DNA from: a virus
Strand: one strand, 5' to 3'
Length of the DNA stretch: 64,000 nucleotides
Virus record (IMG/VR): IMGVR_UViG_3300030616_000017
Location: 83,159 to 147,158 of that record
Shown: piece by piece, positions 1 to 64,000 of the stretch
Layout of the letters: the number at the start of each line of letters is the position of its first letter
Position numbering within the stretch: the stretch's first letter is position 1
Translations under genes and position numbers: made by a program
The notes under the pieces: generated by a model
Seen by the model: only the letters and a program-made list of their open reading frames with translations
The model's database searches: none
What the model was told of the DNA's origin: nothing

Positions 1-2
1 TA

Positions 3-437
3 GATAAAGCTTTCGGAACTCATTTTTATGAAGAGCTGGAAACTCTGAAAGAGAAAGAAATTGCGGAACAGCCAGAAAAAGAAGAAAGAACCCCAAGCAG
101 GTCTGCTACGCCCTCTCCTTCACCGCAGCCTGAAGCTTCCACAGATGAGGCTCCTGCACCAGAAAAAGCAGAAGCCAGGCCAAGACCGAGACGTACCCCT
201 CCTGTAGAGGGGCAACTCAAAGAACCCAGCTTTGATGAAATTGCCAAGGAGAACAATTTTGTAGGAATGGACAAACTCACAGAAGAGATGAAAGCAATGA
301 TTACAGGGTACGATGATACTAAAGGCACATTCACCTACAGAACCGATGAAACTGTGTATAGTTGCGTCGACGAAAACTGTACTATGGAGTCCCCCGAATC
401 ATTTACTCATTGTCCGAAATGCGGCGCTGAATTTTAA
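3..437 (+). CDS. 3' part of a protein with Pro/Glu-rich linker and C-terminal Zn ribbon (5' truncated by window)
   Basis: Open frame from 3 to TAA 435-437, not in ORF track; ends YSCVDENCTMESPESFTHCPKCGAEF. Confidence 0.75.
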   Translation, partial: DKAFGTHFYEELETLKEKEIAEQPEKEERTPSRSATPSPSPQPEASTDEAPAPEKAEARPRPRRTPPVEGQLKEPSFDEIAKENNFVGMDKLTEEMKAMITGYDDTKGTFTYRTDETVYSCVDENCTMESPESFTHCPKCGAEF

Positions 438-462
438 GATAAGATTTTTTAGATAATTTAAA

Positions 463-508
463 TGCAGGGTACCGAAATGAAAATATTTTTGGTATCCTGC
501 TTTTTTTA
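463..508 (+). terminator. intrinsic terminator
   Basis: GCAGGGTACCGAA...TTTGGTATCCTGC stem (with G-U pairs) followed by T7. Confidence 0.65.
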
Positions 509-525
509 TTGACTAATAAAAATAG

Positions 526-1035
526 ATGAAAGAAAAAGATTTAAATACAGTGATAAATAATTCATTTAAGTGTTTGGGCTTTTCACATAAGATTTCAGAT
601 CCTATGGGAGGACAAGGAAGTCAAAATCCGTTTGATGGTTTTTCTGTATGTTTCGACCAGGCCTGGTACTGGGAAAGCAAGTTAATTAAAGAGGGCTACT
701 ACGCCTTTAATTTTAATAAAATAGAAGAACATCAGTGGGGGAATCTCCTGCGTATCAAAAAAGAGATGCCAACCGCTAACTGTGTGATTATTGTAGGGTT
801 TTGGGCTTCCAGATCTTTTTTTGAGTATTTGGTATTTGATGTTGTTTGTTTGTGGAAAATGAAGAATCAAGGTCAAAAATCAATTAAGAAAACAGAGTTG
901 GAGAAGTTGCGAAAAAAAGGATATAATATGATTATTAAAAAGAATAAAAACACTAACAAGCTTATGACAGAGAACATGGAAGCAATACAAAATAAAATTA
1001 TCACGTGCGAGGTGTTACAACATGCAGATAGTTAA
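526..1035 (+). CDS. RecU-like Holliday junction resolvase (PD-(D/E)xK)
   Basis: PFDGF...WESK catalytic motif, FNFNKIEEHQ segment typical of RecU-like nucleases. Confidence 0.6.
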   Translation: MKEKDLNTVINNSFKCLGFSHKISDPMGGQGSQNPFDGFSVCFDQAWYWESKLIKEGYYAFNFNKIEEHQWGNLLRIKKEMPTANCVIIVGFWASRSFFEYLVFDVVCLWKMKNQGQKSIKKTELEKLRKKGYNMIIKKNKNTNKLMTENMEAIQNKIITCEVLQHADS

Positions 1036-1864
1036 TACGAAAAAAACTACGAAACAAGGGGTGCTCTATTACCGCACTTGTGCCTATTGCGGCAATGTAG
1101 TCACTTATTACCACACAAACAAACCCACCCACTGCCCCTATTGTGGAGCTTCTAAGTTTGTAAAACCAAAAACAGAAACAACACTTTTTCTTCTTCAAAA
1201 GAAGTATTTTGATTCGGGAAGAGACCCCGCCGTTCTAGCTGAGTTATATAAAAAAATGAAACCGTATACTATTAGTCTTATAAAAAAAGGTCCCCTAAAA
1301 AACTTTTATTATGAATATGATGATCTGGACATTAAAGCTTCTGAAGCTACAAGTCTTGTGATAGAATACTATTTGGCCAAGCCCGCATTTAAGATAGAAA
1401 GTTCTTTCGGAGGTTATTTAAATTATAAAATTAAAGAAGTGTTTTACAATAAGGTCGACCAAAAAGAAGATCAAATGTTATCTCTAAATGGGCTGATTCC
1501 CAATCAAGAAGGTAAAACCAAAGAAGTACAAGACCTATCTATGCAAATGAACCTCCAACCTATTTTTTACGACGAAAATAAACACCTTCGATACGAAAGG
1601 AATAAAAAAGAAGTATTGGAGGGAGTATATAAAATAATCGATTTAATTTACAATACAGCGAGACAAGAATTGTCGGTTAAAGATGCAACCTTCGTAATAC
1701 TAGGTATTTTAATAAGGGTGCAGAAAGATGGTTTAAGAAACATAGATGCATATTACCATTTATTTGGCAGCAAATACAAAAAACACGTAGATAAGGCTCT
1801 CCTATTTCTTTATGAATTTATTAAGGAGAGCGAACAACACCATGAGGAATGGGATCATGAATAA
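1022..1864 (+). CDS. Zn-ribbon + sigma-factor-like protein
   Basis: N-terminal CxxC-x14-CxxC; region-2-like stretch ELYKKMKPY...YDDLD...SSFGGYLNYKIK. Confidence 0.45.
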   Translation: MQIVNTKKTTKQGVLYYRTCAYCGNVVTYYHTNKPTHCPYCGASKFVKPKTETTLFLLQKKYFDSGRDPAVLAELYKKMKPYTISLIKKGPLKNFYYEYDDLDIKASEATSLVIEYYLAKPAFKIESSFGGYLNYKIKEVFYNKVDQKEDQMLSLNGLIPNQEGKTKEVQDLSMQMNLQPIFYDENKHLRYERNKKEVLEGVYKIIDLIYNTARQELSVKDATFVILGILIRVQKDGLRNIDAYYHLFGSKYKKHVDKALLFLYEFIKESEQHHEEWDHE

Positions 1865-2309
1865 CAAAGAAGAAAAAAGAGAATATAAAAATGTTTGGGA
1901 ATATAGAGTAAAAGAATATTTCAGAAAAAAAGAAAAACAACACCAAAATAATTCTTCCACCATACTGTGGGAGATTGTTAATTTGGTTCTTTACGAAAGC
2001 ACCAAAGATCGACTATTGGTGGACTTGTACAATGTATTAGACAAAGAGAATTTTGTAAAAGTTATTTCCCTTCTCGACGGCCGTACTTTCAAATGCCCTA
2101 CTAAAAAAGAGTTAGAAGAAACCCTTTTACTAGCTTTGTTGTATTACGAGAGGGAGGTAGAGCATAAGAGTTGGGGGGAAATACAAAAGACATTCGACTT
2201 CCCCGTCTCGTCTATTAAGTATGGTATAAGGATTAAAAATCTAAACAACTGGATTAAACAAAAAATACAAGAGTTGATACGAGCTCAAGTAGGAGAAAGC
2301 AATGGATGA
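1857..2309 (+). CDS. hypothetical protein
   Basis: ORF track; ATG 1857 overlaps the upstream stop. Confidence 0.6.
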   Translation: MNNKEEKREYKNVWEYRVKEYFRKKEKQHQNNSSTILWEIVNLVLYESTKDRLLVDLYNVLDKENFVKVISLLDGRTFKCPTKKELEETLLLALLYYEREVEHKSWGEIQKTFDFPVSSIKYGIRIKNLNNWIKQKIQELIRAQVGESNG

Positions 2310-2763
2310 AGAAACTAAACAAGAGACACAAGAACTTATAAATACACTGAAAAATAAAGATATAGCAGAGGAAATTAAAACCGTCCAAGCGCAAAGTCCT
2401 GTGCAGCAATTGAGAGAAAGTTTATTTAACTTTTTTGACAGCCGATTAAAGGCTATCGAGAAAGAAGACGATTTCCTCCGGGTGGTGAGGGAAGCCCTGA
2501 TAGCTAAGGTAGAAACAGATGAGATGTCTACCGCCCAACTTATGCAACTTTTTAATCAAATTAAAAATCAAAGCAGCAAGTCATTAGAAGTATTACTAAA
2601 TGCATTTAAGCCAACCGAAGGGGATTCTACTATTATGGGGTCTAGTTCTCACCCGGATACAGATAGAGCTATTGAGGAATTCAATAATCTTTCCCCCGAT
2701 CAAAAAGATAATCTGAATAAGATTGCTAATCTGTTGGAGATTATGAAACAAAGTAGCGAATAG
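2302..2763 (+). CDS. hypothetical helical protein
   Basis: ORF with AGGAG SD. Confidence 0.65.
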   Translation: MDEETKQETQELINTLKNKDIAEEIKTVQAQSPVQQLRESLFNFFDSRLKAIEKEDDFLRVVREALIAKVETDEMSTAQLMQLFNQIKNQSSKSLEVLLNAFKPTEGDSTIMGSSSHPDTDRAIEEFNNLSPDQKDNLNKIANLLEIMKQSSE

Positions 2764-2766
2764 TAC

Positions 2767-2795
2767 TTTACTATTCACAATAAAGTAGTTATATT
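2767..2795 (+). promoter_or_regulatory. sigma70-like promoter (representative of 17 copies)
   Basis: TTTACT-17-TATATT; other -35 starts at 8678, 9296, 12657, 14560, 16664, 17769, 21428, 25564, 29954, 33824, 38056, 41904, 44842, 47397, 50644, 57202. Confidence 0.8.
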
Positions 2796-2802
2796 ATATA
2801 AG

Positions 2803-3381
2803 ATGTTACCATATTTATCATACAAAGATTATACTGAATTTTACAATAGGAATGGGCGTACGGTTGACCAAATGGTTAAACCCAAGAACCCACTTAGCGA
2901 AAGGCAACTCCATTCGAAATACGAAAAGTATTTGAAAAAGTTGGATAAGCAAACCGCTAAGATAGAAAGGGGTATGAAAAAATCTCTTAAACCCTCTAAG
3001 ACTAAGATTGACGAGGCGTGGAAAAAAGTAGCCACTAAAGTGAGAAGAAGAGATAGAGTATGCCAACTTTGGCCTCGTCTCTTCGCTAATGAGCAGAACG
3101 AAGTAATAACATCTACTGGCTATTTTTTACTAGACATTACAGATCCTGCTCACATTTTTAGTAGAGGTTCGTACCCCCATATGAAATATGACGAAGAAAA
3201 TGTAGTATTGTTATCACGTCTTTTTCATAGCCGCATTGATCAACTCCAAGATCCTGTTACAGGAGAGTCAATTAGCCCTGAAGAAAGGCAACAGTGGTGG
3301 ATACGCATTGTAGGTAAAAATCGTTACGACAAATTATATAACAAAGCTCACAAGAAGGAAAAAGAGGAAACGAATGGCTAA
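2803..3381 (+). CDS. NinG/HNH-like nuclease-fold protein
   Basis: VRRRDRVCQ...DPAHIFSRG...DEENVVLL..FHSRID pattern. Confidence 0.5.
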   Translation: MLPYLSYKDYTEFYNRNGRTVDQMVKPKNPLSERQLHSKYEKYLKKLDKQTAKIERGMKKSLKPSKTKIDEAWKKVATKVRRRDRVCQLWPRLFANEQNEVITSTGYFLLDITDPAHIFSRGSYPHMKYDEENVVLLSRLFHSRIDQLQDPVTGESISPEERQQWWIRIVGKNRYDKLYNKAHKKEKEETNG

Positions 3382-4507
3382 AAGACCAAAAAAAGAACAA
3401 GAAGCAACTACACCCGATGTAACAAAAGAATTAAATTCACTTATGAATTCAATTAACAAAGCTTACGGAGATGGCATAGTACAAATAGGCGAAAGCGTAA
3501 TGAATCAAAAAGTGGAAAGATGGGAAATTGATTCTCCGAACGTGTCTTATGTGTTAGGAGGAGGAATTCCTAAAGGACGTATTATAGAGTTGTACGGGCC
3601 GGAGAGTTCTGGCAAAACAACATTAGCTACTTTTATGGCCGCTCAGATTCAGCAGAGAGGTGGAAAAGTAGCTGTTATAGACGCTGAACATGGTTTCGAT
3701 ATGGAGTATGCAGAAACGCTCGGCTTGAAAAAAGAAGAGGTAGTTTTCTCTCAACCCAGCTCAGGAGAGCAAGCCCTCAATGTTACACAAAAAATGGCTG
3801 AATCCGGTTTAATCGATTTTATCGTTATAGATTCTGTTGCTGCTCTCACGCCCGAAGCAGAAATTGCAGGAGAAATGGGCGACCAGACTATGGGTCTTCA
3901 AGCTCGTTTGATGGGGAGAGCTTTAAGAAAACTCATCGCTGTTTGCAACGAAACAAAAACTACTCTTTGTTTTATTAACCAAATCAGAATGAAAATCGGG
4001 GTATTGTATGGTAACCCCGAAACCACTCCTGGAGGCAAAGCCCTCAAATTCTACAGTTCTGTTCGTCTTGAAATCCGTAAAGTAGAGTGGATCAAAGAGA
4101 AACAAGAAGTAATAGGAGTTACTTCTCGTGTAAAGGGGGCTAAGAATAAAGTAGCACCTCCTTTTAGAAAAGCGGAAATAAATATTATTTTTGGAAAAGG
4201 ACTGCAATACGAAATGGAATACGTAGACCATGCCATCACCTACGACATTGTAAAGAAAGGAGGGGCGTGGTATAGTGTATTTGATGAAAAGGGGGAATTC
4301 ATAGATAAGTTTCAAGGCAAAGACAATCTTGTGGCTTATCTAAAAGAGAACGATGATGTATTCTCTCTCATCAAAGAACAAACTAAAAAAGCTATTGCAG
4401 GTAAGGTTATTAACGAGGTAGAGGAGGAAGAAAATGAACAAGCATTTGAAACCGATGAAATCGATTCCAATAGACTACAAGAAGATGGCTTACAATCAAC
4501 TGATTGA
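3374..4507 (+). CDS. recA: recombinase A
   Basis: GPESSGKT Walker A, IDAEH, DSVAAL, GLQARLM, NQIRMKIG, ETTPGGKALKFYSSVR. Confidence 0.98.
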   Translation: MAKRPKKEQEATTPDVTKELNSLMNSINKAYGDGIVQIGESVMNQKVERWEIDSPNVSYVLGGGIPKGRIIELYGPESSGKTTLATFMAAQIQQRGGKVAVIDAEHGFDMEYAETLGLKKEEVVFSQPSSGEQALNVTQKMAESGLIDFIVIDSVAALTPEAEIAGEMGDQTMGLQARLMGRALRKLIAVCNETKTTLCFINQIRMKIGVLYGNPETTPGGKALKFYSSVRLEIRKVEWIKEKQEVIGVTSRVKGAKNKVAPPFRKAEINIIFGKGLQYEMEYVDHAITYDIVKKGGAWYSVFDEKGEFIDKFQGKDNLVAYLKENDDVFSLIKEQTKKAIAGKVINEVEEEENEQAFETDEIDSNRLQEDGLQSTD

Positions 4508-4601
4508 GGTTATCTATTACAGCCAGTTGGAATTAGAAGAAAGGGGAACCAAAACCTCTTGTAAGGAAAACTCGCTAAGACAAAAATATATAAGACAATA
4601 A
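4434..4601 (+). CDS. small hypothetical protein (55 aa) overlapping recA 3' end
   Basis: GAGGAGG SD then ATG 4434; fills the gap to the MazG gene. Confidence 0.45.
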   Translation: MNKHLKPMKSIPIDYKKMAYNQLIEVIYYSQLELEERGTKTSCKENSLRQKYIRQ

Positions 4602-4617
4602 AAGGAGTACAACAATA

Positions 4618-5004
4618 ATGGATTGGAGTGAATATCAGGAAGGTACAACAGCAACAGCCATGTTTAAGAATTCTGTAAAGGATATTATTCTTTTTGATAG
4701 AGAGGAAGGACAGAGCAATCAGAGAGTATTGAATTCCTTAGAGTTAAGTTACATAGGCCTAGGTTTAGGAGAAGTAGGAGAAATTCAGAATAAGCTTAAA
4801 AAGATTATTCGTGATGATAAAGGGATTATTAGAGAAGAGGTCCGCAAGGATTTGTTAAAAGAAGCAGGAGACGCTCTTTATTATCTTACACAATTAGTTG
4901 ATAAGCTTGGAGGAACATTAGAAGAAACAGCTCAGGATAATCATGATAAACTTTTTTCACGAATGGATAGAGGGGTTATTCAGGGTTCTGGTGATAATAG
5001 ATAA
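4618..5004 (+). CDS. MazG-like NTP pyrophosphohydrolase
   Basis: GLGEVGEI..KLKKIIRD...KEAGDALYY, GSGDNR C-terminus. Confidence 0.85.
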   Translation: MDWSEYQEGTTATAMFKNSVKDIILFDREEGQSNQRVLNSLELSYIGLGLGEVGEIQNKLKKIIRDDKGIIREEVRKDLLKEAGDALYYLTQLVDKLGGTLEETAQDNHDKLFSRMDRGVIQGSGDNR

Positions 5005-5021
5005 AAAGTATAAGGAGTAGT

Positions 5022-7328
5022 ATGGTGGAGAAGTTTACGTTCAAGCAGAACATAAGTGAAGAAATATTTGAACAAAAATATAATCTGTATAATCAAGCAA
5101 CTGTAGAAGATGTCATGGAGAGCGTTGCTGAAGAAGTGGCTTTAGCAGAAGAAACAAAAGAAGATGTGGAAAAATGGAAAAGTGTTTTTTATGATGAGTT
5201 AATAAGTACGCGATTAATCCCTGCAGGCCGTATTCTTGCGAATGCAAGACCTTTTTCCACCATGAAAAATTACAACAATTGTTTTACCATTGATGTAGAA
5301 GATAATATGGAGGGAATTTATCAATCCATCTATGAAGATGCTATGATAAGTAGAACAGGAGGAGGAGTAGGGTTTGATATTTCTAAATTACGCCCCAAAA
5401 ATTCTCCTCTTTCTAAGTTACAGGGGGCTGTCAGTTCTGGTCCTATGTCTTTTCTGCGTATTTTTAACGAAAGTGCTAAAATTATTCAGACAGGGGGTTA
5501 TAGAAGAAGTGCTCATATAGCCCTTATGGATATTTCTCACCCAGATATTGAAGAATTCATTACTGCTAAAAGAGGAGATATAAATAAAGAGTTTACTCAG
5601 TTTAATATATCTGTAAAAATACCAGACGCTTTTATGAAAGCGGTAAAAGATGATGCAGATTGGGATTTAGAGTTTGAAGGAACGGTTTATAAAACAGTCA
5701 AAGCCCGCCATTTATACAAGCTTCTTTCTGATAACGCTTTTATGCACAATGAACCCGGTGTATTTTATTCTGATACCGTTGAAAAGTATAATAACGGCTG
5801 GTGGGCATTTAAACTTGATCGTGTTAATCCCTGTGGCGAGATCGTAATGCCTCCTTATTCACTCTGTTGTTTGAGCGCGGTTAATTTATCTCAATTTGTA
5901 AGAAACCCTTTCGAAAAGGAAGCCGCTTTTGATTACAAAGCTTATGCGGAAACAGTCCGAGTAGGAATTAGATTTTTAGATAATGTGTTGGAGCGCACAG
6001 ATTATCCCCTTGAGCGAATTGAAGAGTTTTCAAAGGAATGGAGAAGAATAGGTTTAGGTATTACAGGCTTAGGAGATGCCTTTGCTATGCTAGGAATAAA
6101 GTATGGCAGTAAAGAATCTAAAATACTAGCTGAAGCGATTGCAGAAACGCATATGGTAGAGTCTTATACTACCAGTGTAGAGCTTGCTAAAGAAAAAGGG
6201 CCTTTTTTAGCTTGTGATAAGAAAAAGCTATCTCAAAGCGCCTTCATTACAAACAGACTTCCTGAAAGCTTGCAGAAGAAAATAGCAAAAGTGGGTTTAA
6301 GGAATATCGCTCTTAATACAATTGCACCTACCGGCACCATTTCTTTTTCTATAGGGCAGAACTGCAGTAGTGGAGTAGAACCCATCTTTTCTCTTCAGTA
6401 TGATAGAAATATCAGAACAGGAAGAGGGGACGAAACAAGAACAGAAACAGTGTATGATTATGCTTGGTTGAAATATATAGAGCATCTAGGAGAAAATCAT
6501 TTAGAGTTTAATGGAGATGTTCCTGAGTTTTTTAATACGACGCTAAATATTGATCCTTATGACGCTATTGATATCCAAGCTATTTGGCAAACGTATATTG
6601 ATCACTCTATCTCCAAAACTCTCAATTTACCCAAAGGAACTAAAAAAGCAGATTATGATAAACTTTTTGAGTATGCTTACGAAAAAGGTCTTAAAGGGTT
6701 TACAACATTTAATCCTGAAGGTTCTATGAAGGGCGTGCTAGAATATAACGAAGCGAAAGAAGAGCAGGTAGATGAATTCGGCCGTCCGCTTACTATTAAT
6801 AGAACTAATGCTCCAAAGCGCCCTAAAGAGCTACAATGTGATATGCATCAAATCGTAGTGAATAAAGAAAAACATTTGGTGTTAATAGGAAGATTAGACG
6901 ATGGGTCTATTTATGAAGTATTTGTTACTCCTAATACCGACAACCAAATTGACATAGGAACATATAAAAAAGGCCTGCTGAGAAAAGTAAAGAAAGGGCA
7001 TTATCAGTTGGTTGTCGTGAATGGAGAAGAGAAGAAGATTATTGAAGATATTGGAAAACAGTTTAATGAACTTTATGGCTCCCTCTCTCGTTTTATATCT
7101 ATGGGGCTAAGGCATGGAATTGATCTTCAGTTTGTAATTACACAGCTTCAAAAAGATACTTCTTTTGCTTCATTTGAAAAAGCTGTCGCAAGAGTGCTTA
7201 AAAAATATCTGAGAGAAGGAGAGAAGGTAAAAATCTCAGAGGCATGCCCCGTGTGTGATTCAACTAATCTCTTTTTCAAAGAAGGCTGTATGACTTGTGC
7301 TGATTGTGGGTGGTCAAAATGCAGTTAG
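5022..7328 (+). CDS. nrdJ: class II (B12-dependent) ribonucleotide reductase with C-terminal Zn ribbon
   Basis: NNCF, GGGVG, NPCGE, TIAPTGT, SSGVEP; C-terminal CPVC..C..CGWSKC; no adjacent nrdB. Confidence 0.88.
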   Translation: MVEKFTFKQNISEEIFEQKYNLYNQATVEDVMESVAEEVALAEETKEDVEKWKSVFYDELISTRLIPAGRILANARPFSTMKNYNNCFTIDVEDNMEGIYQSIYEDAMISRTGGGVGFDISKLRPKNSPLSKLQGAVSSGPMSFLRIFNESAKIIQTGGYRRSAHIALMDISHPDIEEFITAKRGDINKEFTQFNISVKIPDAFMKAVKDDADWDLEFEGTVYKTVKARHLYKLLSDNAFMHNEPGVFYSDTVEKYNNGWWAFKLDRVNPCGEIVMPPYSLCCLSAVNLSQFVRNPFEKEAAFDYKAYAETVRVGIRFLDNVLERTDYPLERIEEFSKEWRRIGLGITGLGDAFAMLGIKYGSKESKILAEAIAETHMVESYTTSVELAKEKGPFLACDKKKLSQSAFITNRLPESLQKKIAKVGLRNIALNTIAPTGTISFSIGQNCSSGVEPIFSLQYDRNIRTGRGDETRTETVYDYAWLKYIEHLGENHLEFNGDVPEFFNTTLNIDPYDAIDIQAIWQTYIDHSISKTLNLPKGTKKADYDKLFEYAYEKGLKGFTTFNPEGSMKGVLEYNEAKEEQVDEFGRPLTINRTNAPKRPKELQCDMHQIVVNKEKHLVLIGRLDDGSIYEVFVTPNTDNQIDIGTYKKGLLRKVKKGHYQLVVVNGEEKKIIEDIGKQFNELYGSLSRFISMGLRHGIDLQFVITQLQKDTSFASFEKAVARVLKKYLREGEKVKISEACPVCDSTNLFFKEGCMTCADCGWSKCS

Positions 7329-7357
7329 TTTTTAAGATATTAGCTACTAATATAAAA

Positions 7358-7430
7358 ATGGTAGACATTGTAGATCGGGATAATTTTTATTGACTCATTT
7401 TAATACCCCCTTCGTGGAGGTATTTTTTTT
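7358..7430 (+). promoter_or_regulatory. putative leader peptide (MVDIVDRDNFY*) + attenuator upstream of uracil permease
   Basis: ATG 7358 just after ACTAATATA motif, TGA 7391-7393, hairpin AATACC..GGTATT 7402-7424 running into a T tract. Confidence 0.4.
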
Positions 7431-7457
7431 GGGTAAAAACAACTATAGGAGGTTGGA

Positions 7458-8669
7458 ATGAAACTTTTCACAGAAACATGGAAACAAAAGATGCAGGATA
7501 TCATTGTAGGTATTCAGTATCTTTTCGTAGCGGCAGGAGCAACAATTCTTGTTCCTCTGTTAACAGGTATTCCTGTATCAGTATGCGTAGTGACAGCTGG
7601 TATAGGGACTCTTATTTTTCACTTCATTACGGGTAAGGGAGTACCTGTTCTTCTTTCTTCATCGTTTGCATTTATTGCGCCGATTGTGGCTGTAAAAGAA
7701 CTATATGGTTTGCCTTTTGCATACGGAGGAGTTATTGTAGCTGGTTTATTGTACTTACTGTTTGCAGCTCTTATCTATTTTGTTGGGTTAGAGTTTATTA
7801 AAAAACTATTTCCCACCCCTGTGACAGCAACGATGGTAATTCTAATCGGTTTAATTTTAGCTCCTGTTGCGATTTCAAGTGCTTCACAAAACTGGATTAT
7901 TGCTTTGATTACTCTTGCTGCTGGAGCTGCTATTAAAGTTGTGTGGGATAATAAATTCATTGGCTCATTAGCTATAATTGGAGCAATGGCTGTAGGATAT
8001 CTTGTTTCAATAGCAGCAGGAATTGTAGATGTAAGCGCTGTTCAAGCAGCTGCGCTTGTAGGTGTTCCTGAATTTCAATTACCTCAATTTAATGCAAACG
8101 CTATTATGATTATTGCTCCGATTGCTATTGTAACATTTCTAGAACATTTTGCAGATATTTCCGCAGTGAGTAAAGTAGTTGAAAAAGATTTTCTAAAAGA
8201 TCCTGGTGTACATAAAACATTGATAGGCGATGGTATAGCAACAGCAATTGCTGGTTGTTTAGGAGGTTGTCCTAATACCACGTATTCAGAAAATATAGGG
8301 GCATTAGAGATTACAGGAGTTAAGAGAGCTAGCGTACTAAGAATAACAGCTATAGCTTTAATCGTGGTAGGGTTTCTTCCTAAGATTGCATACCTTATTC
8401 ATTCTATTCCTGCTCCTGTTGTGGGAGGAATCAGCATTCTTCTTTTCGGTCTTATCTCAGCAAATGGAGTTAAAAACCTAGTACAAGAACAAATTGATCT
8501 CAAAGATCATAAGAACCTCTTTATTATAGCGTCCATGTTAATTGTTGGTGCTGGAGGCTCAGTTATTGAAATAGGTTCAGTTACATTTTCCAGCTTAGCT
8601 CTTGCAGCTCTTGTAGGTATAGTGATGAACGTAGCGTTCAATTGGAAAACTTTTTTCAAAAAAAGTTAA
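7458..8669 (+). CDS. uraA: NCS2/NAT family uracil permease
   Basis: Polytopic membrane protein; LSSSFAF, LEHFAD, NAT signature TYSENIGALEITGV. Confidence 0.88.
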   Translation: MKLFTETWKQKMQDIIVGIQYLFVAAGATILVPLLTGIPVSVCVVTAGIGTLIFHFITGKGVPVLLSSSFAFIAPIVAVKELYGLPFAYGGVIVAGLLYLLFAALIYFVGLEFIKKLFPTPVTATMVILIGLILAPVAISSASQNWIIALITLAAGAAIKVVWDNKFIGSLAIIGAMAVGYLVSIAAGIVDVSAVQAAALVGVPEFQLPQFNANAIMIIAPIAIVTFLEHFADISAVSKVVEKDFLKDPGVHKTLIGDGIATAIAGCLGGCPNTTYSENIGALEITGVKRASVLRITAIALIVVGFLPKIAYLIHSIPAPVVGGISILLFGLISANGVKNLVQEQIDLKDHKNLFIIASMLIVGAGGSVIEIGSVTFSSLALAALVGIVMNVAFNWKTFFKKS

Positions 8670-8715
8670 GAAAGTAGTTGAAAAATCTCTTTCGCTTGGT
8701 TATATTATGAGGAGA

Positions 8716-8820
8716 GGGGGAGAAAATGGATTCGACTGCTACACTGCTGAAGCGACGAAAGGCCCAAAGTAACGAAAGCTGAGGTGTAGCAGGACTCGGG
8801 TTCGATGCCCGACTCCTCCA
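8716..8820 (+). ncRNA. ssrA: miniature tmRNA (tRNA-like domain only)
   Basis: GGGGGAG/CTCCTCC acceptor with G3.U70 and A73; GGATTCGAC; 9-bp H2 CTGCTACAC/GTGTAGCAG; GAC; T arm TCGGG-TTCGATG-CCCGA; 39-nt interior. Confidence 0.8.
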
Positions 8821-8833
8821 AAATAAAAAATAT

Positions 8834-8923
8834 GGGCAAGTGGCGAAGCTGGTTGAAACGCATGAGACTTAAAATCTCATACCCAAGCGGTAAACATCGT
8901 GGGTTCGATCCCCACCTTGCCTA
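8834..8923 (+). tRNA. tRNA-Leu(TAA)
   Basis: Cloverleaf, loop CT-TAA-AA, long variable arm. Confidence 0.93.
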
Positions 8924-8927
8924 ATAT

Positions 8928-9001
8928 GGCACCTTAGCTCAGCTGGATAGAGCATGAGATTTCTAATCTCAGGGTCACAGGTTCGAATCCTGTAGGTGTC
9001 A
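8928..9001 (+). tRNA. tRNA-Arg(TCT)
   Basis: Cloverleaf, loop TT-TCT-AA. Confidence 0.95.
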
Positions 9002-9017
9002 TACTAATATAAAAAAT

Positions 9018-9090
9018 GGACCGTTAGCTCAGTCGGTAGAGCAACGCACTTTTAATGCGTAGGTCACAGGATCGTAGCCTGTACGGTTCA
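9018..9090 (+). tRNA. tRNA-Lys(TTT)
   Basis: Cloverleaf, loop CT-TTT-AA; atypical T loop ATCGTAG. Confidence 0.9.
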
Positions 9091-9094
9091 CTAA

Positions 9095-9166
9095 GGTTTA
9101 TTCGTATATTGGTTAGTACGCTGGATTGTCGATCCAGAAGGCGGGGTTCGATTCCCCGATAGACCG
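9095..9166 (+). tRNA. tRNA-Asp(GTC)
   Basis: Cloverleaf, loop TT-GTC-GA, G73. Confidence 0.92.
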
Positions 9167-9210
9167 TTTTTGTAAGAAATCTATATAGTTTTTTCTTACA
9201 AAATCTCTTT

Positions 9211-9284
9211 GCTCCCTTCGTCTAATCGGTTAGGATATCGCCCTTTCAAGGCGAAGATATCGGGTTCAAGTCCCGTAGGGAGTA
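9211..9284 (+). tRNA. tRNA-Glu(TTC)
   Basis: Cloverleaf, loop CT-TTC-AA. Confidence 0.93.
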
Positions 9285-9330
9285 AAACATTTTACTTTAC
9301 TTTTTGGTAGAAAATGATTATATTATATAT

Positions 9331-9565
9331 GTAGGCAGAGGGAGTTCCTCTAAAAAACACGGTGAAAGTTTGAATACTCTCCGCCTACTTTATTGAAATT
9401 AATATGGCATAGAGGGTTCCTATACTATCAACTTTAAATTGAATTCTACCCTCCGCCATTTTAATATGAGTAATTAAGGGCATAAGAAGTTCCTAATGTA
9501 AAGAATTTACAGGGCAACTCCTACGGGAGCAGGGCCCTGTGCCAACAAACTTACTTCTCGCCCTT
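9331..9565 (+). ncRNA. three tandem Y-RNA-like bulged stem-loops (9331-9388, 9404-9459, 9476-9565)
   Basis: Each unit: ..GGC-A(T/G)A-6bp helix ending GT-TCCT-variable loop-T-AC..-bulged C-GCC..; helix sequences covary; own promoter 9296-9324. Confidence 0.7.
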
Positions 9566-9592
9566 TTATTAACCTACCAAAAGGAGAATCAA

Positions 9593-11536
9593 ATGATTTC
9601 CACTCTACGTCTTTTTAATGGTATTATTATTCCCAACAAAGAAGTTCCTGAAGATACTAATTCAGTAATATGGCCTCATGAAAAGTCTTACGAACAGCTT
9701 ACTAAAGAAACTCTCAAGAAAGGATACATTGTTGATAAGGCTATCTATTTTAATCTTACTCCTGAAGGCTTAAAAGACTTTAACAAGGCTATGAAAGAAA
9801 AGCTTACTTTTCATCGAGATTGGAATAATAGCTTTTATAAGTCTTGGAATAAACTGGAAACTCTTTCAGATTTTGAATTGCGTTTAGACCAGCTTTTTCA
9901 TTACTTTACTACGTATGGAGCCGAAGCTCTTGGAATAAAAGATTCTTTTGTTTACCTCCCTAAAGGCAATACTTTTATGCCCCCTGTAAGTGAAGATTTT
10001 TCTTTTCTTTATATTCGTGGATTTGAAAGAGAAGAAATTCAGGAAAAGATTGTAGCTATGGTTGGTTCTGGAATTGCTCTAAAAGAAGAAACCATTGAAG
10101 ATCTTCTTACTATTGTTATGGAATTTTCAAAGAAGCACATTTTCGACATCTTCTCTGTTTGCAAGAACAAGGAAGTGAAGGTTCGATTAGCAGAGTTATA
10201 TGATTTTATTCCTAAAAATGTAGGAGAATTTCTTAGATACGTTATTTACAAGAATACAGGGAAGTCTCTTGTTATTAAGAATAAAGCTACAATTGACGCT
10301 ATAAAGATAGGGAGAGATAGAAAAACTCCTTCTTATTTCTATGCGTATAGAGATGCTTATGGGCTTGAAAGTCTTGCTAAAAACTTTTATCGGTATAAGC
10401 CTCTTCTTCTTGCTTTTCGGTCTGCATTCCCTGAACTAAAGCCACTGATTAATCAAGTAAGAAAACTTGCTGTAAAGTTCCATGAACCTATGAAAGAAGA
10501 TTTTCTTAATACTGTTACCAAAAAAATCAAACAGAATGCTGTTCTTAATCTCACCACTTTAGAACAAGAACTCTTTAAGGCAAACACCTTTAGAAAAGTA
10601 CGGTTGCTATATGCTCTTCAGAATCTGGAAAGCCAAACTGAAGATAAAATCTATAATATTCGGAACGGTAAACAGTATGTAACGAAAGCAAGTATGCCTC
10701 GATTTAAAAAAGAGGATGTTGCTTTTTTAGCTGATAAGGTCTATTCTCATATTGTTGAAGATATTAAACCAAATGTAGAAGGTAAGACAGTTTTGGTTCA
10801 TCCAAGACTTGCATATGCTCTTCCTTCTTCAGAAAAGAATTTTATAGGAAACTACCCTGTCAAGAGTAAGGTAGAATTCAACAGTACAAGAGACCTGATT
10901 ATTGGTGTTCACTGGAAAAATCAAAAAAATAGAGTAGATCTAGATCTTTCTCTTCTTAGTCTTGATGGAACCAAGTTTGGATGGAATGGTCGTTATAGGG
11001 ATGAAGGAATTCTTTTTTCAGGCGATGTGACTGATGCTCCTGGAGCAGGAGCTTCTGAGTTTTATTATTTCAAAGGTGTTAAAGACGGGATGTATTCAGT
11101 AGTTTTGAATTATTACAATTCTTATGGGGTAGAAGAAGAATGCCCTTTTGATATAATTATTGGGGCTTTTGATGGACAAGATATTAATAGGAATTTTATG
11201 TTACGCCCTGAAAATATTGTTTTTCAAGCCTCCTCATCTATCGGCCCTGAACAGATTAATCTGGGAATGGTGGTTATAGAGGGAGACAAAAAAGTATTTA
11301 GTATGATAGAGGGAAAGAGAGCTCGTGCTTCAGTGTCTGCTAACGATGAACTCAATGCTGTATATTTGAATGCACTTAAATCTGAAACTGAAAATATTAT
11401 ATTTCTAACAGATGTGCTTACTGATGCTGGAGCTGTAGTAGTAGAAGATCGAGAAGATTCAGTTATTGATTTTGATCTTACTCCTACCTATATTCAGAAA
11501 GATACCATTATGTCAATGTTTACAAAGGAGAGGTAA
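9593..11536 (+). CDS. helical (Ro/TROVE-like) + C-terminal TerD-like domain protein
   Basis: SD AAGGAG before ATG 9593; C-terminal VDLDLS..GWNGRY..FSGDVTDAP.GASEF; long helical N-terminal region. Confidence 0.6.
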   Translation: MISTLRLFNGIIIPNKEVPEDTNSVIWPHEKSYEQLTKETLKKGYIVDKAIYFNLTPEGLKDFNKAMKEKLTFHRDWNNSFYKSWNKLETLSDFELRLDQLFHYFTTYGAEALGIKDSFVYLPKGNTFMPPVSEDFSFLYIRGFEREEIQEKIVAMVGSGIALKEETIEDLLTIVMEFSKKHIFDIFSVCKNKEVKVRLAELYDFIPKNVGEFLRYVIYKNTGKSLVIKNKATIDAIKIGRDRKTPSYFYAYRDAYGLESLAKNFYRYKPLLLAFRSAFPELKPLINQVRKLAVKFHEPMKEDFLNTVTKKIKQNAVLNLTTLEQELFKANTFRKVRLLYALQNLESQTEDKIYNIRNGKQYVTKASMPRFKKEDVAFLADKVYSHIVEDIKPNVEGKTVLVHPRLAYALPSSEKNFIGNYPVKSKVEFNSTRDLIIGVHWKNQKNRVDLDLSLLSLDGTKFGWNGRYRDEGILFSGDVTDAPGAGASEFYYFKGVKDGMYSVVLNYYNSYGVEEECPFDIIIGAFDGQDINRNFMLRPENIVFQASSSIGPEQINLGMVVIEGDKKVFSMIEGKRARASVSANDELNAVYLNALKSETENIIFLTDVLTDAGAVVVEDREDSVIDFDLTPTYIQKDTIMSMFTKER

Positions 11537-11537
11537 A

Positions 11538-12650
11538 ATGAGAGACCTTGCTTATATTGCTAAAATTGAAAAGCTTGAACCCATTAAAGATAAGGATAGA
11601 ATTGAACTCGCCACAGTAGCTAATTGGGAAGTAATTGTAGGAAAAGGAGAATATAAGGTTGGAGACCTTGTGGTGTATGTTGAGTATGATACTGTTCTTC
11701 CTGTCAAGCCCGAATTCGAGTTTCTAAGAAAAAGATGTTATTCAAAACTTTATGACGGGTTTAGAATTCGTAATATGTCAATGGCTGGTGTATTTTCTCA
11801 AGGAATTGTGTTTCCTCTCTCTATTCTCCCAAAGAGTGTTAAGATTGAGGAGGGAAGAAATGTTGCTAAAGAACTAGAAATTGTTCGATATGATCCAGAA
11901 GAGATACGAGAAAATAGAATGATTCATAATTCCAAGCCTAAAAATCCTCTTATGAGATTTAAGTGGTTTAGAAAACTTCGGAATAAATATTTTGGTAAAA
12001 CTTCCTCTTATCCTTCTACAGTAAAGAAATCTGATGAAACAAATATTCAGAAGCTTTTCAACGCGTACAAAGAAAATTATAATGATGTGAAGTTTTATGC
12101 TACGGAAAAAGTAGAAGGACAAGCAGCAACCTATGTGCTTAAACGAGGTCGCTTTCACGTTTACTCCCACAATAAGAGTGTGCGGAACGATGGAAAAAAC
12201 AATTGGTCAGCAACTGCTAAACTGTATGACATTGAAAAGAAGCTGCGTCAGTATAAAAGAAAACACGGAGTAGAGCTTGCAATCCAAGGAGAAATTGCGG
12301 GGCCGGGAATTCAAAAGAATATCTATGGGTTTGATACATTTAGATTTTTCGTATATAAAATCACTAATGTGAAAACAGGTGAAGCGTACAACTTCGTGGA
12401 TTTAGTTAATCTTATTGTAAAGTTAGATCTATTTCTTTGTCCTCTTGTTTATACATCTATATATCTTAATGCGTTTGAAACCGTACAGGAAATTCTTGAG
12501 CATAGTAATGGAGATAGTGTATTAAGAAAGGATAAGAAGATTCCAAGAGAAGGGCTTGTATGGAGAGCTGTAGAAGATCAAAATATAGGGTTTAAAGCTA
12601 AGAGTCCGGTATACCTTGCAGCTTGGGATAAAAAAGATAAAACTGAATAA
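11538..12650 (+). CDS. ATP-dependent RNA ligase, DRB0094-like, N-terminal OB domain
   Basis: DRIELATV...GVFSQGIV; motif I EKVEG, QGEIAGPGIQKN, EGLV, FKAKS. Confidence 0.85.
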   Translation: MRDLAYIAKIEKLEPIKDKDRIELATVANWEVIVGKGEYKVGDLVVYVEYDTVLPVKPEFEFLRKRCYSKLYDGFRIRNMSMAGVFSQGIVFPLSILPKSVKIEEGRNVAKELEIVRYDPEEIRENRMIHNSKPKNPLMRFKWFRKLRNKYFGKTSSYPSTVKKSDETNIQKLFNAYKENYNDVKFYATEKVEGQAATYVLKRGRFHVYSHNKSVRNDGKNNWSATAKLYDIEKKLRQYKRKHGVELAIQGEIAGPGIQKNIYGFDTFRFFVYKITNVKTGEAYNFVDLVNLIVKLDLFLCPLVYTSIYLNAFETVQEILEHSNGDSVLRKDKKIPREGLVWRAVEDQNIGFKAKSPVYLAAWDKKDKTE

Positions 12651-12716
12651 AATTACTTGATTTTTTTCAAATTAGCTGTTATATTATAATCTGTAACCAA
12701 AATGAAGGAGTTTAAA

Positions 12717-13223
12717 ATGAAAAAACTACTGCTTGTAATTATGTTGTTTCTTTTTACCACGTCTTTTACTTTTGCAGGTAAAGCTATCAATACTGAGTTA
12801 ACTAAGTTTACTTATGAGACTTGTCAGGCACATAATGTCCCTTTTGATATTGTTATTGCAATAGGGATAGTAGAAAGCGATTGGAGAAATCTTAAATCAT
12901 ATAGATCCAATTCTAATGGTTCTTATGATGTGGGAATCTTTCAATTGAATAGCCGTTATACTGATTATTATGAAAGAACATTTTGGTATAAAGAGGAGGA
13001 TTTTAATCCTTGGAATGAATATCATAATGTAGAAATGGCTGTTATGTATTTGGAACATCTTTACAGTTATACGAAAAATTGGGAGGATGCTGTTAAAGCG
13101 TATAATACTGGTCTTCATGGTTTGAAAAAGTATCCTGAAACCGCTATGGCGTATTTAGCTAAAGTAGCTAATGCATTAAATCGAATTCAGGTGTTTACAG
13201 AGGATTATATTTATTATGATTGA
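12717..13223 (+). CDS. secreted lytic transglycosylase (SLT)
   Basis: Signal peptide; VES, GIFQLN, AYNTG motifs. Confidence 0.85.
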   Translation: MKKLLLVIMLFLFTTSFTFAGKAINTELTKFTYETCQAHNVPFDIVIAIGIVESDWRNLKSYRSNSNGSYDVGIFQLNSRYTDYYERTFWYKEEDFNPWNEYHNVEMAVMYLEHLYSYTKNWEDAVKAYNTGLHGLKKYPETAMAYLAKVANALNRIQVFTEDYIYYD

Positions 13224-13277
13224 ATCCATTATTAAAAAGAAATAGATTGAAGTAACTGTTAAAGAAGGAGAAGAATA

Positions 13278-13475
13278 ATGAAAAGAGTTTGGTATAAACC
13301 TGAAGATAAACTTCCAGAGGATGGGGTTACAGTTATAGCAGAATTATGCTGTGGGTTTGAACCAGATGAGCTTTTTGAACTTTATTATGACTCCAAAAAA
13401 GATGCTTGGTTTGATCCGGAAGACGGTCAAGAAGTTGTGAATAAAGTACTAAAATGGAGCCACACTTCTTACTAA
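13278..13475 (+). CDS. DUF551-like small phage protein
   Basis: W..PEDKLPEDG.TV...V.KW pattern. Confidence 0.55.
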   Translation: MKRVWYKPEDKLPEDGVTVIAELCCGFEPDELFELYYDSKKDAWFDPEDGQEVVNKVLKWSHTSY

Positions 13476-13498
13476 TATAAATACACGAGAGGTTATTT

Positions 13499-13669
13499 AT
13501 GGGAAAAAGTATTAGCAAAAACGCTCGCCGTAGTGGAGAAGATATATTAATTTCACGCTGGGGAGGAGAGATAAAGATGAAAACCATCTTTGAAAACGGC
13601 AAGATGAGACATGTTGCTGTATGTCAAAAAACAGGTAATGCAGCAAGAAAGCCAAAGGATTTGATGTAA
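13499..13669 (+). CDS. small basic protein (56 aa), possible spirochaete ribosomal protein bL38 homologue
   Basis: GAGG SD, preceded by ACTAATATA; MGKSISKNARRSGEDILISRWGGEIKMKTIFENGKMRHVAVCQKTGNAARKPKDLM; family call from memory. Confidence 0.55.
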   Translation: MGKSISKNARRSGEDILISRWGGEIKMKTIFENGKMRHVAVCQKTGNAARKPKDLM

Positions 13670-13677
13670 TAGGTTTT

Positions 13678-13750
13678 TGAGGTATAGCTCAGTTGGCAGA
13701 GCGCTTGACTGTTAATCAAGATGTCGCAGGTTCAAGTCCTGCTACCTCAG
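13678..13750 (+). tRNA. tRNA-Asn(GTT)
   Basis: Cloverleaf, loop CT-GTT-AA. Confidence 0.95.
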
Positions 13751-13768
13751 ATATTTTAACAGAAAATT

Positions 13769-13859
13769 GGAAGGGTGACCGAGTCTGGCTTATGGTGATG
13801 CCCTGCTAAGGCATTGGGGGAAATAATTTCTTCTGAAGGTTCAAATCCTTCTCCTTCCG
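13769..13859 (+). tRNA. tRNA-Ser(GCT)
   Basis: Loop CT-GCT-AA, long variable arm, G73. Confidence 0.93.
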
Positions 13860-13866
13860 TTTTTAC

Positions 13867-13938
13867 GCCTCTCTAGCTCAACGGTAGAGCAACGCTCTTG
13901 TAAAGCGTAGGTTATCTGTTCGAATCAGATGAGGGGCT
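13867..13938 (+). tRNA. tRNA-Thr(TGT)
   Basis: Cloverleaf, loop CT-TGT-AA. Confidence 0.94.
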
Positions 13939-13940
13939 AT

Positions 13941-14014
13941 GTGGCTGTAGCTCAGTAGGCTAGAGCGTCTGTCTGTGGAACAGAAGGCCGAGGGTTCAAT
14001 TCTCTCCAGCCACC
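13941..14014 (+). tRNA. tRNA-His(GTG), G-1 not encoded
   Basis: Loop CT-GTG-GA, C73; position -1 is T. Confidence 0.92.
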
Positions 14015-14019
14015 TTTAT

Positions 14020-14092
14020 AGGTCTGTAATTCAATTGGCAGAATACTGGTCTCCAAATCCAAAAGTTGAGGGTTCGATTCCTTCCGGGCCTG
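14020..14092 (+). tRNA. tRNA-Trp(CCA)
   Basis: Loop CT-CCA-AA; anticodon stem has two mismatches. Confidence 0.85.
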
Positions 14093-14100
14093 TATATTAT

Positions 14101-14181
14101 AGAGTCTAGCGCTAAGGTAGCAAACTGGACTTGAAATCCAGGCCATGTGTATGCATGAGGGTTCGATTCCTTTAGGCTCTG
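14101..14181 (+). tRNA. tRNA-Ser(TGA), atypical D arm
   Basis: AGAGTCT/AGGCTCT acceptor, loop CT-TGA-AA, variable arm, G73. Confidence 0.8.
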
Positions 14182-14202
14182 TATAGTAAAAGGAGTAAAA
14201 GA

Positions 14203-14249
14203 ATGAAAAGGAGAGCTGTTTTCTAACTACTTAAATAAAGGAGTTAGAA
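14203..14249 (+). promoter_or_regulatory. 7-codon leader ORF (MKRRAVF*) + SD-sequestering hairpin
   Basis: AAGGAG SD, ATG 14203, TAA 14224-14226 inside TTCTAACT, which pairs with AGTTAGAA 14242-14249 overlapping the next SD. Confidence 0.5.
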
Positions 14250-14252
14250 GCA

Positions 14253-14573
14253 ATGAGTAAAACGTATCGTAAGGTTATTAGTTTTAACGACGGCCAAACA
14301 TCAGGAACTAAATGGGCTCAAAGACAAGCTAATAAGAAAGTTAGAAGAACTAAAGACGTTCCAAATGGTAGAGCTTATAAAAAGCTTTATGATAGTTGGA
14401 ATATTAGAGACTTCAAAAGCAATTTCTACACAGAAAGAGAAGCAAGAGAGTATATAGAAGATTCTTGGTTTAGTACTTGGAAGGGGGATTTCCACAAAGT
14501 ATGGAAGTATAAAGGCTTTCAAAAGAAAAAGCTTTTTTCCAGAACTTCTATACGTAAGCTTGAAAACGAATGA
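14253..14573 (+). CDS. basic hypothetical protein
   Basis: MSKTYRK..QRQANKKVRR..YKKLYDSWNIRD; SD present. Confidence 0.7.
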   Translation: MSKTYRKVISFNDGQTSGTKWAQRQANKKVRRTKDVPNGRAYKKLYDSWNIRDFKSNFYTEREAREYIEDSWFSTWKGDFHKVWKYKGFQKKKLFSRTSIRKLENE

Positions 14574-14594
14574 GTTTTTGATTATATTATAATT

Positions 14595-14739
14595 GTAAGT
14601 TCAGTCAACCAACAGGGGGTCATGTCCTTGTAGAAGGTGTTACTGAAATATACGTGACGACGAAAGTAGATGCTGCAGAATCAAAATCTTTGGCGGTATT
14701 TTGGTAGAGGAGGACTTTTAATCCTCCTCCTGAACTTAC
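14595..14739 (+). ncRNA. orphan structured RNA (~145 nt)
   Basis: Perfect 10-bp terminal stem GTAAGTTCAG/CTGAACTTAC starting 7 nt after a -10 box; several internal hairpins; T run after. Confidence 0.55.
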
Positions 14740-14749
14740 TTTTTATTAT

Positions 14750-14823
14750 GGGGTTGCATGTACCAAGGCTGGCGATTTTCCTTTGCAAGGAAGATGAGCT
14801 CGGTTCAATTCCGAGGGGCTCCA
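14750..14823 (+). tRNA. tRNA-Ala(TGC), atypical D arm
   Basis: G3.U70, A73, loop TT-TGC-AA, T arm CTCGG-TTCAATT-CCGAG. Confidence 0.8.
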
Positions 14824-14829
14824 CTTTTT

Positions 14830-14904
14830 CCCTCCATACCCAAGTTGGTTTAAGGGAACGGATTGCAAACCCGTTATTCGCAAGTTCGAATCTTGCTGGG
14901 GGGT
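14830..14904 (+). tRNA. tRNA-Cys(GCA)
   Basis: Loop TT-GCA-AA, U73. Confidence 0.88.
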
Positions 14905-14923
14905 TTAGAAAAAGGAGAAATAA

Positions 14924-15637
14924 ATGAGTGTATTTGTATGTGGTGATACGCATCATGATTATGACATAGAGAAATTAAGTATAGAAAGATGGCCCGAACA
15001 AGAACAACTTACACTTGATGACTTTCTTATTCAGCTTGGCGATTTTGGTGTGCCTTGGAGCAATGATAGAGAAAACCCCTCTGATTTGAGAATGTTTCAA
15101 TGGTGGGCAAGTAGACCTTGGACTACTTTAGTTATCCCAGGAAACCATGAGAATTATGATCGTCTTGCTTTATATCCGGAAATAGAGATGTTTGGAGGCC
15201 CAGTGCAAAGAATGGCCAATAATGTTTATATTCTTCAAAGAGGGTATGTATATGAAGTAGATGGTAAAAAAATATTTGCAATGAGCGGAGGGTTTTCAAT
15301 CGATAAGGATTGGAGAACAGAGTTTGTTAGTTGGTGGAGTCAAGAAATGCCAACATATCAGGAAATTCTTGATGCAAGAAAAAGATTAGAAGAAGCAGGT
15401 TGTGATGTTGATTATGTTCTTACTCACACCTGCTCTAATATTACATTTGAAAAACTTTTTCTTCAGATTGATCTTATGCCTGAAAAAAATAAAAGAAATC
15501 CTCTAAGGCATTTTCTCGATTGGGTAGAAGAAAATGTAAAGTTTAAGGAATGGCATTTTGGTCATTTCCATGACGATGTACAGGTAGATGAAAAGCATTT
15601 TCTTCATTACAATAAACCGCCTGTACGGTTAATATAA
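14924..15637 (+). CDS. calcineurin-like metallophosphoesterase
   Basis: GDTH, GDFG, GNHE, THT, GHFH. Confidence 0.9.
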   Translation: MSVFVCGDTHHDYDIEKLSIERWPEQEQLTLDDFLIQLGDFGVPWSNDRENPSDLRMFQWWASRPWTTLVIPGNHENYDRLALYPEIEMFGGPVQRMANNVYILQRGYVYEVDGKKIFAMSGGFSIDKDWRTEFVSWWSQEMPTYQEILDARKRLEEAGCDVDYVLTHTCSNITFEKLFLQIDLMPEKNKRNPLRHFLDWVEENVKFKEWHFGHFHDDVQVDEKHFLHYNKPPVRLI

Positions 15638-15646
15638 AAAGTATAT

Positions 15647-15720
15647 GCCCCGGTAGACCAATTGGAAGAGTTAGCAGATTTAGAATCTGTACAGTGTGAG
15701 TTCAAATCTCACTCGGGGCA
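15647..15720 (+). tRNA. tRNA-Leu(TAG) with short variable loop
   Basis: Loop TT-TAG-AA, 5-nt variable region, A73. Confidence 0.88.
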
Positions 15721-15752
15721 ATATCTGAAAAATAAAGGAGAAAAAAAAATAA

Positions 15753-16352
15753 ATGATTGATCCTCCAAAAAAGGAATATCGAGGAAAACTACCCGATGGA
15801 CAAGTTAAGACTTATTTAGCGTGCTTGCGGCACATAGAAAGTGGAGTATGGTTTTCGAAAATAGGGACGACAAGCGACCAAGATGCAGAAGATCGTTTAA
15901 CGTATTGGGGTCTATACCCTGATAGAAAAGGGTACTTAGAATTTACAGATATAAAAATTATCTGGTCTATAAAATTCACAAAAAGATATTGGGCAGAAGC
16001 TCTGGAGCAACTCTATTTAGGCCTCTCCCCAAAAATTAATATTGCAGCCATAGCTAACGAAGTCGGTAAGTGTAATATAGAACATGATAGATATGGACCT
16101 GGATATCTTAATGGATATAGCGAGTTTAGGTATCTTAGTGAAGAAGAGCTAAAGGATGCACGAGATACAGGGTATGCGATAAAACAACGTATGTTTGGAA
16201 TAAAGGAAGTAGGAGATCAAGAGAGGGAGAAAGTAGTCAGTGGTGAGGAAGCGCAAAGAATAATGAAAGTATTACAAGACTATGATGTTCATTCGATTGA
16301 AGCTTTACACAGCCGTATTAATACGCATTATCCTCGCCGTTGGTATCACTAA
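15753..16352 (+). CDS. possible GIY-YIG/T5orf172-like endonuclease
   Basis: TYL...KIGTT...EDRL...EALEQ...GYSEF pattern; sits between tRNA genes. Confidence 0.45.
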   Translation: MIDPPKKEYRGKLPDGQVKTYLACLRHIESGVWFSKIGTTSDQDAEDRLTYWGLYPDRKGYLEFTDIKIIWSIKFTKRYWAEALEQLYLGLSPKINIAAIANEVGKCNIEHDRYGPGYLNGYSEFRYLSEEELKDARDTGYAIKQRMFGIKEVGDQEREKVVSGEEAQRIMKVLQDYDVHSIEALHSRINTHYPRRWYH

Positions 16353-16359
16353 TATAAAT

Positions 16360-16444
16360 AGCGGGGTAGAGTAGAGGTCAAACTCGGTGGTCTCATAAGC
16401 CACTGCACGAAAGTGCTCGTTGGGTTCAATTCCCACCCCCGTTA
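16360..16444 (+). tRNA. tRNA(CAT), initiator-like with long variable arm
   Basis: AGCGGGG/CCCCGTT, loop CT-CAT-AA, extra arm GCAC-GAAA-GTGC. Confidence 0.85.
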
Positions 16445-16461
16445 TACCTTTTTATATCAAT

Positions 16462-16536
16462 GCGCCTGTGGTGTTTAACGGATTAGCATGACAGCCTTCC
16501 AAGCTGACGGTACGGGTTCGAATCCCGTCAGGCGCT
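16462..16536 (+). tRNA. tRNA-Gly(TCC)
   Basis: Cloverleaf, loop CT-TCC-AA, U73. Confidence 0.94.
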
Positions 16537-16545
16537 CTTATAATA

Positions 16546-16636
16546 AGGAGATGATCTTCACGGGGGACTGTAAATCCCTTCTGCGTTAACAATTGTGAAG
16601 TGGCTGCAGGGTTGGGTTCGATTCCCTCATCTCCCA
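16546..16636 (+). tRNA. D-armless tRNA-Tyr(GTA)-like
   Basis: GGAGATGA/TCATCTCC acceptor, loop CT-GTA-AA, T loop TTCGATT, no D hairpin, long variable arm. Confidence 0.7.
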
Positions 16637-16747
16637 TTTTTTTTGAAAAAGTTTAATTTTTACTTGAATTTTAGAAAAAACTTCGTTATATTATAAATAT
16701 GAATAAGATAATAAGAGGGAGTAAGGAATCGGTTAACTTAAACATTT

Positions 16748-16818
16748 AGGGGTATCGTCTAACGGTAAGACGCAGGGTTTTGGTCCCTGAGATAGGAGTT
16801 CGATTCTTCTTACCCCTA
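16748..16818 (+). tRNA. tRNA-Gln(TTG)
   Basis: Cloverleaf, loop TT-TTG-GT. Confidence 0.92.
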
Positions 16819-16824
16819 TACTAT

Positions 16825-16898
16825 CTAGATGTGGTGTTTAACGGTAGCACGCCTGGTTTGGGACCAGGATGGTGGAGGTTCAAATCCTTCCATCTAGA
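16825..16898 (+). tRNA. tRNA-Pro(TGG)
   Basis: C1-G72, A73, loop TT-TGG-GA. Confidence 0.93.
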
Positions 16899-16926
16899 CT
16901 TTTTAAAAAACTTAAAGGAGCTTAAA

Positions 16927-17328
16927 ATGAAAGAAACTGAAATGACTTTACCAATCGAATCAGTAGCAGCACTGTGGAGAGTTTCCTGTAAGACTCTCAG
17001 AGACCATTATCCTAACTCTTGTTGTGGAGAGCGTTTTGCTTACAACACATACGAGAGAGAGGAGAAAAAGAAAAGAGACGGGTATTTTTGCGAACGAAAA
17101 CATCTCGCTCTTTACTTGCAGGAAATAGGCTACGAAGAACGAGCATCATACTACAAAATTGAGCGCATTTATGATACGCGAGTATGCGGTAAGAAGATGA
17201 TTCACGTTGAAGACGCAAAAGAAGCTGTAGAGCATCTTGCTGGGTTTTTCTACCCCGCTAAGGAAGTGCCGAATGCTGTTACTGAGTTTGTAAAAAGAGA
17301 GAAGGACGGGTATTATGAAGCAACCTGA
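16927..17328 (+). CDS. hypothetical protein
   Basis: AAGGAG SD before ATG 16927 (ORF-track start runs into tRNAs). Confidence 0.7.
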   Translation: MKETEMTLPIESVAALWRVSCKTLRDHYPNSCCGERFAYNTYEREEKKKRDGYFCERKHLALYLQEIGYEERASYYKIERIYDTRVCGKKMIHVEDAKEAVEHLAGFFYPAKEVPNAVTEFVKREKDGYYEAT

Positions 17329-17725
17329 TGTGCTGGTGATATCAGATAGAAAAGGGGGATTTCTGCAAGTTGATTCTTATGAAACTTTTAAGCAGTCAAT
17401 CCTGATTCAGTATGGGAACGGAGCATGGAAGGAGATGCTATCTGAATGGTATAAATCGCTATTGTTCCACCAGCGTTATGCCCATATTGAAAAAGAGCTA
17501 AAGGAGATGGGAGCAATCGTAGGATCAAAAAACGATCCTTCTTTTGCAGATGCTCTTGACAATTCTGTTATCTTTATTCGTTCACAAGTTGTGAGAGAAT
17601 ACGGAAACGGATATGTAGTTATTCTAGAAAGCGCTATGAATGTGAGATGGGAACAATTACGTACAGCTCTCAACGAAGGAGAGACAGAAAAGGTAAAAGA
17701 GTTTTTTGAAAAGAATCTATTTTGA
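17315..17725 (+). CDS. hypothetical protein
   Basis: ORF track, overlaps upstream stop. Confidence 0.65.
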   Translation: MKQPDVLVISDRKGGFLQVDSYETFKQSILIQYGNGAWKEMLSEWYKSLLFHQRYAHIEKELKEMGAIVGSKNDPSFADALDNSVIFIRSQVVREYGNGYVVILESAMNVRWEQLRTALNEGETEKVKEFFEKNLF

Positions 17726-17742
17726 AGCGTCTAATTAGCCAT

Positions 17743-17767
17743 AAGCCCTCAATTGAGGGCTTTTTTT
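17743..17767 (+). terminator. intrinsic terminator
   Basis: AAGCCCTC-AATT-GAGGGCTT + T run. Confidence 0.85.
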
Positions 17768-17834
17768 ATTTACTTTTTCTGTTATTTTGTTTATATTATA
17801 AAAGATAATACTTTGTAGCAAAGGAATATATAAT

Positions 17835-19868
17835 ATGCAATTCAAATCTTTATATCTTAAAAATTATGGTATTTTTAAAGAAACCACGTTTAATTTCAAA
17901 GAGGGCTTCAATGTGCTGTCCGGGGAAAATGGACAAGGAAAGTCGCACGTGCTGAGAGCCATCAACTATTTACTTCTTAATAAAACTTTTGGAAAAATAG
18001 AGGAAGACTGCAACTGGGGAGCAGACTCTTTTGATATTAAGTTAGAGTTTGAACACAATGGTCAGACATTTATCGCTCACAATACTTTTGATAGAAAAAA
18101 AGGTGTTTCAAAAGAACTTTGGATTGATAAAGAATATTACTCAGGCAATAAAGATGTTACAGAAGTCCTTTCTCTTTATTTCGAGCCCTCTCTTACTTCA
18201 GCCGCTATGATAGCGCTGCAAGGAGATATGGATGTAGTAACATCGGGTTCAGCTAAAAGACGAGACAACTTGAAAAAAATCTATGATTTAGATTTTACCA
18301 AACAAATTAATTATGTTAAAGAAGAGAAAGAGGTGAAGGACAAAGAGATCCAAGAAATTGATAAAAAGATTTATCACTTGGAGCAAAAAGAGTACAAAAA
18401 AGAGAGGCCTCAAAAGCTTCCTTTTTCCGAAGATGATAAGAGAGGCAAGAAAGAAGAAATAGAGAGAATTCAACAAACCGTTCGTCAACAAGAAACCATC
18501 CTAAATGCTAAACAAGAAAAAGAAAACTTAATTGATACTCTAGGCGAAAAAATTACAAACAAGCAAGCTAAGCTTTCTCAAATGGAAAGGGAAAGAGGGG
18601 AGCTGCAGAGTAAAGCCTCAGAGGATTCAGAGACTCTTATAAATCTTCGCGAAGCTCGAGAAGGAGAACTGCAAAGTACTAAAGAAGATCTTGATAAAAT
18701 TGTTATAGAGCGTGTTAAAGCCTTTGACGACCAGATTTTGGAAAAAGCTTATAAAGAGTATTTAGATACACAAAACGAACTCAAACAAGCAAGAGAGCAC
18801 CTCAGCTTAGTGAAGCAAGGCCAATGCCCCGTTTGTAAGAGAGCTTTCGATAGCGGAGAAGAGAGTACATATACTCAGAAAATAGAAGAGTTGGAGAAGG
18901 AAGAGCAAAAGCGTTTCAAGCATTACACAGAACTTAGCGAGGAAAAGAAAAAGCTAGATAAGCTGAGGGAAGAACAAAAACAAAAACTAAACGAAAAAAC
19001 AAGATTAGAGACCCAACTTTCTCATTTAGGAGAAGTATACCAAAGCAAAATAGAGAATGCTCTCAATGTACAGAAACAACATATTGAACAAAAAGTTTCT
19101 TTACACAAGGCTATAAAAGAGTCTCTTAAAGAATTGGTGGATTTAGAAAAACAGAAAAAAGAAGCGAAAGATTCTCTTGAGGCGCTAGAAAAAGAAATAA
19201 AAGATTTCGATATTGATTTTCTCACTTCTATGAAGAAAGAGCTTGAAGAAGAAATAGCAGAATACGATAGAGTGGTCTCCACCAACGAAATAATTGTAAA
19301 GAATAACCAAAAGGTAGAGGAAGAAAAACAAGAAGATGCGAAAGAGATGGGGCAACTAAAGAAACAAAGGGAAAGTGCTGTAAGGCAAAGTTCTATTTGT
19401 ACAACAGAAATAGACATTCTTAAAAAGACCTTTCCTAATTTTGTCATCTCCACTCTTGTACATTCGATTGAAAGTGGAATGAATGAGTTGTTAGATAAGG
19501 CGTATGCAGGAAGATACCACTGCAGTATTAAAGAATCGAGAAGTGGCCTAGACGTTGTGTATGCTGACAAAGAGGTAGATATTAAGCTCTCCTCTGGCGC
19601 TGAGCAGAATCTTTTTAATCTTGGATTTAAAAACGCTTTTACTAAAATAGCAGGGTTAAAACTTCTTGTGCTGGATGAAGCTCTTAACTTTGCTAATGAC
19701 ACTATTGCTAAAAACGTATTTCATGCTATCAAAGATATGATAGATGAAGGAACAATCGAGCAAGTGCTTCTTATTACTCATAAAGATGAGGTTAAAGATA
19801 TGCTTGCAAGTGATTATAGTTCTCGTACCTTTACAATCAAGGAGGGCGAAATTGAACGAACAGAATAA
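17835..19868 (+). CDS. sbcC: SbcC/Rad50-like SMC ATPase
   Basis: GENGQGKS, coiled coil with CPVC zinc hook, SSGAE signature, VLDE Walker B, ITH. Confidence 0.9.
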   Translation: MQFKSLYLKNYGIFKETTFNFKEGFNVLSGENGQGKSHVLRAINYLLLNKTFGKIEEDCNWGADSFDIKLEFEHNGQTFIAHNTFDRKKGVSKELWIDKEYYSGNKDVTEVLSLYFEPSLTSAAMIALQGDMDVVTSGSAKRRDNLKKIYDLDFTKQINYVKEEKEVKDKEIQEIDKKIYHLEQKEYKKERPQKLPFSEDDKRGKKEEIERIQQTVRQQETILNAKQEKENLIDTLGEKITNKQAKLSQMERERGELQSKASEDSETLINLREAREGELQSTKEDLDKIVIERVKAFDDQILEKAYKEYLDTQNELKQAREHLSLVKQGQCPVCKRAFDSGEESTYTQKIEELEKEEQKRFKHYTELSEEKKKLDKLREEQKQKLNEKTRLETQLSHLGEVYQSKIENALNVQKQHIEQKVSLHKAIKESLKELVDLEKQKKEAKDSLEALEKEIKDFDIDFLTSMKKELEEEIAEYDRVVSTNEIIVKNNQKVEEEKQEDAKEMGQLKKQRESAVRQSSICTTEIDILKKTFPNFVISTLVHSIESGMNELLDKAYAGRYHCSIKESRSGLDVVYADKEVDIKLSSGAEQNLFNLGFKNAFTKIAGLKLLVLDEALNFANDTIAKNVFHAIKDMIDEGTIEQVLLITHKDEVKDMLASDYSSRTFTIKEGEIERTE

Positions 19869-20030
19869 TCCTTTTGTAGAAGAAAATAATATCATTCCTA
19901 TGCCTTATGTATATAAGGATAAAGTAGCTATGCTAGCTGCTACTATAAATCATAATCTAACTGTGCCTGAAATTCATAGGCTATACAAAATGTTAGAGAA
20001 AACTTTAGTGGAGGAGTATGGACAAATACC

Positions 20031-20291
20031 ATGAGTGAAAAGAAGCCCGAACTAGTTCCTGTCAATACACGCTATCTATGCGACATTATCGAAGATCTAA
20101 GAAAGACGTATGAAACACGCAATTTCTCCTATCTTCCTGGTATTATTGAAGAGCTTCAATACCGAGCAAATAGAATGGAAAATTATATTGAAATAGGACG
20201 AGAATTGACGCGTATGGAAGATAGAAGAAGAACACTAAAAGAAGAAGTAAAAAAGTTGGAAAAAGAATTGGGAAAGAAAAATAGGTGGTAG
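20031..20291 (+). CDS. hypothetical coiled-coil protein
   Basis: ORF track. Confidence 0.6.
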   Translation: MSEKKPELVPVNTRYLCDIIEDLRKTYETRNFSYLPGIIEELQYRANRMENYIEIGRELTRMEDRRRTLKEEVKKLEKELGKKNRW

Positions 20292-20295
20292 AAGA

Positions 20296-20814
20296 ATGAA
20301 AAGATTCTGGAGTTATTTCAAGTATGTAGCAAGACACAAATGGTTTGTAATGCAGGAGTGTTTTAAGCAGGGTCTTTTTTGGAGGGGGCTTGTTCATGAT
20401 ATGAGTAAGTTTCTTCCTTCTGAGTGGAAGCCTTACTCACATTTTTTCTATAATCGAGACGGCAGTAAGAGGCAAGTTAGAGGTACAACAGGTTATTATA
20501 AGCCCACTGATACAGGAGATGAAGCTTTTGATTTTGCATGGCTATTACATCAGAAAAGAAATAAGCATCATTGGCAATGGTGGATTCTTCCTGAAGATGA
20601 AGGTAAGGTAAAAATACTTCCTATGCCTGTACAGTATTGGTTGGAAATGATTTGTGATTGGGTAGGAGCGGGAAAAGCTCAAGGGTTTGTATCTCCGAAG
20701 GATGACCCCTATTTAGAGACTAGAAAATGGTATGGGGTAAATAAAAACAAAATGCAACTACACCCTAGTACTCGCACCGCTGTGGAGAAGTATATAAGGT
20801 ATACAGGAGATTAA
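20296..20814 (+). CDS. DUF5662-like HD-domain protein
   Basis: RHKWFV, HDMSKF, H..RNKHHW, EMICDW. Confidence 0.75.
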   Translation: MKRFWSYFKYVARHKWFVMQECFKQGLFWRGLVHDMSKFLPSEWKPYSHFFYNRDGSKRQVRGTTGYYKPTDTGDEAFDFAWLLHQKRNKHHWQWWILPEDEGKVKILPMPVQYWLEMICDWVGAGKAQGFVSPKDDPYLETRKWYGVNKNKMQLHPSTRTAVEKYIRYTGD

Positions 20815-20816
20815 AA

Positions 20817-21404
20817 ATGATTATTGCAATTACTGGTTATAAACAAAGCGGAAAAGATACAATAGCTTCTCACATTGTTAAGAAGTATGGCTACACTCGT
20901 TCTGCTTTTGCAGACCCTATCCGAGAAGCTTGCAAGATATTTTTTGGATGGGACGACTCTCACTTTTTTGGTGAGTTAAAAGAGGTGGTCGATGTAAGAT
21001 GGGGGTTTAGCCCCAGACAGTTCATGCAATGGCTCGGCACGGAAGCTGTACAATTTCATCTTGGTGATGCTTTCCCTTCTTTTAAAGATCTTGTGGGAAG
21101 GAAGTTTTGGGTAAACCGCCTTATTCAACATTGCAAGCAAAATCAGTTAGAAAACGTAGTAGTGCCTGACTGGAGATTCTATCACGAACAAACAGCTCTT
21201 ATTGAAGCTTTTTCCTTTAACCAGCTTATCTTTCTCAGGGTTGAACGCCCTTCTGTTACTCCTAATGATCCCCACCCTTCTGAACAGGATATTCCTTATA
21301 TGCTTGTTCACTCTACCATTGTAAACGCTGGATCTATAAAGGAGTTGTATGAAAAAGTAGATATGGTTTTAGATGCTGGGTGGAAGTTTCTAAAAGATTA
21401 TTAA
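20817..21404 (+). CDS. deoxynucleoside monophosphate kinase (T4 gp1-like)
   Basis: GYKQSGKD, FADPIR, PRQFMQWLGTE, DWRF.HE, HPSE. Confidence 0.88.
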   Translation: MIIAITGYKQSGKDTIASHIVKKYGYTRSAFADPIREACKIFFGWDDSHFFGELKEVVDVRWGFSPRQFMQWLGTEAVQFHLGDAFPSFKDLVGRKFWVNRLIQHCKQNQLENVVVPDWRFYHEQTALIEAFSFNQLIFLRVERPSVTPNDPHPSEQDIPYMLVHSTIVNAGSIKELYEKVDMVLDAGWKFLKDY

Positions 21405-21488
21405 TTTGAAACTTTTTCAAAAAAACATTGAAATTCTCTGGTTTTTATGTTATATTATAAGTGTAACTAAAACAGAAGGAGGCCTAAA

Positions 21489-22007
21489 ATGACAGATGAT
21501 AAGATGAAAATGGAAGGAGATGGCTTAACAGGCTTTGTCGGTAAGAATAAGAATATCGTACAGGTGAATCTGTACGGCGGGGTAGATACTTATAACTGCG
21601 GTCGAATGAGAGATCTTGTCGCGGACGTTATGGTGAAGTTTGAAGACGACGAATATGAACATCTAGTTTTAAATCTGGAGGGTGTTCACTACATATCTTC
21701 TATGGGCTTCGGAGTTCTGACTGAGATTTGGAAGATGGCCAGCAACCAAGGAAAGAAACTTTCAATCTATCGGGTACAGCCAAAAGTAGCAGAAGTTGTA
21801 TCTCTGCTTGGCTTGACCCGATACTTTAACTTCATTGAAAGCTTTAGAGAGTTGGAAGAACCCAAACCTCATGTTTTCCCTAAAGTAGTGAGTTGCCCAA
21901 AGTGCGGCAAAAAGTATCGTGTCAAAAAGGATGGGAAATATCGTTGCAGCAACTGTAAGTGTCTTTTTCAGGTATTCCCGCAGGGTAATGCTCAATTAGC
22001 CCGATAA
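21489..22007 (+). CDS. STAS anti-sigma factor antagonist with C-terminal Zn ribbon
   Basis: YISSMG phospho-Ser motif, LLGL..YF; FPKVVSCPKC...YRCSNC tail. Confidence 0.85.
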   Translation: MTDDKMKMEGDGLTGFVGKNKNIVQVNLYGGVDTYNCGRMRDLVADVMVKFEDDEYEHLVLNLEGVHYISSMGFGVLTEIWKMASNQGKKLSIYRVQPKVAEVVSLLGLTRYFNFIESFRELEEPKPHVFPKVVSCPKCGKKYRVKKDGKYRCSNCKCLFQVFPQGNAQLAR

Positions 22008-22068
22008 AAAGTACTAATATTTATATGGGGAGCTTTATTGCTCCCCCACATTATATGGAGGTCTATAA

Positions 22069-22764
22069 ATGGCTACGATTATTAAGAAACAAAAGACAAG
22101 AAAAAGGGTTAAGAAAAACCCTGCTCCTGTACTTGGGATTGCTTTTCTTATATCTCTTCTCCTCCTTAGTGCTACTATTTTTATGCTCGCGGTAAGTACT
22201 GTAGAACTGATTCAGGTACAAAGGCAGAATCAAACATTTATTGTAGAGCGAGGGGCAACAACTCAAGCTCTTAATCAGATGGGAGTACGGGTACAGGAAC
22301 TTGAAAGCGATCTGTATCTTTTTCCTATTCATCCTGAAGATGTAACCGGAAAGTTTACTTCTGCTTTTGGTGTACGGAATAACCCTCTGATTGAAGGTAT
22401 CGGTGGTGAAGATTTTAATGAACACAATGGAATTGATGTTGTGGGAAGACCGAAAGCCCGAATAATTGCAATAGCTGATGGTGTTGTTGAAGATCATTGG
22501 TATCCTGCTGGATATCATTATGGCCGTTGGTTTAGGGGGCATCCTGTATTTGATGGTTATATAGTAATTAGGCATGACGATGGCCGAAAAAGCGAATATG
22601 GGCACCTTTCGGAAACTATGGTTCACATGGGTCAGCGAGTAGAGGCTGGAGATATTATCGGTAGACAAGGTAATGGGGGAATTTCTACTGGTGAACATTT
22701 ACATTTTGGTTTGCAGAATATGATAGGAGAATATGTACAGCCGTTGAACTATATTAAGTATTAA
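22069..22764 (+). CDS. membrane-anchored M23 peptidase
   Basis: N-terminal TM; HNGID, YGHL, STGEHLHF. Confidence 0.9.
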   Translation: MATIIKKQKTRKRVKKNPAPVLGIAFLISLLLLSATIFMLAVSTVELIQVQRQNQTFIVERGATTQALNQMGVRVQELESDLYLFPIHPEDVTGKFTSAFGVRNNPLIEGIGGEDFNEHNGIDVVGRPKARIIAIADGVVEDHWYPAGYHYGRWFRGHPVFDGYIVIRHDDGRKSEYGHLSETMVHMGQRVEAGDIIGRQGNGGISTGEHLHFGLQNMIGEYVQPLNYIKY

Positions 22765-22780
22765 ATGAAGGAGTAATAAA

Positions 22781-23410
22781 GTGAAGGTAAAGGAATTTCT
22801 CCGCAAATACGAACTCACTGAAAAACGCCGTTTTAATCGAGATGAGTTTTGCGAAGACATGCTTGAAGAGCTTTGGTATATGTTTAAGAATACCAGTAAA
22901 GCTATGCACCCAGTTCCTCGCTGGGAAAAAATCATATCTGATCTTAAAATGAAATGGGACTCAGTCTTCAACAAATCAATTCTTTCTTACGAAGCAGGTG
23001 AGAATCTCTGGAAATATTTCTTTGCTACTAAAATTATTCCTACTCGTGAGGCTGTATTTGGGGATTGGAAACAAGCAAAACATGAATTTCGTTATCAGTA
23101 TGATGCTGATTTTAGACGCCGTTATGATAATTGGAAGTTTCATCAAGAGTTTGAAGAAAAGGAAAGAACTTGGTATCAAAACATTTTCAATGATCATATC
23201 AATTTCCTAAAGAAACTTTTATTTGGAGTTGATAAGTATGTTGAAGTACTTGAGATTCCTTCAGGGGTTGAGCTAACTCCAGACGTGGTGAACATGCAGT
23301 ACCGCAAATTATCTAAATCTTGTCATCCAGATGTAGGAGGTAGCCAAGAAGCTTTTATTAAAATAAATCGAGCTAAAGATAAGTTGATGGCTTATCTAAA
23401 GGAGAATTAA
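22781..23410 (+). CDS. C-terminal DnaJ-domain protein
   Basis: YRKLSKSCHPDVGGSQEAFIKINRA. Confidence 0.8.
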   Translation: MKVKEFLRKYELTEKRRFNRDEFCEDMLEELWYMFKNTSKAMHPVPRWEKIISDLKMKWDSVFNKSILSYEAGENLWKYFFATKIIPTREAVFGDWKQAKHEFRYQYDADFRRRYDNWKFHQEFEEKERTWYQNIFNDHINFLKKLLFGVDKYVEVLEIPSGVELTPDVVNMQYRKLSKSCHPDVGGSQEAFIKINRAKDKLMAYLKEN

Positions 23411-23411
23411 A

Positions 23412-23735
23412 ATGAAAAAGAGAGAAATGATGAAGAAAATGAATACAGTCTTGAGGGAGAAAAGCCGAGAAACAATCCATGTTGCTGTTTCCCTTGCCTC
23501 ACCCACTCATTGTGATGTCAACCTTTCCCTAGATATCGAAAAAATTATCAGCATTAAAGCAGAGGTGGAGATGGTTCTGATCGAAAGCAGAAGAATTGCA
23601 GAGTACAACAAATTCTTTTCTATTTATAATGAACTTGAACTGCTCCACCATAATCTCCAGAATCTTTTGACTTCTGCAAGAAAACGATACAAGGAGTATA
23701 TCGTTAATCAGGTTTATCTTGGAGAAGAGGAATAA
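23412..23735 (+). CDS. hypothetical protein
   Basis: ORF with SD. Confidence 0.6.
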   Translation: MKKREMMKKMNTVLREKSRETIHVAVSLASPTHCDVNLSLDIEKIISIKAEVEMVLIESRRIAEYNKFFSIYNELELLHHNLQNLLTSARKRYKEYIVNQVYLGEEE

Positions 23736-23739
23736 CACA

Positions 23740-24879
23740 ATGAAAGAGTTGTCATTACAAAGATTTTTAAAATCCTATAATACTGTTTTTCATAATGAGA
23801 AGTGGATAGATACCCTCACTAAAGATCCTTACAATATTAAAGTAATGGGTAAAGGTGAACGAGTACTATTTAAGTACAATCAGATAGCCAGCGATTTTAA
23901 TAAAACCCTTGTGCAGGAGTGTAGAGGGATTATTCTTTGGAAGGATAATTGGGATAAAATTGTATGCCACCCTCTTCATAAGTTCTTCAACTATGGAGAA
24001 CAGAATGCAGCAGAGCTGGATTGGGAAAGTACTGTAGTTCTTGAAAAAATGGATGGCTCCCTAATTAAGGTCTACTGGTGGGATGGAGAATGGAGAGTAG
24101 CTACTAATGGGACTATTGAAGCTTGTGACGCGGAGTTGCAGTTCCCTGCAGAAAGTAAAGGATTATATACATTTGATGACCTCTTTCATTATACATTGAG
24201 TGAATACACCGCTGACTCTGAAGGGGATTTCTTCTCTCAGCTTGATAAAGAATATACATATTTGTTTGAACTTTGCACACCATATAACCGTGTGGTTGTT
24301 CCTCATACGGAGTGCAAGCTGTATTATATTACAGCTAAAAAGAATGATGCGGAAGGAGAGGAAATAAGAGAGAATCATACTATTGTTGATACTATTCGTG
24401 AATATAAAATGAATAGTTATGATGATGCGATTAAGATGGCTCAACTTCTTCCGTATGATAATGAGGGATATGTCTTGGTAGATAAATACAATAATAGAGT
24501 GAAAGTGAAAAGCCCAGCATATCTTGCTGTACATCGATTAAAAGGTGAAGACGTCCCCTCTAAAAGAAAAATATTTGATCTTATTCTTATGGGAGAGGAA
24601 GGAGAATTCCTTTCCTACTTTCCTGAATATACCGAAGAATTTGAAAGAATAAAAAAAGGCTGGGAGATTATTCAAGAAAAGGTGCGTATGGATATTAAGT
24701 TTCTTGCTATGGGAACAGAGTTTAATACACGAAAAGAGTTTGCAATGGTAGCTAAAGAAGCTGTTTTTCCCGGATTAATGTTTCAGCTTTATGATGGTAA
24801 AGAAATCACTATCACTGAATATGTTCAGAATATGAGTCAAAAAAGTAAGGATACTCTTCTTAAAGATATGGAGGATTAA
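23740..24879 (+). CDS. T4 Rnl1-like RNA ligase
   Basis: ECRG, KFFN.GE, motif I EKMDGS, FEL, EGYV, RVKVKS. Confidence 0.9.
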   Translation: MKELSLQRFLKSYNTVFHNEKWIDTLTKDPYNIKVMGKGERVLFKYNQIASDFNKTLVQECRGIILWKDNWDKIVCHPLHKFFNYGEQNAAELDWESTVVLEKMDGSLIKVYWWDGEWRVATNGTIEACDAELQFPAESKGLYTFDDLFHYTLSEYTADSEGDFFSQLDKEYTYLFELCTPYNRVVVPHTECKLYYITAKKNDAEGEEIRENHTIVDTIREYKMNSYDDAIKMAQLLPYDNEGYVLVDKYNNRVKVKSPAYLAVHRLKGEDVPSKRKIFDLILMGEEGEFLSYFPEYTEEFERIKKGWEIIQEKVRMDIKFLAMGTEFNTRKEFAMVAKEAVFPGLMFQLYDGKEITITEYVQNMSQKSKDTLLKDMED

Positions 24880-24881
24880 AA

Positions 24882-25187
24882 ATGAACAGTGATTTTAATA
24901 AATCAGCGATGGCGTGGCAGGCAATATTATCTGAACTAGGGGCATTTCATAGACCTAAACCTAAAACAATAAAACTGGTAGATGAACCTAAATACACTAT
25001 TAATCTGTTTGATACTTTTGAATCTCTAAAAGATAAGGTACTTAGTATTCTTGAAGAATCTGTAGATGGAAAAAGTTATCTTTGTGTAGTGAAGAATAGT
25101 GTTCAAGATCATCATGGTCTATATCTTATTGATGTTGATAAGAGAGATATCAAAAGAGAGGAGAGAAATGTTAACGATTCAGATTAG
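24882..25187 (+). CDS. hypothetical protein
   Basis: ORF with GGAGG SD. Confidence 0.6.
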   Translation: MNSDFNKSAMAWQAILSELGAFHRPKPKTIKLVDEPKYTINLFDTFESLKDKVLSILEESVDGKSYLCVVKNSVQDHHGLYLIDVDKRDIKREERNVNDSD

Positions 25188-25384
25188 CTTAAAAAATAAT
25201 AAAGCCCTATCCATAAATATTGGAAATAAGGGACCGCAGTGTTCTCAGGTATATTGGATTACAGTTGTACGAGAAGAATACAATGAGAACAGAGAAGTGG
25301 TTTACGCTACTATGATTTGGAAGTTCTGGGAATTCAAAAAATATAAAATTCAAAGAAAAAAACTTGAAAAGATAAAGAGGTGAC

Positions 25385-25663
25385 GTGTTGCTAAGATGTC
25401 AGCTGTGTGGTCGCGAAGGGGATGGGAAATACTTTGAAAAACATCACCTTGAACTTCAAAATAAGAAATCCGAAACAATAACTGTTTGTCATCAGTGTGG
25501 TGATCAGCTGCATCTCATGTTCTCCAACTACGAACTAAAAACTAAACTTTTTTCACTTTCCGCTTTACTTAACGAAGAAAAAGTGTTATATTATATACGA
25601 TGGGTAAGAAACAAACCATTAAACCGCCATTTTTCGGCGGCAAAAAAGAAACGGAGGACTTAA
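25385..25663 (+). CDS. small HNH-like Zn-binding protein
   Basis: CQLCGR..EKHHL...VCHQC..QLH. Confidence 0.6.
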   Translation: MLLRCQLCGREGDGKYFEKHHLELQNKKSETITVCHQCGDQLHLMFSNYELKTKLFSLSALLNEEKVLYYIRWVRNKPLNRHFSAAKKKRRT

Positions 25664-25664
25664 A

Positions 25665-26513
25665 ATGAAGAAAATGATAATGTTTGTACTTTTAATGCTA
25701 ATACCTTTGTCCCTCTTTTCTCTATCGATAGATGGGGAAATGGGGTGGACATCTTCTCCTTTTGGAGACATCTCCACATCTACCGGCAACGAAGACACGC
25801 CTTACAATGTTTATACTAGCGTAGATGTTTCTATCCCCTTCTTTCAAGTGTTTTGGATGCAAGGAAGTATAGCGTGTCAAATGTATCAAGAAGAGAAAGT
25901 TGGAACAGGAAGTTGGACTCTTACTCCAACCTTCCTTAATTACTCTTTTTCTACAGGTCTACAGCTTGAGGTTTTTAAGATCGGTTGGGAGCATTCATGC
26001 ACGCATCCTCAATTTGTATATTCTCACGTTATTAACCCAGAAGAAGTGTACAAGGAAGGGAGTCTCGATAGAGTATTTATTTCTTTCTTTACTGAAGACT
26101 ACAATCAGCGAGAAAAGCCAAGTATTGATGATGGGTATGAACTCGAGTTTTTATTTGAAGCTGGTAAAGTAAGAGGAGGATATGTTGATTATGATCTTGT
26201 AGCCTCCACACAAACTGCTCATATCTTGAATAATGCATACGCGCATCTAGGAATAAAGCTGTGGTTAGTAAATGTGCTGTATTTTGAAGAACTGTTTACT
26301 GTACAGTTTGAACAGCCTCTGAGCGCACACTCTTCTATTTATTTCAGTGATTTTAGGTGGGAAGGAGGCCTACAGCTTCAAAGCTTTAATATCTTTATAG
26401 CAAGAATTTTAACCCTTCCTCGTTCTGAAGAAGACTACTCTTACAGAATAAAGAATTTGTGGGGCGGCAGCGCTTCTGGGGTAACACAAATAGGAATTAA
26501 GTATACGTACTAA
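25665..26513 (+). CDS. putative outer-membrane beta-barrel protein
   Basis: Signal peptide, amphipathic aromatic-rich strands, C-terminal QIGIKYTY. Confidence 0.5.
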   Translation: MKKMIMFVLLMLIPLSLFSLSIDGEMGWTSSPFGDISTSTGNEDTPYNVYTSVDVSIPFFQVFWMQGSIACQMYQEEKVGTGSWTLTPTFLNYSFSTGLQLEVFKIGWEHSCTHPQFVYSHVINPEEVYKEGSLDRVFISFFTEDYNQREKPSIDDGYELEFLFEAGKVRGGYVDYDLVASTQTAHILNNAYAHLGIKLWLVNVLYFEELFTVQFEQPLSAHSSIYFSDFRWEGGLQLQSFNIFIARILTLPRSEEDYSYRIKNLWGGSASGVTQIGIKYTY

Positions 26514-26519
26514 GGAGAC

Positions 26520-26825
26520 ATGGGAATGGAAAGACCTACAATTAATTGGGGCTATAGATTTTTTGAATACAAAAATGGAGAGGTTGCTCTTCATCCTGTA
26601 GTGTTTAATTTGCATGGAGAGGCAATTGGTTTTTCAACTAAGCCGGTTGGCTCTCCCAAAGAATCTAAAGAAGAGGTAATTAAAGACCTGAAACTACAGC
26701 TACGAGACGCAGTAGTCAATAGGGAAACAACTTTTAATTATAAAGAGGCTATTGAGAAAGCACGAAAAAATGCAGAAAATATGCCCGAAGAAAAACTAGA
26801 TGTACTAGAGGAGGAAAAGAAATGA
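26520..26825 (+). CDS. hypothetical protein
   Basis: ORF with SD. Confidence 0.65.
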   Translation: MGMERPTINWGYRFFEYKNGEVALHPVVFNLHGEAIGFSTKPVGSPKESKEEVIKDLKLQLRDAVVNRETTFNYKEAIEKARKNAENMPEEKLDVLEEEKK

Positions 26826-27247
26826 AGAAGGTTATGCTGCTGATTGTTGTATTGATGTGTCTGTTGGGAATGCCTCTTATGGCTCAGCAGAGAACAGTTA
26901 TTGATCTCACTGCAGGAGAAATGTGGGGCGTCTATTCCGAGGATGAAAAGCTGGCTTTTGTTATCGGGTACATGATGGCTATGGCTATGACAATGGAATT
27001 CGCTGATGGAATGGTTGAAGAAGAACTAATAGAGGGAGTAGGCCTGATGGTTCTTTACCGCTGGCTTCTGTATGATATTCAGGTAGGATATCTTGTTGAG
27101 CAAATTGATTATGTAGCCAATAAGCATAGGGCTTGGGATTATCCCCTCAGTGATGTAATTCTAATGGCAGCAGGAGTAAACCCTGAATACCTGATGCAAG
27201 ACTATGAAGAGGAAATAGTTCCACAGCCAAATAACTCATCTATGTGA
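26822..27247 (+). CDS. secreted hypothetical protein
   Basis: Signal peptide MKKVMLLIVVLMCLLGMPLMA. Confidence 0.65.
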   Translation: MKKVMLLIVVLMCLLGMPLMAQQRTVIDLTAGEMWGVYSEDEKLAFVIGYMMAMAMTMEFADGMVEEELIEGVGLMVLYRWLLYDIQVGYLVEQIDYVANKHRAWDYPLSDVILMAAGVNPEYLMQDYEEEIVPQPNNSSM

Positions 27248-27257
27248 GGGTTTTAAA

Positions 27258-28148
27258 ATGAAGAATCAAAGAATAATTTTTCTAAAAGGACTTCCCGCTT
27301 CTGGGAAGTCCACTAGAGCCAGATATATGGTAACAGAAGGTAAAGGCGATTATGTCCGTGTAAACAAGGATGATCTTCGTCTCATGCTTTTTGATAAGCA
27401 TTGGAGCTCTAGTAGAGAGAAACTCGTAGTGAAAGTTCGTGATCAGATTGTAAGGGAAATTCTTGAAAGCGGAAGAACCCCCATTGTTGATGATACCAAC
27501 TATGCACCTAAGCATTATAATACTATCAAAGCAATTGCGAACGCATATGGGGTTGAAGTTGTAGTAGTGGAAATGGAGACCTCTATTGCGGAATGCATAG
27601 AAAGAAATCGTAATCGTCCTATCTCTGAAAGAGTTCCTGAGCATGTTATTTGGGATATGTATGAAAAATATATTCTTCCTAGAAAGCAGCAAGAGCTTAT
27701 TTTTGCTAAACTTCTTCCTAAAGCTATTATGGTGGATGTAGATGGTACTCTTGCTCTTCATGAAGAGAGATCTCCTTTTAACTATCATGAGTGTCTCGAT
27801 GATACTTTGAATGAACCAATTGCAGAGCTTGTACGAGAATATGCCCTTACTCATAGGGTATTAATTGTAACAGGCAGAGAGAATATGAAGTATGGGGATA
27901 AAGAGTTTAGCTCTGTTTTAGAATTCACAAAGGAATGGCTTGATAGAAATGGTGTGCCTTATGATGCAGTTTTCATTCGAGAAGAAGGTGATCATCGAAA
28001 AGATTATCTAGTGAAGAAAGAACTTTGGGACAGATATATCAAAGGACAGTATAACGTGAAGTTTGTTCTAGATGATCGTAAACAGGTAATAGATATGTGG
28101 CGCGAAGAGGGGCTTACTGTTCTTGATGTAGCGGGGCATACCTTTTAG
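27258..28148 (+). CDS. pseT: polynucleotide 5'-kinase/3'-phosphatase (Pnkp)
   Basis: GLPASGKST P-loop, DDTN; HAD DVDGTL, TGR, LDDR. Confidence 0.93.
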   Translation: MKNQRIIFLKGLPASGKSTRARYMVTEGKGDYVRVNKDDLRLMLFDKHWSSSREKLVVKVRDQIVREILESGRTPIVDDTNYAPKHYNTIKAIANAYGVEVVVVEMETSIAECIERNRNRPISERVPEHVIWDMYEKYILPRKQQELIFAKLLPKAIMVDVDGTLALHEERSPFNYHECLDDTLNEPIAELVREYALTHRVLIVTGRENMKYGDKEFSSVLEFTKEWLDRNGVPYDAVFIREEGDHRKDYLVKKELWDRYIKGQYNVKFVLDDRKQVIDMWREEGLTVLDVAGHTF

Positions 28149-28157
28149 GAGGTAAAT

Positions 28158-28373
28158 ATGTTTATAACTCAAGATGGAAAAGATTGGATTAATTTGGGAC
28201 AATTGTATGCTATTACAAAGGTGCCAGCTCAAGAGGTAGGGACGTCAAAACATCAAATCTATTTTAGATTACCAGGTGTTCCTAAAATCTGGTATTATTC
28301 TACTGAAGAAGAGATGAACAAAGCTTTTGATCAAATTATGGAGACTATTCCAAAGAAGTGGATAATAGAATGA
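28158..28373 (+). CDS. hypothetical protein
   Basis: ORF with GGAGG SD. Confidence 0.6.
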   Translation: MFITQDGKDWINLGQLYAITKVPAQEVGTSKHQIYFRLPGVPKIWYYSTEEEMNKAFDQIMETIPKKWIIE

Positions 28374-28762
28374 TAGACAAGACAAAAGTTGAAGAATATT
28401 TGGATCTGTCTATTGAAATAGAAGATGCTGCAAATAAGCTTTTAGAATGGGCTGAAAAAGTTCCTGAAATTATAGTGCCTACTTATTCGGTTTTATCTTT
28501 TGAATATATTGAGGATAATAAACTCTGGTATACTGGATATGAAAATTATTGTGGTTATTCTGAAGATGTTGGTTTTATCCTTCCTTTAAATCTTCTTTAT
28601 AGTGAAGAAAATCGCCAAGCCTATGTAAATAAGATAAAAGAAGAAAAACGTAAAAAGGAAGAACGGAAGAAACAAATAGAAAAAGAAAAGAAAGTAAAGC
28701 GTCAGAAAGAGCTCTTTGAATATTATCAAGAACTCAAGAAAGAGTTTGAAGGAAAGGAGTAA
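28370..28762 (+). CDS. hypothetical protein
   Basis: ATG 28370 overlaps upstream stop. Confidence 0.6.
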   Translation: MIDKTKVEEYLDLSIEIEDAANKLLEWAEKVPEIIVPTYSVLSFEYIEDNKLWYTGYENYCGYSEDVGFILPLNLLYSEENRQAYVNKIKEEKRKKEERKKQIEKEKKVKRQKELFEYYQELKKEFEGKE

Positions 28763-28765
28763 AAA

Positions 28766-29146
28766 ATGGAACTTGTGCAGTACGTAACAGATGAAAAAGG
28801 AAAAAAGATTGGCTGTTTGGTATCCACTGGAAAGGGAAAGATTGGTTGGAGTATTTGTCATCGACTAGATACCTTTAACAAACAGAAGGCAAGGGAAATT
28901 GCAAGAGGCCGAGCTGAAAAGGGAAAGAAAATGGTGATTGTAGACTCGAATGATACAGCTATGACTATTTTTTCTCAAAGCTTTATTATTGCGAAGGAAG
29001 AATATAATATGATTCTGAATGATCCTTTGTCTAAATGGGATGTGGCTTCTGAGATTGTTTTCGCTCCTCGTGAGTATAAAAGACATTTTATGCTTAAAGC
29101 AGCAAAGAAGTTCGAAGAACGAGTTAACAAGTACTACAAGGACTAA
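28766..29146 (+). CDS. hypothetical phage protein
   Basis: GWSIC...D.FNK..AREIA.GRA pattern. Confidence 0.65.
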   Translation: MELVQYVTDEKGKKIGCLVSTGKGKIGWSICHRLDTFNKQKAREIARGRAEKGKKMVIVDSNDTAMTIFSQSFIIAKEEYNMILNDPLSKWDVASEIVFAPREYKRHFMLKAAKKFEERVNKYYKD

Positions 29147-29149
29147 GAT

Positions 29150-29320
29150 ATGAATCTGAAGCTAAAGTATCAGAAATACAGATTTCGCCGGGGGCTTTTT
29201 GGAAGGATTATTCTTCAGGTTAGTCATGGAAGAAAAGCCCTTACTTCCCCAGGAGACTTTAGGGACATATGGCGGGACGCTAAGATGACCGATTTTAAGG
29301 TGGAGGATAATGGAGATTAA
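29150..29320 (+). CDS. small hypothetical protein (56 aa)
   Basis: Fills the gap; MNLKLKYQKYRFRRGLFGRIILQV...WRDAK. Confidence 0.55.
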   Translation: MNLKLKYQKYRFRRGLFGRIILQVSHGRKALTSPGDFRDIWRDAKMTDFKVEDNGD

Positions 29321-29615
29321 AAGAATTATTCAACTTAATCTAGATACTCCTGATTCTATTTATACAGATATTTGTAATATCATGGAAAATCAAGGTGTCT
29401 TTGTGCGCTGTGGCTCCCCTGATGATAAATGGATTGAGGGTAAGTGGCCCGATGAAGAAGCATATATGGCTTGGTTAGCCGCGATAGGTGTAGGAGGAAA
29501 AGTAGAAGACCCTCCATCAACTGTAGGTAATGAAAGAACTTGTCCTTTTTGTAAACTAGTAATTCCAAATGTTGGGAATTACTGCCCTTATTGTGGAGCT
29601 AATATATGCGATTAG
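29310..29615 (+). CDS. Zn-ribbon hypothetical protein
   Basis: C-terminal CPFC...YCPYCGA. Confidence 0.6.
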   Translation: MEIKRIIQLNLDTPDSIYTDICNIMENQGVFVRCGSPDDKWIEGKWPDEEAYMAWLAAIGVGGKVEDPPSTVGNERTCPFCKLVIPNVGNYCPYCGANICD

Positions 29616-29965
29616 GAATAGTAGGTAGTAGAGACTTTACAGACTTCGATTTTATGGAACAGCATATTTTTCAAAACTTCAAAGTTGACTATATCACAGC
29701 TATCGTTTCAGGTGGGGCTATGGGAGCAGATATACTTGCCGAACGTTTTGCAGACAAATATAAAATACCTACACTTATCTACGAGCCAAAATGGGCTACA
29801 TATGGTAAAAAAGCAGGCTATATGCGTAATATAGACATTGTGAAAAACAGTGACCATTTACTTGCTTTTTGGGACGGAAAAAGCAAAGGCACGTCCCACT
29901 CTATCAATTTAGCTAAAGATATTCTTGGACCAACAAAAGTCACTATTGTTTACTTTACAAAATAA
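29606..29965 (+). CDS. SLOG (YspA/DUF2493-like) protein
   Basis: GSRDF, SGGAMGAD, AGYMRN, WDGKSKGT. Confidence 0.85.
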   Translation: MRLGIVGSRDFTDFDFMEQHIFQNFKVDYITAIVSGGAMGADILAERFADKYKIPTLIYEPKWATYGKKAGYMRNIDIVKNSDHLLAFWDGKSKGTSHSINLAKDILGPTKVTIVYFTK

Positions 29966-29996
29966 TATTTTTTTGTTATATTATAGATGAAAGGAG

Positions 29997-31001
29997 ATGA
30001 AAATGCTTGAGAAAACAATGAAACAGATTCTTACTAAGAAAATTAAAGCTTGGAAAGCAACGATTGAGGACACAGAAATTCAAAGGATCATAGATAAAGA
30101 TCTTATTGTAACTGGTGGTTGTTTTACTTCTATGATTCTTAATGAAGCCCCAAAGGATTATGATTGTTATTTTCGTACTAAAGAAAGTGTTCTTAAAGTG
30201 GCTAATTACTATGTAGATAAATGGAATGAAGAACATGGGAAAAAGAAAAACGGAGCGGGATATCATTCTAAAGTATTTGTGGTAGATGGAGACAATCCTT
30301 CTCAAGAGGTTCTTGAATATTTTCATGTTGAAGATCCTAATGAATCACGAGCAGTAATGATGAGTAATATCCAGAAAGGAAGAGTCAAGATCATTTATCC
30401 ATCAGATGGAGTAGTGGGCGATCCTGAGGAAATTCATGCAAGTGAAGAGCTTGGAACCGCAGTAGAAAATATTGGAGAAATTGATGAAGTAAAAGCAGAT
30501 GAAATTCTGGAAAAAGAAAAGAAAGAATATTTTCCTGTTTTTATCTCTTCTAATGCAATAACCCTTTCTAATGGAGTTCAGATTGTAGTACGCTTCTATG
30601 GTGAGCCAAGTGATATTCATGATACATATGATTTTGAACATACTAAAGCATACTACGATAACAAGGCTAAAGAAGTTGTAATTCCTAAAGAAGTTTATGA
30701 GATGGTTATTAATAAGACCCTCCGTTATTCAGGAAGCAGATATCCTGTATGTAGTCTTTTTAGATTAAGAAAGTTTATCAATCGAGGGTGGAAGATAAAC
30801 GCTGGTCAAATCCTCAAAATAGCTATGCAAGTGTCTGAACTTAATCTTATGGATATCAATGTTTTGGAAGATCAGCTTATCGGAGTAGATAGCCTTTACT
30901 TTATGAATCTTATTCATCAGTTCCGCAAACAGAAAGAAAAGAGTCCTGATTTTGAACTAACACCGAACTACATTATTTCTATTATTGATAAAATATTTTA
31001 A
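29997..31001 (+). CDS. Pol-beta-superfamily nucleotidyltransferase-like protein
   Basis: VTGGCF..M....PKDYDCYF (GG + DxD), YDF, RLRKF..RGW. Confidence 0.6.
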   Translation: MKMLEKTMKQILTKKIKAWKATIEDTEIQRIIDKDLIVTGGCFTSMILNEAPKDYDCYFRTKESVLKVANYYVDKWNEEHGKKKNGAGYHSKVFVVDGDNPSQEVLEYFHVEDPNESRAVMMSNIQKGRVKIIYPSDGVVGDPEEIHASEELGTAVENIGEIDEVKADEILEKEKKEYFPVFISSNAITLSNGVQIVVRFYGEPSDIHDTYDFEHTKAYYDNKAKEVVIPKEVYEMVINKTLRYSGSRYPVCSLFRLRKFINRGWKINAGQILKIAMQVSELNLMDINVLEDQLIGVDSLYFMNLIHQFRKQKEKSPDFELTPNYIISIIDKIF

Positions 31002-31010
31002 GGAAAAATT

Positions 31011-31544
31011 ATGCCAGAAAACCATATAATGGTAGACCTTGAAACAATGAACTCCACTCCCGATTCTGCTATCACTTCAATAGGGGCTGTAAAGTTTAAT
31101 CTCGATAAGGGGCTTATTACTGATGATTTTTATGTAAGAGTTAAGCTTCAATCTTGTCTTGATGTTGGTTTAACTATAGGAGCCGACACTATTCAATGGT
31201 GGCTAAAACAAAGTGAAGAAGCGAGAATGGAAATAGCCAAGCCAGGAGATTATCGAATTGAAGAAGCTTTAGAACAACTTAAAAAGTGGATGGGAGATTA
31301 TCCTGTTGTTTGGGGCAATGGGGCTGCATTTGATAATGTTATTCTTAAAAATGCATATAAGGCCGTAGGAGAAGAAGCTCCGTGGCCCTATTGGAATGAT
31401 AGATGTTTTAGAACATTAAAAGCTCTGTTGCCTAAAATAAAGTTTGAAAGAAAAGGAGCCCATATAGCAGTTGAAGATGCCCGTTATCAGGCTATTTATC
31501 TTATGAAAGCATTGGGAGTATACGGTGGCGAAGAAAAAAACTAA
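31011..31544 (+). CDS. DEDDh 3'-5' exonuclease
   Basis: DLET, GNG..FD, RCFRT, H.A.EDA.YQ. Confidence 0.88.
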   Translation: MPENHIMVDLETMNSTPDSAITSIGAVKFNLDKGLITDDFYVRVKLQSCLDVGLTIGADTIQWWLKQSEEARMEIAKPGDYRIEEALEQLKKWMGDYPVVWGNGAAFDNVILKNAYKAVGEEAPWPYWNDRCFRTLKALLPKIKFERKGAHIAVEDARYQAIYLMKALGVYGGEEKN

Positions 31545-31740
31545 AGATACGGAGCTTACACCGAAGCAAAAGAAAAAAGTAGAAGCTTCTAAAAGGAGAC
31601 CTTCTTTATCAGACTTTATAGGTCTTAAACTTACAGATGTAAGTGGTGAGGATGGAAAAGCATATTTACATTTTTCTAACAATTATAAGCTTATCTTATC
31701 AGGTAATATATCATTTAAGGTAGAGGAAGTAAATAAATGA
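31525..31740 (+). CDS. hypothetical protein
   Basis: ORF track. Confidence 0.5.
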   Translation: MAKKKTKDTELTPKQKKKVEASKRRPSLSDFIGLKLTDVSGEDGKAYLHFSNNYKLILSGNISFKVEEVNK

Positions 31741-32402
31741 TAAAGATTAAGAATGTCAAGATTTATGGATTAGAAGAATCAATTAAACGTAGTGGTTATC
31801 CAATGCAGTGTGGAGAGCCAGATGATTTTGGATTTTTTGGAGTATTACCTACTGCAAAGCCTACAGAAGAACAAGAATCGGTTTGGCAGGATAATATCAT
31901 TCTTTCTGATAAAGATTGGAACAGAGCAGAAAAGTTAAGTAGTGTCCGAACAGGAACAGGACATGATAATTTTCTAAAAGGAATTGTTGTACAATTTGAT
32001 CTTAAATATCCTCTCTATTTTACCAAACAGCTACAGCGGTATCATTTTATTGATTTTGTTTCTTCTCAATCCACCATGCATAGTGTTACTAAGAGAGGAT
32101 CTATTGCTCCTTTTTGTAATAAGTATGTGGAGCATCATATAATTGAATTAGTGAATCTTTTTATTCAGTCTTACAATAATGCAAAACTTAAAGAAGATAA
32201 GTATTTTTGGTTTATGAAGATTGTTTCTAATCTTCCTTCTGGATTTGAACTTTGGGCTGGAATGACAACGAATTATCTTCAGCTTAAAACAATTTATCAG
32301 CAACGCAAAAAGCATAAGTTGAAAGAAGATTGGGGTGAATTTTGTGAATGGATAGAAACATTACCTTATTTTAGAGACTGGGTTATCAAGGAAAAGAAAT
32401 GA
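31737..32402 (+). CDS. divergent ThyX-fold protein
   Basis: GHDNFL, QLQRYHFIDFVSSQSTMH, NYLQLK.IY.QR. Confidence 0.55.
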   Translation: MIKIKNVKIYGLEESIKRSGYPMQCGEPDDFGFFGVLPTAKPTEEQESVWQDNIILSDKDWNRAEKLSSVRTGTGHDNFLKGIVVQFDLKYPLYFTKQLQRYHFIDFVSSQSTMHSVTKRGSIAPFCNKYVEHHIIELVNLFIQSYNNAKLKEDKYFWFMKIVSNLPSGFELWAGMTTNYLQLKTIYQQRKKHKLKEDWGEFCEWIETLPYFRDWVIKEKK

Positions 32403-32734
32403 TAATAAGAGACAGAGAAGAAAAATTAATTCGTGTGAAAATCGAAAACGAATGGCCTGAAGCTATCAGTGACGGGCTTAATATTTCTTGTGCCTGGTGC
32501 GGAAGAAAGGTTTTTTTAGACTACGCTGTTAAAGATGAGATTTGGAAGAAAGTAGTTCCTCCTGCCGATCGTCCTAAAGTTATTTGTATCGATTGTTTTC
32601 TCAAAGAAGCTCTTAGATTAAAAATAGATGTAGGAACAGCATTTGAGGATATCCAGATTGTTACAGGAGCAGGGCAAACTATACAAATGCTTCCTACAGT
32701 AGTATTTCATTATGAGGATTGGATAAATGAGTAA
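32399..32734 (+). CDS. Zn-binding hypothetical protein
   Basis: CAWC...CIDC. Confidence 0.6.
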   Translation: MIIRDREEKLIRVKIENEWPEAISDGLNISCAWCGRKVFLDYAVKDEIWKKVVPPADRPKVICIDCFLKEALRLKIDVGTAFEDIQIVTGAGQTIQMLPTVVFHYEDWINE

Positions 32735-32767
32735 TGATAAAACTTTTAAAATATCAGGGGTAGAGGG

Positions 32768-32980
32768 ATGAAAACAAAAAAAGCTAAAGTATTTTCGTTT
32801 ATTGGTTTGCTAACAATTCTGTTTATACTGATGGTAATAGGAGTTGTAGCAGTACATTTTAATTGGGGAGACAACGGACCTTTTGTATGCTTTTTCTGTG
32901 GTGCATTAGCTGCTAAGGTTGTCGATTGGTTTGGCAAGATGAGTGATGAAGAAGAAAAAGAGGTAACAGATGGAAAATAG
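32768..32980 (+). CDS. small membrane protein
   Basis: Two hydrophobic segments. Confidence 0.55.
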   Translation: MKTKKAKVFSFIGLLTILFILMVIGVVAVHFNWGDNGPFVCFFCGALAAKVVDWFGKMSDEEEKEVTDGK

Positions 32981-33173
32981 TGTAGGTTTTTCTCTTCTAT
33001 CACTAACTGTTTATCCTAATATTGATTTTTCTGTAGGGACTGTTCATATAGGAGAGAGTGCTATCTCTCTTTTTAGGGTTAAGGTTTTTGAAAACGGGGT
33101 AACTGTATTTCATAGTTTGGGATTAAACTTTGCAATAGGAGAAATATCTGATGATTACCAGGACAAAGAGTAA
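32970..33173 (+). CDS. hypothetical protein
   Basis: ORF with GAGG SD. Confidence 0.5.
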   Translation: MENSVGFSLLSLTVYPNIDFSVGTVHIGESAISLFRVKVFENGVTVFHSLGLNFAIGEISDDYQDKE

Positions 33174-33510
33174 ACGGACTATTTACATTTCAGGGCCAAT
33201 GGAAGGAAAACCCAATAACAACTTTGCAGCATTTGAAGAAGCAGAGGAAATGCTAAAAGGGATGGGGTATGAGGTTATCAACCCCGCTAAACTTGCTGTC
33301 GATTCTAATTTTATAATTACCAATACTCCCAATAGACAGGATTATTATCGAAAGGATGTTAGAGCTCTTTCATATTGTACTGATATTTTTATGCTAAAGG
33401 ATTGGAACCTCTCTCATGGAGCAAAGTTTGAAAGGTATGTTGCTCTTGAAATTGGGGTAAAAATTCATTATTTTGGTGAGGTAGAAAGCGGGGTTTTGCG
33501 AGAAAGATAA
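33151..33510 (+). CDS. DUF4406 / nucleoside deoxyribosyltransferase-like protein
   Basis: IYISGPM.G, NPA, W..SHGAKFE. Confidence 0.8.
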   Translation: MITRTKSKRTIYISGPMEGKPNNNFAAFEEAEEMLKGMGYEVINPAKLAVDSNFIITNTPNRQDYYRKDVRALSYCTDIFMLKDWNLSHGAKFERYVALEIGVKIHYFGEVESGVLRER

Positions 33511-33528
33511 TACTAATATAATATGAAG

Positions 33529-33696
33529 CATACCTTCTATTGCTTGCCGATCCTAATTAGCTTAAAGGTAAAAGTGTCCTCACATCATCAAACAGAAAGT
33601 AGGGTTTTGAGAGCTCTCCCCACCGAGCTGTTTGTAGAGGAAGAGACGTGGGTTCAATTCCCGCGATTAGCCGTAGAATAGTAAAAGAAGAGTATG
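33529..33696 (+). ncRNA. tRNA-mimic RNA with expanded anticodon arm inside a long closing stem
   Basis: D arm GCTT-AAAGGTAA-AAGT, stem TCCTC/GAGGA around a 55-nt insert, T arm GTGGG-TTCAATT-CCCGC, outer stem CATAC-CTTCT/AGAAG-A-GTATG; ACTAATATA motif at 33512. Confidence 0.65.
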
Positions 33697-33798
33697 TAAC
33701 CCTTTCTGAAAAGGAGGTTGCTTTTTGAAGTTTTTCTAATAACATTCACTACTTGCGTTGCAAGAAAGCAAACCAAAAATGAAAGGAGTAAAAACATC

Positions 33799-33826
33799 AA
33801 CCCCTCTTTTTGAGGGGTTTTTATTT
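33799..33826 (+). terminator. intrinsic terminator
   Basis: AACCCCTC-TTTTT-GAGGGGTT + T run. Confidence 0.8.
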
Positions 33827-33878
33827 ACAAATACAAAGAAAGTTGTTATATTATAAATAGAGACATAAACATAGGAAG

Positions 33879-35189
33879 GTGAAGTATATGAGTTTGAGAG
33901 AAGGCATCCGCCAAAAAGTTCTTATTCGAGCGCTAGATCAAACACCTTGGGCTGTTAGTCTAGGGTTCGACTTTACAGCTGAGCACGAATGGGGCGTAAA
34001 AGCTATCGCGGAGAAACTTGGAATAGAAGAGAAGCCTAAAAATTGGAAGAATCTCTTAGTGCGCAAAACCTCAGAATTGCACATTGGGGAGACGAAGACT
34101 AAAGAGGAAGACACTCTTTACTACCTCTCCACTACAGAAGACCCTCTTGTAGTAAAAGAAAAACTTAATTATCTCAAGCCTAAAGAGGATATGTTCACTT
34201 TTTGGAATTGGGATGATTTTGTAATCTTCTTCCGGAGAGAGTACGATAGAGACTCTCTATATGCAAAATTCAAGGAAAAGAAGATGATGGTAGGCACAGT
34301 ACTTCCTGTCCGCACATACTTGCAAGAAGTCTACGGAAAGGAAGCTGGAGGTTTGATTTTTATAGATCAGACACATCTGCCTACTTCTGTTAAAGTAGAG
34401 ATAGGGGAGTACTATCGTCAGCGTCACAATCTGGATATTGTGGCTAAGAATACACAAGTGGAGCAAGCACTTGAAAAAGTTAGTCAGCAATGGAAGAAAA
34501 CTTTTCCAAATAGCTTCAGTTCCCCATGGGCTACCTTTAGCATTCACCCCACATGGATCGAGCAGACATCTTTGGATGAGACCTCTTCCGAACACGCTGT
34601 TGCTTTCTTTATTAACCCAATGTACCAAGATGCAGTAGCATCAGGATGGTTTACTGTTGAGCAGATATTTGATTGGGTCAATGAAGAGGTAAAAGAAGGG
34701 GGAATGATTAAAGATAAAGCTGAGTGGGAAAAAGTCGTTTTTTCTTGTAAGAACCATTCTCTTTACTCTGTTTTTCATCATTATAAGAATTTTAATCATT
34801 ACGAAAGCAAGCATTGGAGTACCGGCAAGAGACATCCTCACGAACAGGTAAGAATTCTTAAAAAAGATTTTGATGATGAGGAAACCTTTTCGACTATTGA
34901 AGCACACATTAAGTGGATTATGCGCGATGCTCTAAATGCTCAAAATTATATTACCCCTTCTACTATAGCTGATTACAATTTTGTTCTTCCTGTCTCTATT
35001 CAAGAGAGAACGTTTGGCATTTTTGAAGCACTATCAGCTATGGGTTTTTGCTATTTCGGAGCTGTGAATCATCCAGAGGAAAAAGAGAATGCTTCCTACT
35101 TGCTCGAGAAACTGCATGCAGAGGTAATACTAGAAATTGTAAGAGAATATTACCCTAATGAAATTCAAAGTACTTGGTTTGACAACTAA
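33879..35189 (+). CDS. hypothetical protein
   Basis: 436-aa ORF after a sigma70-like promoter. Confidence 0.75.
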   Translation: MKYMSLREGIRQKVLIRALDQTPWAVSLGFDFTAEHEWGVKAIAEKLGIEEKPKNWKNLLVRKTSELHIGETKTKEEDTLYYLSTTEDPLVVKEKLNYLKPKEDMFTFWNWDDFVIFFRREYDRDSLYAKFKEKKMMVGTVLPVRTYLQEVYGKEAGGLIFIDQTHLPTSVKVEIGEYYRQRHNLDIVAKNTQVEQALEKVSQQWKKTFPNSFSSPWATFSIHPTWIEQTSLDETSSEHAVAFFINPMYQDAVASGWFTVEQIFDWVNEEVKEGGMIKDKAEWEKVVFSCKNHSLYSVFHHYKNFNHYESKHWSTGKRHPHEQVRILKKDFDDEETFSTIEAHIKWIMRDALNAQNYITPSTIADYNFVLPVSIQERTFGIFEALSAMGFCYFGAVNHPEEKENASYLLEKLHAEVILEIVREYYPNEIQSTWFDN

Positions 35190-35206
35190 GAAGGAGAAAA
35201 CAAAGT

Positions 35207-35434
35207 ATGTCCGGAGAAAAGGTTTTTGATAAACGAGAAATCGATAGAATGCATAAAGGGGAGTTGTATCGAGAAAGAAGCTCAACTGAGCGCCAGATCA
35301 GAACACAAATTCAACATCTTGAACGGCTTGGGCCTACAGACAAATACCATGATATTAGAAGACAGCATCTCCGTGTATTATACGAAAAGAGATCTTATAT
35401 AGAGAAGAGAATCAAAGAACTAAATAAAGGATAA
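35207..35434 (+). CDS. hypothetical protein
   Basis: ORF with SD. Confidence 0.6.
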   Translation: MSGEKVFDKREIDRMHKGELYRERSSTERQIRTQIQHLERLGPTDKYHDIRRQHLRVLYEKRSYIEKRIKELNKG

Positions 35435-35437
35435 AAA

Positions 35438-35860
35438 ATGCCTACTCAAATTAAAATTGATCATAACTCATACTTTAATGGGTTAGCAGATGAGAAACTT
35501 GTGGTGTTATTATCTCGCTACGTGACTACATCTTCTCCTCAAGATGTTACACAGGAATTTATAAGAGAAGAACTAGGATCTATTTCTGAAGCTTTTGTAT
35601 ACAAAATGCTTCTTTCATATAAAGAAAACTTAATTAGAGAAGCAGCCAAAAGATGGTATGCTAAAGAGAAAAAGAATAATCAGCAATATATCTTACAATG
35701 CTTAACTTGTAAGCACATTGAGTTGGTTACAAAAGAAGAAAAAGATAAATTAGAAAAGGCTTTTTCAGTTTGTGGAGCCTATTGGTGGCGTTGCCCCGTA
35801 TGTGGTGTTAATCACTATTTAAAAGATATTTTGGTAAATGCCAAAATAAAAGGAGAATAA
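35438..35860 (+). CDS. Zn-ribbon hypothetical protein
   Basis: CLTC...CPVC. Confidence 0.6.
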   Translation: MPTQIKIDHNSYFNGLADEKLVVLLSRYVTTSSPQDVTQEFIREELGSISEAFVYKMLLSYKENLIREAAKRWYAKEKKNNQQYILQCLTCKHIELVTKEEKDKLEKAFSVCGAYWWRCPVCGVNHYLKDILVNAKIKGE

Positions 35861-35862
35861 AT

Positions 35863-36051
35863 ATGAAAGGCTATAGAATAAGAAGAATCTATTTTCATGT
35901 CACTCCGTGGACGGATTGGTTTATAATTCCAACACTTCGAGTTTATCGCGCTAGTGTAGAGAAGAGTTCTTTAGTGGCTTATGTAGAAGTGGGTGTAATG
36001 TTTTTGAAATGGGAAGTTGTATGTACTTATTATCCTGGTAGAAAGGTATAA
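35863..36051 (+). CDS. hypothetical protein
   Basis: ORF with SD. Confidence 0.55.
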   Translation: MKGYRIRRIYFHVTPWTDWFIIPTLRVYRASVEKSSLVAYVEVGVMFLKWEVVCTYYPGRKV

Positions 36052-36054
36052 AAA

Positions 36055-36891
36055 ATGATAGACCCTAAAAGCTATCAACTATTAAGAAGCGAAGAAGAAC
36101 TGGAATGGTTCTATGAAAATGTAATGCCTCCTTTGAATAATCATGAGGTGTATTTTCTCTCTCTTAGTGCAAGAAAAAAACTTCTCACCGATTTTGAAAA
36201 GCAAACAATTCAGCTTGGTAGAACAGAAATGTTTGAAAGAAGAATTGTAAGAACAAAAGAATGGAATCGGCTGTATAGAACCGTTCGAAAGTTTGAAGCG
36301 AATTGGGGAGCATATACAAGTAAAAGAGGTTCTAATATTCCTAATCATGCAATAGTGGTGTATGTTAATATTAATCCTTCTGATGTTCTTAAAGCATATA
36401 AAGAGTTTAACCAAACTATGAATGAATATATGTATGAGCTGGTTCAATGTGCTGCAGAAAAGAGAAGTACAGACAATATTCTTTATCGTATCAAAAAACA
36501 AGATACACTTCTTATGAATTGCTATCAGAAGAATAGGGGAACAAAACATTGGATGGATTTTGATTTCGATATTCCTAGAAGCCCAAAAATTCTTTCTATT
36601 TTATACTTGTTCGTTGAAGAGATTAAAGAACATAAAGGAAAAGCATATATTGTAGAGACACAAGGAGGATACCATATCTTAGTAAGTATGGATACTGAAT
36701 TTAATCAGCAGTTTAACCCTCCTGTTTTAACTAAAAAATATGGAGAGGCCATTGCAAGATACATATCTCAAGGAGCTTGTGCAAAGATAGAAAACTTAGG
36801 GTATGAAGTAATTCATAATAAGAATGCTATGATCCCTCTTCCAGGAACTGTGCATAATGGTACGTTAGTAAAAATTCTAAATAAGGAGTAA
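36055..36891 (+). CDS. AEP (primase-polymerase) superfamily-like protein
   Basis: WMDFDFD (DxD), ETQGGYH, IPLPGT. Confidence 0.55.
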   Translation: MIDPKSYQLLRSEEELEWFYENVMPPLNNHEVYFLSLSARKKLLTDFEKQTIQLGRTEMFERRIVRTKEWNRLYRTVRKFEANWGAYTSKRGSNIPNHAIVVYVNINPSDVLKAYKEFNQTMNEYMYELVQCAAEKRSTDNILYRIKKQDTLLMNCYQKNRGTKHWMDFDFDIPRSPKILSILYLFVEEIKEHKGKAYIVETQGGYHILVSMDTEFNQQFNPPVLTKKYGEAIARYISQGACAKIENLGYEVIHNKNAMIPLPGTVHNGTLVKILNKE

Positions 36892-36895
36892 TAAG

Positions 36896-37138
36896 ATGGA
36901 TGTGGATGTAACAGTTACTATCAACATTAGGGGCATGAAGATCGAACTTGATCTAAACGAAGTAGATGAACTTCGTCTTAAACTAGAGGAAATAGGTAAT
37001 AGGTTCGGAGGGCCAAGGCAAATTGAGTATATTCCAATTGCTCCGCATACTCCCCCTATAGATCCTCCTTGGGTAAATCCTTGGACTAATCCTACCATCA
37101 CCTATTCTGTTGGAACAAGGAGTAAAGCAAATGATTAG
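36896..37138 (+). CDS. hypothetical protein
   Basis: ORF with SD. Confidence 0.55.
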   Translation: MDVDVTVTINIRGMKIELDLNEVDELRLKLEEIGNRFGGPRQIEYIPIAPHTPPIDPPWVNPWTNPTITYSVGTRSKAND

Positions 37139-37733
37139 GCAATGGTTCACCTCTGATTGGCACCTGAGACATCAGAATATGGCTAAACTAAGAGGCTTTG
37201 AAAGTGTAGAAAAAATGGATACACTTATTTATAATCATCTTATAGAAAAAGTTCAAAAGCATGATGAGCTGTATGTGCTAGGTGATCTGGGATGGGAAGT
37301 TCCGGTTGTAGAGGAAATTCTTAAACTGCTCAAGCAAATGAAAGTTAAAGTTTATTGGGTTACAGGAAACCACGACAAGCGTCTGCCTCTTACTAAACTT
37401 GCTCCTTACTGTGTGGAGATTCAACAAACGCGAATAGTTAGGAATGTAGATGGTAATGGTCGCAAGTTTTTTCTTTCACATTATCCTCACGTTGTGTTTG
37501 AGAATTCTTTTCGAGATTCTATCAATCTTTACGGGCATGTTCATAAAAGCAGTAAAGAGTTTTTAGAAGTTGAAGATATGATGAGAGGACAAGCCCTAAA
37601 TGTTAACGTAGAGTTGCATGATTATTATCCTCTCTCAAAAGAAGAAATTCTTGAAAAAGTTTCAAAGAAAGAACACAATTGGGACTATGTTGTTTTCCAA
37701 AGAGAAATAGAAAGGGAGAAAAATAATGTATGA
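37131..37733 (+). CDS. calcineurin-like metallophosphoesterase
   Basis: SDWH, LGD, GNHD, SHYP, GHVH. Confidence 0.9.
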   Translation: MIRQWFTSDWHLRHQNMAKLRGFESVEKMDTLIYNHLIEKVQKHDELYVLGDLGWEVPVVEEILKLLKQMKVKVYWVTGNHDKRLPLTKLAPYCVEIQQTRIVRNVDGNGRKFFLSHYPHVVFENSFRDSINLYGHVHKSSKEFLEVEDMMRGQALNVNVELHDYYPLSKEEILEKVSKKEHNWDYVVFQREIEREKNNV

Positions 37734-38046
37734 AGGAATAAAAATTGAAAACTTCATAAGTGAAATAAGCCCTTTAAGAAAGACTAACCCTGCTACAGGA
37801 AAAGAAACGGTTCGATTTCTGTTCTCAGGGGATGGGAGGGGAGATTTTACCAAAAGAGGCTACGATGCCTCTGTTGATGCCCTCGTGGATTATTGGGCTT
37901 ATCTCACCAAGCAGTTAGATTTTGTTTCAGAAATTGTTTCTGAAAAATACAAAAGCACCAATCTTCCAGAAGAAGATAAAGAAAAGATCCAAAAACATTT
38001 AGAACAGATATATAAAGAAACTTTAGCTATTTTTAGAAAAGATTAG
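37726..38046 (+). CDS. hypothetical protein
   Basis: ORF track. Confidence 0.6.
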   Translation: MYEGIKIENFISEISPLRKTNPATGKETVRFLFSGDGRGDFTKRGYDASVDALVDYWAYLTKQLDFVSEIVSEKYKSTNLPEEDKEKIQKHLEQIYKETLAIFRKD

Positions 38047-38113
38047 CGTTTTTTCTTGAAATCTTTCTGATTTTATGTTATAATATAGAAAGACACAAGA
38101 AAGGAGGCAGAAG

Positions 38114-38377
38114 ATGATTATAACAAAGCATGCGGAGAAGCGCTTACGTTCACGTGTAGGCATTCCTAAGAAAGCTGTTAAGAGGTATGTAGAAATTGCC
38201 ACTACAAAAGGAACACCTCATACCGAGCTTAAAGGCCAGCTAAAGGAGTATGCTGATAAGATGGAGAAGGAGTACGCAATAGAGGGAAGTAACTACTACG
38301 TATTTGGTACTATTATGTTTGTGTGTGCTAATGATGTGCTGATTACCGTATATCCTCTGAGAGGAGGCTTGACTTAA
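38114..38377 (+). CDS. small protein, DUF4258/RelE-like fold
   Basis: ITKHAEKRLRSR...VLITVYP. Confidence 0.5.
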   Translation: MIITKHAEKRLRSRVGIPKKAVKRYVEIATTKGTPHTELKGQLKEYADKMEKEYAIEGSNYYVFGTIMFVCANDVLITVYPLRGGLT

Positions 38378-38390
38378 AAAGGAGAAAACT

Positions 38391-38795
38391 ATGGATAATG
38401 AAAAACTAAGAGAATACATTGAGTTAAAAAACCAAGAAGCTGAAATTAAGAAGAAGATTAAAGAGATTGAAAAGACTGAATTGAAAGGAAAGGTCAAAGA
38501 AACCCTTTTCTTTGCAGATCTAGGCTACAAGATTACATATGTAGCTCCTAAAGAGAAAGCAGAAGTAAGGGTGGCGGATTTTTTTAAAGCTCTTAAAGCT
38601 GAGGGCAAAGAATATTCCTTTCCCAAATACTGCTCCGTATCTTTGGCTTCCTTGGACAAGTTTTACCGAGAAGATGATTGCGTAGGATTTCCTTATCGAG
38701 AAGCTGATTTTATTGATATAAAAGATAATGCTATTTCAGAAAGTTTCAGAGTAACTAAAATGGATAAAAATGAATTGAGAGAACATGAGGAGTAA
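38391..38795 (+). CDS. hypothetical protein
   Basis: ORF with SD. Confidence 0.65.
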   Translation: MDNEKLREYIELKNQEAEIKKKIKEIEKTELKGKVKETLFFADLGYKITYVAPKEKAEVRVADFFKALKAEGKEYSFPKYCSVSLASLDKFYREDDCVGFPYREADFIDIKDNAISESFRVTKMDKNELREHEE

Positions 38796-38797
38796 AT

Positions 38798-39790
38798 ATG
38801 TTTGTAGGAATAATTGCAATTCTTGCTGCGGTGGCTCTTAGTTTAGTTTCCGCCGTATTTTCTATATCAGGAGTTATGACCATTTTTTCTGGCGCTGCGG
38901 TAGGTGCTGGGATTATGGGCGGTGTACTTGAGTTTGCCAAAACTGTTGCAACAGTATGGCTATATAATTTCTGGAAAAAAGCCAACACATTACTTAAAAC
39001 GTATTTTCTTATCGCTATTACTATTTTGATTCTGATTTCATCTATTGGTATTTATGGCTATCTCTCTAAAGCATATATCGGGCAGGGAACAGTAGCTCTT
39101 CAAATTGAAACAAAGATGGAAAGGCTGAATCAATATATTAGCAGAGAACAAAGAGACATTGATAGGGCTAATTCTCAGCTGGATATGTTAGAAGAAGCTT
39201 TTGATCGATATCTAGAATTGAATATTATTACAAGAGCTCTCGATGCAAGAGATCAGCAGGAAGAAGAGCGTAGTAAATTAATTGGTATTATTGAAGAAGC
39301 TGAAAATAATATTGCTCAGTATGAAGATGAACTTTTCGAGTACAGACAAGAATTGAACACTATTGAAGTAAATGTTGGGCCTGTTAAATATCTTGCTATG
39401 TTGATGTATGGAGAGGATAAAGCAAAAGAAAAGTTTGATGATACTGCTCGTATTCTTATTCTTCTTATTGTGGCGGTGTTTGACCCCTTTGCTGTTCTAC
39501 TGATGGTAGCTGGGAATATTTCTCTTGATAGGAAAATGAGAAAAAGGAAAAGGAGAAGAAAACCTTCTACTCCTAAACCGCCTGTTACTGAAAAGAAGAA
39601 ACCAGAGGAAGCCCTCGTAAGTGATACATATGAGTTAAGGGAGATAGCTAAAGACAGTGTAAAAGAAGAAAGGAAGCCTTCTCACCCAGCCCATGAAAAA
39701 ACCTTTATCACAAAAAGAGGGCTAGTAGATAATGATACACCTCCGGAGATTCATAAAAAACGTAAAATTGTAAAACCGGGAAAAAAATAA
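38798..39790 (+). CDS. membrane protein with coiled coil
   Basis: 3 N-terminal TMs (LEFAK, SSIGIYGYLSKA), coiled coil, TM VFDPFAVLL. Confidence 0.75.
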   Translation: MFVGIIAILAAVALSLVSAVFSISGVMTIFSGAAVGAGIMGGVLEFAKTVATVWLYNFWKKANTLLKTYFLIAITILILISSIGIYGYLSKAYIGQGTVALQIETKMERLNQYISREQRDIDRANSQLDMLEEAFDRYLELNIITRALDARDQQEEERSKLIGIIEEAENNIAQYEDELFEYRQELNTIEVNVGPVKYLAMLMYGEDKAKEKFDDTARILILLIVAVFDPFAVLLMVAGNISLDRKMRKRKRRRKPSTPKPPVTEKKKPEEALVSDTYELREIAKDSVKEERKPSHPAHEKTFITKRGLVDNDTPPEIHKKRKIVKPGKK

Positions 39791-39817
39791 TATTTTTAGG
39801 TTTTTGTTTCGGTGAGT

Positions 39818-39827
39818 GACTAATATA
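39818..39827 (+). promoter_or_regulatory. phage-specific (late-type) promoter motif ACTAATA (representative)
   Basis: Also at 512, 7346, 9003, 13471, 16348, 22013, 33512 (+) and about 53975, 57135, 58920 (-), each just upstream of a gene or RNA. Confidence 0.7.
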
Positions 39828-39833
39828 TATAGT

Positions 39834-41885
39834 ATGGAAGATAAAAGACTCACCGAAGCAAAAGCTATTATTAAAGATCTGCTCTACGGGGACAACTCTG
39901 TAACATACCGAGAAGACTATAACGACTTGACGGGAGAGGAGATAAGAAAAGCTCTCTCCCTCATAGTTAACAATCCTAACTTATCAGAAAATACTAAAAC
40001 ACATTTTTTAGAGAATACATGGAGAATTCATTATGAGGTAAAACCTCCCACTGTAAATGAATTCTTAACACCTAAATGGATTGGTGCTGTTGCAGATTCC
40101 GTTTATCCCCATGTAGCTGATGTGTTCCGTTCTTTTATGGATCCGTATTCTAATAAAAGAGTGTTAGCCTTGTCTACATGTATTGGATTTGGAAAGAGTT
40201 CCCTTTCCTCTCTTATTGCTCTTTACATTATTGTGCATTTGCAGTATATGAGAAATCCAAAAGAATTCTTTGGCTTAAATGTAATGGGTTCTCTTGTAAT
40301 AGCTCTTCTTTCTTTTACCATGAAAAAGGTTGAACAAGTACTGTTACAACCCTTTGCGAATTTGTTAAGAGCTTCTCCTATGTTTGATAAAGTCAGAAGA
40401 GAAGATAGACTAGAGGCAAGACAAACGGAAATAGGTCCCGAGCATATTGTGTACACGTCTGCTGGTAGAATGGGCTCGTTTCAGTTTTCTAAAGACATTC
40501 ATATCACCACCGTATCCGACAGAAGTGCACTCTTAGGATTGAATATTATTCTTGGAATAGCTTCTGAGATTTCTTTTTGGCTTCAAAAAGGTGTTCCTAT
40601 TCAAGAAATATGGGGTACATTTAATGACTTGTGGAATAGAGTTGATTCTCGTTTTGCTATGCGCTATTTAAGTGGGGTGATTTTAGACAGTTCCCCATTA
40701 GACCTTTCTCTTTCCCCTATTGATAAATGGATATATTCAGGGGAGGCAGAAAAAGATCCAAGTGTTATGGTGGTGCAAGCAAAACATTGGGAAGTGTTTC
40801 CCGAGAAGTATCCGAAATGGTATAAAGAAGGACAAACCTTTCCTGTATTTAGAGGAGATGCATCTAAACCTCCTAAAGTACTTCTCACAACCGAACAAAT
40901 ATCCGAATATGCAAAAGAGGATATACTGCATGTACCTATTGACGTAAAACAAAAGTTTATCAACGATACTAAAAAAATGGTAGCAGACTTTGCGGGGTGG
41001 CCTGCAGGAGGAATTGCAAAACTTATTAGTGACTTTAGATACATTGAAAGCATGTTCACACCTGTTCTCTTAAATCAGTATGGGGCAATCACAGCCCCTG
41101 CGGACAAAAGGCCAGAAGGACTTATTTGGAATAAAGTGGTGAATGACTTCTTTATCAACGTGAATGGAAGATATGAATTTTACAGAGCACCTAAAGCAAA
41201 AAGAACGGTGCACATCGACTTGGCGGAAGCAAAGGATATGGCGAGCATTAGCATGAACCATTTCGAAATCGATAACGAAGGGGAATTATATATTGTAAAC
41301 GATTTTACTATTCCTATTTCCCCCGAGAAATCAAGAATCAATATCGATGCAGTAGCTCAGTTTGTTCTAGACCTAAAAAGAAAAGGACATATTTATTTTC
41401 ATTCTATTACCGCTGACCAGTATCAAAGCTCCGATCTTTTACAGAGACTAGCGAGAGAGGGTTTGCCCGTTTCAAAGCTTTCTGTAGATAGAGAGACAGC
41501 CCCATACAGAGTGGTAGCTTCTTGGATATTAAATGGAAGAGTGAAAGTGGGGAAAAACATTTTCTTAAAAAATAATTTTCAATCGCTTATAGAAACTCGG
41601 ACAGAAAAAGGTAAAGTAAAAATTGATCACACACAAGGCGACACAGTATATGATGACGGAGGAGATTGGGATCAGTCTTTTATGGGTGTTCATGCAAAGG
41701 ACGTATCAGACTCTTTCACGGGGAGTGCTTACACTCTTATTACAGATTTGCTTCACGAAATACCTCAATATCATTGGACTAATGATGATCAATTTGTGAA
41801 AGATAGTGAGGGAAATGTTACAAATATTAATAACCAAATCTTAAAAGAACTTCAAGAAAAGTTTAGCATGACAGTATCCTTCTAA
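39834..41885 (+). CDS. terminase large subunit
   Basis: Walker A IGFGKS, ASEISF, RNase H HIDLA, DQYQS, KDVSDS; ATG 39834 follows ACTAATATA. Confidence 0.8.
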   Translation: MEDKRLTEAKAIIKDLLYGDNSVTYREDYNDLTGEEIRKALSLIVNNPNLSENTKTHFLENTWRIHYEVKPPTVNEFLTPKWIGAVADSVYPHVADVFRSFMDPYSNKRVLALSTCIGFGKSSLSSLIALYIIVHLQYMRNPKEFFGLNVMGSLVIALLSFTMKKVEQVLLQPFANLLRASPMFDKVRREDRLEARQTEIGPEHIVYTSAGRMGSFQFSKDIHITTVSDRSALLGLNIILGIASEISFWLQKGVPIQEIWGTFNDLWNRVDSRFAMRYLSGVILDSSPLDLSLSPIDKWIYSGEAEKDPSVMVVQAKHWEVFPEKYPKWYKEGQTFPVFRGDASKPPKVLLTTEQISEYAKEDILHVPIDVKQKFINDTKKMVADFAGWPAGGIAKLISDFRYIESMFTPVLLNQYGAITAPADKRPEGLIWNKVVNDFFINVNGRYEFYRAPKAKRTVHIDLAEAKDMASISMNHFEIDNEGELYIVNDFTIPISPEKSRINIDAVAQFVLDLKRKGHIYFHSITADQYQSSDLLQRLAREGLPVSKLSVDRETAPYRVVASWILNGRVKVGKNIFLKNNFQSLIETRTEKGKVKIDHTQGDTVYDDGGDWDQSFMGVHAKDVSDSFTGSAYTLITDLLHEIPQYHWTNDDQFVKDSEGNVTNINNQILKELQEKFSMTVSF

Positions 41886-41957
41886 GTTTTATTCTTCTTT
41901 TACTTTACTTTTTTGAGTTTTTTACTTATATTATAAATATGAAAGGAGCGGCAAGAA

Positions 41958-42164
41958 ATGAGGTACAAGATTGTGGCTATGGAAGATTTTCCCATCTTCC
42001 ACATCAAGGATTCTCATTTTCCCCAAGGCGAGGAGATTCACCTTACAAGAAAAGAGTTGGACGAGTATATGCAAGTTACAACAGAATATCTTCACATACA
42101 AGATAAGCTGAAGAGACTGTATACGAAAGCCAAGAGAGAAAAAAGAAAAGAGGAGGTAGTATGA
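41958..42164 (+). CDS. hypothetical protein
   Basis: ORF with SD after promoter. Confidence 0.6.
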   Translation: MRYKIVAMEDFPIFHIKDSHFPQGEEIHLTRKELDEYMQVTTEYLHIQDKLKRLYTKAKREKRKEEVV

Positions 42165-42307
42165 GCGACGAAAAAAAGATCAAACTCAACGAACAATTTC
42201 TGACCGAAGAAGAATTCCAAAAAAAGAAAGAAGAAATTGAAAAGCAAAAAGATGCTGAACTCGTTGAAGTTGCTCCCAATGAATACAAACTTAGACTACG
42301 AGATTAA
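42161..42307 (+). CDS. small hypothetical protein (48 aa)
   Basis: AGGAGG SD; MSDEKKIKLNEQFL...EYKLRLRD. Confidence 0.6.
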   Translation: MSDEKKIKLNEQFLTEEEFQKKKEEIEKQKDAELVEVAPNEYKLRLRD

Positions 42308-42319
42308 AGGAGTACTTGT

Positions 42320-42667
42320 GTGAAAGTTACAAACAACGAAAAAGAGACTCTTGAGAAGGTGCATTTAATAAGCGGTGTACGTAAAGATGACGTACGCCTT
42401 GTTTTTGAAGCACTCTTTTCATTAGTAGTGATGAATTATATGGAAGAGGAAACAACCCTACTACCTTTCTTAGGCGACTTGGTAGTAGAAAAGAAAGGAG
42501 ATGAATACGAAAATGATAAAAAGAAAGCTCTCTTAGACGCTTATCTTGTGCCTGGATACAATCTCATTAGAAACATAGGGCAGGTGGCGGACGGAGAAGA
42601 GACTGATGTGGAGGAGTTGTTTCGTAAGAGGTTACGGAACACATTATACGAACAGATAAATTCATAG
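42320..42667 (+). CDS. divergent HU/IHF-like protein
   Basis: SGVRKDDVRLVFEAL...LPFLGDL helix/strand pattern. Confidence 0.45.
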   Translation: MKVTNNEKETLEKVHLISGVRKDDVRLVFEALFSLVVMNYMEEETTLLPFLGDLVVEKKGDEYENDKKKALLDAYLVPGYNLIRNIGQVADGEETDVEELFRKRLRNTLYEQINS

Positions 42668-42674
42668 AGGCAGT

Positions 42675-43403
42675 ATGGCAGAAACATTTATTCCATGTGA
42701 CAAATGTAATAGTGGATACATTTATGACGAAAAGACAGACAGTGCTGTAAAATGTGAATGTTTGAAAGAATTTCAAAGAAAAAGAAAACTAGAAATTACA
42801 CTTAATAAAGCTTCAATTCCATATGACTACATTAAAGACTACCATATGAGAAAGTACATAGGGAGAAAGTCTATTGATAACCTCCAGAAGTTGAAGCAAT
42901 ATGTTGATAAGTTTGAAGAAAAGTTTTTTGATAAACACATTTACTTTTACGGAGCTATGGGTACTCAAAAAACAACAGTAGCGTATTGGGTAGGGAGAGA
43001 GTTGATTAAAAAAGGTCTCTCGGTCAAGTATGTGTTAATGGACCAACTCATAAAAGATTTACAGAAGCAGGGGTGGGAGGATGAGGTAGATATCTCGCAA
43101 TACTCCTCTGTAGATTGTCTTATTATAGATAGAGCTTTTATGGCCGATCAAGTAACGCTGTATAAAAGTGGTTATCAAATTCCTTTCTTAGATAATTTTT
43201 TAAGACAGAGAATGGATCAAGAGCAAAAATCTACAATCTTCATTTCCAACAATGAGATTGATAACATTGCTTCAAATGGTTTTGGAAAGGATATAGAAGA
43301 TTTGGTGCGAAGAAAAATAAAGCCTTTTAATTCTCTCTTTTATTTTCTAGATCACTACACCCAAAAAGATGATTTTGATACGATTGATTTGTGGGAGGAC
43401 TAA
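42675..43403 (+). CDS. DnaC/DnaI-like helicase loader
   Basis: CDKC..G...CEC, GAMGTQKT, LIID, ISN; adjacent to helicase. Confidence 0.75.
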   Translation: MAETFIPCDKCNSGYIYDEKTDSAVKCECLKEFQRKRKLEITLNKASIPYDYIKDYHMRKYIGRKSIDNLQKLKQYVDKFEEKFFDKHIYFYGAMGTQKTTVAYWVGRELIKKGLSVKYVLMDQLIKDLQKQGWEDEVDISQYSSVDCLIIDRAFMADQVTLYKSGYQIPFLDNFLRQRMDQEQKSTIFISNNEIDNIASNGFGKDIEDLVRRKIKPFNSLFYFLDHYTQKDDFDTIDLWED

Positions 43404-43406
43404 TAA

Positions 43407-44783
43407 ATGAGCATCGAAAATTCAATCATTCTTCAAGAACAAAATATCTTATCTCTTTGCGTCAAGCATCCCCATCTTATACACGAAGTATCGTCTCAGT
43501 ACTTTATTTCTAACTCCGCACTTTCCGTATACAATGCAATTGATCACTTGCTAAAACAAGAAATTCAAGTTACACCTCGTAATGTGTACACAGAAGTTAC
43601 AAAGAGTACAAACCTTACGCAAGAACAAGTACAAGCTCTTTTCGATCTTGATGTATCTAAAGACGATTTAAGAGGAATGTACACAAGTTTGCGCAAACAG
43701 TGGGCTAAGGTAGATATTCAAACTAACATTCTTCAGGGCATTTTAGGAAAAGTCTCCTCTAAAAACGAGCTGGCTGTGGATGAGCTATGGAAGTTGAAAA
43801 ATCTCTTAGAAAACAGAATCAAAGAGGTAGATGATACTTCTAAAAAAACGTATACTTTGTCTCAAATGTTTGACACATACATAGAAGAATTGTACGCAAG
43901 AGATAAAGGAGACTCGTTTTACGATACAGGGTGTTCCTACCTTAATCAATATCTATTAGAAGGATTTGCTCCTCAGAAAATTACAACACTTTTTGGACAA
44001 TCCGGTGTAGGTAAAAGTACTTACGCTCTTTATCTTATTAACAAACAGATTAATAAACAGATTCCATCTATTTACTTTTCTCCTGAAATGCCTCTCATTT
44101 CTACTATGGATCGGTTGGCAGCAATGAGACTGCGTTTACCTCTTCAGCTGTTTCATCCTCAAGTGGATGCATCTACAGGAGACAGATCGGGTATTAACGA
44201 GTTTGTACTGCACAGAGTAGAACAAGAAGCTCAAAAGATTAAAGATCTTAATTATTTTCGCTTCGTAGAAGAACCCTCTCTTTATATGTCTGATATAGAA
44301 GACATAATAGAAAAAACAAAAAAAGAAATGGGAGTAGATTACTTAGTTGTTACTATCGACTTGCTGACAATGGTAAAGGATTTTAATTTAGGAAGTAAAA
44401 ATACAGCCACACTATATGAAAATGCAATGAATGCTCTTCATGAGATGGCTCGCCGCCAAAATGTTCACGTGGTAGGGGTTGTGCAGAGTAGAAGACCTCA
44501 AGGCAAAGTACATGTTACAACAGTAGAGGATATAGAGAGATTGCGACCAGGAATAGAAGAGATTAAGAATTCATCGGGTATGGAAGAAAGGAGTCGAATT
44601 GTAATATCGACTTTTAGAAAGAAGTTTTTTGCGAAGAAATACCTTCCTGAAGATCCTGAAGTAGAGTTATTAGATGACATATTAGATGTGCAGATTTTGA
44701 AACAGAATATGAGTGATGTTGCAATGCTTCATTATTTATATTCAGGGGAGTCTGCTCACATCTGTAAGTTCCAAGAAGAATAA
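43407..44783 (+). CDS. dnaB: DnaB-like replicative helicase
   Basis: GQSGVGKS, FSPEM, IDLL, VVQ, LKQN. Confidence 0.85.
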   Translation: MSIENSIILQEQNILSLCVKHPHLIHEVSSQYFISNSALSVYNAIDHLLKQEIQVTPRNVYTEVTKSTNLTQEQVQALFDLDVSKDDLRGMYTSLRKQWAKVDIQTNILQGILGKVSSKNELAVDELWKLKNLLENRIKEVDDTSKKTYTLSQMFDTYIEELYARDKGDSFYDTGCSYLNQYLLEGFAPQKITTLFGQSGVGKSTYALYLINKQINKQIPSIYFSPEMPLISTMDRLAAMRLRLPLQLFHPQVDASTGDRSGINEFVLHRVEQEAQKIKDLNYFRFVEEPSLYMSDIEDIIEKTKKEMGVDYLVVTIDLLTMVKDFNLGSKNTATLYENAMNALHEMARRQNVHVVGVVQSRRPQGKVHVTTVEDIERLRPGIEEIKNSSGMEERSRIVISTFRKKFFAKKYLPEDPEVELLDDILDVQILKQNMSDVAMLHYLYSGESAHICKFQEE

Positions 44784-44808
44784 GCTGAGAAATCAGCTTA
44801 TTTTTTTT
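44779..44808 (+). terminator. intrinsic terminator
   Basis: AATAAGCTGA-GAAA-TCAGCTTATT + T run. Confidence 0.85.
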
Positions 44809-44899
44809 CTATAAAAAAGTTCAAAAAAATTCAAAAAACTCTTGATTTTTTTCAGAAAAAAGCCTATAATATATATAGAAACTAAAGCAGGAGGAGAAT

Positions 44900-45136
44900 A
44901 TGAACGACAAAATGATTAAGATGTATGGATTTACCAAAGGAACGTTCGGAGGTGGTGGAGAAGAATTCTACACCAAAAGCACTGACGAAGGGGATTGGGT
45001 GTTGAGCGACGAAACGGGAGATGGAAACATCAACGATAATACTTCTCCTATTGTTGCTGAGCTTTTCAACGAAAAGGGGGAGCTGCTAGGGGGATCTTGG
45101 CTCCCAAGTATTAACAATCTGAAAGAGTTGGTATAA
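44900..45136 (+). CDS. hypothetical protein
   Basis: Strong promoter and GGAGGAG SD. Confidence 0.65.
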   Translation: MNDKMIKMYGFTKGTFGGGGEEFYTKSTDEGDWVLSDETGDGNINDNTSPIVAELFNEKGELLGGSWLPSINNLKELV

Positions 45137-45146
45137 GGAGGAAGAT

Positions 45147-47387
45147 ATGAAGGTAAATGAAGGAACAAGACGCGTTGAAACAAGTGGGCTAGAAGCGCAG
45201 GATTTCAAAATCCAGACTTCTGCAAAAGCCTTTGAAATCCTCAGCTCTGGTCTGTACAACGATAAGATACAGGCTGTAATAAGGGAGCTGTGCTGTAATG
45301 CGTATGATGCTCACGTGGCTGCAGGGAAAAAAGATGTCCCATTTGAGGTACATCTTCCCAACACCTTAGAGCCTTTTCTTGCAGTGAAGGATTATGGAAC
45401 AGGCCTTTGCGAAGATGATATATACGAACTTTATACCACTTATTTTAGCTCCGATAAAACAGACTCTAATCTGTTTGTAGGAGCTTTGGGGCTTGGATCT
45501 AAATCTCCTTTTGCAGTAACAGATCAGTTTACTGTGGAGAGTCGTTTCGAAGGAACTAAAAGTCTTTACACATGTTTTATCTCGGAAAACAAAACCCCGC
45601 AAGTAGCAAAGGTATTTTCTGAAGATACGGAGGAAGCAAACGGCCTAACTGTTCAAGTGGCTGTTTCTTCTTCTTTTACTCAGTATGGAGAATCAGCAAA
45701 AAGAGTGCTTCGTCCTTTTTCTCCACTTCCTACAGTTGTCGGGGGGATGGAAAAGTTCGAAATTGAATCATACGAAAGCAACGAAAAGGTAAAGGGCGCA
45801 GGGTGGAGAGTAATCAACGATAATTCCACTGATTGGAGAATCTCAAGTGTTGTAGCCGTGCAAGGAAATGTAGAATACCCTCTTACAGCGAACGCCATAA
45901 ATGAGGAAGAAGATGAGGATGCTTTGCAAGATTTCTTAAATAGCTTCACAAGTTCAACTCGTCTTATTATTCAGTTTCCAATCGGTACATTAGATGTAGC
46001 AGCCTCTCGTGAAGAACTCTCTCTTAATAAGCAGACGATGAAGAATGTAGCGAAAAGGCTGAAAAAAGTCAAAGAAGAATTTTTCGCTCACCTGCAAGAA
46101 AAGATTGACAAGTGCGAATCTGAACTCGACGTGCTTGCATTGGTAAACACCTTTCAGAGAACTAACATGAAGAATATGATTAGGGGCTTTACATGGAGAG
46201 GAGTAAAAATAGATAACGTTCTTACCATTAACACTCGCAATTATGATAAGATGGTGCTGCTTCTGGAAAAGAGAAACGGCTACGGCTACGGAAGCGGCCG
46301 TCAAGTACTAGCCACACAGTACTCTCACTCCTCTTTTAGCCTGCGGTACCACGCAAATTGTACATGGCGGTTTGTGTACTACGATTACGATACAGAGGCT
46401 CGGAGAAAAGGAATTCCCAAGCTTAAAAATATTATTCGCAACGACGTACATAACAAACCCGTATTTGTAGTGTTTGATGACCTGCAGTTCCTCTCTCTTT
46501 TCAAGGGAAATATTCCGTATGAAAATCTTTCAGAAATTGAAGACCCTTTTGCAAATACAGACCAGTCACCTTCTTCTGCCTCAACAGACTCACAGGCTAA
46601 CAAACCTCTTTACAAGTGGTTTCAGGTGTTCAATAGAGACGCAGTGCAGTTGAAGGGCATAAAGTTCAGCCGCAACACTTTTATCAACGAAATTCAAGAA
46701 CAGACTTCTAAAAAAATTCTATACGTAATTTCTAAAGGGGTAAAGAAAGTAGAAATGAAAGAGAAGGTTGTAGAGGAGGATATGCTCAGACGAAATCTCA
46801 CCACAATTAAAAAAGAGTATCCTTCTCTTGCACGAAAAGTCTTCTATCCAGCTATTGTAAGAGTTACAAGAGGGGAAGCGGCTAAGAGCCATATTAAGAA
46901 CAACCCTCAAATGGTAAAGCTGGAAGATGCTATAGAGGGGCTTGTAAAAAGAGATATAAAGAAGGGAGTAAAAGCAAGAGTCATCTCGGAGCTTAACGAA
47001 TTGTTGAACAGATCTTGGGCACCATTCATGGTTCAGTTTTACAAGAAAGCAACAATGAATAAGATTGATGTAGAGAAGCTCCTGCAAGCAAATAGCTCTT
47101 TTCTCAAAGCATACAGAGAAGTGAAAAGGGTGGCAGCATATGTAGACCGAACGCCCTTATCTAGAGTTAGAGAGGAATACAGCAATGCACTTGAAAACTT
47201 TGACAGCTTGATTCATGGAAACACAAGAGTGAGAAAAAACAAGGTAAACTCAGAAGTACTTCGGGATCATTGGCACGCACTAAATACAACATACCCTCTC
47301 ATAAGTTGTGTTGACGGCGATGTGTACAGAGTAAACAATATGGTTCACTTCCTCCACTACGTCAATGCAATTGATGAAAAAAGTTGA
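45147..47387 (+). CDS. rIIA: rIIA-like protein (GHKL ATPase N-terminus)
   Basis: LSSGLY, RELCCNAYDA, DYGTG, GALGLGSKSPF, SREEL. Confidence 0.88.
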   Translation: MKVNEGTRRVETSGLEAQDFKIQTSAKAFEILSSGLYNDKIQAVIRELCCNAYDAHVAAGKKDVPFEVHLPNTLEPFLAVKDYGTGLCEDDIYELYTTYFSSDKTDSNLFVGALGLGSKSPFAVTDQFTVESRFEGTKSLYTCFISENKTPQVAKVFSEDTEEANGLTVQVAVSSSFTQYGESAKRVLRPFSPLPTVVGGMEKFEIESYESNEKVKGAGWRVINDNSTDWRISSVVAVQGNVEYPLTANAINEEEDEDALQDFLNSFTSSTRLIIQFPIGTLDVAASREELSLNKQTMKNVAKRLKKVKEEFFAHLQEKIDKCESELDVLALVNTFQRTNMKNMIRGFTWRGVKIDNVLTINTRNYDKMVLLLEKRNGYGYGSGRQVLATQYSHSSFSLRYHANCTWRFVYYDYDTEARRKGIPKLKNIIRNDVHNKPVFVVFDDLQFLSLFKGNIPYENLSEIEDPFANTDQSPSSASTDSQANKPLYKWFQVFNRDAVQLKGIKFSRNTFINEIQEQTSKKILYVISKGVKKVEMKEKVVEEDMLRRNLTTIKKEYPSLARKVFYPAIVRVTRGEAAKSHIKNNPQMVKLEDAIEGLVKRDIKKGVKARVISELNELLNRSWAPFMVQFYKKATMNKIDVEKLLQANSSFLKAYREVKRVAAYVDRTPLSRVREEYSNALENFDSLIHGNTRVRKNKVNSEVLRDHWHALNTTYPLISCVDGDVYRVNNMVHFLHYVNAIDEKS

Positions 47388-47449
47388 AAAAATTACTTTA
47401 CAAAATGTAAAAAAGTTGTTATATTATATTATATAAGAGGAGGACGAAA

Positions 47450-48628
47450 ATGAAAGATTTGAAGTACGTAATTACAGCAAATGCAGCTGTAGTGATTGTT
47501 GGAGGAAAGGTTAAAAACATTCCTTCCTCCCACCCAAACTTTCACATATTGGTGGAAGTTCTAAGAAGTGGAGCCCCTCATCAGGAGAAGCTCGGCGCAA
47601 TAGAAGCGCTGACAGATCTGGCGGGAGAGATAGAGAGTTACTGTGAGGGAAGGCTCACTATCAAGCAAGGAGCTATGTATTACAAGGATAAAGTAATATA
47701 TGGTCAGTTGGTAGATAGGATCCTGAAAATGAGAGAAGCAGGAGCTCCCGCTCAGCATCTTTTGAATTTTTTGGACAACCTCCTGACGAACCCTTCGGAG
47801 GAGTCCCGCAAAGACCTTTATCGTTTTCTGGAGAAGAACAATCTGCCTATTACCAGCGACGGCCACTTTCTTGCTTACAAGAAAATCAACGATGACTACA
47901 CGGATCTTCGCAGCGGAACCTTTGACAACAGCATTGGGGCAGTAGTGAAGATGGACCGGGCTAAAGTAGACCCTGATCGTAATCAGACCTGTTCAAGTGG
48001 TCTTCATGCTGCTTCCCTTTCGTACATGCAGCATTACGGTACAGCGCCCTCTACCAAAATAATCATTGTAAAGATCAACCCAGCAGACGTAGTGTCTGTG
48101 CCGGTTGACTATGACGACGCAAAACTGCGCTGCTGCCAGTACGAGGTTATCGCGGAGATGGAAGATAAAGAATCTGTAAAGCTGCGCGACTATGCTGTAG
48201 AGGATGATGAAGATCTGTTTACGGAAAGAAAGGATGAAGAACCTGAGTTTGTAGATGCCTTCGACGATGACGATGAATTCCTCTACGATGATTACGATGG
48301 GGAATATGATGAAGAGGTTGAAGAGCTTGAAGAGCTTGAAGCCGACAACATTGTTTATAACAAGTATGTACGGTGGTCTAGCTCCTCTGTGCTGAAAGAA
48401 GGGTTTGTAGTCGCATCTGTTGACTCACATCGCAGCGCTAAAGAGGTGCTGGAAGCAGCTGAAGCCCTTGATCCTAACCTCAGCAAGGTACGTAAAGCAG
48501 TTTTTAACAAAGCAAAAGATGTGTCTTCTGTCGATAGGCTGCTGGTTATGGTAACTCGGATTGATGCAAACGAAGTTACTCCGATCTTTTATCTACCTCA
48601 GAAAGGTGTGGTAGAAGTTTTCGAATAA
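47450..48628 (+). CDS. rIIB: rIIB-like protein
   Basis: PITSDGHFLAYK, TCSSGLH, NPADVVSVP.DY..KLRCCQY. Confidence 0.88.
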   Translation: MKDLKYVITANAAVVIVGGKVKNIPSSHPNFHILVEVLRSGAPHQEKLGAIEALTDLAGEIESYCEGRLTIKQGAMYYKDKVIYGQLVDRILKMREAGAPAQHLLNFLDNLLTNPSEESRKDLYRFLEKNNLPITSDGHFLAYKKINDDYTDLRSGTFDNSIGAVVKMDRAKVDPDRNQTCSSGLHAASLSYMQHYGTAPSTKIIIVKINPADVVSVPVDYDDAKLRCCQYEVIAEMEDKESVKLRDYAVEDDEDLFTERKDEEPEFVDAFDDDDEFLYDDYDGEYDEEVEELEELEADNIVYNKYVRWSSSSVLKEGFVVASVDSHRSAKEVLEAAEALDPNLSKVRKAVFNKAKDVSSVDRLLVMVTRIDANEVTPIFYLPQKGVVEVFE

Positions 48629-48725
48629 GAGAAGAACATCCCGTTGGGTGATAAGAAAGGAGAGAGTTGTGAGCGGGCACAGCAAAGCTCTCTCCTCTTA
48701 CCTTAAACTGCAAAGGAGATATAAA

Positions 48726-48908
48726 ATGGGTGCAACAGGTTTTTGGGTTATGTTTTTACTTGTTATTGCTGGATTGATTTACGCTGAAGGAGTGGTTCTT
48801 CTGATAAAGAATTATGTTCGAAACCACTCAACTGAATATGTAGGGAAGGATTTTGCCGACAGAAACTCCACACTTAAAAACCAGGATGTAAAGGAGCGTA
48901 CAAAATGA
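48726..48908 (+). CDS. small membrane protein
   Basis: AAGGAG SD before MGATGFW; one TM. Confidence 0.55.
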   Translation: MGATGFWVMFLLVIAGLIYAEGVVLLIKNYVRNHSTEYVGKDFADRNSTLKNQDVKERTK

Positions 48909-49450
48909 TTAAAGGTGTAAATGAAAGAGGGGAAGAGGTGGAGGTTGAAAAAGCTACCATTCGATTCTTTGGTACAGAAATTGTACGAAATACAGATCGC
49001 AAGGGAGATTTCAAAAGCTTTACTTCCAGGTCCTGGGTAAAAGATGGAGGAGAAAAGGTATATGTAGATATGAAGATTACTGATCTCAAACATCTCTTTC
49101 CTAATTACGATTCCTCTAAGAGGATAATACAAGAAGAAAAGAAAGGGAAAATGAAAAAAGCTACTGAATGGAGCTGCGAGGTTACTACAAGCGGCGACAA
49201 TGTATTGTTAAACGGAGAACAACTTGAAATACTATCATCGGCTATAAAACGTCATGTTCCTGTAGAGATCAAGCACTCTCAGTATTATTATATATTTGAT
49301 AAAGTCTTTAGAAGAAATGATAAGTTTAAAAACAACTATTATTACTTCTCGGAAAAGAAAAAGAAGTTAGTTGATATGGGAGTATCTCCTATGGATGCTC
49401 CATCAAAGGCAGACTTAGAAAATTGGATAAGATCACAGGAGGAAAATTAA
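48905..49450 (+). CDS. hypothetical protein
   Basis: ORF with SD. Confidence 0.65.
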   Translation: MIKGVNERGEEVEVEKATIRFFGTEIVRNTDRKGDFKSFTSRSWVKDGGEKVYVDMKITDLKHLFPNYDSSKRIIQEEKKGKMKKATEWSCEVTTSGDNVLLNGEQLEILSSAIKRHVPVEIKHSQYYYIFDKVFRRNDKFKNNYYYFSEKKKKLVDMGVSPMDAPSKADLENWIRSQEEN

Positions 49451-50317
49451 ATGAGAGACTACAGTCAGATAGTTGAAAAGGATCGAGTGCAGGCAAGAGC
49501 GGAACTGGACTTCCCGGTAGAAAGAATTGAACTGGTTACAGCAGACGATTCGCATGACAGAGTTGGACGTATGCTGGTAAAGAGAACAGATGCTCTGGAT
49601 AGAGCTTCTGAAGGACTGGGCGTTGTAAAGAGTACTCGGCCCCATCTTCCTTTCCCCATGATTATGGATTGGATGACACGGGAACTTGACGCAGCAAATC
49701 TTGCATACAAGCTCAAGGAAAGCATGGTAACAAAAAAGGGTGAGATGTATCAGGAATACATCTTTGATAAGAACCTCGACACGCCAGATGGAGAGGGCAT
49801 TGCTCCTATGATGATTGTGAAGGGGTCGTATGTAGATACTCCGATGGAAGCCTTCTTCGGAACGTATCGTTTCACATGTGCCAATGGCGTGATTGTAGGA
49901 GAAACGATTTCCAAGATCACCGTCAAGCCTAATGTGATGGATCTCATTCAGACTTCCATTACAGATGATCTGGCTATGAAGATTGATCAGTTTGCAAAGG
50001 TGCAGGATCTGTATCATAACCTGCAGGCTGAAGATTTCCAGCCATACCTCTTCACTCTCTTCTCCGATATGTATGTAGGGGCTAAGATGAAGAAAGAAAT
50101 TCTTAACATGCTGATAGCAGATGGGAATGTAAGAGTGACACAAGAAAAGATTCGTTCCGCTGATCTGGAAAGGCCTGAAGAGCTTATGGATATTGTCAAC
50201 AGTATTACAGCATGGGAATTCTACAACATAGCTACTCAGGTGGCTACAAGACATTCACGCTCCGTGCAGACCCGGATGCGTAATTATTCTCGCATATCTA
50301 AGGACTTCCGTATTTAG
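49451..50317 (+). CDS. DUF932-like protein
   Basis: SYVD..., GTYRFTCANG, TAWEFYNIAT. Confidence 0.65.
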   Translation: MRDYSQIVEKDRVQARAELDFPVERIELVTADDSHDRVGRMLVKRTDALDRASEGLGVVKSTRPHLPFPMIMDWMTRELDAANLAYKLKESMVTKKGEMYQEYIFDKNLDTPDGEGIAPMMIVKGSYVDTPMEAFFGTYRFTCANGVIVGETISKITVKPNVMDLIQTSITDDLAMKIDQFAKVQDLYHNLQAEDFQPYLFTLFSDMYVGAKMKKEILNMLIADGNVRVTQEKIRSADLERPEELMDIVNSITAWEFYNIATQVATRHSRSVQTRMRNYSRISKDFRI

Positions 50318-50356
50318 GTTGCCTCCTTTTATAAATGAGAAGTCCTTTTAATAGTT

Positions 50357-50391
50357 AGAGGGGGCACCACCCACCCCGCCCCCTCTTTTTT
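50357..50391 (+). terminator. intrinsic terminator
   Basis: AGAGGGGGC...GCCCCCTCT + T run. Confidence 0.75.
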
Positions 50392-50409
50392 AAACACAAG
50401 GAGAAAAAA

Positions 50410-50643
50410 ATGGAAAACGAAGTAACTGACAGAGTAGCAATGGAAGATTATTCAGTGATTGAGAAAGACCACTACAAACTGGTCATAGACGCTGATGGGG
50501 ATACACTCTTTACTGTCCCTTTCTCTTTTGATAATGCTATTATTCTTCATATGGTTGCTGTGTACAACAAGGCTTGGGGAGAAGGAGTTGAGTATGGAAA
50601 GAGACAACTTCGTTACGGCTTAAAAAGCTTATTGGACATGTAA
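50410..50643 (+). CDS. hypothetical protein
   Basis: ORF with SD. Confidence 0.6.
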   Translation: MENEVTDRVAMEDYSVIEKDHYKLVIDADGDTLFTVPFSFDNAIILHMVAVYNKAWGEGVEYGKRQLRYGLKSLLDM

Positions 50644-50688
50644 TTTACATTTCACATATTTTTCGTTATATTATAAGTAGGAGGAACA

Positions 50689-51852
50689 ATGCATACAATT
50701 CATGAACGCCCTTTAGTCTTTAATCAGATGACAGGGCAGCCCCTTATTTTGAAAGAATTCAAAAGTCGATCGAAAGATCTTTCTTTTGCTAATAATATGT
50801 TATTTGTTGGGCAGAGCGGTAGTGGAAAGAGTACAGCAGCTTTCATCATTGCTAAACTTCTTAACTGCCACAACCCCATTCTTAATGAAGAAGGGTATTA
50901 CGAGCCTTGTAATGAATGCAAATCTTGCAAAGCTGTAATTGATCAAACATACAATAGAGACATTTCTTATTTGGATGCTACGTATATGGGAAAAGCTGAA
51001 GTGGAGTCTCTAAGAGAAAAGACTCGCATTAGACCCTCATATGATAAGAACAAGATAATCATTATCGATGAAGCGCATCTTTTGAACAGCAAAGAAGCAA
51101 GAGGGGGGATGCTTACCCTTACAGAACAGAAGAACCCAAATGTGTTCTTTATCCTTTGCACCACCGACAGCTCTAAATTCGATCAAGCCTTTCGTTCTCG
51201 CTTTATTCAATATAAGTTCAAAGAGGTGGGGGAAAAGGATATGGGCCTCTACCTTATTGAACAATTGAAGAAAAAGGAAGAGGTGCAAGAAGAAAGAATT
51301 GAAGAGATAGCTCAGTCAGGCATTTTGGTTACTATAGTGGAGAATGCTTATGGCTCCGTTAGACAAGCTCTTCAGTATCTGGATAGAGTTCTTCAAGCGG
51401 AACTTACAACAGTGGAAGAAGTGGAGGAAGAGTTTGGTTTTATTTCTTCAGCTAAAGTATTTATGTTCATAGATATGCTGATGGCAGGAAATGCGCAGGC
51501 TTTCTGGTCAAATCTTTCTAACTATTCCGACCCCTCTCAAGTGTATTATTATCTAAGTACTATCGCTCAGAGTATTGCTAAGCTTGACATAGGTTATGAA
51601 GATAGTAAAAAGGAAACCCACACTCGCCTGAAAAAGAATATATTGGAGAAGTATAGAACCAACTTCTACGTTCTTTACAACTCTCTTGTGCAACTTCATA
51701 AAGATATGCCTTCTTACTTTAGTCGGTATCTTTTTGAGAGTGCTATGATATCTTATTTCAAACGATTGAAAGGAAAGACAGCAGGAGAAATAGTGTTGGA
51801 AAAAAAAGAAAGTGCACCTGCTAGACGGCCTGTTAGGAGACCCGTCAGATGA
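50689..51852 (+). CDS. dnaX: DNA polymerase III gamma/tau-like clamp loader
   Basis: GQSGSGKST, LNC..PCNECKSC, IIDEAH, FILCTT, GSVR. Confidence 0.88.
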   Translation: MHTIHERPLVFNQMTGQPLILKEFKSRSKDLSFANNMLFVGQSGSGKSTAAFIIAKLLNCHNPILNEEGYYEPCNECKSCKAVIDQTYNRDISYLDATYMGKAEVESLREKTRIRPSYDKNKIIIIDEAHLLNSKEARGGMLTLTEQKNPNVFFILCTTDSSKFDQAFRSRFIQYKFKEVGEKDMGLYLIEQLKKKEEVQEERIEEIAQSGILVTIVENAYGSVRQALQYLDRVLQAELTTVEEVEEEFGFISSAKVFMFIDMLMAGNAQAFWSNLSNYSDPSQVYYYLSTIAQSIAKLDIGYEDSKKETHTRLKKNILEKYRTNFYVLYNSLVQLHKDMPSYFSRYLFESAMISYFKRLKGKTAGEIVLEKKESAPARRPVRRPVR

Positions 51853-52844
51853 TTGAACTAGACCCTGAAACAGTAGTAAGGGATTTAGGAATTGAATATA
51901 CAGATAAAGGTTCATATATTCAATTCCGCTGTATCAACCCAGAACACGAAGACAAGAATCCTTCTATGACAATGCTCAAAGCAAATGGATACTGTAGGTG
52001 CTGGACATGTGGAGCCTCCTATTCGCTTATGAGTTTCATTTATGCTGTTACAGGAAAAAGCCCCTATGATTACTTAGGTATAAAGGATAAGAGTTCATTT
52101 CGCTTTAACAACGCTCTTAGTAAAGCTCTAACAAAGAAGCCGCAGAGAGAGGTAGCAAGAAGGCTACAAGTAAAGGGAATGTTGAGAGATCCTTTGAAAA
52201 ATCCAGAAGTGGCAAGTTTTGTGCAAAACACCCTATATTCCACCCCCCTTACCGTTAAAACGTTTGAAATCACCTATGTTTTCCAGGCTGAGATAGGATT
52301 TTTATCGCAAGATAATCTCACCTTCATGCGTCATCGTATATGCATTCCTTTGAAAGAAAAAGGAAAGGTAGTGAATATGGAGTGTAGGGATTATACAGGT
52401 AACCAAAAACCTAAAGTGCTGTATCCTAAAGGAGGCAAAAGCGATATACTATTCAATTATGATAACTTAGATCGCACAAAGCCTCTTATAGTGGTAGAGG
52501 GAATAAAGAGCGCTCTTCGTCTCTGGACTCATGTTACAAAAAATGTAACAGCTACTCTTGGAGCAAGTATAGGAAAGAGACAGAAAGAGTTGTTGAAAGA
52601 GTTTGATCATCTTGTGGTGTTTGCTGATAGCGATGAAGCAGGACGAAATATGGTAAAGCAATTAGAAGAGGCTCTTCCAAAGGAGTTCGATGTAGCTTTT
52701 ATGCAAAGAGAGGGATGGGACCCAGCAGACGGCTCCCTTCAAGATGTGGCCGATGCTCTTTATGCCGCTAAGCCCGTTTCCAAGTACTTAACAGATAAAT
52801 ATGATTTGTTTGAATCTGAAAAGTTTCAAAAACTGAGGTGGTAA
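51849..52844 (+). CDS. DNA primase (Zn finger + TOPRIM)
   Basis: C..H.DKNPS...CWTCG, VVEG, DSDEAG, DP. Confidence 0.88.
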   Translation: MIELDPETVVRDLGIEYTDKGSYIQFRCINPEHEDKNPSMTMLKANGYCRCWTCGASYSLMSFIYAVTGKSPYDYLGIKDKSSFRFNNALSKALTKKPQREVARRLQVKGMLRDPLKNPEVASFVQNTLYSTPLTVKTFEITYVFQAEIGFLSQDNLTFMRHRICIPLKEKGKVVNMECRDYTGNQKPKVLYPKGGKSDILFNYDNLDRTKPLIVVEGIKSALRLWTHVTKNVTATLGASIGKRQKELLKEFDHLVVFADSDEAGRNMVKQLEEALPKEFDVAFMQREGWDPADGSLQDVADALYAAKPVSKYLTDKYDLFESEKFQKLRW

Positions 52845-53443
52845 TGATGTTTGAAATTGAGAAAACTTTCAAAAATAAACTTAAAAAAATTCAAGAAATA
52901 GAAGCCTTAACAAAACAAGAACAAGAGAACTTACTAACTGGTTTTAACACCTCTTTCAAGTATTATTGGGACGTATATAAGAAGTACGGAAAGAAAAAGA
53001 CTTTTAGATTTAAGAATATGAAAATAGCAAATATTTTTGCCCAATATGATTTGAATTTTAAGAAGGTACCCACCCTTACCCTTACTTATTTGTATCCTTC
53101 CGCTTTTCTTCCCTTTCTCATTTTTCCTTTTCTTACTATCCTATCTGGGGGGCTTCATTTTATATGGCCAGGAACTTTTCTTTCTACCGTGTTATTACTC
53201 GCTTTTATTTCTGCTGTCGCAACGACTACAATTGGAGTTGCGGTGTGGTGGGCAGAAGGAATTCCTGCTAAACATATCGACAGTGAAGATATTTATAAAA
53301 TATACGGAATAGATGGTCTAAAAGAATTACATGATCTCATAAAAAAAGAAGCTCAAGCTGTGCTTCCTGATGAAGAAAATCATTATATTAAATTAGATAC
53401 AATTCAAGCAGAAAAAGAACTAGGAGATTACATATGGGGCTAA
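52844..53443 (+). CDS. membrane hypothetical protein
   Basis: Two TM segments. Confidence 0.6.
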   Translation: MMFEIEKTFKNKLKKIQEIEALTKQEQENLLTGFNTSFKYYWDVYKKYGKKKTFRFKNMKIANIFAQYDLNFKKVPTLTLTYLYPSAFLPFLIFPFLTILSGGLHFIWPGTFLSTVLLLAFISAVATTTIGVAVWWAEGIPAKHIDSEDIYKIYGIDGLKELHDLIKKEAQAVLPDEENHYIKLDTIQAEKELGDYIWG

Positions 53444-53949
53444 AACAAACTTTGAAAAAATATTTTTATAGGCTCCAAAGCTCCTAAATAATTTAAGACA
53501 ATTGTAATCATCCCCCCTACCACCACTCGCTTAGTCCATGTAAATTCTTTTTTCATTTCTTTTGTAAGTGTTTCTAAAGAGGATAATCTACTCTCTGTCC
53601 CCAGAGCTCTTCCATCTCCTGAGTGTTTATTCTGATCAATCTTTTCACTTAGAAGATGAATTGATCGATCGAAGTTAGTGTTTATCTTTTCTAGGGATTC
53701 AAGTATCTTATCATCCCCTTCTTTTGATTCTGTTTCTAGTTTTTTAATTTTGTTAACCAAAATCCCATGCTCTCTTTGATTGTTTTTTAGTAGAGAAGAG
53801 ATTTGATGGCTTAGTAATAAATAACCACCACAATGTTGGAAATCCCTATCGTCTGAGTGTAATAGAACGTCTTCTAAATCTTCCATATCTTTTGTTTTCT
53901 TGAACTCATTCATTATTGCTGAACTCACCTGCACATCCTTTCGTTTCAC
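53440..53949 (-). CDS. coiled-coil protein with C-terminal TM (XhlA/holin-accessory-like)
   Basis: Coiled coil then KRVVVGGMITIVLNYLG; ACTAATA motif upstream. Confidence 0.55.
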   Translation of the reverse strand: MKRKDVQVSSAIMNEFKKTKDMEDLEDVLLHSDDRDFQHCGGYLLLSHQISSLLKNNQREHGILVNKIKKLETESKEGDDKILESLEKINTNFDRSIHLLSEKIDQNKHSGDGRALGTESRLSSLETLTKEMKKEFTWTKRVVVGGMITIVLNYLGALEPIKIFFQSLF

Positions 53950-53996
53950 AATTAGAGTAGTTTATATACTATATTAGTACGGGGTAGGCTAAGAGC

Positions 53997-54584
53997 CTAT
54001 ACCCCATACTTAACATATTCTGAAAAACTTCCAAGAGTATCTATCTGATAATGAATATCGAATTCATAAAGAAGAGCATTTGCATCGAATGTATCTAATT
54101 CATCTCCACCCTCTCGAGAAAACTTCATTATAAGAACAGAAGATACACCGTAGTCTTCAGTGTCTTCTATTGCCGGAAACTCACTCATTTGCATAATAGT
54201 TCCACCTGTATATTCAAAAATATTTTTATAAACATAAATAGGAGTGAAAGCAGCCGGAACTGCTGCTCCATTGTCTACCCATTTATATTCAAGTTTCCAT
54301 CTTGGAAGTCCTGCTTCTGTTTGTCTCCAATGTACATGAGGAGATATAAGCGTTCCCGGTTCTCTATTATGAGGAAATTGTCCTATCATATATAATGTTT
54401 CGGTTGCATTGTTTGCAAAAGTATACCCTACATTAGCAGAATCAAAAGAAGGGTCAGATCCGAAACCAAAAATAGAGATTGTTGTAGCAGGGAACTTTAA
54501 ATCATCCCACACCGGCTGTCGAAGTAAGAATTTAATAGGTGTAAGAAAGTTTTGCCAAATACTTGTTTTCTTATTTACTGCCAT
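53997..54584 (-). CDS. putative virion protein
   Basis: Beta-rich, WDDL.FP...PHVHW...FDIHY; in late operon. Confidence 0.55.
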   Translation of the reverse strand: MAVNKKTSIWQNFLTPIKFLLRQPVWDDLKFPATTISIFGFGSDPSFDSANVGYTFANNATETLYMIGQFPHNREPGTLISPHVHWRQTEAGLPRWKLEYKWVDNGAAVPAAFTPIYVYKNIFEYTGGTIMQMSEFPAIEDTEDYGVSSVLIMKFSREGGDELDTFDANALLYEFDIHYQIDTLGSFSEYVKYGV

Positions 54585-54900
54585 AATTACCTCTCACGTC
54601 TACCCTTACCGCTGCCACAGCATTGTTGATAACCTTTATAGCGTTAGGGGCAATACAAGAGTCTTGAGTGGTATCTGATACAAGCCCATTACTCCAATCT
54701 ACCCATACAGCATCATCCGCTTCAATATCTTCATGAATAGATGTAGTGGCTTGTATTTTTGCTGATCCTGATCCATCTGGAAAAGAAACAGTAATTACTA
54801 ATGTTCCTATGTCATCATAGATTTCATACACATCACTTTCATCGTCAGATTCTGTAAGCTCAATTTTGGCTTCCGTTCTAATTTTATTAATTGTTGCCAT
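54571..54900 (-). CDS. putative virion protein
   Basis: Acidic beta-rich ORF in late operon. Confidence 0.55.
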   Translation of the reverse strand: MATINKIRTEAKIELTESDDESDVYEIYDDIGTLVITVSFPDGSGSAKIQATTSIHEDIEADDAVWVDWSNGLVSDTTQDSCIAPNAIKVINNAVAAVRVDVRGNYGSK

Positions 54901-54922
54901 TGTTTACGTTTGTCTCCTTGTT

Positions 54923-55669
54923 TTATATAAAGTAAATATTACCAGAAAATAATAATCTAAACCCCGATAAAGCAGATAGATTATCTCTTAATGCAAAAAA
55001 TATTTGATCTTGCTCACTTCCATAGAGCAAAACATTAGCTTTATTTTCTTCTACGAAGTCTCTCTGAAACTCAGTATAGTATTGATTATTTATTCCAGCA
55101 GAGCCATACTCAAACATAGAAGAGTGTAGTCTTATATTTCTATTAGATAAAATAGTAGGCCACAAGTATGTATAGTTAAGCTCGCCCTGAAATGTTCTTG
55201 CTGAAGCTAGAATACAGCCATCAGCTAATGCAGTTTGATCCCCAAACAAACCATCATGCGCTTCTGTAGCATGATATATCACTCCTCTTAAACTAATCAA
55301 CTGTACAATAGAAGAAGGAGAGTAGTTAATAAAAGAAAAGAATGTAAGACCCACTGCAGCATTTATATTAAGATCTATATTCACCCTCTTTACCACAGCA
55401 TTAGTCGTGTAGGTGCTTGCAAGAGGGGATTGTAATGAAATAACATTACCATTTACTGCTGTCACCTCTAACTGGATATAGTTTTTTCCTTCCCAAAACT
55501 CCAAATACTCACCTACTTGAGTCCCGTGGCCTGCTTCTAAGGTAACAGTAGTATTTCCAAAAGAGGTGGGAGAAGCAAGAGTTACATCTCCCAGTTTTTG
55601 ACTCATATAAAAATCAATTGCTATATTCTTTTTAGAAGCTTCTACTTCTTTCCATAATGATGTTATCAT
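54923..55669 (-). CDS. putative virion protein
   Basis: Beta-rich ORF with GAGG SD. Confidence 0.6.
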   Translation of the reverse strand: MITSLWKEVEASKKNIAIDFYMSQKLGDVTLASPTSFGNTTVTLEAGHGTQVGEYLEFWEGKNYIQLEVTAVNGNVISLQSPLASTYTTNAVVKRVNIDLNINAAVGLTFFSFINYSPSSIVQLISLRGVIYHATEAHDGLFGDQTALADGCILASARTFQGELNYTYLWPTILSNRNIRLHSSMFEYGSAGINNQYYTEFQRDFVEENKANVLLYGSEQDQIFFALRDNLSALSGFRLLFSGNIYFI

Positions 55670-55680
55670 TTTTTAACCTC

Positions 55681-56259
55681 CTAGTCTAAAAACTTTTGAA
55701 CTTCTTCTTCATCAATTACTTCTTCATAAAATTCTACATAGAGATAAAAAGGTTGAGCTTTAATCGGTTTTACTACAGTTCTCAGTCTCTTAAATGTGAA
55801 GACATAGTAACTATTCCCTATCAGCGTCCATTCTAATGGAACCCTTTCAAATTGATGTACCATAACTGAAAATAGTTTAATTGTACTCTCTTGTTCTTCC
55901 CATGAACAATTTTGATAAAAACTTAATAAAGGTTCTATATCTTTTTTACCCCTATGCTTATTATAAACAGCAATTGATTCCCCTTCATCTAAAACATTTG
56001 GAGCCTCATACATGGACAGTTCAATATTATCAGTACAAGATACTCTAAGTGTTAACCCCGCATAGAGAGAACAAAGATAAGGACAATCTGGAGTTTTTAC
56101 TAGTAAGTTTACTACAGCATTACCTTCTAAAGTTGTATTATCATTTAACTCAAAGAACTTACCTATTGTACTGAGGTGTCTTTCTAAACCGTAAGTAATA
56201 TAGCTTCCATCCCACGCCACCCGTCTGTGGTGATGAGGAGGGTGAATAATTCCACCCAT
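55681..56259 (-). CDS. hypothetical protein
   Basis: ORF in late operon. Confidence 0.6.
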   Translation of the reverse strand: MGGIIHPPHHHRRVAWDGSYITYGLERHLSTIGKFFELNDNTTLEGNAVVNLLVKTPDCPYLCSLYAGLTLRVSCTDNIELSMYEAPNVLDEGESIAVYNKHRGKKDIEPLLSFYQNCSWEEQESTIKLFSVMVHQFERVPLEWTLIGNSYYVFTFKRLRTVVKPIKAQPFYLYVEFYEEVIDEEEVQKFLD

Positions 56260-56264
56260 TCTTT

Positions 56265-56531
56265 TTATTCCTTCTTCATTAAATTATCCAATGTATGTTT
56301 GAAGAAGTCATACCCATAAGCTGAAATACCTACATACACTATTAGGTTGATACCAAATGTGTGCCATTCAAAAGGTGCTGTTACAAAGATAGAAGCAATA
56401 GCAGCTAGAACAAGAGGAAGATACACATAAAACCTTTTAAGCACTGATTTCTTATCTAACCTTTTTACTGTTTCTGTAATAGACACGATTCCCATAATCA
56501 CTGCAATATTTAATCCTAATCCTAAATTCAT
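56265..56531 (-). CDS. putative holin
   Basis: 88 aa, 3 TMs, directly downstream of endolysin. Confidence 0.65.
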   Translation of the reverse strand: MNLGLGLNIAVIMGIVSITETVKRLDKKSVLKRFYVYLPLVLAAIASIFVTAPFEWHTFGINLIVYVGISAYGYDFFKHTLDNLMKKE

Positions 56532-56550
56532 TCTTTTCTCCTTTTAATTT

Positions 56551-57111
56551 TTAATATCCTCTACACGCTTGAAAGTGCATTGGATCAGTATGAGGCCAAT
56601 CTCCTCCCCAAACAAATCCCCTACTCTTAAATGCTGTTACAAAGTAATGAGGAAACAGTTCAGGGTCTGCACCCATATATCCTATAGCAGGATTAAGGTC
56701 TATTGCTATTCCCCATGAATGTGTAGATAGCTTGTTCTCGTTCCCTCTTACTGTTCTGAAGTTAAACACTCCCCCTAACATATCCCAATTTTGAGACCTA
56801 AGATATGGATACCCAACTTTAAGCATCACCTCATGGAGTGCTTCTATCATTACCGCCCCCACTCTCTTGTGAGCGTATATACGCCGTACCTCTTGATGAG
56901 GCGGCCATGAGAGACGCATAGGATAGGGAAGTGTAAAAAGTTGTAAGTTCTCTGAAAACCCTGTATCATACTTTGCTATATCTCCTGCCACATATGGCTG
57001 TCCATATACTGTGTTTATCTCTGCTAATCCTGTAGGAATACTTTGTAGTATTGTTTTATCTTTCTTTGGCACCTTATGAAATAACCTCTTATCAAAATCT
57101 TCTACTATCAT
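56551..57111 (-). CDS. M15 peptidase endolysin
   Basis: FNFR, STHSWGIAIDLNP, WGGDW..DPMHFQ. Confidence 0.9.
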   Translation of the reverse strand: MIVEDFDKRLFHKVPKKDKTILQSIPTGLAEINTVYGQPYVAGDIAKYDTGFSENLQLFTLPYPMRLSWPPHQEVRRIYAHKRVGAVMIEALHEVMLKVGYPYLRSQNWDMLGGVFNFRTVRGNENKLSTHSWGIAIDLNPAIGYMGADPELFPHYFVTAFKSRGFVWGGDWPHTDPMHFQACRGY

Positions 57112-57266
57112 GTCCCCTCCTTCTCTATGTTATATTAGTCAGTTCTTTTGAAAGAACATGAAAACATTATGGAATTTTTTTGAATTTTTTCAGAAAAACC
57201 CTTGATTTTTTTCAAGAAATAAGCTATAATTATAGTATAGAGAAGCAAATAAATGAGGAGGTCAAT

Positions 57267-57905
57267 ATGACAAACAAGAGAGAGATTGAGGATCAAGCAT
57301 ATGAATTCAACGAGGAGTTCTTCGAAGGCAGAATTCCCCCATTTTGCCTGAACGTGAAGATCAGCGATCGGATGACTAGGGTGAGAGGAACTTTCAATCC
57401 TAGCAAAGGAATCAAGCTCTCAAGCCTGTTGCTGGTGGATGAACATGAATGGAAAAGTACTCTTCTTCATGAAATGATTCATGCATGGGAGTACTTCGTA
57501 CTTCATGCCAAGCCAGGACATCGGCTCAACTTCAAGCGTAAGGCAAGGGAAATAGCTCAGCGCACCAACGGCCAGTACAACATAACAAGATGTACAGCAG
57601 GAGGGGAGGCTTTTCAGCAGGAAGTAGCAAATAGAATGGAACAGAAAGCTCGCCAATCGCGCTCAATTCAGTACATGGTACAGAACCACCGAGAGCAGAT
57701 CAACTTCATCAAAAACTTGCAATCATATGAAATACACCAGCTCCGCAACAGGGGATACATCGTACATAGAATGAAAAAAGAAATTCCAAATGTACGCAAT
57801 AAGAAAAACTTCTCGTACCTCTTGAGATGGGGCTCATATTACGAACAGAGAAGGTTGGAGAGGCTGTTAGGATATTCGATCGAATGTACCGAAGTAGTTC
57901 GGTAA
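57267..57905 (+). CDS. SprT-like Zn metalloprotease
   Basis: LLHEMIHAW, GH..NF; GAGGAGG SD before ATG 57267. Confidence 0.85.
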   Translation: MTNKREIEDQAYEFNEEFFEGRIPPFCLNVKISDRMTRVRGTFNPSKGIKLSSLLLVDEHEWKSTLLHEMIHAWEYFVLHAKPGHRLNFKRKAREIAQRTNGQYNITRCTAGGEAFQQEVANRMEQKARQSRSIQYMVQNHREQINFIKNLQSYEIHQLRNRGYIVHRMKKEIPNVRNKKNFSYLLRWGSYYEQRRLERLLGYSIECTEVVR

Positions 57906-57929
57906 GAAAAAAACAAAAGGAGAAAGAAA

Positions 57930-58376
57930 ATGACAAAGGTAACCGAAAATGAAAAGGCTGTTTTGAAGAACATTATGATCAATGAGTACAATTCTTGGAA
58001 CTGGAGCGAGCCTCCCAGAGACGCTACTCGAATCAGTACTTGGGTAGATTGTTTAGATATGGGGAAGGAAAAGATTCCTTCAGGAAAGGCTCTTTCAGGA
58101 GTAGTAAGTTCTCTTTCACAGAAAGGGCTGGTTTGGACAGATGGAGAAGCTATAGAGCTGACAGATGAAGGAATTGAAATGTATTGGAACTACATCAAGC
58201 TGGTAGATGCAATCGAAGAAGTGGAAGAGTGGATATCTACATATCTGAATACAGCTAACAGTTCAGAAAAGGCCCAAGTAGATGTTAACCAAGTTCTTGA
58301 AGAGAGATGCAACAAGATTTGTAAAGACTACAATATGACTCGAGAAGAATTAGACGCTTTTATAGGGGAGAGATAA
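57930..58376 (+). CDS. hypothetical protein (possible winged helix)
   Basis: SGVVSSLSQKGLV...LTDEG. Confidence 0.6.
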   Translation: MTKVTENEKAVLKNIMINEYNSWNWSEPPRDATRISTWVDCLDMGKEKIPSGKALSGVVSSLSQKGLVWTDGEAIELTDEGIEMYWNYIKLVDAIEEVEEWISTYLNTANSSEKAQVDVNQVLEERCNKICKDYNMTREELDAFIGER

Positions 58377-58377
58377 A

Positions 58378-58548
58378 ATGGCCGAAAAAAGATGTGCTGA
58401 TTGTAGAGATGGGTGCCACGCCAACTACGACAAGGATATTAAGCTGGTAACGGTACGAGACCCAGAAACTAACAAAATGGTGAAGCGTGCGTACCTTTGC
58501 AACGAACACCGTAATATGTACGAAATGGACGGCTACATAGTAAAGTAA
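58378..58548 (+). CDS. small Cys/His protein (56 aa)
   Basis: MAEKRCADC...LCNEH; SD GGAG. Confidence 0.55.
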   Translation: MAEKRCADCRDGCHANYDKDIKLVTVRDPETNKMVKRAYLCNEHRNMYEMDGYIVK

Positions 58549-58563
58549 AATCAATGGATAATA

Positions 58564-58596
58564 AATAGCCCCTCAACTAAGAGGGGCTATTTTTTT
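58564..58596. terminator. bidirectional terminator
   Basis: AATAGCCCCTC-AACTAA-GAGGGGCTATT between convergent genes. Confidence 0.85.
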
Positions 58597-58600
58597 GCAC

Positions 58601-58912
58601 TTATGGCATAGGAGGGGGAGTCTTTAAGTTCTGTGCGATATTTCTTCCTTTATTACCACCTATATACAACCCTACTGCAGCTAATGAGGCTGTAGCTAGA
58701 GTTGTGAGTGGAAGAGAGGTGAATATAAAAGAAGCTTGAGCAGGTTGAATATCATTCTGCACCATGAACTGTAAAAACTTCATTGTTCGATATGTATCAT
58801 ACCACCATGCTATTGGATTAAGAGCAAGCGTGATGGAGGTTAACCAAAAAGTAGTACTTCTTAGTTTATTACTTTTTAGAATGTCTTTTTGTAATGTACT
58901 TTCTTGTCCCAT
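58601..58912 (-). CDS. 2-TM membrane protein (holin-like)
   Basis: KLRSTTFWL..., GLYIGGN; leaderless after ACTAATATA. Confidence 0.55.
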   Translation of the reverse strand: MGQESTLQKDILKSNKLRSTTFWLTSITLALNPIAWWYDTYRTMKFLQFMVQNDIQPAQASFIFTSLPLTTLATASLAAVGLYIGGNKGRNIAQNLKTPPPMP

Positions 58913-58937
58913 ATTATATTAGTATTTTTTTTTCTTT

Positions 58938-61163
58938 TTACGAAAGTGTTATAAAATACTTGCTTTCATCGTCTTGCACAGTATGCACCAAGAACGATTT
59001 AGTAATTTGCGCCTCTAAACCAAGAGTTTTATTACTGCCGTAATTCAGCAGAGGCGTAGCTATTCTTCTCCAACTATTTGTATCAGTTCTATAATACAAA
59101 TGAAATATGCGAGTTAACTCAGTATTTACATAAAAAGAAGGAGCAAAGGTTTTTGTTTGATTAGGAGCACTCACCACCATCCACTTATCGTAAATAGAAA
59201 CATAAGATCCAAAATGATCGCCTGCTGTAATGTCTGAAGGAGTAGTTGAAAAAGTACTCGTCCACTCATTAGTGTCTGTTCTTAAATATGAATATACTTT
59301 GCCTGCTTCCGTCCCCTCTGTATCATCATTAGGAGCCCCTACAATTAAATAATCTGAAACACCATCTTCCCATAAATCTACAGTGCTACCAAAATTACCC
59401 CCACTATATGTAGGACTTATCTTGTAACCAGAATCCCATGTTGCTTCTCCTGTTCGATGAAACACATATACAGCACCATCTCCTCCGTCGGCCTCCGGAG
59501 CTCCCACTGCTATATAATTTTCTGTAATAGCTACAGCGGTGCCGAACTTATCTCCTGCTGCAAGATCTGAGGAAACCAACGTAGCCTCATCACTCCAAAA
59601 ACTATCTCCAGATCTATGATAAGCGTATGCAATACCTCCATTCGCACCCACTGAAGCATCTCCTGGAGCTCCCACCACGCAATACTCATTTACTATCGCT
59701 ACTGCTGAACCGAAAAGCTGGTTTGTAGACTTACCGTCTAGTGTTTGTTCATCTCCCCAAGACGTCCAATCATACTCTTGCTGTCTTCTATAAATTAGAA
59801 CTCGCCCCGTATCCGTGCTTCTATTTGGCGCTCCTACTATTACTCGATAATCAAGAGAACAATCTACAGCTTTGCCAAAACCGTCTGAAGCGCCGATAGA
59901 TGCAGGCGCAAAATTGTATCTTCTATCTGTGGCGTTGCCCCACAGTTTTGGAGTAAAAACATATACCTCTCCAGCTGTACCTTCTGTCTCATGTGTACTT
60001 ACAAACATATTTTCACAAGCTGCTACATGAGTGTTGTCATTAACTGCATCTGACCAATTATCAAAGTTTTGAGATTTATCTGTATCATATTTTGATAAAT
60101 AAAGAGCTACCTGAGACCAAAAAGCAGTAATAAAAGAAGAACCTAATGAGGTTAATTTTGTCTTGATAGCTTTTTCTGTAGGTACGAGCTCATCACTTGC
60201 ACTAACCATATTACCATCTGTACTAAGAGCGGCTCCATCTAAGAGAAAGACGTTAAGGTTTGTATTAAGATCTCCATTAGAGAGAGCAATATTTCCAGAA
60301 CTGTTTCCTACCGATTTTTCATCAAGAGTATTTGCATTAACGGTATTAAGACGTACTGTTTTTTGTAAATCATATACAGTAATTTGATCGCCTGTGATAG
60401 TGGCGGCACTCGCTCCTCTTGTAATTTTAGCAATCACATAGTAACCTTCATTTCCCGAGAAAGTAGGCGCAACCGGAGTAGCACTATCCATGCCTTCCAT
60501 TACAGCAAAATCCCCATCCTCATTTATATAGAGCAGATCAATGCGCCCAAGAGTGGTGGTATTAAAGGTAGGGGAGTCTTGTTGTTCTTTGTATTCTACA
60601 TCTCCATTTTCTTTTACTACAAAACCTTTTTTAATTAGCACTTTATTGGTAGGAGGCTCTTTTGCTTGTACATACAAATAAGCATCTATATCGGTGGTGG
60701 TTTCTTCAGCTTGAGAGCCAAGATTACTTCTACTAATCTCTCCTACCTCTCTTCTTGTGTAATCAAATGTCTCTTGCAGTGCACCACTTATATACACCGC
60801 TTGTCCTACTATAATATCATCAGTGGTAATTGAAGATTCATCTACTGCAATAAAATCAGCATAGTTCTCTTCTTCCTCTACCCACTCAAAGCGAATCACG
60901 ATGTAAGGAGTAGCTTCTGCCACTCCCTCTATAGTTACATTTTCTGTGGTTTGAACACGCACCCCTAACTCAGCCACACTATCTTCTACATAACAAGTAA
61001 GAGGGTGAAGTCGAACAGAGCTATTGTTAATCTTCTCTAATTCTCCCCCATCATAGATGCCTGCTGTAATTATTTTATAATAAATCTTATTAAAGTCTTT
61101 AGACAGGCCTTCTTGATTGAATTTAAATGTTATATTCTGTCCACCTGTGTTTACTAATGCCAT
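58938..61163 (-). CDS. tail fibre/RBP with FG-GAP beta-propeller
   Basis: Repeats FG.AVAI...VVGAP...G.VY; N-terminus shared with neighbour. Confidence 0.7.
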   Translation of the reverse strand: MALVNTGGQNITFKFNQEGLSKDFNKIYYKIITAGIYDGGELEKINNSSVRLHPLTCYVEDSVAELGVRVQTTENVTIEGVAEATPYIVIRFEWVEEEENYADFIAVDESSITTDDIIVGQAVYISGALQETFDYTRREVGEISRSNLGSQAEETTTDIDAYLYVQAKEPPTNKVLIKKGFVVKENGDVEYKEQQDSPTFNTTTLGRIDLLYINEDGDFAVMEGMDSATPVAPTFSGNEGYYVIAKITRGASAATITGDQITVYDLQKTVRLNTVNANTLDEKSVGNSSGNIALSNGDLNTNLNVFLLDGAALSTDGNMVSASDELVPTEKAIKTKLTSLGSSFITAFWSQVALYLSKYDTDKSQNFDNWSDAVNDNTHVAACENMFVSTHETEGTAGEVYVFTPKLWGNATDRRYNFAPASIGASDGFGKAVDCSLDYRVIVGAPNRSTDTGRVLIYRRQQEYDWTSWGDEQTLDGKSTNQLFGSAVAIVNEYCVVGAPGDASVGANGGIAYAYHRSGDSFWSDEATLVSSDLAAGDKFGTAVAITENYIAVGAPEADGGDGAVYVFHRTGEATWDSGYKISPTYSGGNFGSTVDLWEDGVSDYLIVGAPNDDTEGTEAGKVYSYLRTDTNEWTSTFSTTPSDITAGDHFGSYVSIYDKWMVVSAPNQTKTFAPSFYVNTELTRIFHLYYRTDTNSWRRIATPLLNYGSNKTLGLEAQITKSFLVHTVQDDESKYFITLS

Positions 61164-61187
61164 TCTTCTCTCTCTCTTTGTTGTTTA

Positions 61188-63416
61188 TTAAACTACACCC
61201 CAAACTAAGATAGATTTATAATCAGGAGTGATTAAACCCCATTCAGTTCTTTTAACTGGGTTACCCGTGCGAACAACCATGGAGGAAGTCCTTCTATTTA
61301 TAGGATACCACAGATCATTCCATTCTTGTAGATCTATTCTAGAATAATGTTTAAAAACTCCTCCTACCTGCCAAGGATCAACAGCCGTAGTGCGCCCTCT
61401 GTACCAAGAGCCTACAGCAAAACATTCTCCTTTTGTTGTCACACTTCTTCCAAAGTCGTCCAATTCATAAATAACGGTATTGGTATCTGGCTCAACCGTA
61501 TACTCACTGCCCCATGTATTACCGCTTTCTGTCTTTTCATACACATACGCTTTACCTCTACCGTTGTCTGGAGCGCCTACTACACAAATACCAAACACAT
61601 CGTCTATAGCTACTGCAAACCCAAAGGCGTCAGAAGCAGCCCCGTCGGAGGCCTCTAGAATTTCTTCATTGCCCCAAGTGTTAGCTGCTGTTCTTTCAAA
61701 TATGTAAGCCTTCCCTTCATCTGAATCAGCGCCGGGGGCCCCAACGATAACATAGTCCCCACTTATTTCTACACTTTTACCGAAGTCATCTCCTGTTGTG
61801 GTGTCACTGCCTGTTATGGTTGCAACATCTCCCCACGTATCTCCTGTAGTGCGTCGATATATAAGAACTTTATCAGCTCCAGGAACACCTACAGCGATAT
61901 AATCTCCGTCTATAGATACGGAATAACCAGCAAGCTCATCAGCAGAAGCCCCCGTAAGAGTAATCTTATAAAGCTGACTCCAAGAGTTGCTTCCTAAATG
62001 TTTAAATATATAGATAGCTCCAGCTCCCGAGGCTTGTGTATCGTCTTCAGGAGCCCCCACAACTGCATAATCGTTAGCATAGCCCACTGAAAAGCCAAAC
62101 TTACTTCCTGCTACAGGAGTATCAGGGGCTAAACGGGTAGGACTATAGGTAAAGGAAGAATCTATATCTTCTGTATCAGCATCCCCTGCAAAATAAGCAT
62201 ACACACACCCAGCGTTAGCTCCATCCACACTATCGGCGTACGCTCCTACTACAAACATTAACTTCTCATTATCTATAGCACAACCAAACTCATCGGTTGT
62301 AGAATCAATCTTAGCATACAACGATAAAGCTTTATTAGCGTCAGTATACCTATCATAAAAACCAAACCCATAATGATACGTATTTTCTCTTAACAAGGAG
62401 GTAAGATCCCCTCCAGCATTATTATCAATAAATTCAGCAAGAGCTTTTTCTGACGCCACCAACGTATCCACCTCTTGTGTAAGAAGAGGATCTATGCTAA
62501 GATCTGCTCCATTGAGTTGATCTGCATTAAGAGAAGCTATTTCCACTCCGTTGTTAGTGGGAAGATCTCCTGCATCTACCCCTTGCAATTGTTGTAGATT
62601 TATATTGTTGAGATAAGCTACGGTACGTCCATAATTTTCTATATCTGCTCCTGTTATATATGTTGCCCCAGCCCCTCTTGTTATCTTAGCTAACACATAC
62701 TTTCCATCGCTCCCATCTAGAGTAGGAGCTACAGGTGATTCAGCATCTACCCCTTGAGCTACGCCCACTGTTCCTGTTTGATTTAGATATACTAAATCAA
62801 TTCTTCCATCTGTAGTAGAAGGAATAGAAGCTGAGGTTTGAGAGGAAACAAAATGGATTGTACCTTGATAATCTACAGCCACTCCCTCTCCTATGTTTAC
62901 TTTACTAGAGAAAGGTTCTTGAGAGGACACATAAAAGTACTCTTGAGGATTTTCTTTTATTTCTTCCTCTGCTTCTACCACACTTTCATTTAGTCTTCCT
63001 CTATTGCGCCTTGTGTAGTCAAAATCATCTTGAAGTACTCCCCCCTCATATACAGCCCTCCCCACTATGATGTCATCTTGAAGAATATTGCCGTATGCTT
63101 CTGCAATAATGTCCATGAAGTTGTCTTCTATTTCAGCCCATGCATAGCGAAGAATTATGTACTCTTTTCCCTCTTCTATGGTAATGTCAACCGTTTCTGT
63201 AGTCTCAGCTCGTACTCCAACTTCTGTAGAACTATCTTCTAAGAAAGCAACTAAAGGAGTTAAAGAAACGGTAGTAGCATCTTTCTTAGAAAGAACACCG
63301 CCTGAATAAATTCCTGCTTTGAGAATTTTGTAATATAATTTATTAAAGTTTTCTGATTGCCCCGATTCAGCAAAAGAAAATATTACATTCTGGTTGCCAT
63401 AATTAGTTAAACCCAT
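61188..63416 (-). CDS. tail fibre/RBP with FG-GAP beta-propeller (paralogue)
   Basis: MGLTNYGNQNV start parallels MALVNTGGQNI; about 7 FG-GAP-like repeats. Confidence 0.7.
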   Translation of the reverse strand: MGLTNYGNQNVIFSFAESGQSENFNKLYYKILKAGIYSGGVLSKKDATTVSLTPLVAFLEDSSTEVGVRAETTETVDITIEEGKEYIILRYAWAEIEDNFMDIIAEAYGNILQDDIIVGRAVYEGGVLQDDFDYTRRNRGRLNESVVEAEEEIKENPQEYFYVSSQEPFSSKVNIGEGVAVDYQGTIHFVSSQTSASIPSTTDGRIDLVYLNQTGTVGVAQGVDAESPVAPTLDGSDGKYVLAKITRGAGATYITGADIENYGRTVAYLNNINLQQLQGVDAGDLPTNNGVEIASLNADQLNGADLSIDPLLTQEVDTLVASEKALAEFIDNNAGGDLTSLLRENTYHYGFGFYDRYTDANKALSLYAKIDSTTDEFGCAIDNEKLMFVVGAYADSVDGANAGCVYAYFAGDADTEDIDSSFTYSPTRLAPDTPVAGSKFGFSVGYANDYAVVGAPEDDTQASGAGAIYIFKHLGSNSWSQLYKITLTGASADELAGYSVSIDGDYIAVGVPGADKVLIYRRTTGDTWGDVATITGSDTTTGDDFGKSVEISGDYVIVGAPGADSDEGKAYIFERTAANTWGNEEILEASDGAASDAFGFAVAIDDVFGICVVGAPDNGRGKAYVYEKTESGNTWGSEYTVEPDTNTVIYELDDFGRSVTTKGECFAVGSWYRGRTTAVDPWQVGGVFKHYSRIDLQEWNDLWYPINRRTSSMVVRTGNPVKRTEWGLITPDYKSILVWGVV

Positions 63417-63421
63417 ATATT

Positions 63422-64000
63422 TTACTCGTCTCCTTCTATCCACTCAAAAAAGTTACCACGGACGTACGCAGGTATTGTTCTAGTTCCTGTTATTATAAAA
63501 TCGTCTGTATAAGCCGCTATAACATTGTTTGTATCTACAGTCATAATTCTTTCCCACTCGCTCTCATCTTCGTTATAATAAAACACTGCATCATTACACG
63601 TAAGAAAATGTTCGCTAACAAAACAAGGATATGCACCAAAGTAGTCAGCGTCATCTGCTTGAAAACCATATTTTACTGCATATAAAGACCAAGTGTTTGG
63701 AGCTGTTTTTTCATAAATATGTAAACTGCCTACGCTAGTTAGTGAACCAATTTCTGTATAATGCTGATAAATTGCAGCCCAGTCTCCTCTTATATCTATT
63801 CCCACCCGACCACTAAAATCGTAACCAAAGTATTTCTGAGAAGAATGAGGAGTAGATGAAGTAAGCGTAGCTACACTATCCCATGTATTATCTGCTGTGT
63901 TTTGGAAAAATTGTACAAAACCTTCATCAGTGTCATAAGCTGATATTGCTAAATAGTCTTCCCCATCTAGAAACGCAAGACTCCTCACCTCTACATCGCT
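63422..64000 (-). CDS. third FG-GAP-like protein (5' truncated by window)
   Basis: Frame open to window edge; DYLAISAY, YFGYD, DYFG. Confidence 0.6.
   Translation of the reverse strand, partial: SDVEVRSLAFLDGEDYLAISAYDTDEGFVQFFQNTADNTWDSVATLTSSTPHSSQKYFGYDFSGRVGIDIRGDWAAIYQHYTEIGSLTSVGSLHIYEKTAPNTWSLYAVKYGFQADDADYFGAYPCFVSEHFLTCNDAVFYYNEDESEWERIMTVDTNNVIAAYTDDFIITGTRTIPAYVRGNFFEWIEGDE

What the first reader, a model, noticed from the sequence alone, without database searches (positions are those of the whole stretch)
8716..8820. A 105-nt tmRNA stripped down to its tRNA-like domain
Seen: every tmRNA TLD hallmark is intact (7-bp acceptor with G3.U70 and A73, stemless D loop ending GGATTCGAC, perfect 9-bp helix 2, GAC linker, T arm). 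Only 39 nt (8745-8783) sit where bacterial tmRNAs have about 250 nt of pseudoknots and tag ORF. It heads the tRNA operon behind its own promoter. The insert contains a short frame GCT GAA GCG ACG AAA GGC CCA AAG TAA (AEATKGPK*) with no C-terminal AA degron and no upstream pseudoknot; this may be chance. Known: TLD-only tmRNAs occur in some protist mitochondria. Inference: an alanylatable SmpB/EF-Tu binder that either titrates host trans-translation or frees stalled ribosomes without tagging phage proteins for degradation.
Basis: partly seen in the sequence, partly recalled or inferred. Interest (0 to 1): 0.88.

Follow-up and report, generated by a model that had tools for sequence, protein, structure and literature searches.

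The report
Capped tag-less mini-tmRNA family in phages
This 147-kb sediment phage carries a real 105-base miniature of the bacterial ribosome-rescue RNA (tmRNA) that lacks the tag message; that general kind is known from phage DS6A, but this one belongs to an apparently undescribed family whose missing middle is replaced by a small, highly conserved folded cap, probably a docking site for a host partner.

Summary
Observation confirmed. Window 8716-8820 is a tmRNA tRNA-like domain (Rfam RF00023, 59.9 bits, cut-off 47) with G3.U70, A73 and a 9-bp helix 2a. It is no artefact: two other studies hold the same sequence across the insert. Tag-less phage tmRNA is already published (DS6A), and this scan has noted cap-less forms on other DNA in about 100 genomes. 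New here: the 39-nt insert is not junk. I found 12 divergent members (102-109 nt, 47-81% identical), most on phage or phage-like contigs and one in a Spirochaetia chromosome beside a normal ssrA and smpB. All helices covary, including a new short stem that closes a cap GACGAAAGGCC-N7-8-CGAAA. The cap is unchanged in 12 of 12, partly because the search required it. Two related phages keep a full-length tagging tmRNA instead. Best reading (0.5): a charged RNA that binds host SmpB, enters non-stop ribosomes and competes with host tagging, with the cap as a docking module where pseudoknot 1 would sit. Expression, charging and the cap's partner are untested. New variant of a known kind.

The parts
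8678..8706 (+). sigma70-type promoter-like site (TTGAAA-17-TATATT), 9 nt before G1
   Evidence: consensus match only; similar sites 6-7 nt upstream of members L118 and L119
8716..8820 (+). capped tag-less mini-tmRNA gene, 105 nt, CCA not encoded
8716..8722 (+). acceptor stem 5' strand (G3 of G3.U70); pairs with 8813-8819
   Evidence: 84 of 84 cells paired, G3.U70 in 12 of 12
8723..8735 (+). stemless D loop; G13, U17, G19, A20 unchanged in 12 of 12 (U17 and G19 contact SmpB in E. coli)
   Evidence: PMC8363625
8736..8744 (+). helix 2a 5' strand; pairs with 8784-8792
   Evidence: 104 of 108 cells paired, 9 of 9 pairs with double-sided changes
8750..8753 (+). short stem closing the cap (called P2b here), 5' strand; pairs with 8778-8781
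   Evidence: inner 3 pairs 36 of 36 paired and all covarying; outer position A-U x6, A.G x5, G-C x1
8754..8777 (+). conserved cap: GACGAAAGGCC (8754-8764), variable 7-8 nt spacer (8765-8772), CGAAA (8773-8777); predicted C-G/G-C pairs 8756-8757 with 8773-8774 leave an AAAGGCC loop
8793..8820 (+). GAC linker, T arm, acceptor 3' strand, discriminator A73
   Evidence: T stem 60 of 60 paired; GAC, TTCRA and TCCA were required by the search patterns
8833..9285 (+). first five tRNA genes (Leu, Arg, Lys, Asp, Glu) directly downstream; Leu to Asp are probably co-transcribed with the mini-tmRNA (inferred)

Best explanation
A phage gene for a tag-less tmRNA that works through the host's trans-translation machinery. 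SHOWN from sequence: conserved TLD fold, alanine identity, SmpB-contact bases, a conserved cap instead of pseudoknots and tag frame, and no phage smpB or arfB. INFERRED: (1) it is transcribed with the tRNA cluster, trimmed and given CCA; (2) host AlaRS charges it and host SmpB and EF-Tu deliver it to non-stop ribosomes; (3) it accepts the nascent chain, adding one alanine, and so outcompetes host tmRNA both for SmpB and for stalled ribosomes, lowering degron tagging during infection; (4) with no message to load, release is left to host ArfB or to splitting or drop-off plus a peptidyl-tRNA hydrolase (a phage Pth2 is present); (5) the cap sits at the end of a shortened helix 2, where helix 2 and pseudoknot 1 of normal tmRNA meet uS19 and 23S helix 38, and acts as a sequence-specific docking module for a conserved host partner.
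For: TLD and all helices kept by compensatory change in 12 sequences of 47-81% identity (97.9% of cells paired, 16 of 20 pairs with double-sided changes, 0 of 500 shuffles as high). G3 and D-loop U17/G19/A20 unchanged in 12 of 12, though mostly not required by the searches; U17, G19 and linker A334 are SmpB contacts (PMC8363625). No smpB in four carrier phage records, no RF-1-domain gene, no full-length ssrA found in them, so the partners must be the host's. A DS6A-like TLD-only RNA inhibits E. coli tmRNA (PMC4131195, PMC11915505). In the translocated state helix 2 contacts uS19 and pk1 lies on helix 38. A chromosomal copy with its own promoter-like site and covarying stems, among housekeeping genes, favours a host rather than phage partner. 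Pth2 in G000, G001 and G003.
Against: No experiment. The DS6A-like RNA inhibited whether or not it could be charged, so ribosome entry is not needed for an effect. After one alanine is added, host tmRNA could still act on the empty A site, so tagging may be delayed and not prevented. Pth2 was not found in G002 and also occurs beside a full-length phage tmRNA, so it is not specific. Cap-less TLD-only RNAs are common, so the cap is not required for this kind of RNA. Related phages keep a tagging tmRNA, so avoiding tags is not a universal need in this group.
Confidence: 0.5

Rival explanations
1. Pure sponge: the RNA titrates SmpB (and perhaps EF-Tu) off the ribosome and never accepts a peptide. 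The cap adds stability or a second binding site, or lets two molecules pair through the self-complementary GGCC loop.
For: Published inhibition by a TLD-only RNA did not depend on charging. GGCC is palindromic and predicted to lie in a loop in the consensus fold.
Against: G3.U70, A73 and a perfect acceptor in all members suggest selection for charging (U70 and A73 were required by the search). A sponge would not obviously need an unchanged cap; DS6A lacks it.
Confidence: 0.22
2. The TLD is a stable scaffold and the cap is the working part: a binding site for a phage protein, or a decoy for a host defence factor that attacks tRNA or tmRNA.
For: The cap is unchanged while the stems drift freely, which points to sequence-specific recognition. 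Members often lie in phage tRNA clusters.
Against: No second copy or complement of the cap in four phage records beyond chance. No neighbour gene shared by all members among the loci compared with G000. A copy persists on a bacterial contig with no phage genes. SmpB-contact bases are conserved.
Confidence: 0.15
3. Vestigial message: the GAC GAA at the start of the cap is the old resume site and a few codons are still read, giving a short non-degron tag.
For: Both related full-length phage tmRNAs resume at GAC GAA (tags DEFDYALAA and DESNYALAA). An A lies at -4 in 11 of 12 members, like A86 (PMC2481249).
Against: Positions -1 to -3 are in a covarying stem and -4 changes to G-C in L118. The spacer is 7 or 8 nt, which shifts the frame; stops fall at different places or are missing in all three frames; there are no synonymous changes. 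About 30 nt seems too short to loop around the 30S head as the pseudoknot ring does (inference).
Confidence: 0.08
4. Decayed remnant, integration scar or assembly error.
For: A relative (L061) has a full-length ssrA in the same slot behind the uracil permease.
Against: Identical sequence in independent studies; 12 divergent members with covariation in every helix; both ends of the TLD are present and no second TLD fragment was found in the genome.
Confidence: 0.02

Closest known systems
TLD-only (CDS-less) tmRNA of Mycobacterium phage DS6A (tmRNA Website tmID 11587; PMC4131195, PMC11915505; Mao et al. 2009 as cited there)
   Same: Phage-encoded, standard order, G3.U70 and A73, stemless D loop, helix 2, T arm; no pseudoknots, no tag frame.
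   Different: DS6A is about 80 nt with a plain capping hairpin and scores only 39.6 bits on the family model against 86-112 for members (the members were the training set). It lacks the GGCC/CGAAA cap (it has a GACGAAA stretch at another place). This family is 102-109 nt, lies in large tRNA-rich phages, and has one chromosomal copy.
Standard bacterial and phage tmRNA (SsrA, Rfam RF00023), e.g. the 287-292 nt tmRNAs of related phages L061 and L269
   Same: TLD sequence and fold, with E. coli numbering in register for U17, G19, A20; L061 has it in the same slot behind the permease.
   Different: No pk1-pk4, H5, resume signal, tag frame or stop codon.
CDS-less organellar tmRNAs (jakobid and oomycete mitochondria, RF02544; about 65-bp Mallomonadaceae plastid genes) and possibly tag-less bacterial tmRNAs (Nasuia, 9FT-COMBO-53-11), PMC11915505
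   Same: TLD without a tag frame, presumed to work with SmpB.
   Different: Those are not described as extra copies beside a full tmRNA, and the mitochondrial ones are usually permuted. Here the RNA coexists with a host full-length tmRNA (shown for the Spirochaetia MAG). The database lists no CDS-less form for Spirochaetota.

Membership tests
tmRNA (RF00023, standard form) | tRNA-like domain: 7-bp acceptor with G3.U70 and A73, stemless D loop, T arm, helix 2 | tested here: met
tmRNA (RF00023, standard form) | Score above the Rfam gathering cut-off | tested here: met
   59.9 bits against 47; seven other members pass, L064, L109, L137 and L151 do not
tmRNA (RF00023, standard form) | mRNA-like domain with resume codon, tag frame and stop | tested here: not met
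   no conserved frame or stop in 12 members; ARAGORN finds none
tmRNA (RF00023, standard form) | Pseudoknot ring pk1-pk4 | tested here: not met
   39-nt insert; model region skipped
CDS-less / TLD-only tmRNA (DS6A kind) | Complete TLD in standard order with no coding segment | tested here: met
CDS-less / TLD-only tmRNA (DS6A kind) | SmpB-contact bases kept (U17, G19, linker A) | tested here: met
   with PMC8363625; the linker was required by the search pattern
CDS-less / TLD-only tmRNA (DS6A kind) | Expressed, alanylated, binds SmpB, inhibits host tmRNA | not testable with these tools
   needs bench work
Permuted (two-piece) tmRNA (RF04321) | 3' TLD half upstream of the 5' half, with an intervening segment | tested here: not met
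   25.6 bits, partial, below 47; order is standard and no second TLD half was found
tRNA (RF00005) | D stem and anticodon stem-loop | tested here: not met
   no D stem; not called by ARAGORN; tmRNA is the best clan match
Hammerhead or other catalogued Rfam motif for the cap | Match to a family model or a conserved CUGANGA core | tested here: not met
   no such Rfam match at E up to 1; the CUGA stretch is not conserved

The most novel reading that the evidence does not exclude
The cap is a compact functional replacement for pseudoknot 1 and the message. It docks on the ribosome, lets the peptidyl-RNA translocate, and hands the complex to a hydrolase, so this is a productive tag-less rescue route and not an inhibitor. 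A bacterium has adopted it as a second rescue RNA beside its normal tmRNA. It would also be a natural model for how tag-less organellar tmRNAs work.
Probability: 0.15. Interest if true: 0.82.

Novelty: new variant of a known kind. Interest (0 to 1): 0.55.

Why it matters
What tag-less tmRNAs do (mitochondrial, plastid, DS6A) is an open question stated in the 2025 tmRNA database paper. This family gives 12 natural, covarying variants about 105 nt long that are easy to make and test, and it marks one small module under strong sequence constraint at the spot where helix 2 and pseudoknot 1 cross the ribosomal bridges. Comparing it with cap-less DS6A-type RNA and with full-length tmRNAs of related phages would show whether phages jam, redirect or streamline host ribosome rescue. 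ARAGORN misses the window member and four of 12 members fall below the Rfam cut-off, so the family is under-annotated.

Tried and rejected
No RNA holder listed among public runs; this says nothing about expression. Cap as mimic of, or antisense to, 16S/23S rRNA (I noticed a likeness to 16S h16 and 23S H70-71 from memory): no better than shuffles in E. coli or spirochaete rRNA (shuffle fractions 0.10-1.0). Cap as a GAAA-tetraloop hairpin: pair probability 0.13 or less in every member. Hammerhead: core not conserved. Antisense partner or second cap copies in four phage records: none beyond chance. Cap motif outside a TLD: the other viral and spirochaete hits lack TLD and closing stem and look like chance or coding sequence. 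Phage smpB and ArfB/RF-1 domain: not found. CCA-adding enzyme: in G001 and G002, not found in G000 or the G003 fragment. The 647-665 aa protein after the tRNAs as partner: phage-only family of unknown function, shared only with G001 among the genomes compared. Cultured phages: no full-length match by blastn; capsid and terminase are only 23-28% identical to any isolate, so the host is unknown. Spirochaete genomes: found in 1 of 151 relatives and 1 of 401 of the phylum searched. Literature: no paper held for 'mini-tmRNA' or 'phage-encoded tmRNA', only unrelated papers for the cap sequence; Mao et al. 2009 is not held and is cited second-hand. The P2b count printed mis-parsed L114; the corrected count is.

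Full report
1. Observation. The sequence at 8716-8820 is as described: 7-bp acceptor with G3.U70, A73, stemless D loop, nine Watson-Crick pairs in helix 2a (8736-8744/8784-8792), GAC linker and T arm. Rfam RF00023 scores it 59.9 bits against a cut-off of 47 and skips the whole pseudoknot and tag region. ARAGORN does not call it. It folds better than 200 of 200 shuffles. A promoter-like site ends 9 nt upstream and tRNA-Leu starts 12 nt downstream. The genome is a 147,158-bp phage with an end overlap of about 230 bp, 18 tRNAs, distant T4-like capsid and terminase and no close cultured relative. It comes from marine sediment. Contigs from two further studies, one a 2023 salt-marsh sample, cross the insert with no difference, so it is not an assembly error.

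2. Precedent. A TLD-only tmRNA in mycobacteriophage DS6A is published, and a similar molecule is reported to inhibit host tmRNA, perhaps by titrating SmpB, whether or not it can be charged (PMC4131195; PMC11915505). The 2025 database holds nine standard CDS-less sequences, none from Spirochaetota. My own cap-free patterns found several other TLD-only classes in viral and metagenome contigs, and this scan has 118 earlier notes holding these words. A tag-less phage tmRNA is therefore not new in itself.

3. What is new. A pattern with no constraint on the insert hit a very different TLD (L038) with nearly the same insert. Follow-up scans gave 12 distinct members of 102-109 nt, 47-81% identical. 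Acceptor 84 of 84 cells paired, T stem 60 of 60, helix 2a 104 of 108 with all nine pairs covarying. After an internal loop comes a short stem whose inner three pairs are formed in 36 of 36 cells by different sequences (AGC/GCU, CCC/GGG, GGA/UCC, UGU/GCG, UGC/GCG). On the alignment, 97.9% of cells pair and 16 of 20 pairs show double-sided changes, above all 500 shuffles and all slid controls (relatedness and deriving the structure from the same alignment inflate this). That stem closes a cap, GACGAAAGGCC, 7-8 variable bases, CGAAA, unchanged in 12 of 12. Caveat: the main scans required CGAAAG and CGAAA, plus GAC, TTCRA and TCCA, so those positions are fixed by construction and variants there would be missed. 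The leading GA and trailing GCC of the cap were free in the eight members and still match at 40 of 40 positions. A covariance model scores members 86-112 bits (its own training set) and everything else in the loci held 53 or less, DS6A 39.6. The consensus fold puts two unvarying pairs inside the cap and leaves AAAGGCC in a loop; this is a prediction, since unvarying pairs carry no covariation.

4. Coding. The spacer is 7 or 8 nt, no frame keeps a common stop, and the fixed part of the cap has no U and so no stop codon. Two related phages, found through the neighbouring uracil permease (67-68% identical), have full-length tmRNAs whose tags begin GAC GAA; one lies in the same slot behind the permease. 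The cap may descend from that resume region, but the bases before it now form a covarying stem, which argues against it being read. Other permease relatives show no tmRNA within the 6-10 kb examined.

5. Distribution and partners. Four carriers with long contigs share core proteins at about 25-55% identity; in none was a full-length tmRNA, smpB or RF-1-domain gene found (two of the records are incomplete). Pth2 is in three of four but also beside a full-length tmRNA. Most other members lie in tRNA clusters or among phage-type genes, some on contigs too short to classify. One member (L118, L160; two assemblies) lies on a bacterial contig between carbohydrate and lipoprotein genes and nqrA, with no phage gene seen, in a Spirochaetia MAG that also has a 331-nt ssrA, smpB and a short ArfB-like RF-1-domain frame. 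It was found in 1 of 401 spirochaete genomes searched, so it is a sporadic capture. It hints at a spirochaete host for some carriers but does not show it. The cap has no second copy or complement in the phage records and no significant likeness to rRNA.

6. Mechanism. Alanine identity and the SmpB-contact bases U17 and G19 are kept (PMC8363625), so the RNA most likely uses host AlaRS, SmpB and EF-Tu. With no message it can add one alanine and go no further; release must come from ArfB, or from splitting or drop-off and a hydrolase (established pathways, PMC8012679). The likely net effect is competition with host tagging, as reported for the DS6A-like RNA. In normal tmRNA, helix 2 touches uS19 and pk1 lies on helix 38 after translocation; the A-rich cap sits at the end of a shortened helix 2 and is best read as a docking module for a conserved host partner. 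Steps from transcription onward are inferred. Odds: ribosome-entering competitor with docking cap 0.5, pure sponge 0.22, scaffold for a phage protein or defence decoy 0.15, vestigial message 0.08, remnant or artefact 0.02.

7. Verdict. Real and conserved; works like the DS6A TLD-only tmRNA; fails membership of standard tmRNA (no message, no pseudoknots). It is a new variant because of the cap family, which I did not find in Rfam, in the papers searched, or in this scan's notes on other genomes.

Noticed in passing
window 7458-8669 (+): NCS2 uracil permease belongs to a clade (60-74% identical) whose sampled members all lie on phage contigs, often next to ribonucleotide reductase; one is followed by a PRPP-synthetase-like gene and has an IMPDH-family gene nearby.
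   Followed up: partly
L061:7264-7550 (+) and L269:6472-6763 (+): Full-length phage tmRNAs (287-292 nt) with the resume codon only about 65 nt from the 5' end, apparently without a normal pseudoknot 1; tags DEFDYALAA and DESNYALAA.
   Followed up: partly
L120:918-994, L121:540-616, L130:1188-1264, L141:694-770; also L005, L008, L021, L034, L046, L071, L086, L087, L090: Other TLD-only classes of about 77-112 nt without the cap.
   Followed up: no
window 9593-11536 (+): 647-aa protein of a phage-only family with no Pfam match; predicted fold partly like MXAN_6230/SCO0854 RING-domain proteins (TM 0.64). It sits before an RNA ligase and a transglycosylase; related phages have a DUF2828 protein in a similar neighbourhood.
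   Followed up: partly
L104:7319-7500 (+): In a related phage the slot behind the permease holds a folded, GC-richer non-coding stretch before tRNA-Leu with no Rfam match at E up to 0.5.
   Followed up: partly
G000:C1:54222-54635 (-), L213:10222-10635: Phage Pth2 (archaeal-type peptidyl-tRNA hydrolase), 49% identical to those of G001 and G003, where it lies 0.5-4.5 kb from the mini-tmRNA.
   Followed up: partly
L117, L125, L132, L143, L154 (about 139 nt each): A recurring conserved bacterial non-coding-looking element ending CATTCACAACGACAAGATTTCGACAGGAGA turned up as a by-catch of the pattern scan; not identified.
   Followed up: no
G000:C1:52900-72200 (outside the window): Clusters that look, from the translated N-termini only, like sugar-modification (NeuB-like, glycosyltransferase) and 7-deazaguanine (QueC/QueE/FolE-like) genes.
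   Followed up: no

Follow-up and report, generated by a model that had tools for sequence, protein, structure and literature searches.

Can genes for tRNAs, RNA ligases, end-processing enzymes and a reduced tmRNA that lie within 29 kb of one phage genome be read as a single system against host ribotoxins, or are they loosely linked functions? The question is raised by a window of 64,000 nucleotides from IMG/VR virus record IMGVR_UViG_3300030616_000017 (positions 83,159 to 147,158), for which an earlier reading of the DNA, here referred to as the original prediction, had proposed a system that heals, seals, rebuilds the 3' ends of and replaces tRNAs attacked by several host toxins. The region probably serves an uncultured ~147-kb phage as its early/middle accessory arm, with four known, loosely linked functions and not one machine. 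The parts, their families and their catalytic motifs are present (Table 1), a core of them is conserved in one distant relative, and we infer the substrates and in vivo roles of all of them.

Table 1. Features of the region, numbered from the first nucleotide of the window
Feature	Coordinates	Strand	Basis
TLD-only mini-tmRNA	8716..8820	+	Rfam RF00023, 59.9 bits (gathering score 47)
tRNA cluster 1: Leu(UAA), Arg(UCU), Lys(UUU), Asp(GUC), Glu(UUC)	8833..9285	+	
650-aa TerD-like protein	9539..11536	+	AF2 pLDDT 83; Foldseek TerD 3ibz, probability 1.0
Rnl5-type RNA ligase (Naegleria/Deinococcus-like)	11466..12650	+	PF21189 1e-27, PF09414 1.9e-16, phrog_968
tRNA cluster 2: Asn, Ser(GCU), Thr, His, Trp, Ser(UGA)	13677..14182	+	
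tRNA cluster 3: Ala(UGC), Cys(GCA)	14750..14904	+	promoter-like site 14560 upstream
Metallophosphoesterase 1 (MPE1)	14924..15637	+	PF00149; motifs DTH, GD, GNHE, GH
tRNA-Leu(UAG)	15646..15721	+	ARAGORN, Rfam
tRNA cluster 4: CAU tRNA, Gly(UCC), doubtful tRNA-like element, Gln(UUG), Pro(UGG)	16359..16899	+	
Rad50/SbcC-like ATPase	17835..19868	+	AAA_23, AAA_15; NCBIfam Rad50 3e-23
DUF5662 protein	20296..20814	+	PF18907 1.7e-41
Rnl1-type RNA ligase (T4 gp63-like)	23719..24879	+	PF09511 3e-17, phrog_562
Pnkp, T4 type (polynucleotide 5'-kinase/3'-phosphatase)	27258..28148	+	HAD_PNKP 2.4e-44, AAA_33
Pol-beta-superfamily nucleotidyltransferase, tagged PF26128	29997..31001	+	motif and predicted fold
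DEDDh 3'-5' exonuclease, Rv2179c-like family	31011..31544	+	PF16473 1.6e-52, phrog_255
AEP-like (primase-polymerase-like) protein	36055..36891	+	PF24387 lead, 0.95, TM 0.56/0.73
Metallophosphoesterase 2 (MPE2), aq_1665/YfcE-like	37110..37733	+	PF00149, PF12850; PDB 1xm7 E 7.6e-15

The proposal that tRNAs are healed, sealed and replaced stands in part, given the motifs of Pnkp and the Rnl1-type ligase, the tRNA set, the conserved core and the enrichment at Rnl1 loci. As predicted, two RNA ligases of different families are encoded: the Rnl1-type enzyme matches T4 Rnl1 (PDB 2c5u; E 9e-15) and has KMDG (K110) as motif I, and the Rnl5-type enzyme, composed of an N-terminal OB domain (PHA02142) and a nucleotidyltransferase domain, matches Naegleria Rnl5 (PDB 5cot; E 1.9e-23) and has KVEG (K215). 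Pnkp, which matches PDB 1ltq (a T4 structure) and 4xrp (E 1.7e-36), retains both its P-loop (GLPASGKST) and its phosphatase motif (DVDGT). A T4-type heal-and-seal pair is thus present, its catalytic motifs intact (P-loop and DxDGT in Pnkp, KxDG in Rnl1). The cut made by an anticodon nuclease would leave 2',3'-cyclic-phosphate and 5'-OH ends; Pnkp would take off the 3' phosphate and phosphorylate the 5' end, the Rnl1-type ligase would then reseal the loop, and the Rnl5-type ligase may seal nicks in duplex RNA regions. MPE2, a candidate end-healing enzyme for 2',3'-cyclic or 3'-phosphate, may aid the opening or removal of 3' phosphates.

Within IMG/VR, 10-kb neighborhoods of 80 Rnl1 loci were compared with those of 80 nucleotidyltransferase loci as a control. 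Pnkp lay near Rnl1 at 22/80 loci versus 1/80 (Fisher p 1e-6), at least one tRNA at 23/80 versus 5/80 (p 3e-4) and an MPE2-like gene at 12/80 versus 2/80 (p 0.009), with p-values that overstate independence because the compared loci are mutually related. Phage records numbered 2,507 for Pnkp and 1,637 for Rnl1, and where the two co-localized they were often only 3 to 6 nt apart. An association so far above chance argues against the view that the region has no counter-defense role at all, in which the tRNAs match AT-rich codons and the enzymes serve general nucleic-acid metabolism, such as DNA end processing, recombination, RNA turnover or maturation of phage tRNA precursors. Also counting against this view, the T4 Rnl1/Pnkp pair works on broken tRNA, and Rnl5 has been characterized as a sealer of 3'-OH RNA strands. 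In its favor, T4 Pnkp acts on DNA ends too, the same region encodes RecA, RNR, a dNMP kinase, the Rad50-like ATPase and the AEP-like protein, and the only PDB relatives of the DEDDh exonuclease, found with weak scores (E 0.002), are exodeoxyribonucleases.

The tRNAs bear on the same issue. ARAGORN detected 18 of them for 16 amino acids, grouped into five clusters from 8833 to 16899, and 16 of the 18 exceed the Rfam gathering score; Ser(UGA) falls slightly below the cutoff (28 bits), and Ala(UGC) is supported by ARAGORN and a G3:U70 acceptor stem. The CAU tRNA of cluster 4 is 87 nt long, with a long variable arm. Nineteen tRNAs for 17 amino acids had been predicted, but the nineteenth ("Tyr"; 16547-16634), which presents GUA in a 7-nt loop, is doubtful since it is without a D arm, has a T stem of just 3 bp and a poor fold z-score (-0.9), and has a weak, Sec-like match (22.8 bits) as its sole Rfam match. 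The prediction that CCA ends are not encoded was correct for every tRNA of the set. Because these tRNAs decode ~58 to 75% of the phage codons (58% with strict wobble, 74.7% with four-way U34 reading), they could replace depleted or cut host tRNAs or supply an AT-rich codon usage. The broad set, with one tRNA per codon box, is consistent with a replacing role and fits plain codon supply equally well: A or T fills 69% of third codon positions, and the wobble base is always U34, G34 or a unique C34, which makes for a minimal decoding set, as expected if no counter-defense were involved. Against this, phage tRNAs evade tRNA-targeting defenses, according to a recent report (PMC10264068), and we regard the absence of any counter-defense role as unlikely.

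The predicted mini-tmRNA is likewise supported, by an Rfam tmRNA match above the gathering score. Its 105 nt keep only the tRNA-like domain, with an acceptor stem carrying G3:U70, A73, a D-loop analogue (GGAUUCGAC), helix 2 and a T arm (fold z-score -3.7); in place of the mRNA-like domain and the pseudoknots there are ~37 nt, and CCA is not encoded. Homologues occur on at least 8 other IMG/VR contigs, giving a family of 66 to 130 nt on at least 9 metagenomic phage contigs. Among eight sequences G3:U70 and A73 never vary, and covariation is seen in the acceptor stem, the T arm and helix 2. The RNA is also the first of a promoter-headed tRNA operon. All of this would suit a true rescue factor that, once charged with Ala, takes over the peptide of a stalled ribosome and releases ribosomes blocked on cleaved tRNA or mRNA, with no degradation tag added. 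In phages L112, L115 and L176 the corresponding place beside tRNA arrays and Rnl1 is taken by full-length tagged tmRNAs. We nevertheless consider a rescue function doubtful: the insert has neither a reading frame nor a resume codon that is conserved across homologues, neither SmpB nor Pth (for peptidyl-RNA release) was found in the phage genome, and a TLD-like molecule strongly inhibited E. coli tmRNA (Mao et al. 2009, cited in PMC4131195). TLD-only molecules have been reported as inhibitors of tmRNA and trans-translation (PMC4131195, PMC11915505). The mini-tmRNA has no tag frame, and since SmpB is missing from the phage genome, it most likely binds SmpB, AlaRS and EF-Tu of the host and damps or diverts host trans-translation. 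[quoted passage not shown]

A rival reading, in line with the original prediction, makes all of the listed parts one co-evolved, multilayer arsenal against several host toxins, in which Pnkp, the metallophosphoesterases and the HD-like protein heal, both ligases seal, the DEDDh exonuclease and the nucleotidyltransferase trim and rebuild 3' ends, the tRNAs replace, and the mini-tmRNA rescues. The inhibition reported for TLD-only tmRNA argues against its last layer. Every part is encoded on the same strand in a span of 29 kb, but they are dispersed among cell-wall, nucleotide and DNA-repair genes, with SLT, M23 peptidase, STAS, DnaJ and dNMP kinase genes interleaved. Nine TTGAAA-N17-TATATT promoter-like sites were found versus 1.6 expected (0 of 100 shuffles reached nine); one at 8678 heads the mini-tmRNA together with cluster 1, others stand ahead of the tRNA clusters at 14750 and 16747, and terminator-like sites lie at 17743 and 33799. 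The tRNA set may be transcribed from its own sigma-70-like sites. Several promoter-like sites and unrelated genes between the parts speak against the single system that had been proposed.

One genuine relative was compared, G001 (146,575 bp; shared proteins ~35 to 47% identical), which has 24 tRNAs. It keeps the mini-tmRNA (G3:U70 retained, acceptor changes compensatory), the tRNA array, the TerD-like protein, MPE1 with the Rad50-like gene, MPE2 and Rnl5, and in one row Pnkp abuts the nucleotidyltransferase, followed by a 173-aa open reading frame (ORF), Rnl1 and the AEP-like gene. A core of mini-tmRNA, tRNA array, Pnkp, nucleotidyltransferase, Rnl1, Rnl5 and MPE2 is conserved at ~40% identity, which favors a single arsenal, as does the near contiguity of Pnkp, nucleotidyltransferase and Rnl1. 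Conversely, the exonuclease, the DUF5662 protein and a 436-aa ORF have no match in G001, and unrelated genes (ThyX, lipase and transporter) are interleaved there as well.

A Pol-beta nucleotidyltransferase had been predicted and is confirmed by an invariant GG...DxD motif and the predicted fold, in which head and neck look like those of class-II CCA-adding enzymes, bacterial poly(A) polymerase and TENT5, with a middling match (Z 9.4, TM 0.3-0.38). Profile checks gave no PF01743 or PF10127 signal, and the sequence has no [ED]DxxR motif and no RR dipeptide, hence no RRD motif. In class-II CCA enzymes, RRD and [ED]DxxR serve to select the nucleotide. The enzyme encoded here may extend RNA at the 3' end, the CCA-less phage tRNAs being one possible substrate. 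None of its neighbors is conserved (the best candidate recurs at 8/77 loci), tRNAs lie within 10 kb at few of its loci, and it adjoins RecA more often than repair genes, so a role at tRNA 3' ends is weakly grounded. The exonuclease, also as predicted (PF16473; motifs DLE and H-x4-D), is separated by 9 nt from the nucleotidyltransferase gene, and since some toxins attack tRNA 3' ends, a trim-and-rebuild role is conceivable; yet the exonuclease occurs at 0/80 Rnl1 loci. Over its own 80 loci, the nucleotidyltransferase family has no conserved tie to tRNAs or repair genes. In the unrelated contig L024/L172, Rnl1 does abut the nucleotidyltransferase (69 nt apart), and in this respect the enzyme is similar to RlaP, a Pol-beta nucleotidyltransferase whose gene lies next to those of RNA ligases and which extends damaged RNA 3' ends by one or two nucleotides (PMC12776372). 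It differs from RlaP in having no PF10127 domain, in its nearest folds and in a sporadic ligase linkage (6/80 Rnl1 loci).

Other parts point away from RNA repair. Both predicted metallophosphoesterases are borne out by PF00149, and MPE1 has every calcineurin-type motif checked; as it adjoins the Rad50/SbcC-like gene in G001, it is probably the partner of that ATPase and acts on DNA. Its closest phage relatives are annotated simply as phosphoesterases, and those in Streptomyces phage Wakanda have no adjacent SbcC gene. The Rad50-like ATPase itself is predicted to function in DNA repair or recombination, outside RNA repair. What had been called HD-like is probably the DUF5662 protein, which contains an HD dipeptide and has no PDB relative, the HD fold being putative. 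The AEP-like assignment is a tentative one from a language-model/structure lead to PF24387; a homologue (L001, 12825-13646) is 45% identical. Together with MPE1, the ATPase, the dNMP kinase and the cell-wall enzymes, it belongs to DNA, nucleotide or lysis functions. The 650-aa protein, without a Pfam or PHROG match, is predicted to be helical in its N-terminal part and to end in a TerD-like beta-sandwich domain; its family often sits inside phage tRNA arrays (at least five tRNAs within 6 kb at 16/80 loci), and it is not a demonstrated repair part. With MPE1 probably a DNA enzyme and the exonuclease and DUF5662 protein not conserved, we think it quite improbable that all of the parts form one arsenal, and we favor loosely linked functions.

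These functions have known counterparts. T4 Pnkp (pseT) and Rnl1 (gp63) belong to the same two families, although the proteins described here are just ~25 to 37% identical to them, their genes are 2.4 kb apart, and a second, Rnl5-type ligase is encoded in addition. That predicted ligase shares its domain layout with NgrRnl (Naegleria gruberi) and DraRnl (Deinococcus) and differs from them at motif I (KVEG versus KxDG). Iyer, Anantharaman, Krishnan, Burroughs and Aravind (2021, PMC7824862) described tRNA provisioning with Rnl1/Rnl2/RtcB, PNK-HAD, RlaP and CCA enzymes as counter-defense in jumbo phages; the concept and nearly the whole parts list are the same, including many tRNAs, ATP-dependent RNA ligases of more than one family, PNK-HAD, phosphoesterases and Pol-beta nucleotidyltransferases restoring RNA ends. 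At 147 kb the present genome is too small to count as jumbo, its nucleotidyltransferase is neither RlaP nor a recognizable CCA enzyme, and it has a mini-tmRNA, whereas tmRNA has 0 mentions in that work. Wakanda (Stanwilliamsviridae, MT024865), of another lineage and host, has the same scattered one-strand layout, with tRNAs among small ORFs, a phosphoesterase related to MPE1, two RNA ligases and a Pnkp 39% identical to ours; neither a PF26128 nucleotidyltransferase nor a mini-tmRNA is annotated in the stretch examined. With T4 Pnkp/Rnl1, the 2021 repertoire and the DS6A TLD-only tmRNA, the concept of this package is already published, and the gene set is a rich yet ordinary case of a known phage counter-defense package, not a new integrated system.

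The Pnkp (T4-type polynucleotide 5'-kinase/3'-phosphatase), the two RNA ligases and most of the other components that the original prediction had combined into one arsenal against host ribotoxins were recovered (see the table). The observation made in the prediction was largely right. Its reading stands in spirit for a core consisting of Pnkp, the RNA ligase Rnl1 and the tRNAs and is over-inclusive beyond that core. T4 Pnkp and Rnl1 form a textbook pathway, and the two enzymes are found in 2,507 and 1,637 deposited phage records, respectively. Profile searches, PDB matches and lysine motifs assign the ligases to two different families, as had been proposed. Motif I of the Rnl1-type ligase aligns to KEDG of T4 Rnl1, in an alignment that spans residues 41-322 only and stops short of the C-terminal 60 residues, the end at which Rnl1 has a domain that confers specificity for the tRNA anticodon loop. 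The second ligase has the domain architecture of Rnl5. In Pnkp, both the kinase and the phosphatase motifs were found, together with a match to the T4 Pnk structure.

Features of the region, with window positions and supporting evidence
Feature	Position	Evidence
Xanthine/uracil permease gene	7458-8669	Full length; PF00860, E 2e-75
Mini-tmRNA (tRNA-like domain only)	8716-8820	Rfam tmRNA, 59.9 bits (gathering score 47)
tRNAs, five clusters	8833-16899	ARAGORN
Three similar stem-loop elements	9296-9540	Common GTTCCT-type motif
TerD-like protein, 650 aa	9539-11536	Model pLDDT 83; TerD-like beta sandwich at C-terminus; no Pfam model
Rnl5-type RNA ligase	11466-12650	PHA02142 OB domain; PF21189 OB domain (residues 28-118) and PF09414 (209-374); Naegleria Rnl5 (NgrRnl 5cot), E 1.9e-23; KVEG at K215
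Metallophosphoesterase MPE1, 237 aa	14924-15637	D-x-H, GD, GNH[DE] and GH present
Putative tRNA-Met (anticodon CAU)	16359-16445	87 nt; long variable arm; fold z -3.2
Doubtful tRNA-Tyr element	16547-16634	Rfam, 22.8-bit Sec-like match
Probable counterpart of the predicted HD-like protein	20296-20814	DUF5662
Rnl1-type RNA ligase	23719-24879	PF09511, 3e-17; T4 Rnl1 (PDB 2c5u), E 9e-15; KMDG at K110
Pnkp	27258-28148	P-loop GLPASGKST (residues 11-19); AAA_33, 1e-20; DVDGT at residue 160; PF25109 HAD_PNKP, 2.4e-44; T4 Pnk (1ltq) and Capnocytophaga Pnkp1 equal matches, E 1.7e-36
Pol-beta nucleotidyltransferase	29997-31001	PF26128; GG...DxD motif; predicted fold
Rv2179c-like DEDDh exonuclease	31011-31544	PF16473, 1.6e-52; RNase_T, 1.3e-6; DLE at residue 9 and H-x4-D at residue 151
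ORF-less stretch	33511-33878	368 nt
436-aa ORF	33879-35189	
AEP-like protein	36055-36891	Atlas lead to PF24387 (cluster score 0.95, TM 0.56/0.73); DFD and T-x-H present; no Pfam match
Metallophosphoesterase MPE2 (aq_1665-like)	37110-37733	D-x-H, GD, GNH[DE] and GH present

The remaining enzymes are identified to differing degrees. The predicted DEDDh exonuclease is present, its motif check having covered the DLE and H-x4-D positions only, and both metallophosphoesterases contain all of the calcineurin-type motifs that were checked. MPE1 gave no match to SbcD or Mre11 profiles; its gene lies 2.2 kb from that of a Rad50/SbcC-like ATPase in the window, the two are neighbours in the relative described below, and it looks like a partner of this DNA-repair ATPase. 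The predicted HD-like protein has a probable counterpart, whose sole match, however, is to DUF5662, and the assignment of the AEP-like protein is based solely on the Atlas lead.

ARAGORN detected 18 tRNAs, all of them within the five clusters, in a search of the whole genome, and 16 of these score above the Rfam gathering score. tRNA-Ser(UGA), at 28 bits, falls just under this cut-off, and for tRNA-Ala(UGC) there is the ARAGORN call and, on inspection of the sequence, an acceptor stem with G3:U70. The prediction had counted 19 tRNAs; the additional one, a tRNA-Tyr, was not accepted, being an element without a D arm, with a T stem of 3 bp and a fold that is not superior to those of shuffled sequences (z -0.9). 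Its acceptor stem is good and its seven-base loop contains GUA; it may represent a degenerate tRNA-Tyr or another tRNA-like RNA. With this element in doubt, the amino acids covered number 16 rather than the 17 proposed: Ile, Val and Phe are absent, as had been stated, but so is Tyr. CCA follows none of the tRNAs, nor the mini-tmRNA, in agreement with the claim that these ends are not encoded. Apart from CAU and CCA, the anticodons begin with U or G, with one tRNA per codon box. Under strict wobble rules the set would suffice for 58% of the codons in 52 genes, a share that would rise to 75% were U34 to decode entire family boxes; the codons beyond its reach are mainly those for Ile, Val, Phe and Tyr. 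The set fits the replacement of host tRNAs and a plain supply for AT-rich codon usage equally well. With regard to individual tRNAs, the length and long variable arm of the tRNA with anticodon CAU are atypical for Met or Ile2 tRNAs. The window has no tRNA with anticodon CUA (amber suppressor); one is present in the relative (L001, 868-940), and two other Rnl1-bearing phage contigs (L112 and L176) contain two each, beside full-length tmRNAs, which suggests that these phages may recode stop codons.

The proposal of a single system, or of one operon, was rejected in view of the arrangement of promoter-like and terminator-like sites, the unrelated genes that lie between the parts and the lack of conservation of several parts. 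The window makes up the final 64 kb of a virus record of 147,158 bp. Nearly all window genes up to ~53 kb are on the + strand, in DNA with a G+C content of 34-42%. A promoter-like motif, TTGAAA-N17-TATATT, occurs nine times against 1.6 expected (at least nine in 0 of 100 shuffles) and precedes the mini-tmRNA, the Ala/Cys and Gln/Pro tRNA clusters and a STAS gene, among other sites; strong terminator-like hairpins are located at 17743 and 33799. The parts are interleaved with genes for SLT and M23 cell-wall enzymes, the STAS protein, a DnaJ-domain protein, a dNMP kinase, the Rad50/SbcC-like ATPase, a YAcAr SLOG protein and DUF4406.

Several other features of this region were noted. A promoter-like site (33446) and a strong terminator-like hairpin that is bidirectional (33799-33819) flank the ORF-less stretch, in which Rfam gave a weak tmRNA/tRNA-like match (17.7 bits, 33600-33665); the relative had no DNA match to this stretch. 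The ORF that follows it had no Pfam, PHROG or PDB match, gave a poor Atlas model and had no match in the relative. The three stem-loop elements occupy the interval from tRNA-Glu to the TerD-like gene. A short distance upstream of the mini-tmRNA is the permease gene, whereas the relative has a YhhQ/Vut_1-type transporter instead (L001, 8377-8997); transporters of nucleobases or their precursors are unusual phage cargo.

A megablast search of the region found no close relative among 50,697 deposited phages, and no relatives were found in IMG/VR via Rnl1 alone. Among 80 fetched IMG/VR loci that encode the nucleotidyltransferase, a single genome (G001; 146,575 bp) shares many genes with this phage, at 35-47% protein identity. 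It has 24 tRNAs, a mini-tmRNA and a homologue of the TerD-like protein. MPE1 there is directly beside the Rad50-like gene, followed by genes for dNMP kinase, ThyX, a lipase and the YhhQ-type transporter; an unbroken series of genes comes next (Pnkp, nucleotidyltransferase, a 173-aa ORF, Rnl1 and the AEP-like gene), after which MPE2 and, at a greater distance, Rnl5 are found. No match was found in this genome to the DEDDh exonuclease or the DUF5662 protein. The core is therefore conserved, yet it is mixed with nucleotide-metabolism genes in the relative as well.

Gene neighbours within 10 kb were counted in the 80 nucleotidyltransferase loci and in 80 Rnl1 loci. At least one tRNA was found in 23 of the Rnl1 loci (10 of them with at least five) and in 5 of the nucleotidyltransferase loci; the corresponding counts were 22 and 1 for Pnkp, which is often just 3-6 nt from Rnl1, and 12 and 2 for MPE2-like proteins. 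Fisher tests gave p values of 1e-6 for Pnkp, 3e-4 for tRNAs and 0.009 for MPE2, which are rough given the relatedness of the loci. Rnl5 was found in six loci of each set, RecA in 1 Rnl1 locus and 11 nucleotidyltransferase loci, and the exonuclease in 4 nucleotidyltransferase loci. Co-occurrence across phages, which the prediction had named as a check, thus holds for the known association of Pnkp, Rnl1 and tRNAs, of which MPE2 is suggested to be an accessory. There is little support for the exonuclease (0/80 Rnl1 loci) or the nucleotidyltransferase (6/80, from ~4 lineages) as regular members of the package. Rnl1 was near the nucleotidyltransferase in two of the loci fetched for the latter, and clustering of the ORFs within 4 kb revealed no conserved neighbour of this enzyme, the best family being present in 8 of 77 loci.

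The nucleotidyltransferase itself was correctly recognized as a Pol-beta protein. It had no functional match among Pfam and PHROG profiles and belongs to a family of >1,300 proteins that are 60-74% identical. Within an alignment of 30 members, G40, G41, D54 and D56 of the GG...DxD motif are invariant, and the AlphaFold model from this alignment (pLDDT 76) has as its best PDB matches exclusively class-II CCA-adding enzymes, A-adding enzymes, bacterial poly(A) polymerase and TENT5, with modest scores (Foldseek E 4.5e-4, TM 0.3-0.38, VIA Z 9.4). Profile searches ruled out that it is RlaP or a canonical CCA enzyme: PF10127 (RlaP) was matched in neither a protein scan nor a six-frame genome scan, and PF01743 (PolyA_pol) was matched neither by this protein nor genome-wide. 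With regard to nucleotide-selection motifs, a regular-expression check of the sequence, made without structural alignment, found no [ED]DxxR and, as the protein has no RR dipeptide, no RRD. On the predicted model, the protein may fairly be described as an RNA 3'-end-adding type of Pol-beta nucleotidyltransferase; calling it a CCA-adding enzyme would go beyond the evidence. Phages may thereby have a so far uncharacterised enzyme that adds nucleotides to RNA 3' ends, which might mature the CCA-less tRNAs of the phage or restore 3' ends damaged by host toxins and which, in this lineage, would act alongside Pnkp and Rnl1. It is of note that the protein is 68% identical to that of the relative (L001, 10001-10999), compared with 35-47% for the other shared proteins, and that members from hundreds of metagenomic contigs, in neighbourhoods unrelated to one another, keep to the 60-74% range; conservation of this degree is unusual for an accessory gene of a phage.

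The mini-tmRNA is real, as had been proposed. Its Rfam alignment matches both ends of the model with ~270 model positions deleted, and it has G3:U70, A73, a stemless D-loop analogue (GGAUUCGAC), helix 2 and a T arm (fold z -3.7). No tag was detected by ARAGORN, and in place of an mRNA-like domain, with its resume codon, tag reading frame and pseudoknots, there are only ~37 nt inside helix 2. A blastn search against known phages returned nothing useful. The counterpart in the relative (130 nt, 44.9 bits) retains G3:U70 and has compensatory acceptor-stem changes, and a specific pattern scan of IMG/VR revealed six more such genes (L299, L301, L303, L307, L308 and L310). Across the resulting eight sequences, G3:U70 is invariant, with compensatory changes at three acceptor positions and in six of the seven helix-2 pairs. 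A covariance model of these eight found a ninth member 5 kb from Rnl1 on a 159-kb contig (L143, 16078-16143), which is the smallest seen and comprises an acceptor stem with G3:U70, one short hairpin and a T arm; family members thus range from 66 to 130 nt. The mini-tmRNA is therefore a derivative consisting of the tRNA-like domain only, as is the tmRNA listed for mycobacteriophage DS6A (PMC4131195, PMC11915505). According to the same reports, tmRNA in E. coli was strongly inhibited by a molecule resembling this domain, which may have titrated SmpB. As the homologues have no conserved reading frame in the insert and the genome lacks genes for SmpB and Pth, this reported inhibition makes inhibition or diversion of host trans-translation a more likely role for the mini-tmRNA than ribosome rescue. 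The family may be a dedicated weapon of large phages against host trans-translation or an SmpB-dependent defence.

Mini-tmRNAs head tRNA arrays, sometimes beside genes of the TerD-like family (~650 aa), which itself tends to sit within tRNA arrays: at least five tRNAs were within 6 kb in 16 of 80 loci (L311-L390), one of which had 32. A mini-tmRNA is close to the TerD-like gene in three contigs (G000, G001 and L301). The TerD-like protein was rejected as a mini-tmRNA partner, as the covariance model found a mini-tmRNA in just 1 of the 80 TerD-like loci (G001), and there is hence no general link.

The families that most deserve bench experiments are those of the uncharacterised nucleotidyltransferase and of the mini-tmRNA. 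Together with the aq_1665-like phosphoesterase that recurs near Rnl1, they are directly assayable. The package as a whole opens no new question. If the nucleotidyltransferase were a tRNA 3'-end enzyme, or the mini-tmRNA an inhibitor of host ribosome rescue, the phage toolkit for controlling host translation would be extended. That the nucleotidyltransferase is an RNA 3'-end adding enzyme and the mini-tmRNA family also a weapon against trans-translation or an SmpB-dependent defence is a combination we regard as rather unlikely.

With regard to known systems, the same dispersed layout is seen in Streptomyces phage Wakanda. For jumbo phages, Iyer et al. 2021 (PMC7824862) described a strategy comprising tRNA provisioning, several RNA ligase families, PNK-HAD, phosphoesterases and RlaP/CCA nucleotidyltransferases; RlaP has since been characterised (PMC12776372). 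The region described here follows exactly that strategy in a non-jumbo phage and is a well-preserved example of the published combination of spare tRNAs with heal-and-seal RNA repair.

What the first reader, a model, noticed from the sequence alone, without database searches (positions are those of the whole stretch)
9296..12650. Operon of three covarying Y-RNA-like hairpins + Ro-like/TerD protein + RNA ligase inside the tRNA cluster
Seen: one promoter followed by three units with the same architecture but different helix sequences: GTAGGC-AGA-GGGAGT-TCCT..T-ACTCTC-C-GCCTAC, ATGGC-ATA-GAGGGT-TCCT..T-ACCCTC-C-GCCAT and AAGGGC-ATA-AGAAGT-TCCT..T-ACTTCT-C-GCCCTT. This is compensatory covariation around a fixed 3-nt/1-nt internal loop with an unpaired C. 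Next come a 647-aa helical protein with a TerD-like C-terminus and a closely coupled DRB0094-like RNA ligase. Known: Ro60/Rsr binds a bulged-C helix of Y RNAs and is linked to RNA repair; I recall Ro-like+TerD fusions with associated ncRNAs from comparative genomics but have not verified this. Inference: a phage ribonucleoprotein with a constant protein-binding handle and swappable loops that recruits or regulates a tRNA-repair ligase.
Basis: partly seen in the sequence, partly recalled or inferred. Interest (0 to 1): 0.87.

Follow-up and report, generated by a model that had tools for sequence, protein, structure and literature searches.

The report
Phage handle RNAs with TerD-domain protein
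Three small folded RNAs that share one conserved "handle" sit in front of an unannotated 647-residue phage protein and an RNA ligase; the same RNA-protein pair recurs in phages, bacteria and archaea, so it is probably an undescribed RNA-protein particle built on the plan of Ro60 with its Y RNAs but from unrelated parts.

Summary
Three units (9331-9388, 9404-9459, 9476-9565, + strand) share a handle: lower stem, 5' AUA-type loop opposite one unpaired C, 6-bp purine-rich upper stem, then GU|UCCU...U|AC. A covariance model built from 142 such units finds about 295 copies beside homologues of the downstream 647-aa protein in about 130 loci, all but one on the gene's strand. It finds only that one copy in each of five 7-14 Mb bacterial genomes.

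The protein family is large (1,922 clusters at 50% identity) and has no Pfam model. Its C-terminal domain has a TerD fold (Z 9.4). Its N-terminal 400 residues match no solved fold.

It is not a detectable Ro60. No TROVE hit appears in 42 members, hhalign probability against Ro60 is 0.4%, and a TerD domain replaces vWA.

In other loci the handle carries a tRNA-like body, either in YrlA topology or with the handle replacing the anticodon loop. The ligase partner (Rnl5 type, start 1 nt after the stop codon) is not universal. RNA ligases of three unrelated families are nearest neighbours in about 9% of loci, and 29% of viral loci lie among tRNA genes.

No RNA catalogue, protein library or paper I searched describes the pair. 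This scan has already reported the same module on at least eight other genomes. Function remains inferred.

The parts
9296..9324 (+). Promoter-like site, TTTACT-17 nt-TATATT; the -10 box ends 7 nt before U1
   Evidence: 9 of 12 match; such matches are not enriched in the region, so this is weak. An A/T-rich -10-like box sits at the same distance before the first unit in the closest relative, L002.
9331..9388 (+). Handle RNA unit 1 (GUAGGC-AGA-GGGAGU-UCCU...U-ACUCUC-C-GCCUAC), 30-nt plain loop
   Evidence: R1 46.6 bits, E 7e-12
9404..9459 (+). Handle RNA unit 2 (AUGGC-AUA-GAGGGU-UCCU...U-ACCCUC-C-GCCAU). Its loop holds a 4-bp hairpin with the 7-nt loop CUUUAAA.
   Evidence: R1 54 bits, E 3e-14
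9476..9565 (+). Handle RNA unit 3 (AAGGGC-AUA-AGAAGU-UCCU...ACUUCU-C-GCCCUU). Its 62-nt cargo is a G+C-rich hairpin (CAGGGC..GCCCUG with inner CUCC-UACG-GGAG).
   Evidence: -32.6 kcal/mol, z -3.4; R1 43.5 bits
9593..11536 (+). 647-aa protein of an uncharacterised family (P0001). It has an N-terminal alpha/beta part, an alpha-solenoid (about residues 146-347), a beta-hairpin plus long helix, a TerD-fold domain and a short C-terminal tail. The SD AAGGAG at 9581-9586 is left free by U3.
   Evidence: No Pfam hit in 42 members. The start is fixed by the family consensus MxSTLRLF.
10874..11377 (+). TerD-fold domain of the protein (residues 428-595)
   Evidence: VIA Z 9.4 (2qz7, rmsd 3.2, 146 aligned) and 9.1 (2kxt). 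Foldseek probability 1.0 to 3ibz and 2kxt. Not detectable by the Pfam TerD HMM.
11538..12650 (+). ATP-dependent RNA ligase, Rnl5 (DraRnl/NgrRnl) type, with an N-terminal OB domain. Its ATG lies 1 nt after the upstream stop, and its SD lies inside the end of the upstream gene.
   Evidence: PF21189 1e-27 and PF09414 2e-16. TIGR02306 151.0 bits against a cut-off of 151.15. NgrRnl 5cot E 2e-23. Motifs K191-VEG, EGLVWR and KAK are present. Start site.

Best explanation
The three hairpins are small non-coding RNAs, not mRNA decoration. They are the cognate partners of the 647-aa protein encoded just downstream. Each RNA has a constant handle: a lower stem formed by its 5' and 3' ends, an AUA/C internal loop, a purine/pyrimidine upper stem, and conserved single-stranded UCCUA. 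I infer that the protein binds this handle, probably through the strongly basic, invariant motifs of its helical repeat and beta-hairpin. Each RNA also has a variable apical 'cargo'. In other genomes the cargo is often a tRNA-shaped body joined to the handle where the anticodon loop would be. The particle would therefore present tRNA-like or other RNA modules to tRNA-recognising or RNA-repair enzymes, as Y RNAs do for Ro60. In this phage the module sits in a tRNA island and is translationally coupled to a nick-sealing Rnl5-type RNA ligase. My reading is that it helps keep the tRNA pool usable during infection, by surveillance, scaffolding or protection of cleaved tRNAs that the ligase then seals. 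Shown: the RNA family, its covariation, its exclusive linkage to the protein family, the TerD fold, and the recurrent RNA-ligase and tRNA context. Inferred: physical binding, which surface binds, and the biological role.
For: RNA-protein linkage: R1 gives 77 hits in 53 cellular or cultured-phage loci and 218 in 80 viral loci, and 294 of the 295 lie on the gene's strand. It gives a single hit per genome, next to the gene, in five 6.9-13.7 Mb bacterial genomes. Independent-RNA character: units also lie downstream of the gene or more than 1 kb away (L121, L073, Phass-1, S-CBWM1). A 'tRNA-first' form has its own acceptor ends. Cargo: 18 of 28 long-loop units carry T arm, closed acceptor and D arm, and Rfam YrlA matches them at 35-50 bits, E down to 5e-8, below its gathering score of 69. 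Context: tRNA genes occur in 24 of 82 viral loci, including S-CRM01 and S-CBWM1. Nearest-neighbour RNA ligases are PF09414 x5, PF09511 x3 and RtcB x2. Further RtcB, CCA-adding enzyme, Pth2 and an RNase T-like exonuclease lie nearby. A genuine Ro60 gene lies 1.8 kb away in one planctomycete. The ligase has intact motifs and starts 1 nt after the stop.
Against: There is no experimental evidence of binding or expression. The protein has no recognisable RNA-binding or catalytic domain. About 90% of loci have no RNA-repair gene within 3 kb, and no protein partner is conserved. This phage's own three units carry no tRNA-like cargo. The TerD domain has no known RNA role. Lying in a tRNA island may simply reflect where phages park accessory genes.
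Confidence: 0.55

Rival explanations
1. Anti-defence decoy. The particle does not repair anything. It acts as a sponge or inhibitor for host tRNA-targeting defences (anticodon nucleases and the like), offering tRNA-shaped or hairpin baits whose anticodon position is occupied by the protein-bound handle.
For: The family is mostly viral (atlas clusters 70-91% viral). It sits in phage tRNA islands. In tRNA-like forms the handle sits exactly at the anticodon-loop position.
Against: The module is also chromosomal in diverse bacteria and archaea, beside RtcB, CCA-adding enzyme and Pth2. Most units, including all three here, have no tRNA shape. Recurrent ligase neighbours fit repair better than a decoy role.
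Confidence: 0.2
2. Cis-acting leader. The hairpins are operator sites in the 5' UTR through which the protein autoregulates its own (and the ligase's) translation or mRNA stability.
For: In most loci the array ends 18-40 nt before the start codon and lies on the same strand. One weak promoter precedes the array here.
Against: Units occur downstream of the gene, or more than 1 kb away among tRNA genes. There are 1-6 copies with elaborate cargo, including complete tRNA-like bodies with their own acceptor ends. U3 leaves the SD free here. The two roles are not mutually exclusive.
Confidence: 0.12
3. A highly divergent true member of the Ro60/Y RNA family (homology, not analogy).
For: The stem is formed by the RNA ends and has an unpaired C, as in Y RNAs (PMC4030889). 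The cargo is YrlA-like. The protein has a helical-repeat N-terminus plus a metal-binding-type C-terminal domain. It shares the RtcB context. Ro60 of phage phiLo aligns at Z 4.8.
Against: No TROVE hit in 42 members at E up to 1. hhalign probability is 0.4% against a Ro60 profile. Z 4.8 at rank 32 lies within helical-repeat noise, and Ro60 is absent from the search with the N-terminal model alone. The C-terminal domain is TerD, not vWA. The handle lacks GNCGAAN0-1G (PMC4201824), and its unpaired C is on the 3' strand.
Confidence: 0.05
4. Guide-RNA system. The variable loops are antisense guides that direct the protein to target RNAs or DNAs, and the array resembles a repeat-spacer array.
For: Constant handle, hypervariable 18-35 nt loops, arrays of 1-6 units.
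Against: The loops show no complementarity to the phage's own genome beyond shuffled controls (10-12 nt against a mean of 11.9). Many loops are structured cargo rather than open sequence. The host genome is unknown, so host targets are untested.
Confidence: 0.05

Closest known systems
Ro60 (Rsr; TROVE + vWA) with bacterial and phage Y RNAs, especially YrlA (Rfam RF02553), as in the Salmonella rsr-yrlBA-rtcBA operon (Chen et al. 2014, PMC4201824)
   Same: A large protein gene is flanked by one to several small RNAs. A stem made by the RNA ends, with an unpaired C, serves as the presumed protein handle. The apical cargo is modular and is often a tRNA mimic with T arm, closed acceptor and D arm. 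RtcB and other RNA-repair genes are neighbours. It occurs in phages as well as cells.
   Different: The protein shows no sequence or clear fold relation to TROVE and has a TerD fold in place of vWA. The handle sequence is different (GGC-AUA-RRNRGU-UCCU / U-ACYNYY-C-GCC, against GNCGAAN0-1G), and the unpaired C is on the 3' strand. Most units are plain hairpins. The window's units do not hit RF02553 at all. Both systems can occur in one genome, 1.8 kb apart (L018).
TerD-domain proteins of the tellurite-resistance (Ter) stress system (PF02342; structures 2kxt, 2qz7, 3ibz)
   Same: The C-terminal beta-sandwich fold matches (Z 9.1-9.4). Acidic motifs DLDLS and SGD..E are conserved where TerD has its Ca2+ ligands (positional impression only).
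   Different: There is no HMM-level similarity and no Ter operon partners. The domain is fused to a 425-residue orphan N-terminal region and linked to RNAs, which is not a known TerD property.
MXAN_6230/SCO0854 family RING-domain proteins (NCBIfam NF041916)
   Same: There is weak but consistent sequence similarity over the start of the TerD-like domain (22-32 bits in six family members). Predicted-structure similarity is TM 0.64 over 552 residues.
   Different: Those proteins are about 850-1000 aa with a prokaryotic RING domain and are actinobacterial or myxobacterial. They are themselves uncharacterised. Whether they have partner RNAs was not tested.
tmRNA with SmpB
   Same: A tRNA-shaped RNA whose anticodon-arm position is taken by a bound protein (this applies to the tRNA-first form only).
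   Different: No homology, no tag reading frame, and a different protein. This is only a structural analogy from general knowledge.

Membership tests
Ro60/Rsr (TROVE) | TROVE domain detectable by sequence profile | tested here: not met
   Pfam gives no TROVE hit in any of 42 members at E up to 1. hhalign of the family profile against a 12-sequence Ro60 profile gives probability 0.4%. The same Pfam models do recognise a real Ro60 in L018.
Ro60/Rsr (TROVE) | Closed HEAT-repeat ring fold | tested here: inconclusive
   With the full model, Ro60 of phage phiLo (9l5y) aligns at Z 4.8, rmsd 5.7, 167 aligned, rank 32. With the N-terminal model alone it is not among the top 50, and Foldseek's best E is 0.078. 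The model coordinates could not be inspected for ring closure.
Ro60/Rsr (TROVE) | C-terminal vWA/MIDAS domain | tested here: not met
   The C-terminal domain matches TerD at Z 9.4 and 9.1. There is no vWA_Ro60 hit.
Y RNA / YrlA (RF02553) | Reaches Rfam's gathering score (69 bits) | tested here: not met
   The window's units give no hit at E up to 1. tRNA-like units in other loci score 33-50 bits, and the alignment rests on the tRNA-like part.
Y RNA / YrlA (RF02553) | Rsr-binding motif GNCGAAN0-1G (PMC4201824) on the 5' strand | tested here: not met
   The handle consensus from 210 units is GGC-AUA-RRNRGU-UCCUA.
Y RNA / YrlA (RF02553) | Terminal stem with a conserved unpaired C; modular apical domain | tested here: met
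   The C opposite the 3-nt loop is required by the scan. The neighbouring A-9, A-7, G-2, U-1, U+3, U(q-1) and G(q+7) are 93-99% conserved without being imposed. Loops range from 18 to 164 nt.
Y RNA / YrlA (RF02553) | At least one tRNA-like RNA per locus | tested here: not met
   There is none in this phage's genome. Across the family about 30 of about 120 non-redundant loci have one by strict patterns, which is a lower bound.
TerD (PF02342) | TerD beta-sandwich fold | tested here: met
TerD (PF02342) | Pfam HMM match and Ca2+-binding residues | tested here: inconclusive
   No Pfam hit and no PDB hit by profile. D449, D451, S453, D478 and E489 are invariant, but they were not mapped onto TerD's Ca2+ sites.
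Rnl5-type RNA ligase (DraRnl/NgrRnl), for the downstream gene | N-terminal OB domain plus nucleotidyltransferase domain with motifs I, IV and V | tested here: met
   PF21189 and PF09414. NgrRnl E 2e-23. K191-VEG, EGLVWR and KAK are present. TIGR02306 scores 151.0 against a cut-off of 151.15, just under.

The most novel reading that the evidence does not exclude
This is a categorically new, widespread ribonucleoprotein class, not a Ro60 relative. An orphan-fold protein with a Ca2+-type TerD domain clamps a portable RNA handle that evolution has grafted onto tRNA bodies in two circular permutations. In one of them the protein-bound handle stands exactly where the anticodon loop belongs. The particle could then enter tRNA-handling machinery (ligases, CCA-adding enzyme, nucleases, perhaps the ribosome) as a protein-capped tRNA surrogate, and phages would use it in the tRNA arms race.
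Probability: 0.35. Interest if true: 0.9.

Novelty: new variant of a known kind. Interest (0 to 1): 0.8.

Why it matters
If the pairing is real, this is a second, independently built solution to the 'protein handle plus tRNA-mimic cargo' design so far known only from Ro60 and Y RNAs, whose bacterial function is itself still unclear. The protein family has about 1,200-1,900 clusters at 50% identity across phages, bacteria and archaea. It has no Pfam model, and its RNA has no Rfam model. It sits in phage tRNA islands and beside three unrelated kinds of RNA ligase, so it bears directly on how phages and cells cope with tRNA damage. Two cultured cyanophages with known hosts (S-CRM01 gp174 and S-CBWM1 gp22) carry it, which makes it experimentally testable. 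On the practical side, the RNA arrays are currently annotated as intergenic or as spurious small ORFs.

Tried and rejected
- Rfam scan of 8.5 kb around the finding at E up to 1: nothing on the three units.
- Pfam, PHROGs, NCBIfam and PDB sequence searches of the protein, as a single sequence and as a profile: only noise, apart from a weak NF041916 hit.
- megablast against phage records: no match.
- Search for fused or longer forms: none.
- Fold search of the N-terminal 425 residues alone: no match above helical background. Ro60 was absent from the list. I treat this as no support rather than exclusion.
- ESM Atlas on residues 1-400: no named relatives.
- All-against-all clustering of neighbouring ORFs: no conserved protein partner. 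The top clusters are antisense shadows of the gene itself. This clustering also missed the other PF09414 ligases, which the later Pfam tally found.
- Extra conserved pairs between the two ends of the apical loop: mutual information is about 0.
- K-turn reading of the 3-nt loop: rejected, because the helix after the loop starts with Watson-Crick R-Y pairs.
- Guide-RNA idea: no complementarity to the phage's own genome beyond shuffles.
- Search for a permuted tRNA-first unit in this phage's 147-kb genome: only spurious hits.
- Literature searches (TerD / Y RNA / TROVE; YrlA; MXAN_6230 / SCO0854 / Prok-RING; the three cultured phages): no description of this family.
- Burroughs & Aravind 2016 (NAR, RNA repair systems) is not held, so I could not check it.
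Full report
**What is in the window**

Directly after tRNA-Glu (9210-9285) and a weak promoter-like site (TTTACT-17-TATATT, 9296-9324) lie three hairpin units: U1 9331-9388, U2 9404-9459 and U3 9476-9565. Their helices differ in sequence but share one architecture. A 5-6 bp lower stem is formed by the two ends. A 3-nt loop on the 5' side (AGA or AUA) faces a single C on the 3' side. A 6-bp upper stem ends in G-U and is followed by UCCU. The stem is closed on the 3' side by U-AC.

U1 and U2 have 30-nt loops. U3 carries a 62-nt G+C-rich hairpin.

Twenty-seven nucleotides after U3, behind a free AAGGAG, starts a 647-aa ORF (9593-11536). One nucleotide after its TAA starts a 370-aa RNA ligase (11538-12650). 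The ligase has a PHA02142 OB domain plus an RNA_ligase domain, and its closest solved relative is the Naegleria Rnl5 ligase (E 2e-23). Motifs I, IV and V are intact. Only the promoter is weakly founded.

**The hairpins are a real RNA family tied to the protein**

The protein has more than 1,100 close homologues of about 630 aa in the word-indexed search. In an exhaustive profile search it has 1,922 clusters at 50% identity (1,179 at E <= 1e-30).

I fetched 50 loci from bacterial and archaeal genomes and 80 from viral contigs. The very first two homologous loci I read showed the same units upstream, with different helix sequences. A strict pattern scan gave 236 hits in the 129 kb upstream of the genes, 48 in the other 840 kb and 36 on the reverse strand.

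An alignment of 142 short units (A3) is in register at both ends. Its covariation score is 0.697, against 0.239 for shuffles and 0.19 or less for slid partners. The outer pair that the scan had not imposed is paired in 121/142 sequences, with AU, GC and UA all common.

Several positions are 93-99% conserved although the scan did not require them: the two As of the 3-nt loop, G-U at the top of the upper stem, the U after UCC, and the U before AC.

Covariance model R1 finds 77 + 218 copies in the loci, 294 of them on the gene's strand. In five bacterial genomes of 6.9-13.7 Mb it finds exactly one copy each, the one next to the gene. It finds only the three units in this phage's 147 kb. G-U pairs and strict strand bias point to RNA rather than DNA repeats.

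**They are probably independent RNAs, not just a leader**

In several loci the units lie behind the gene or more than a kilobase away:
- L121, L073 and L063;
- S-CRM01, which has a sixth unit behind the gene, and S-CBWM1, which has a unit among tRNA genes 2.5 kb upstream;
- Phass-1, which has six units 1.25 kb downstream, under an annotated 'CDS'.

**The cargo**

Eighteen of 28 long-loop units contain a T arm, an acceptor helix closed by a loop, and a D arm. This is the circularly permuted tRNA topology of YrlA. Rfam's YrlA model matches them over its tRNA-like part at 33-50 bits, E down to 5e-8, below the gathering score of 69.

I also found the reciprocal permutation in 15 non-redundant, mostly bacterial loci. 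In these a normal-order tRNA body (acceptor, D arm, anticodon stem, T arm, sometimes an encoded CCA) has its anticodon loop replaced by the handle, with the handle's lower stem capped by a small loop. Acceptor stem and handle both covary.

The handle is thus a portable module attached to a tRNA body at the anticodon position. This phage has no tRNA-like unit.

**The protein**

AlphaFold gives a confident model (pLDDT 86, pTM 0.85). Residues 428-595 are a TerD-fold beta-sandwich: VIA Z 9.4 to 2qz7 and 9.1 to 2kxt, and Foldseek probability 1.0.

The N-terminal 425 residues are an alpha/beta part, about 200 residues of helical repeat, a beta-hairpin and a long helix. They match nothing convincingly when searched alone.

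Ro60 is not supported:
- no TROVE or vWA hit in 42 members;
- hhalign probability 0.4% against a Ro60 profile;
- only Z 4.8 at rank 32 to phage phiLo Ro60.

The only distant relatives are the uncharacterised MXAN_6230/SCO0854 RING proteins.

Invariant basic motifs in the repeat and hairpin (FRKIRLAY, YKIRNGK, FYRFKP) are plausible RNA contacts. This is inference only.

**Context**

No protein neighbour is conserved. RNA-metabolism genes do recur:
- Among nearest neighbours of about 110 non-redundant loci, RNA ligases appear ten times: PF09414 x5 including this window, T4 Rnl1-type x3 and RtcB x2. Band-7/SPFH proteins appear five times.
- RtcB, CCA-adding enzyme, Pth2 and an RNase T-like exonuclease lie within 3 kb in further loci, including a DPANN archaeon.
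- 24 of 82 viral loci hold tRNA genes, often dense arrays. The homologues in S-CRM01 (gp174) and S-CBWM1 (gp22) both sit inside the tRNA cluster and are annotated 'hypothetical'.
- In one planctomycete a genuine Ro60 gene lies 1.8 kb away.

**Interpretation**

The best-supported reading is a cognate ribonucleoprotein built like Ro60 with Y RNAs but from unrelated parts, acting in tRNA/RNA damage handling. Here it is co-expressed with a nick-sealing ligase.

The pairing itself I hold at about 0.85. The repair or tRNA-maintenance role I hold at about 0.4-0.5. A decoy or anti-defence role is the main functional rival. A purely cis-regulatory leader, true Ro60 homology and a guide-RNA system are less likely.

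**Novelty**

Rfam 15, Pfam, PHROGs and NCBIfam hold no model for either the RNA or the protein, and I found no paper describing them among those held. One key comparative-genomics paper on RNA repair is not held, so I could not check it.

This scan has already reported the same module on at least eight other genomes, with the same overall reading. I reached my reading before consulting those notes. This report adds four things to them:
- the tRNA-first permuted form;
- the Ro60 profile-profile test;
- the nearest-neighbour ligase tally;
- the Ro60 adjacency in one genome.

Noticed in passing
window 8716-8823 (+): A 108-nt match to Rfam tmRNA (59.9 bits, above the gathering score of 47) spans the whole model. 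It looks like a miniature, apparently tag-less tmRNA just upstream of the tRNA cluster. Earlier scan notes already follow it up.
   Followed up: no
L024:2789-2938, L040:2542-2691 and 13 other loci (alignment A5): 'tRNA-first' form of the RNA: a normal-order tRNA body whose anticodon loop is replaced by the capped handle. It is the circular permutation of the YrlA-like form. Some copies encode CCA.
   Followed up: partly
L018:6684-7868 (-) continuing in L140:784-2433 (-): A genuine Ro60 (TROVE + vWA_Ro60, 549 aa) lies 1.8 kb from the TerD-protein gene in a Bythopirellula chromosome, with a PcfJ-like gene between them. It is the only such case among about 130 loci.
   Followed up: partly
short apical loops of 170 units (all loci): The 4-mer UUGG is enriched (34 loops against 5.3 expected), and so is UGGA (23 against 6.4). 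These could pair with the conserved UCC, or with an NCCA end as in a T-box. Unexplained.
   Followed up: no
window 9418-9447 (inside U2): The loop of U2 forms UCAA-CUUUAAA-UUGA, a 4-bp stem with a 7-nt anticodon-loop-like loop. It is not conserved in other units of alignment A3.
   Followed up: partly
L134:2791-2937 (S-CRM01 g173c) and L139:5495-5794 (Phass-1 CDS): Annotated small hypothetical ORFs overlap arrays of handle RNA units and are probably not genes.
   Followed up: partly
L009:3001-4899: The homologue in a Desulfobacteraceae MAG is split into two ORFs (3001-3999 and 4027-4899). This could be a frameshift or an assembly error.
   Followed up: no
window 16547-16634 (+): Weak tRNA-Sec-like Rfam match (22.8 bits, E 0.68) between tRNA-Gly and tRNA-Gln. 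It may be a degenerate or unusual tRNA.
   Followed up: no
window 12702-13223 (+): An SLT-domain lytic transglycosylase gene follows the ligase, before the next block of tRNA genes.
   Followed up: no
nearest neighbours of the module, about 110 loci: Band-7/SPFH proteins are nearest neighbours five times. From memory (the paper is not held), SPFH modules with a tRNA-like RNA were proposed as RNA-repair scaffolds by Burroughs & Aravind 2016.
   Followed up: no

Follow-up and report, generated by a model that had tools for sequence, protein, structure and literature searches.

A stand-alone structured RNA with a tRNA-like body and a second conserved domain in an uncultured tailed phage

Genomic context and predicted transcription of the RNA

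The 64,000-nt stretch of DNA analysed here (the window) covers the final 64 kb of a virus record of 147 kb that is rated complete and that, judged by its sequence, comes from an uncultured tailed phage; a 683-aa protein encoded at 39834-41885 matches terminase large subunits at approximately 25%. Eighteen tRNAs are called between 8833 and 16899, a 108-nt tmRNA match lies at 8716-8823, and the phage also encodes two RNA ligases, one of them of T4 type, PNKP and a STAS domain. A tRNA-Tyr-like gene with a reduced D arm (16546-16636) and a 145-nt structured RNA (14590-14739) are additionally present and are missed by both ARAGORN and Rfam.

The RNA described here occupies a stretch without genes, flanked by a DUF4406 gene that ends at 33510 and by a 433-aa uncharacterised gene. 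It is approximately 17 kb from the tRNA cluster, which is the distance given in an earlier, sequence-only reading of this DNA. That reading also placed the RNA behind a motif of its own, which proves to be a real phage promoter core. Exact copies of the motif ACTAATATA number 26, compared with an expectation of 2.9; most have the form ACTAATATAAT and stand immediately 5' of genes, and the motif is therefore taken as the extended -10 promoter of the phage. The copy at 33512-33522 (+ strand, ACTAATATAAT) predicts a transcription start at approximately 33528-33530, which is the first pair of the outer stem P1, and the same motif is found at an equal distance from the RNA in a distant relative, L067, whose copy is compared with that of the window throughout.

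The hairpin at 33696-33726, which had been taken for the terminator, is weak, at -8.7 kcal/mol in the window and -2.6 kcal/mol in L067, and the terminator scan does not recover it. The terminator of both copies is instead an intrinsic one at 33799-33826 (+), with one double change in its stem. The RNA is therefore probably approximately 295 nt long and includes a second domain; the sequence-only reading had placed the tRNA-like part correctly but had set the 3' boundary too early and missed this conserved part. The fold z-score is -3.1 for a 297-nt stretch versus -1.2 for the earlier-noted stretch with its flanks. The next gene has a separate sigma70-type promoter (33824-33852, +) directly after the terminator. 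With its own predicted promoter and terminator, the RNA would form a stand-alone transcription unit. A 52-aa ORF at 33523-33681 was considered and rejected: its ATG stands right behind the -10 box with no Shine-Dalgarno (SD) sequence, and in L067 it is frameshifted and only 19 aa long.

A tRNA-like domain with both ends capped

The outer stem P1 (33528-33544 paired with 33680-33697, +) belongs to the MFE structure of both copies, and its core, CTTCT/AGAAG, is identical in the two. The internal loop below the acceptor-like stem (33548-33552 opposite 33671-33676, +) is a candidate bulged-G (loop E/S-turn) motif, with which its pattern of change would be consistent, as the closing pair turns from C-G to U-A in L067 and GA opposite GUA is kept. 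The shortened acceptor-like stem (33553-33557 with 33666-33670, +) leads to U8-A9, a D arm (33560-33575) with G18G19 at 33567-68, and G26 (33558-33576 in all, +). The anticodon-like stem TCCTC/GAGGA (33577-81/33637-41) together with the insert that replaces its loop occupies 33577-33641 (+), and the variable loop AGAG and a T arm (33648-33664) with a sixth pair complete the body (33642-33665, +). The insert has 55 nt (33582-33636) in the window and 42 nt in L067, and it contains a nested 6-bp stem (33590-95/33628-33) and a palindrome at 33609-33618. All of the arms and stems, and the insert with its nested stem and palindrome, lie where the sequence-only reading had put them. In both copies the acceptor consists of 5 bp plus the extra T pair rather than 7 bp, and, as first described, it continues into P1 without a free end; a CCA is likewise lacking, and no gene for a CCA-adding enzyme was found in the phage.

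Read from the two sequences, the retained bases are those for the tertiary contacts U8-A14, A9 with U12-A23, G10-U25 with G45, U13-A22 with A46, G26-A44, G19-C56 and U54-A58, and the bases of the tRNA triple network (A9, A44, G45 and A46 with a GCUU/AAGU D stem) are present in both. The exceptions in the elbow and core are U55, which is C in L067, and the Levitt pair, which is A-C in the window. Compared with tRNA (RF00005), the locus has the D arm, the T arm and the core tertiary bases, and it lacks a 7-nt anticodon loop, either directly or after splicing. Neither ARAGORN (default settings) nor Rfam makes a call at the locus, where the sole Rfam trace is an 18-nt tmRNA T-arm fragment of 11 bits, and a generic descriptor of D arm, long insert and T arm has a single match in the 147-kb genome, namely the RNA site. 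The cloverleaf is at most 1 kcal/mol from the MFE in the window sequence and 6.4 kcal/mol above it in L067. As far as the letters can tell, the RNA is derived from a tRNA gene; sequence and covariation show that domain 1 retains the tRNA four-way junction.

The insert stands at the usual position of tRNA introns and the phage encodes RNA ligases, as would suit an intron-containing tRNA from which the insert is spliced out. The sequence-only reading had found the insert too short for a group I/II intron, and an intron-containing tRNA is considered extremely unlikely here: no single excision restores Y32-U33...R37 in either copy, neither sequence forms the 4-bp BHB helix at positions 32-35, a gene for a splicing endonuclease is missing from the phage, and the 7-bp acceptor, the CCA and a shared anticodon are all missing.

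A distant homologue preserves the fold through compensatory changes

Because direct DNA searches gave no homologue, relatives were sought through the terminase, and L067 was reached from these by way of the syntenic gap. The terminase of L067 is 73% identical, and the four-fold degenerate sites are only 43% and 31% identical, which is near saturation. The syntenic gap of 365 nt contains the same promoter and terminator, with the tRNA-like domain and the second domain between them, and model R1, built from the window only, scores L067 at 35.9 bits, above all true tRNAs. The two RNAs are 53% identical overall and 74% identical in domain 2, which, with four-fold sites near saturation, indicates purifying selection on this non-coding DNA.

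The homologue played no part in the prediction of the stems, and invariant anchors set their registers. Among the 26 anchored pairs, 13 are unchanged, 8 carry double changes, 3 carry single changes and 2 are broken (a tandem U-U in the acceptor-like stem), such that 24 hold. The compensatory changes are located in the acceptor-like stem (three double changes beside the two U-U mismatches), the 5-bp anticodon-like stem (three double and one single) and the T stem, where the extra pair C33647-G33665 becomes U-A and the arm also has two single changes; the D stem is identical, and the D loop is one base shorter in L067. With realistic transition rates, reshuffling the changed positions gives a null P of 3.5e-5 to 1.3e-3, and redrawing the letters alone gives 1.2e-3 to 0.018. 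For 20 core pairs, 95% of cells are paired versus 48-58% in slid controls, and the observed values are reached by 1 of 500 shuffles. The nested stem of the insert is also rebuilt in L067, by five double changes, and was left out of the pair count because it is aligned by structure. As there are two sequences and all 8 double changes are transitions, the covariation provides good but not definitive evidence that the tRNA-like fold is real and under selection.

Decay without covariation, the pattern that the sequence-only reading associated with a pseudo-tRNA, is thus not what the homologue displays. That the stems covary argues against a decayed tRNA, and since the distantly related L067 arrives at the same shape through other letters, the RNA appears to be functional. 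A decayed tRNA gene or a functionless structured spacer would agree with the lack of the RNA in most relatives and with the two U-U mismatches and C55 of L067; however, the compensatory changes, the invariant blocks and the promoter and terminator kept despite near-saturated synonymous sites make this explanation very improbable.

The tip of the insert is a palindrome in both copies

The tip of the insert is a perfect 10-nt palindrome, GAGAGCTCTC (33609-33618, +), which is a candidate homodimerisation site. The inserts of the window and L067 are unrelated in sequence, and both end in a perfect 10-nt palindrome, which in L067 is a different one, GGTGGCCACC (shuffle P of about 0.04). These tips are the only 10-mer palindromes within either RNA, and a perfect 10-mer palindrome is present in 1 of 36 other expanded tRNA bodies. 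The homodimer is predicted to be more stable than two monomers, a comparison that proves little since dimer energies favour any palindrome. Palindromic pairing is an established RNA dimer interface (PMC12990946), and tip-to-tip homodimers via the palindrome are predicted here with moderate support. The earlier view of the RNA as an uncharged tRNA-elbow mimic is supported, and the mimic would also be non-decoding.

Domain 2 is the most conserved part of the RNA

Domain 2 (33701-33790, +) folds as a long stem with interruptions that ends in a three-way junction bearing hairpins at 33726-48 and 33752-64, an MFE architecture that both copies share. It is the most conserved part of the RNA in sequence, with 58 of 78 aligned columns identical (74%); the stems are largely unchanged, apart from one pair altered on both sides and two basal-stem pairs broken in L067. 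Such conservation of sequence would fit a binding surface for a protein or RNA partner. A hammerhead, a GEMM or an SRP-Alu element was rejected for this domain because core letters are missing in one or both copies, and a CsrA sponge because looped GGA sites are too few.

In both copies, GGTTG is able to pair upstream (TAACY) or downstream (CAACC), and the upstream pairing leaves room for a two-state switch. The RNA could accordingly be a precursor or switch, in which a shorter product would be freed, by RNase P cleavage or because transcription stops at the weak hairpin 33697-33720, and GGTTG would give two forms. The stack of acceptor and T stem has 11 bp, near the 12-bp RNase P ruler, and YrlA of M. 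smegmatis is an RNase P substrate that is cleaved (PMC4201824). However, the leader is base-paired and a CCA is lacking, and the upstream hairpin does not pass the terminator scan, its energy being only -2.6 kcal/mol in L067. Nor is there anything to attenuate, since the next gene has a promoter of its own. A precursor or switch is therefore regarded as improbable.

Also within domain 2 is a perfect SD sequence (33711-18), behind which a putative four-codon micro-ORF starts with UUG (33725-39; 33711-33739 in all, +); both are read from the sequence. The segment AAGGAGGT is invariant and complementary to the anti-SD over 8-9 nt, with duplex energies of -12.8 and -13.3 kcal/mol for the two copies, and TTG-AAR-NTT-YTY-TAA begins 7 or 10 nt past the SD, giving the peptide MKFF in the window and MKIL in L067. 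Translation of the micro-ORF is a lead only, because a conserved stem can account for part of the SD and ORF letters. Elsewhere in the window, an SD with a seven-codon mini-ORF (MKRRAVF; 14190-14228, +) follows tRNA-Ser(TGA) and is loosely like this micro-ORF.

A 75-aa basic protein encoded at 35207-35434 (+) is found only in this phage sub-clade, and in L067 its gene is directly 3' of the RNA. The best matches of its AlphaFold model (pLDDT 91) are ribosomal chains of uL29 size, one of them labelled L29P, with Z up to 10.0 and an rmsd of 1.0 over 62 residues. For helical hairpins, however, a Z below 13 counts as weak, and uL29 gives no match at the sequence level. The model suggests a possible phage uL29-fold protein, which also occurs in L126 and L078 without an adjacent RNA.

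These features permit a ribosome-directed RNA to be envisaged, in which the SD and the UUG four-codon ORF load or trap 30S/70S and the elbow mimic acts on the L1 stalk or E site, possibly jointly with the neighbouring uL29-fold protein. The segment AAGGAGGTTG is invariant, and the start, the Lys codon (with a synonymous change) and the stop are equally spaced in both copies; the confident uL29-size model of the nearby protein adds a little. Such a role is nevertheless doubtful, as the SD is in part base-paired, the conserved stem also accounts for TGAA, the long acceptor and anticodon arms do not fit the A or P site, and the protein, with its weak uL29 likeness, is found in L126 and L078 with no RNA beside it. 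Still less probable is a new class in which a dimeric, doubly capped elbow mimic with a ribosome-binding domain would trap or redirect host ribosomes together with the uL29-fold protein.

Distribution of the RNA

The RNA is represented by two distinct sequences, those of the window's phage, of which L001-L003 are identical copies, and L067. It is absent from G002 and G003, which are complete, more distant relatives, and is therefore accessory. Models R1 (core) and R2 (domain 2) detect only the window's phage and L067; the search covered 21 and 51 other virus records and related loci, mostly distant relatives or fragments, behind a lossy first-look filter. The contigs of the closest relatives (L126, L268 and L269) stop short of the expected site, and L269 starts with a similar terminator and promoter before the same gene, such terminators being generic. 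Cultured phages and plasmids give no sequence match to the RNA, exact and degenerate patterns in IMG/VR return chance matches or other tRNA bodies, and one GTDB scan finds no homologue. No Rfam family matches either copy at gathering or E-value thresholds, and a literature search found no description of such an RNA architecture.

Comparison with known RNAs

The RNA resembles YrlA (RF02553; PMC4201824; bioRxiv 10.1101/312249) in its uncharged module of D and T loops, the lack of a free CCA, the long terminal helix and the two-module design. In YrlA itself the order is permuted, with T before D, the Ro60 helix takes the place of the anticodon arm, the acceptor is closed by a loop, a GNCGAAN0-1G motif is present and the gene adjoins rsr. 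In the phage RNA, by contrast, D precedes T, the helix prolongs the acceptor, and a palindromic arm and a 3' domain are added. RF02553 has no match at the RNA site, the Ro60 motif GNCGAAN0-1G is absent (GCCGAT in the window and ACTGAA in L067), and TROVE (PF05731) has no match in the genome. A YrlA assignment thus fails on order, motif and model score and finds no TROVE protein, in agreement with the initial separation of the RNA from permuted YrlA by its D-then-T order.

A 647-aa protein (9593-11536) could be a diverged ring protein, although its single-sequence model has a pLDDT of 34 and is unusable. Its gene has no Pfam match and is preceded at 9331-9565 by three hairpin RNAs that share a handle (five in G002); the same handle-RNA system is present at L136:17270-17690, and homologues of the gene occur in L159, L167, L180, L223 and L234. 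The handle, GCA..GTTCCT and TAC..CGC with a lone C, is found nine times in G000 and G002 and not at the RNA, and the only feature common to it and P1 is a purine/pyrimidine strand asymmetry. Because the invariant letters are missing, the RNA is not a handle RNA of the 647-aa gene. Duplex scans of the RNA against the mini-tmRNA and the handle RNAs, run without a control, give diffuse pairings only.

Phage tRNA bodies with enlarged anticodon arms, which are not in Rfam, share the D-then-T order, an intact elbow and an insert of 25-55 nt. In these bodies the 7-bp acceptor is complete and its end free, and most of them lie within tRNA arrays, whereas in the phage RNA a 5+6 stack is locked into a helix, the transcription unit is separate and domain 2 is added. 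A loose D-arm/T-arm pattern has 117 matches in IMG/VR and yields at least 36 distinct bodies with a full acceptor, one from GTDB. A locked acceptor is found in 0 of the 36 distinct enlarged-arm bodies, and domain 2 in 0 of 47 such phage records. Enlarged arms of this kind are widespread among the tRNA bodies of phages, so that feature alone does not make the new ncRNA class suggested earlier. What is distinctive is that the acceptor is locked, the tip palindromic, domain 2 present and the transcription unit stand-alone, all in one RNA.

The enlarged-arm bodies of L147-L265 are nearly all in phages, and the L148 and L162 families recur in many gut phages. Full acceptor stems with enlarged anticodon arms are seen at L136:16170-16290 and 16660-16750, L159:2380-2490 and L167:845-950, and three of the bodies in these records have the handle motif within the arm. 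A repeated motif, GGTTCC..ACAAGCAA..TCACTTGAACC, is found around or inside tRNA-like sequences at L121:3060-3490 and 3775-3930 and at L071:10-290 and 610-760, and also in the variable region of a tRNA-Phe-like body in this set.

The species 1 and 2 RNAs of T4 (rnaC and rnaD) are likewise stable, tRNA-related phage RNAs; they lie within the tRNA cluster and undergo tRNA-like processing, and species 1 is CCA-ended. A tmRNA, including the CDS-less phage mini-tmRNA known from DS6A (RF00023; PMC11915505), shares with the phage RNA a tRNA-like domain, a similar T arm and a possible short ORF in the second domain. A tmRNA has a 7-bp acceptor, G3-U70 and CCA and lacks a D stem, and the phage RNA agrees with none of these. 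The window carries a mini-tmRNA as a separate gene (8716-8823, +), with a tRNA-like domain and helix 2 and almost no mRNA domain, and short tmRNA forms are present in related phages at L121:15530-15660 and L071:15600-15720. ARRPOF, OLE, ROOL and GOLLD (PMC12990946) are also large structured RNAs that form dimers or oligomers, some with links to phage tRNA regions; the phage RNA has no Rfam match to any of them, and its dimer is a prediction.

Proposed role of the RNA

The acceptor end of the RNA is locked in the long closing helix, and a palindrome-tipped hairpin stands in for the anticodon loop. The RNA may therefore adopt an L shape that can be neither charged nor used for decoding, with the elbow and the D/T surface as its recognisable face. 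Two molecules would pair through the palindromes at their tips, and domain 2 would hold a protein or RNA partner. In this arrangement the RNA would be a stable two-part tether that joins an elbow-binding host factor of RNA processing, repair or translation to the domain 2 partner, that is, a Y-RNA logic reached by different wiring and without Ro60. We give this Y-RNA-like tether a probability of roughly 40%. It is the most economical reading because the uncharged tRNA-like module of YrlA has been proposed to recruit effectors via its elbow (bioRxiv 10.1101/312249). The two RNA ligases and the PNKP of the phage also speak for it. Points against it are that TROVE has no match, that P1 is without the invariant handle letters, that the RNA is known in two sequences and missing from G002 and G003, that position 55 deviates in L067 and the Levitt pair in the window, and that the cloverleaf is not the MFE structure in L067.

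The same capped ends would also suit a decoy for anti-phage systems that cut or sense tRNAs, in which the host enzyme would be titrated by a tRNA body that offers it no anticodon loop or 3' end to cleave, and domain 2 and P1 would supply stability. Both ends cut by such enzymes are masked, the phage has 18 called tRNAs, a mini-tmRNA and tRNA-repair enzymes, and the distribution of the RNA is patchy, as is typical of counter-defence genes. However, most known anticodon nucleases read the anticodon loop, which the RNA does not have. The strong conservation of domain 2 would be left unexplained, and the RNA lies 17 kb away from the tRNA cluster. A decoy is therefore unlikely, although it deserves more weight than a ribosome-directed or precursor role.

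By these comparisons, the locus encodes a real, selected and uncatalogued structured RNA that is a new architectural variant among tRNA-mimic non-coding RNAs. Its tRNA-mimic architecture, in which a self-pairing tip and a second conserved domain are joined to a capped elbow, is undescribed. As both functional ends are blocked, only the elbow remains, and the RNA is small enough for direct transcription, which would offer a clean route to the role of uncharged tRNA look-alikes in phages, a question that also concerns the effectors of YrlA and the many anticodon-less tRNA bodies of phage genomes.
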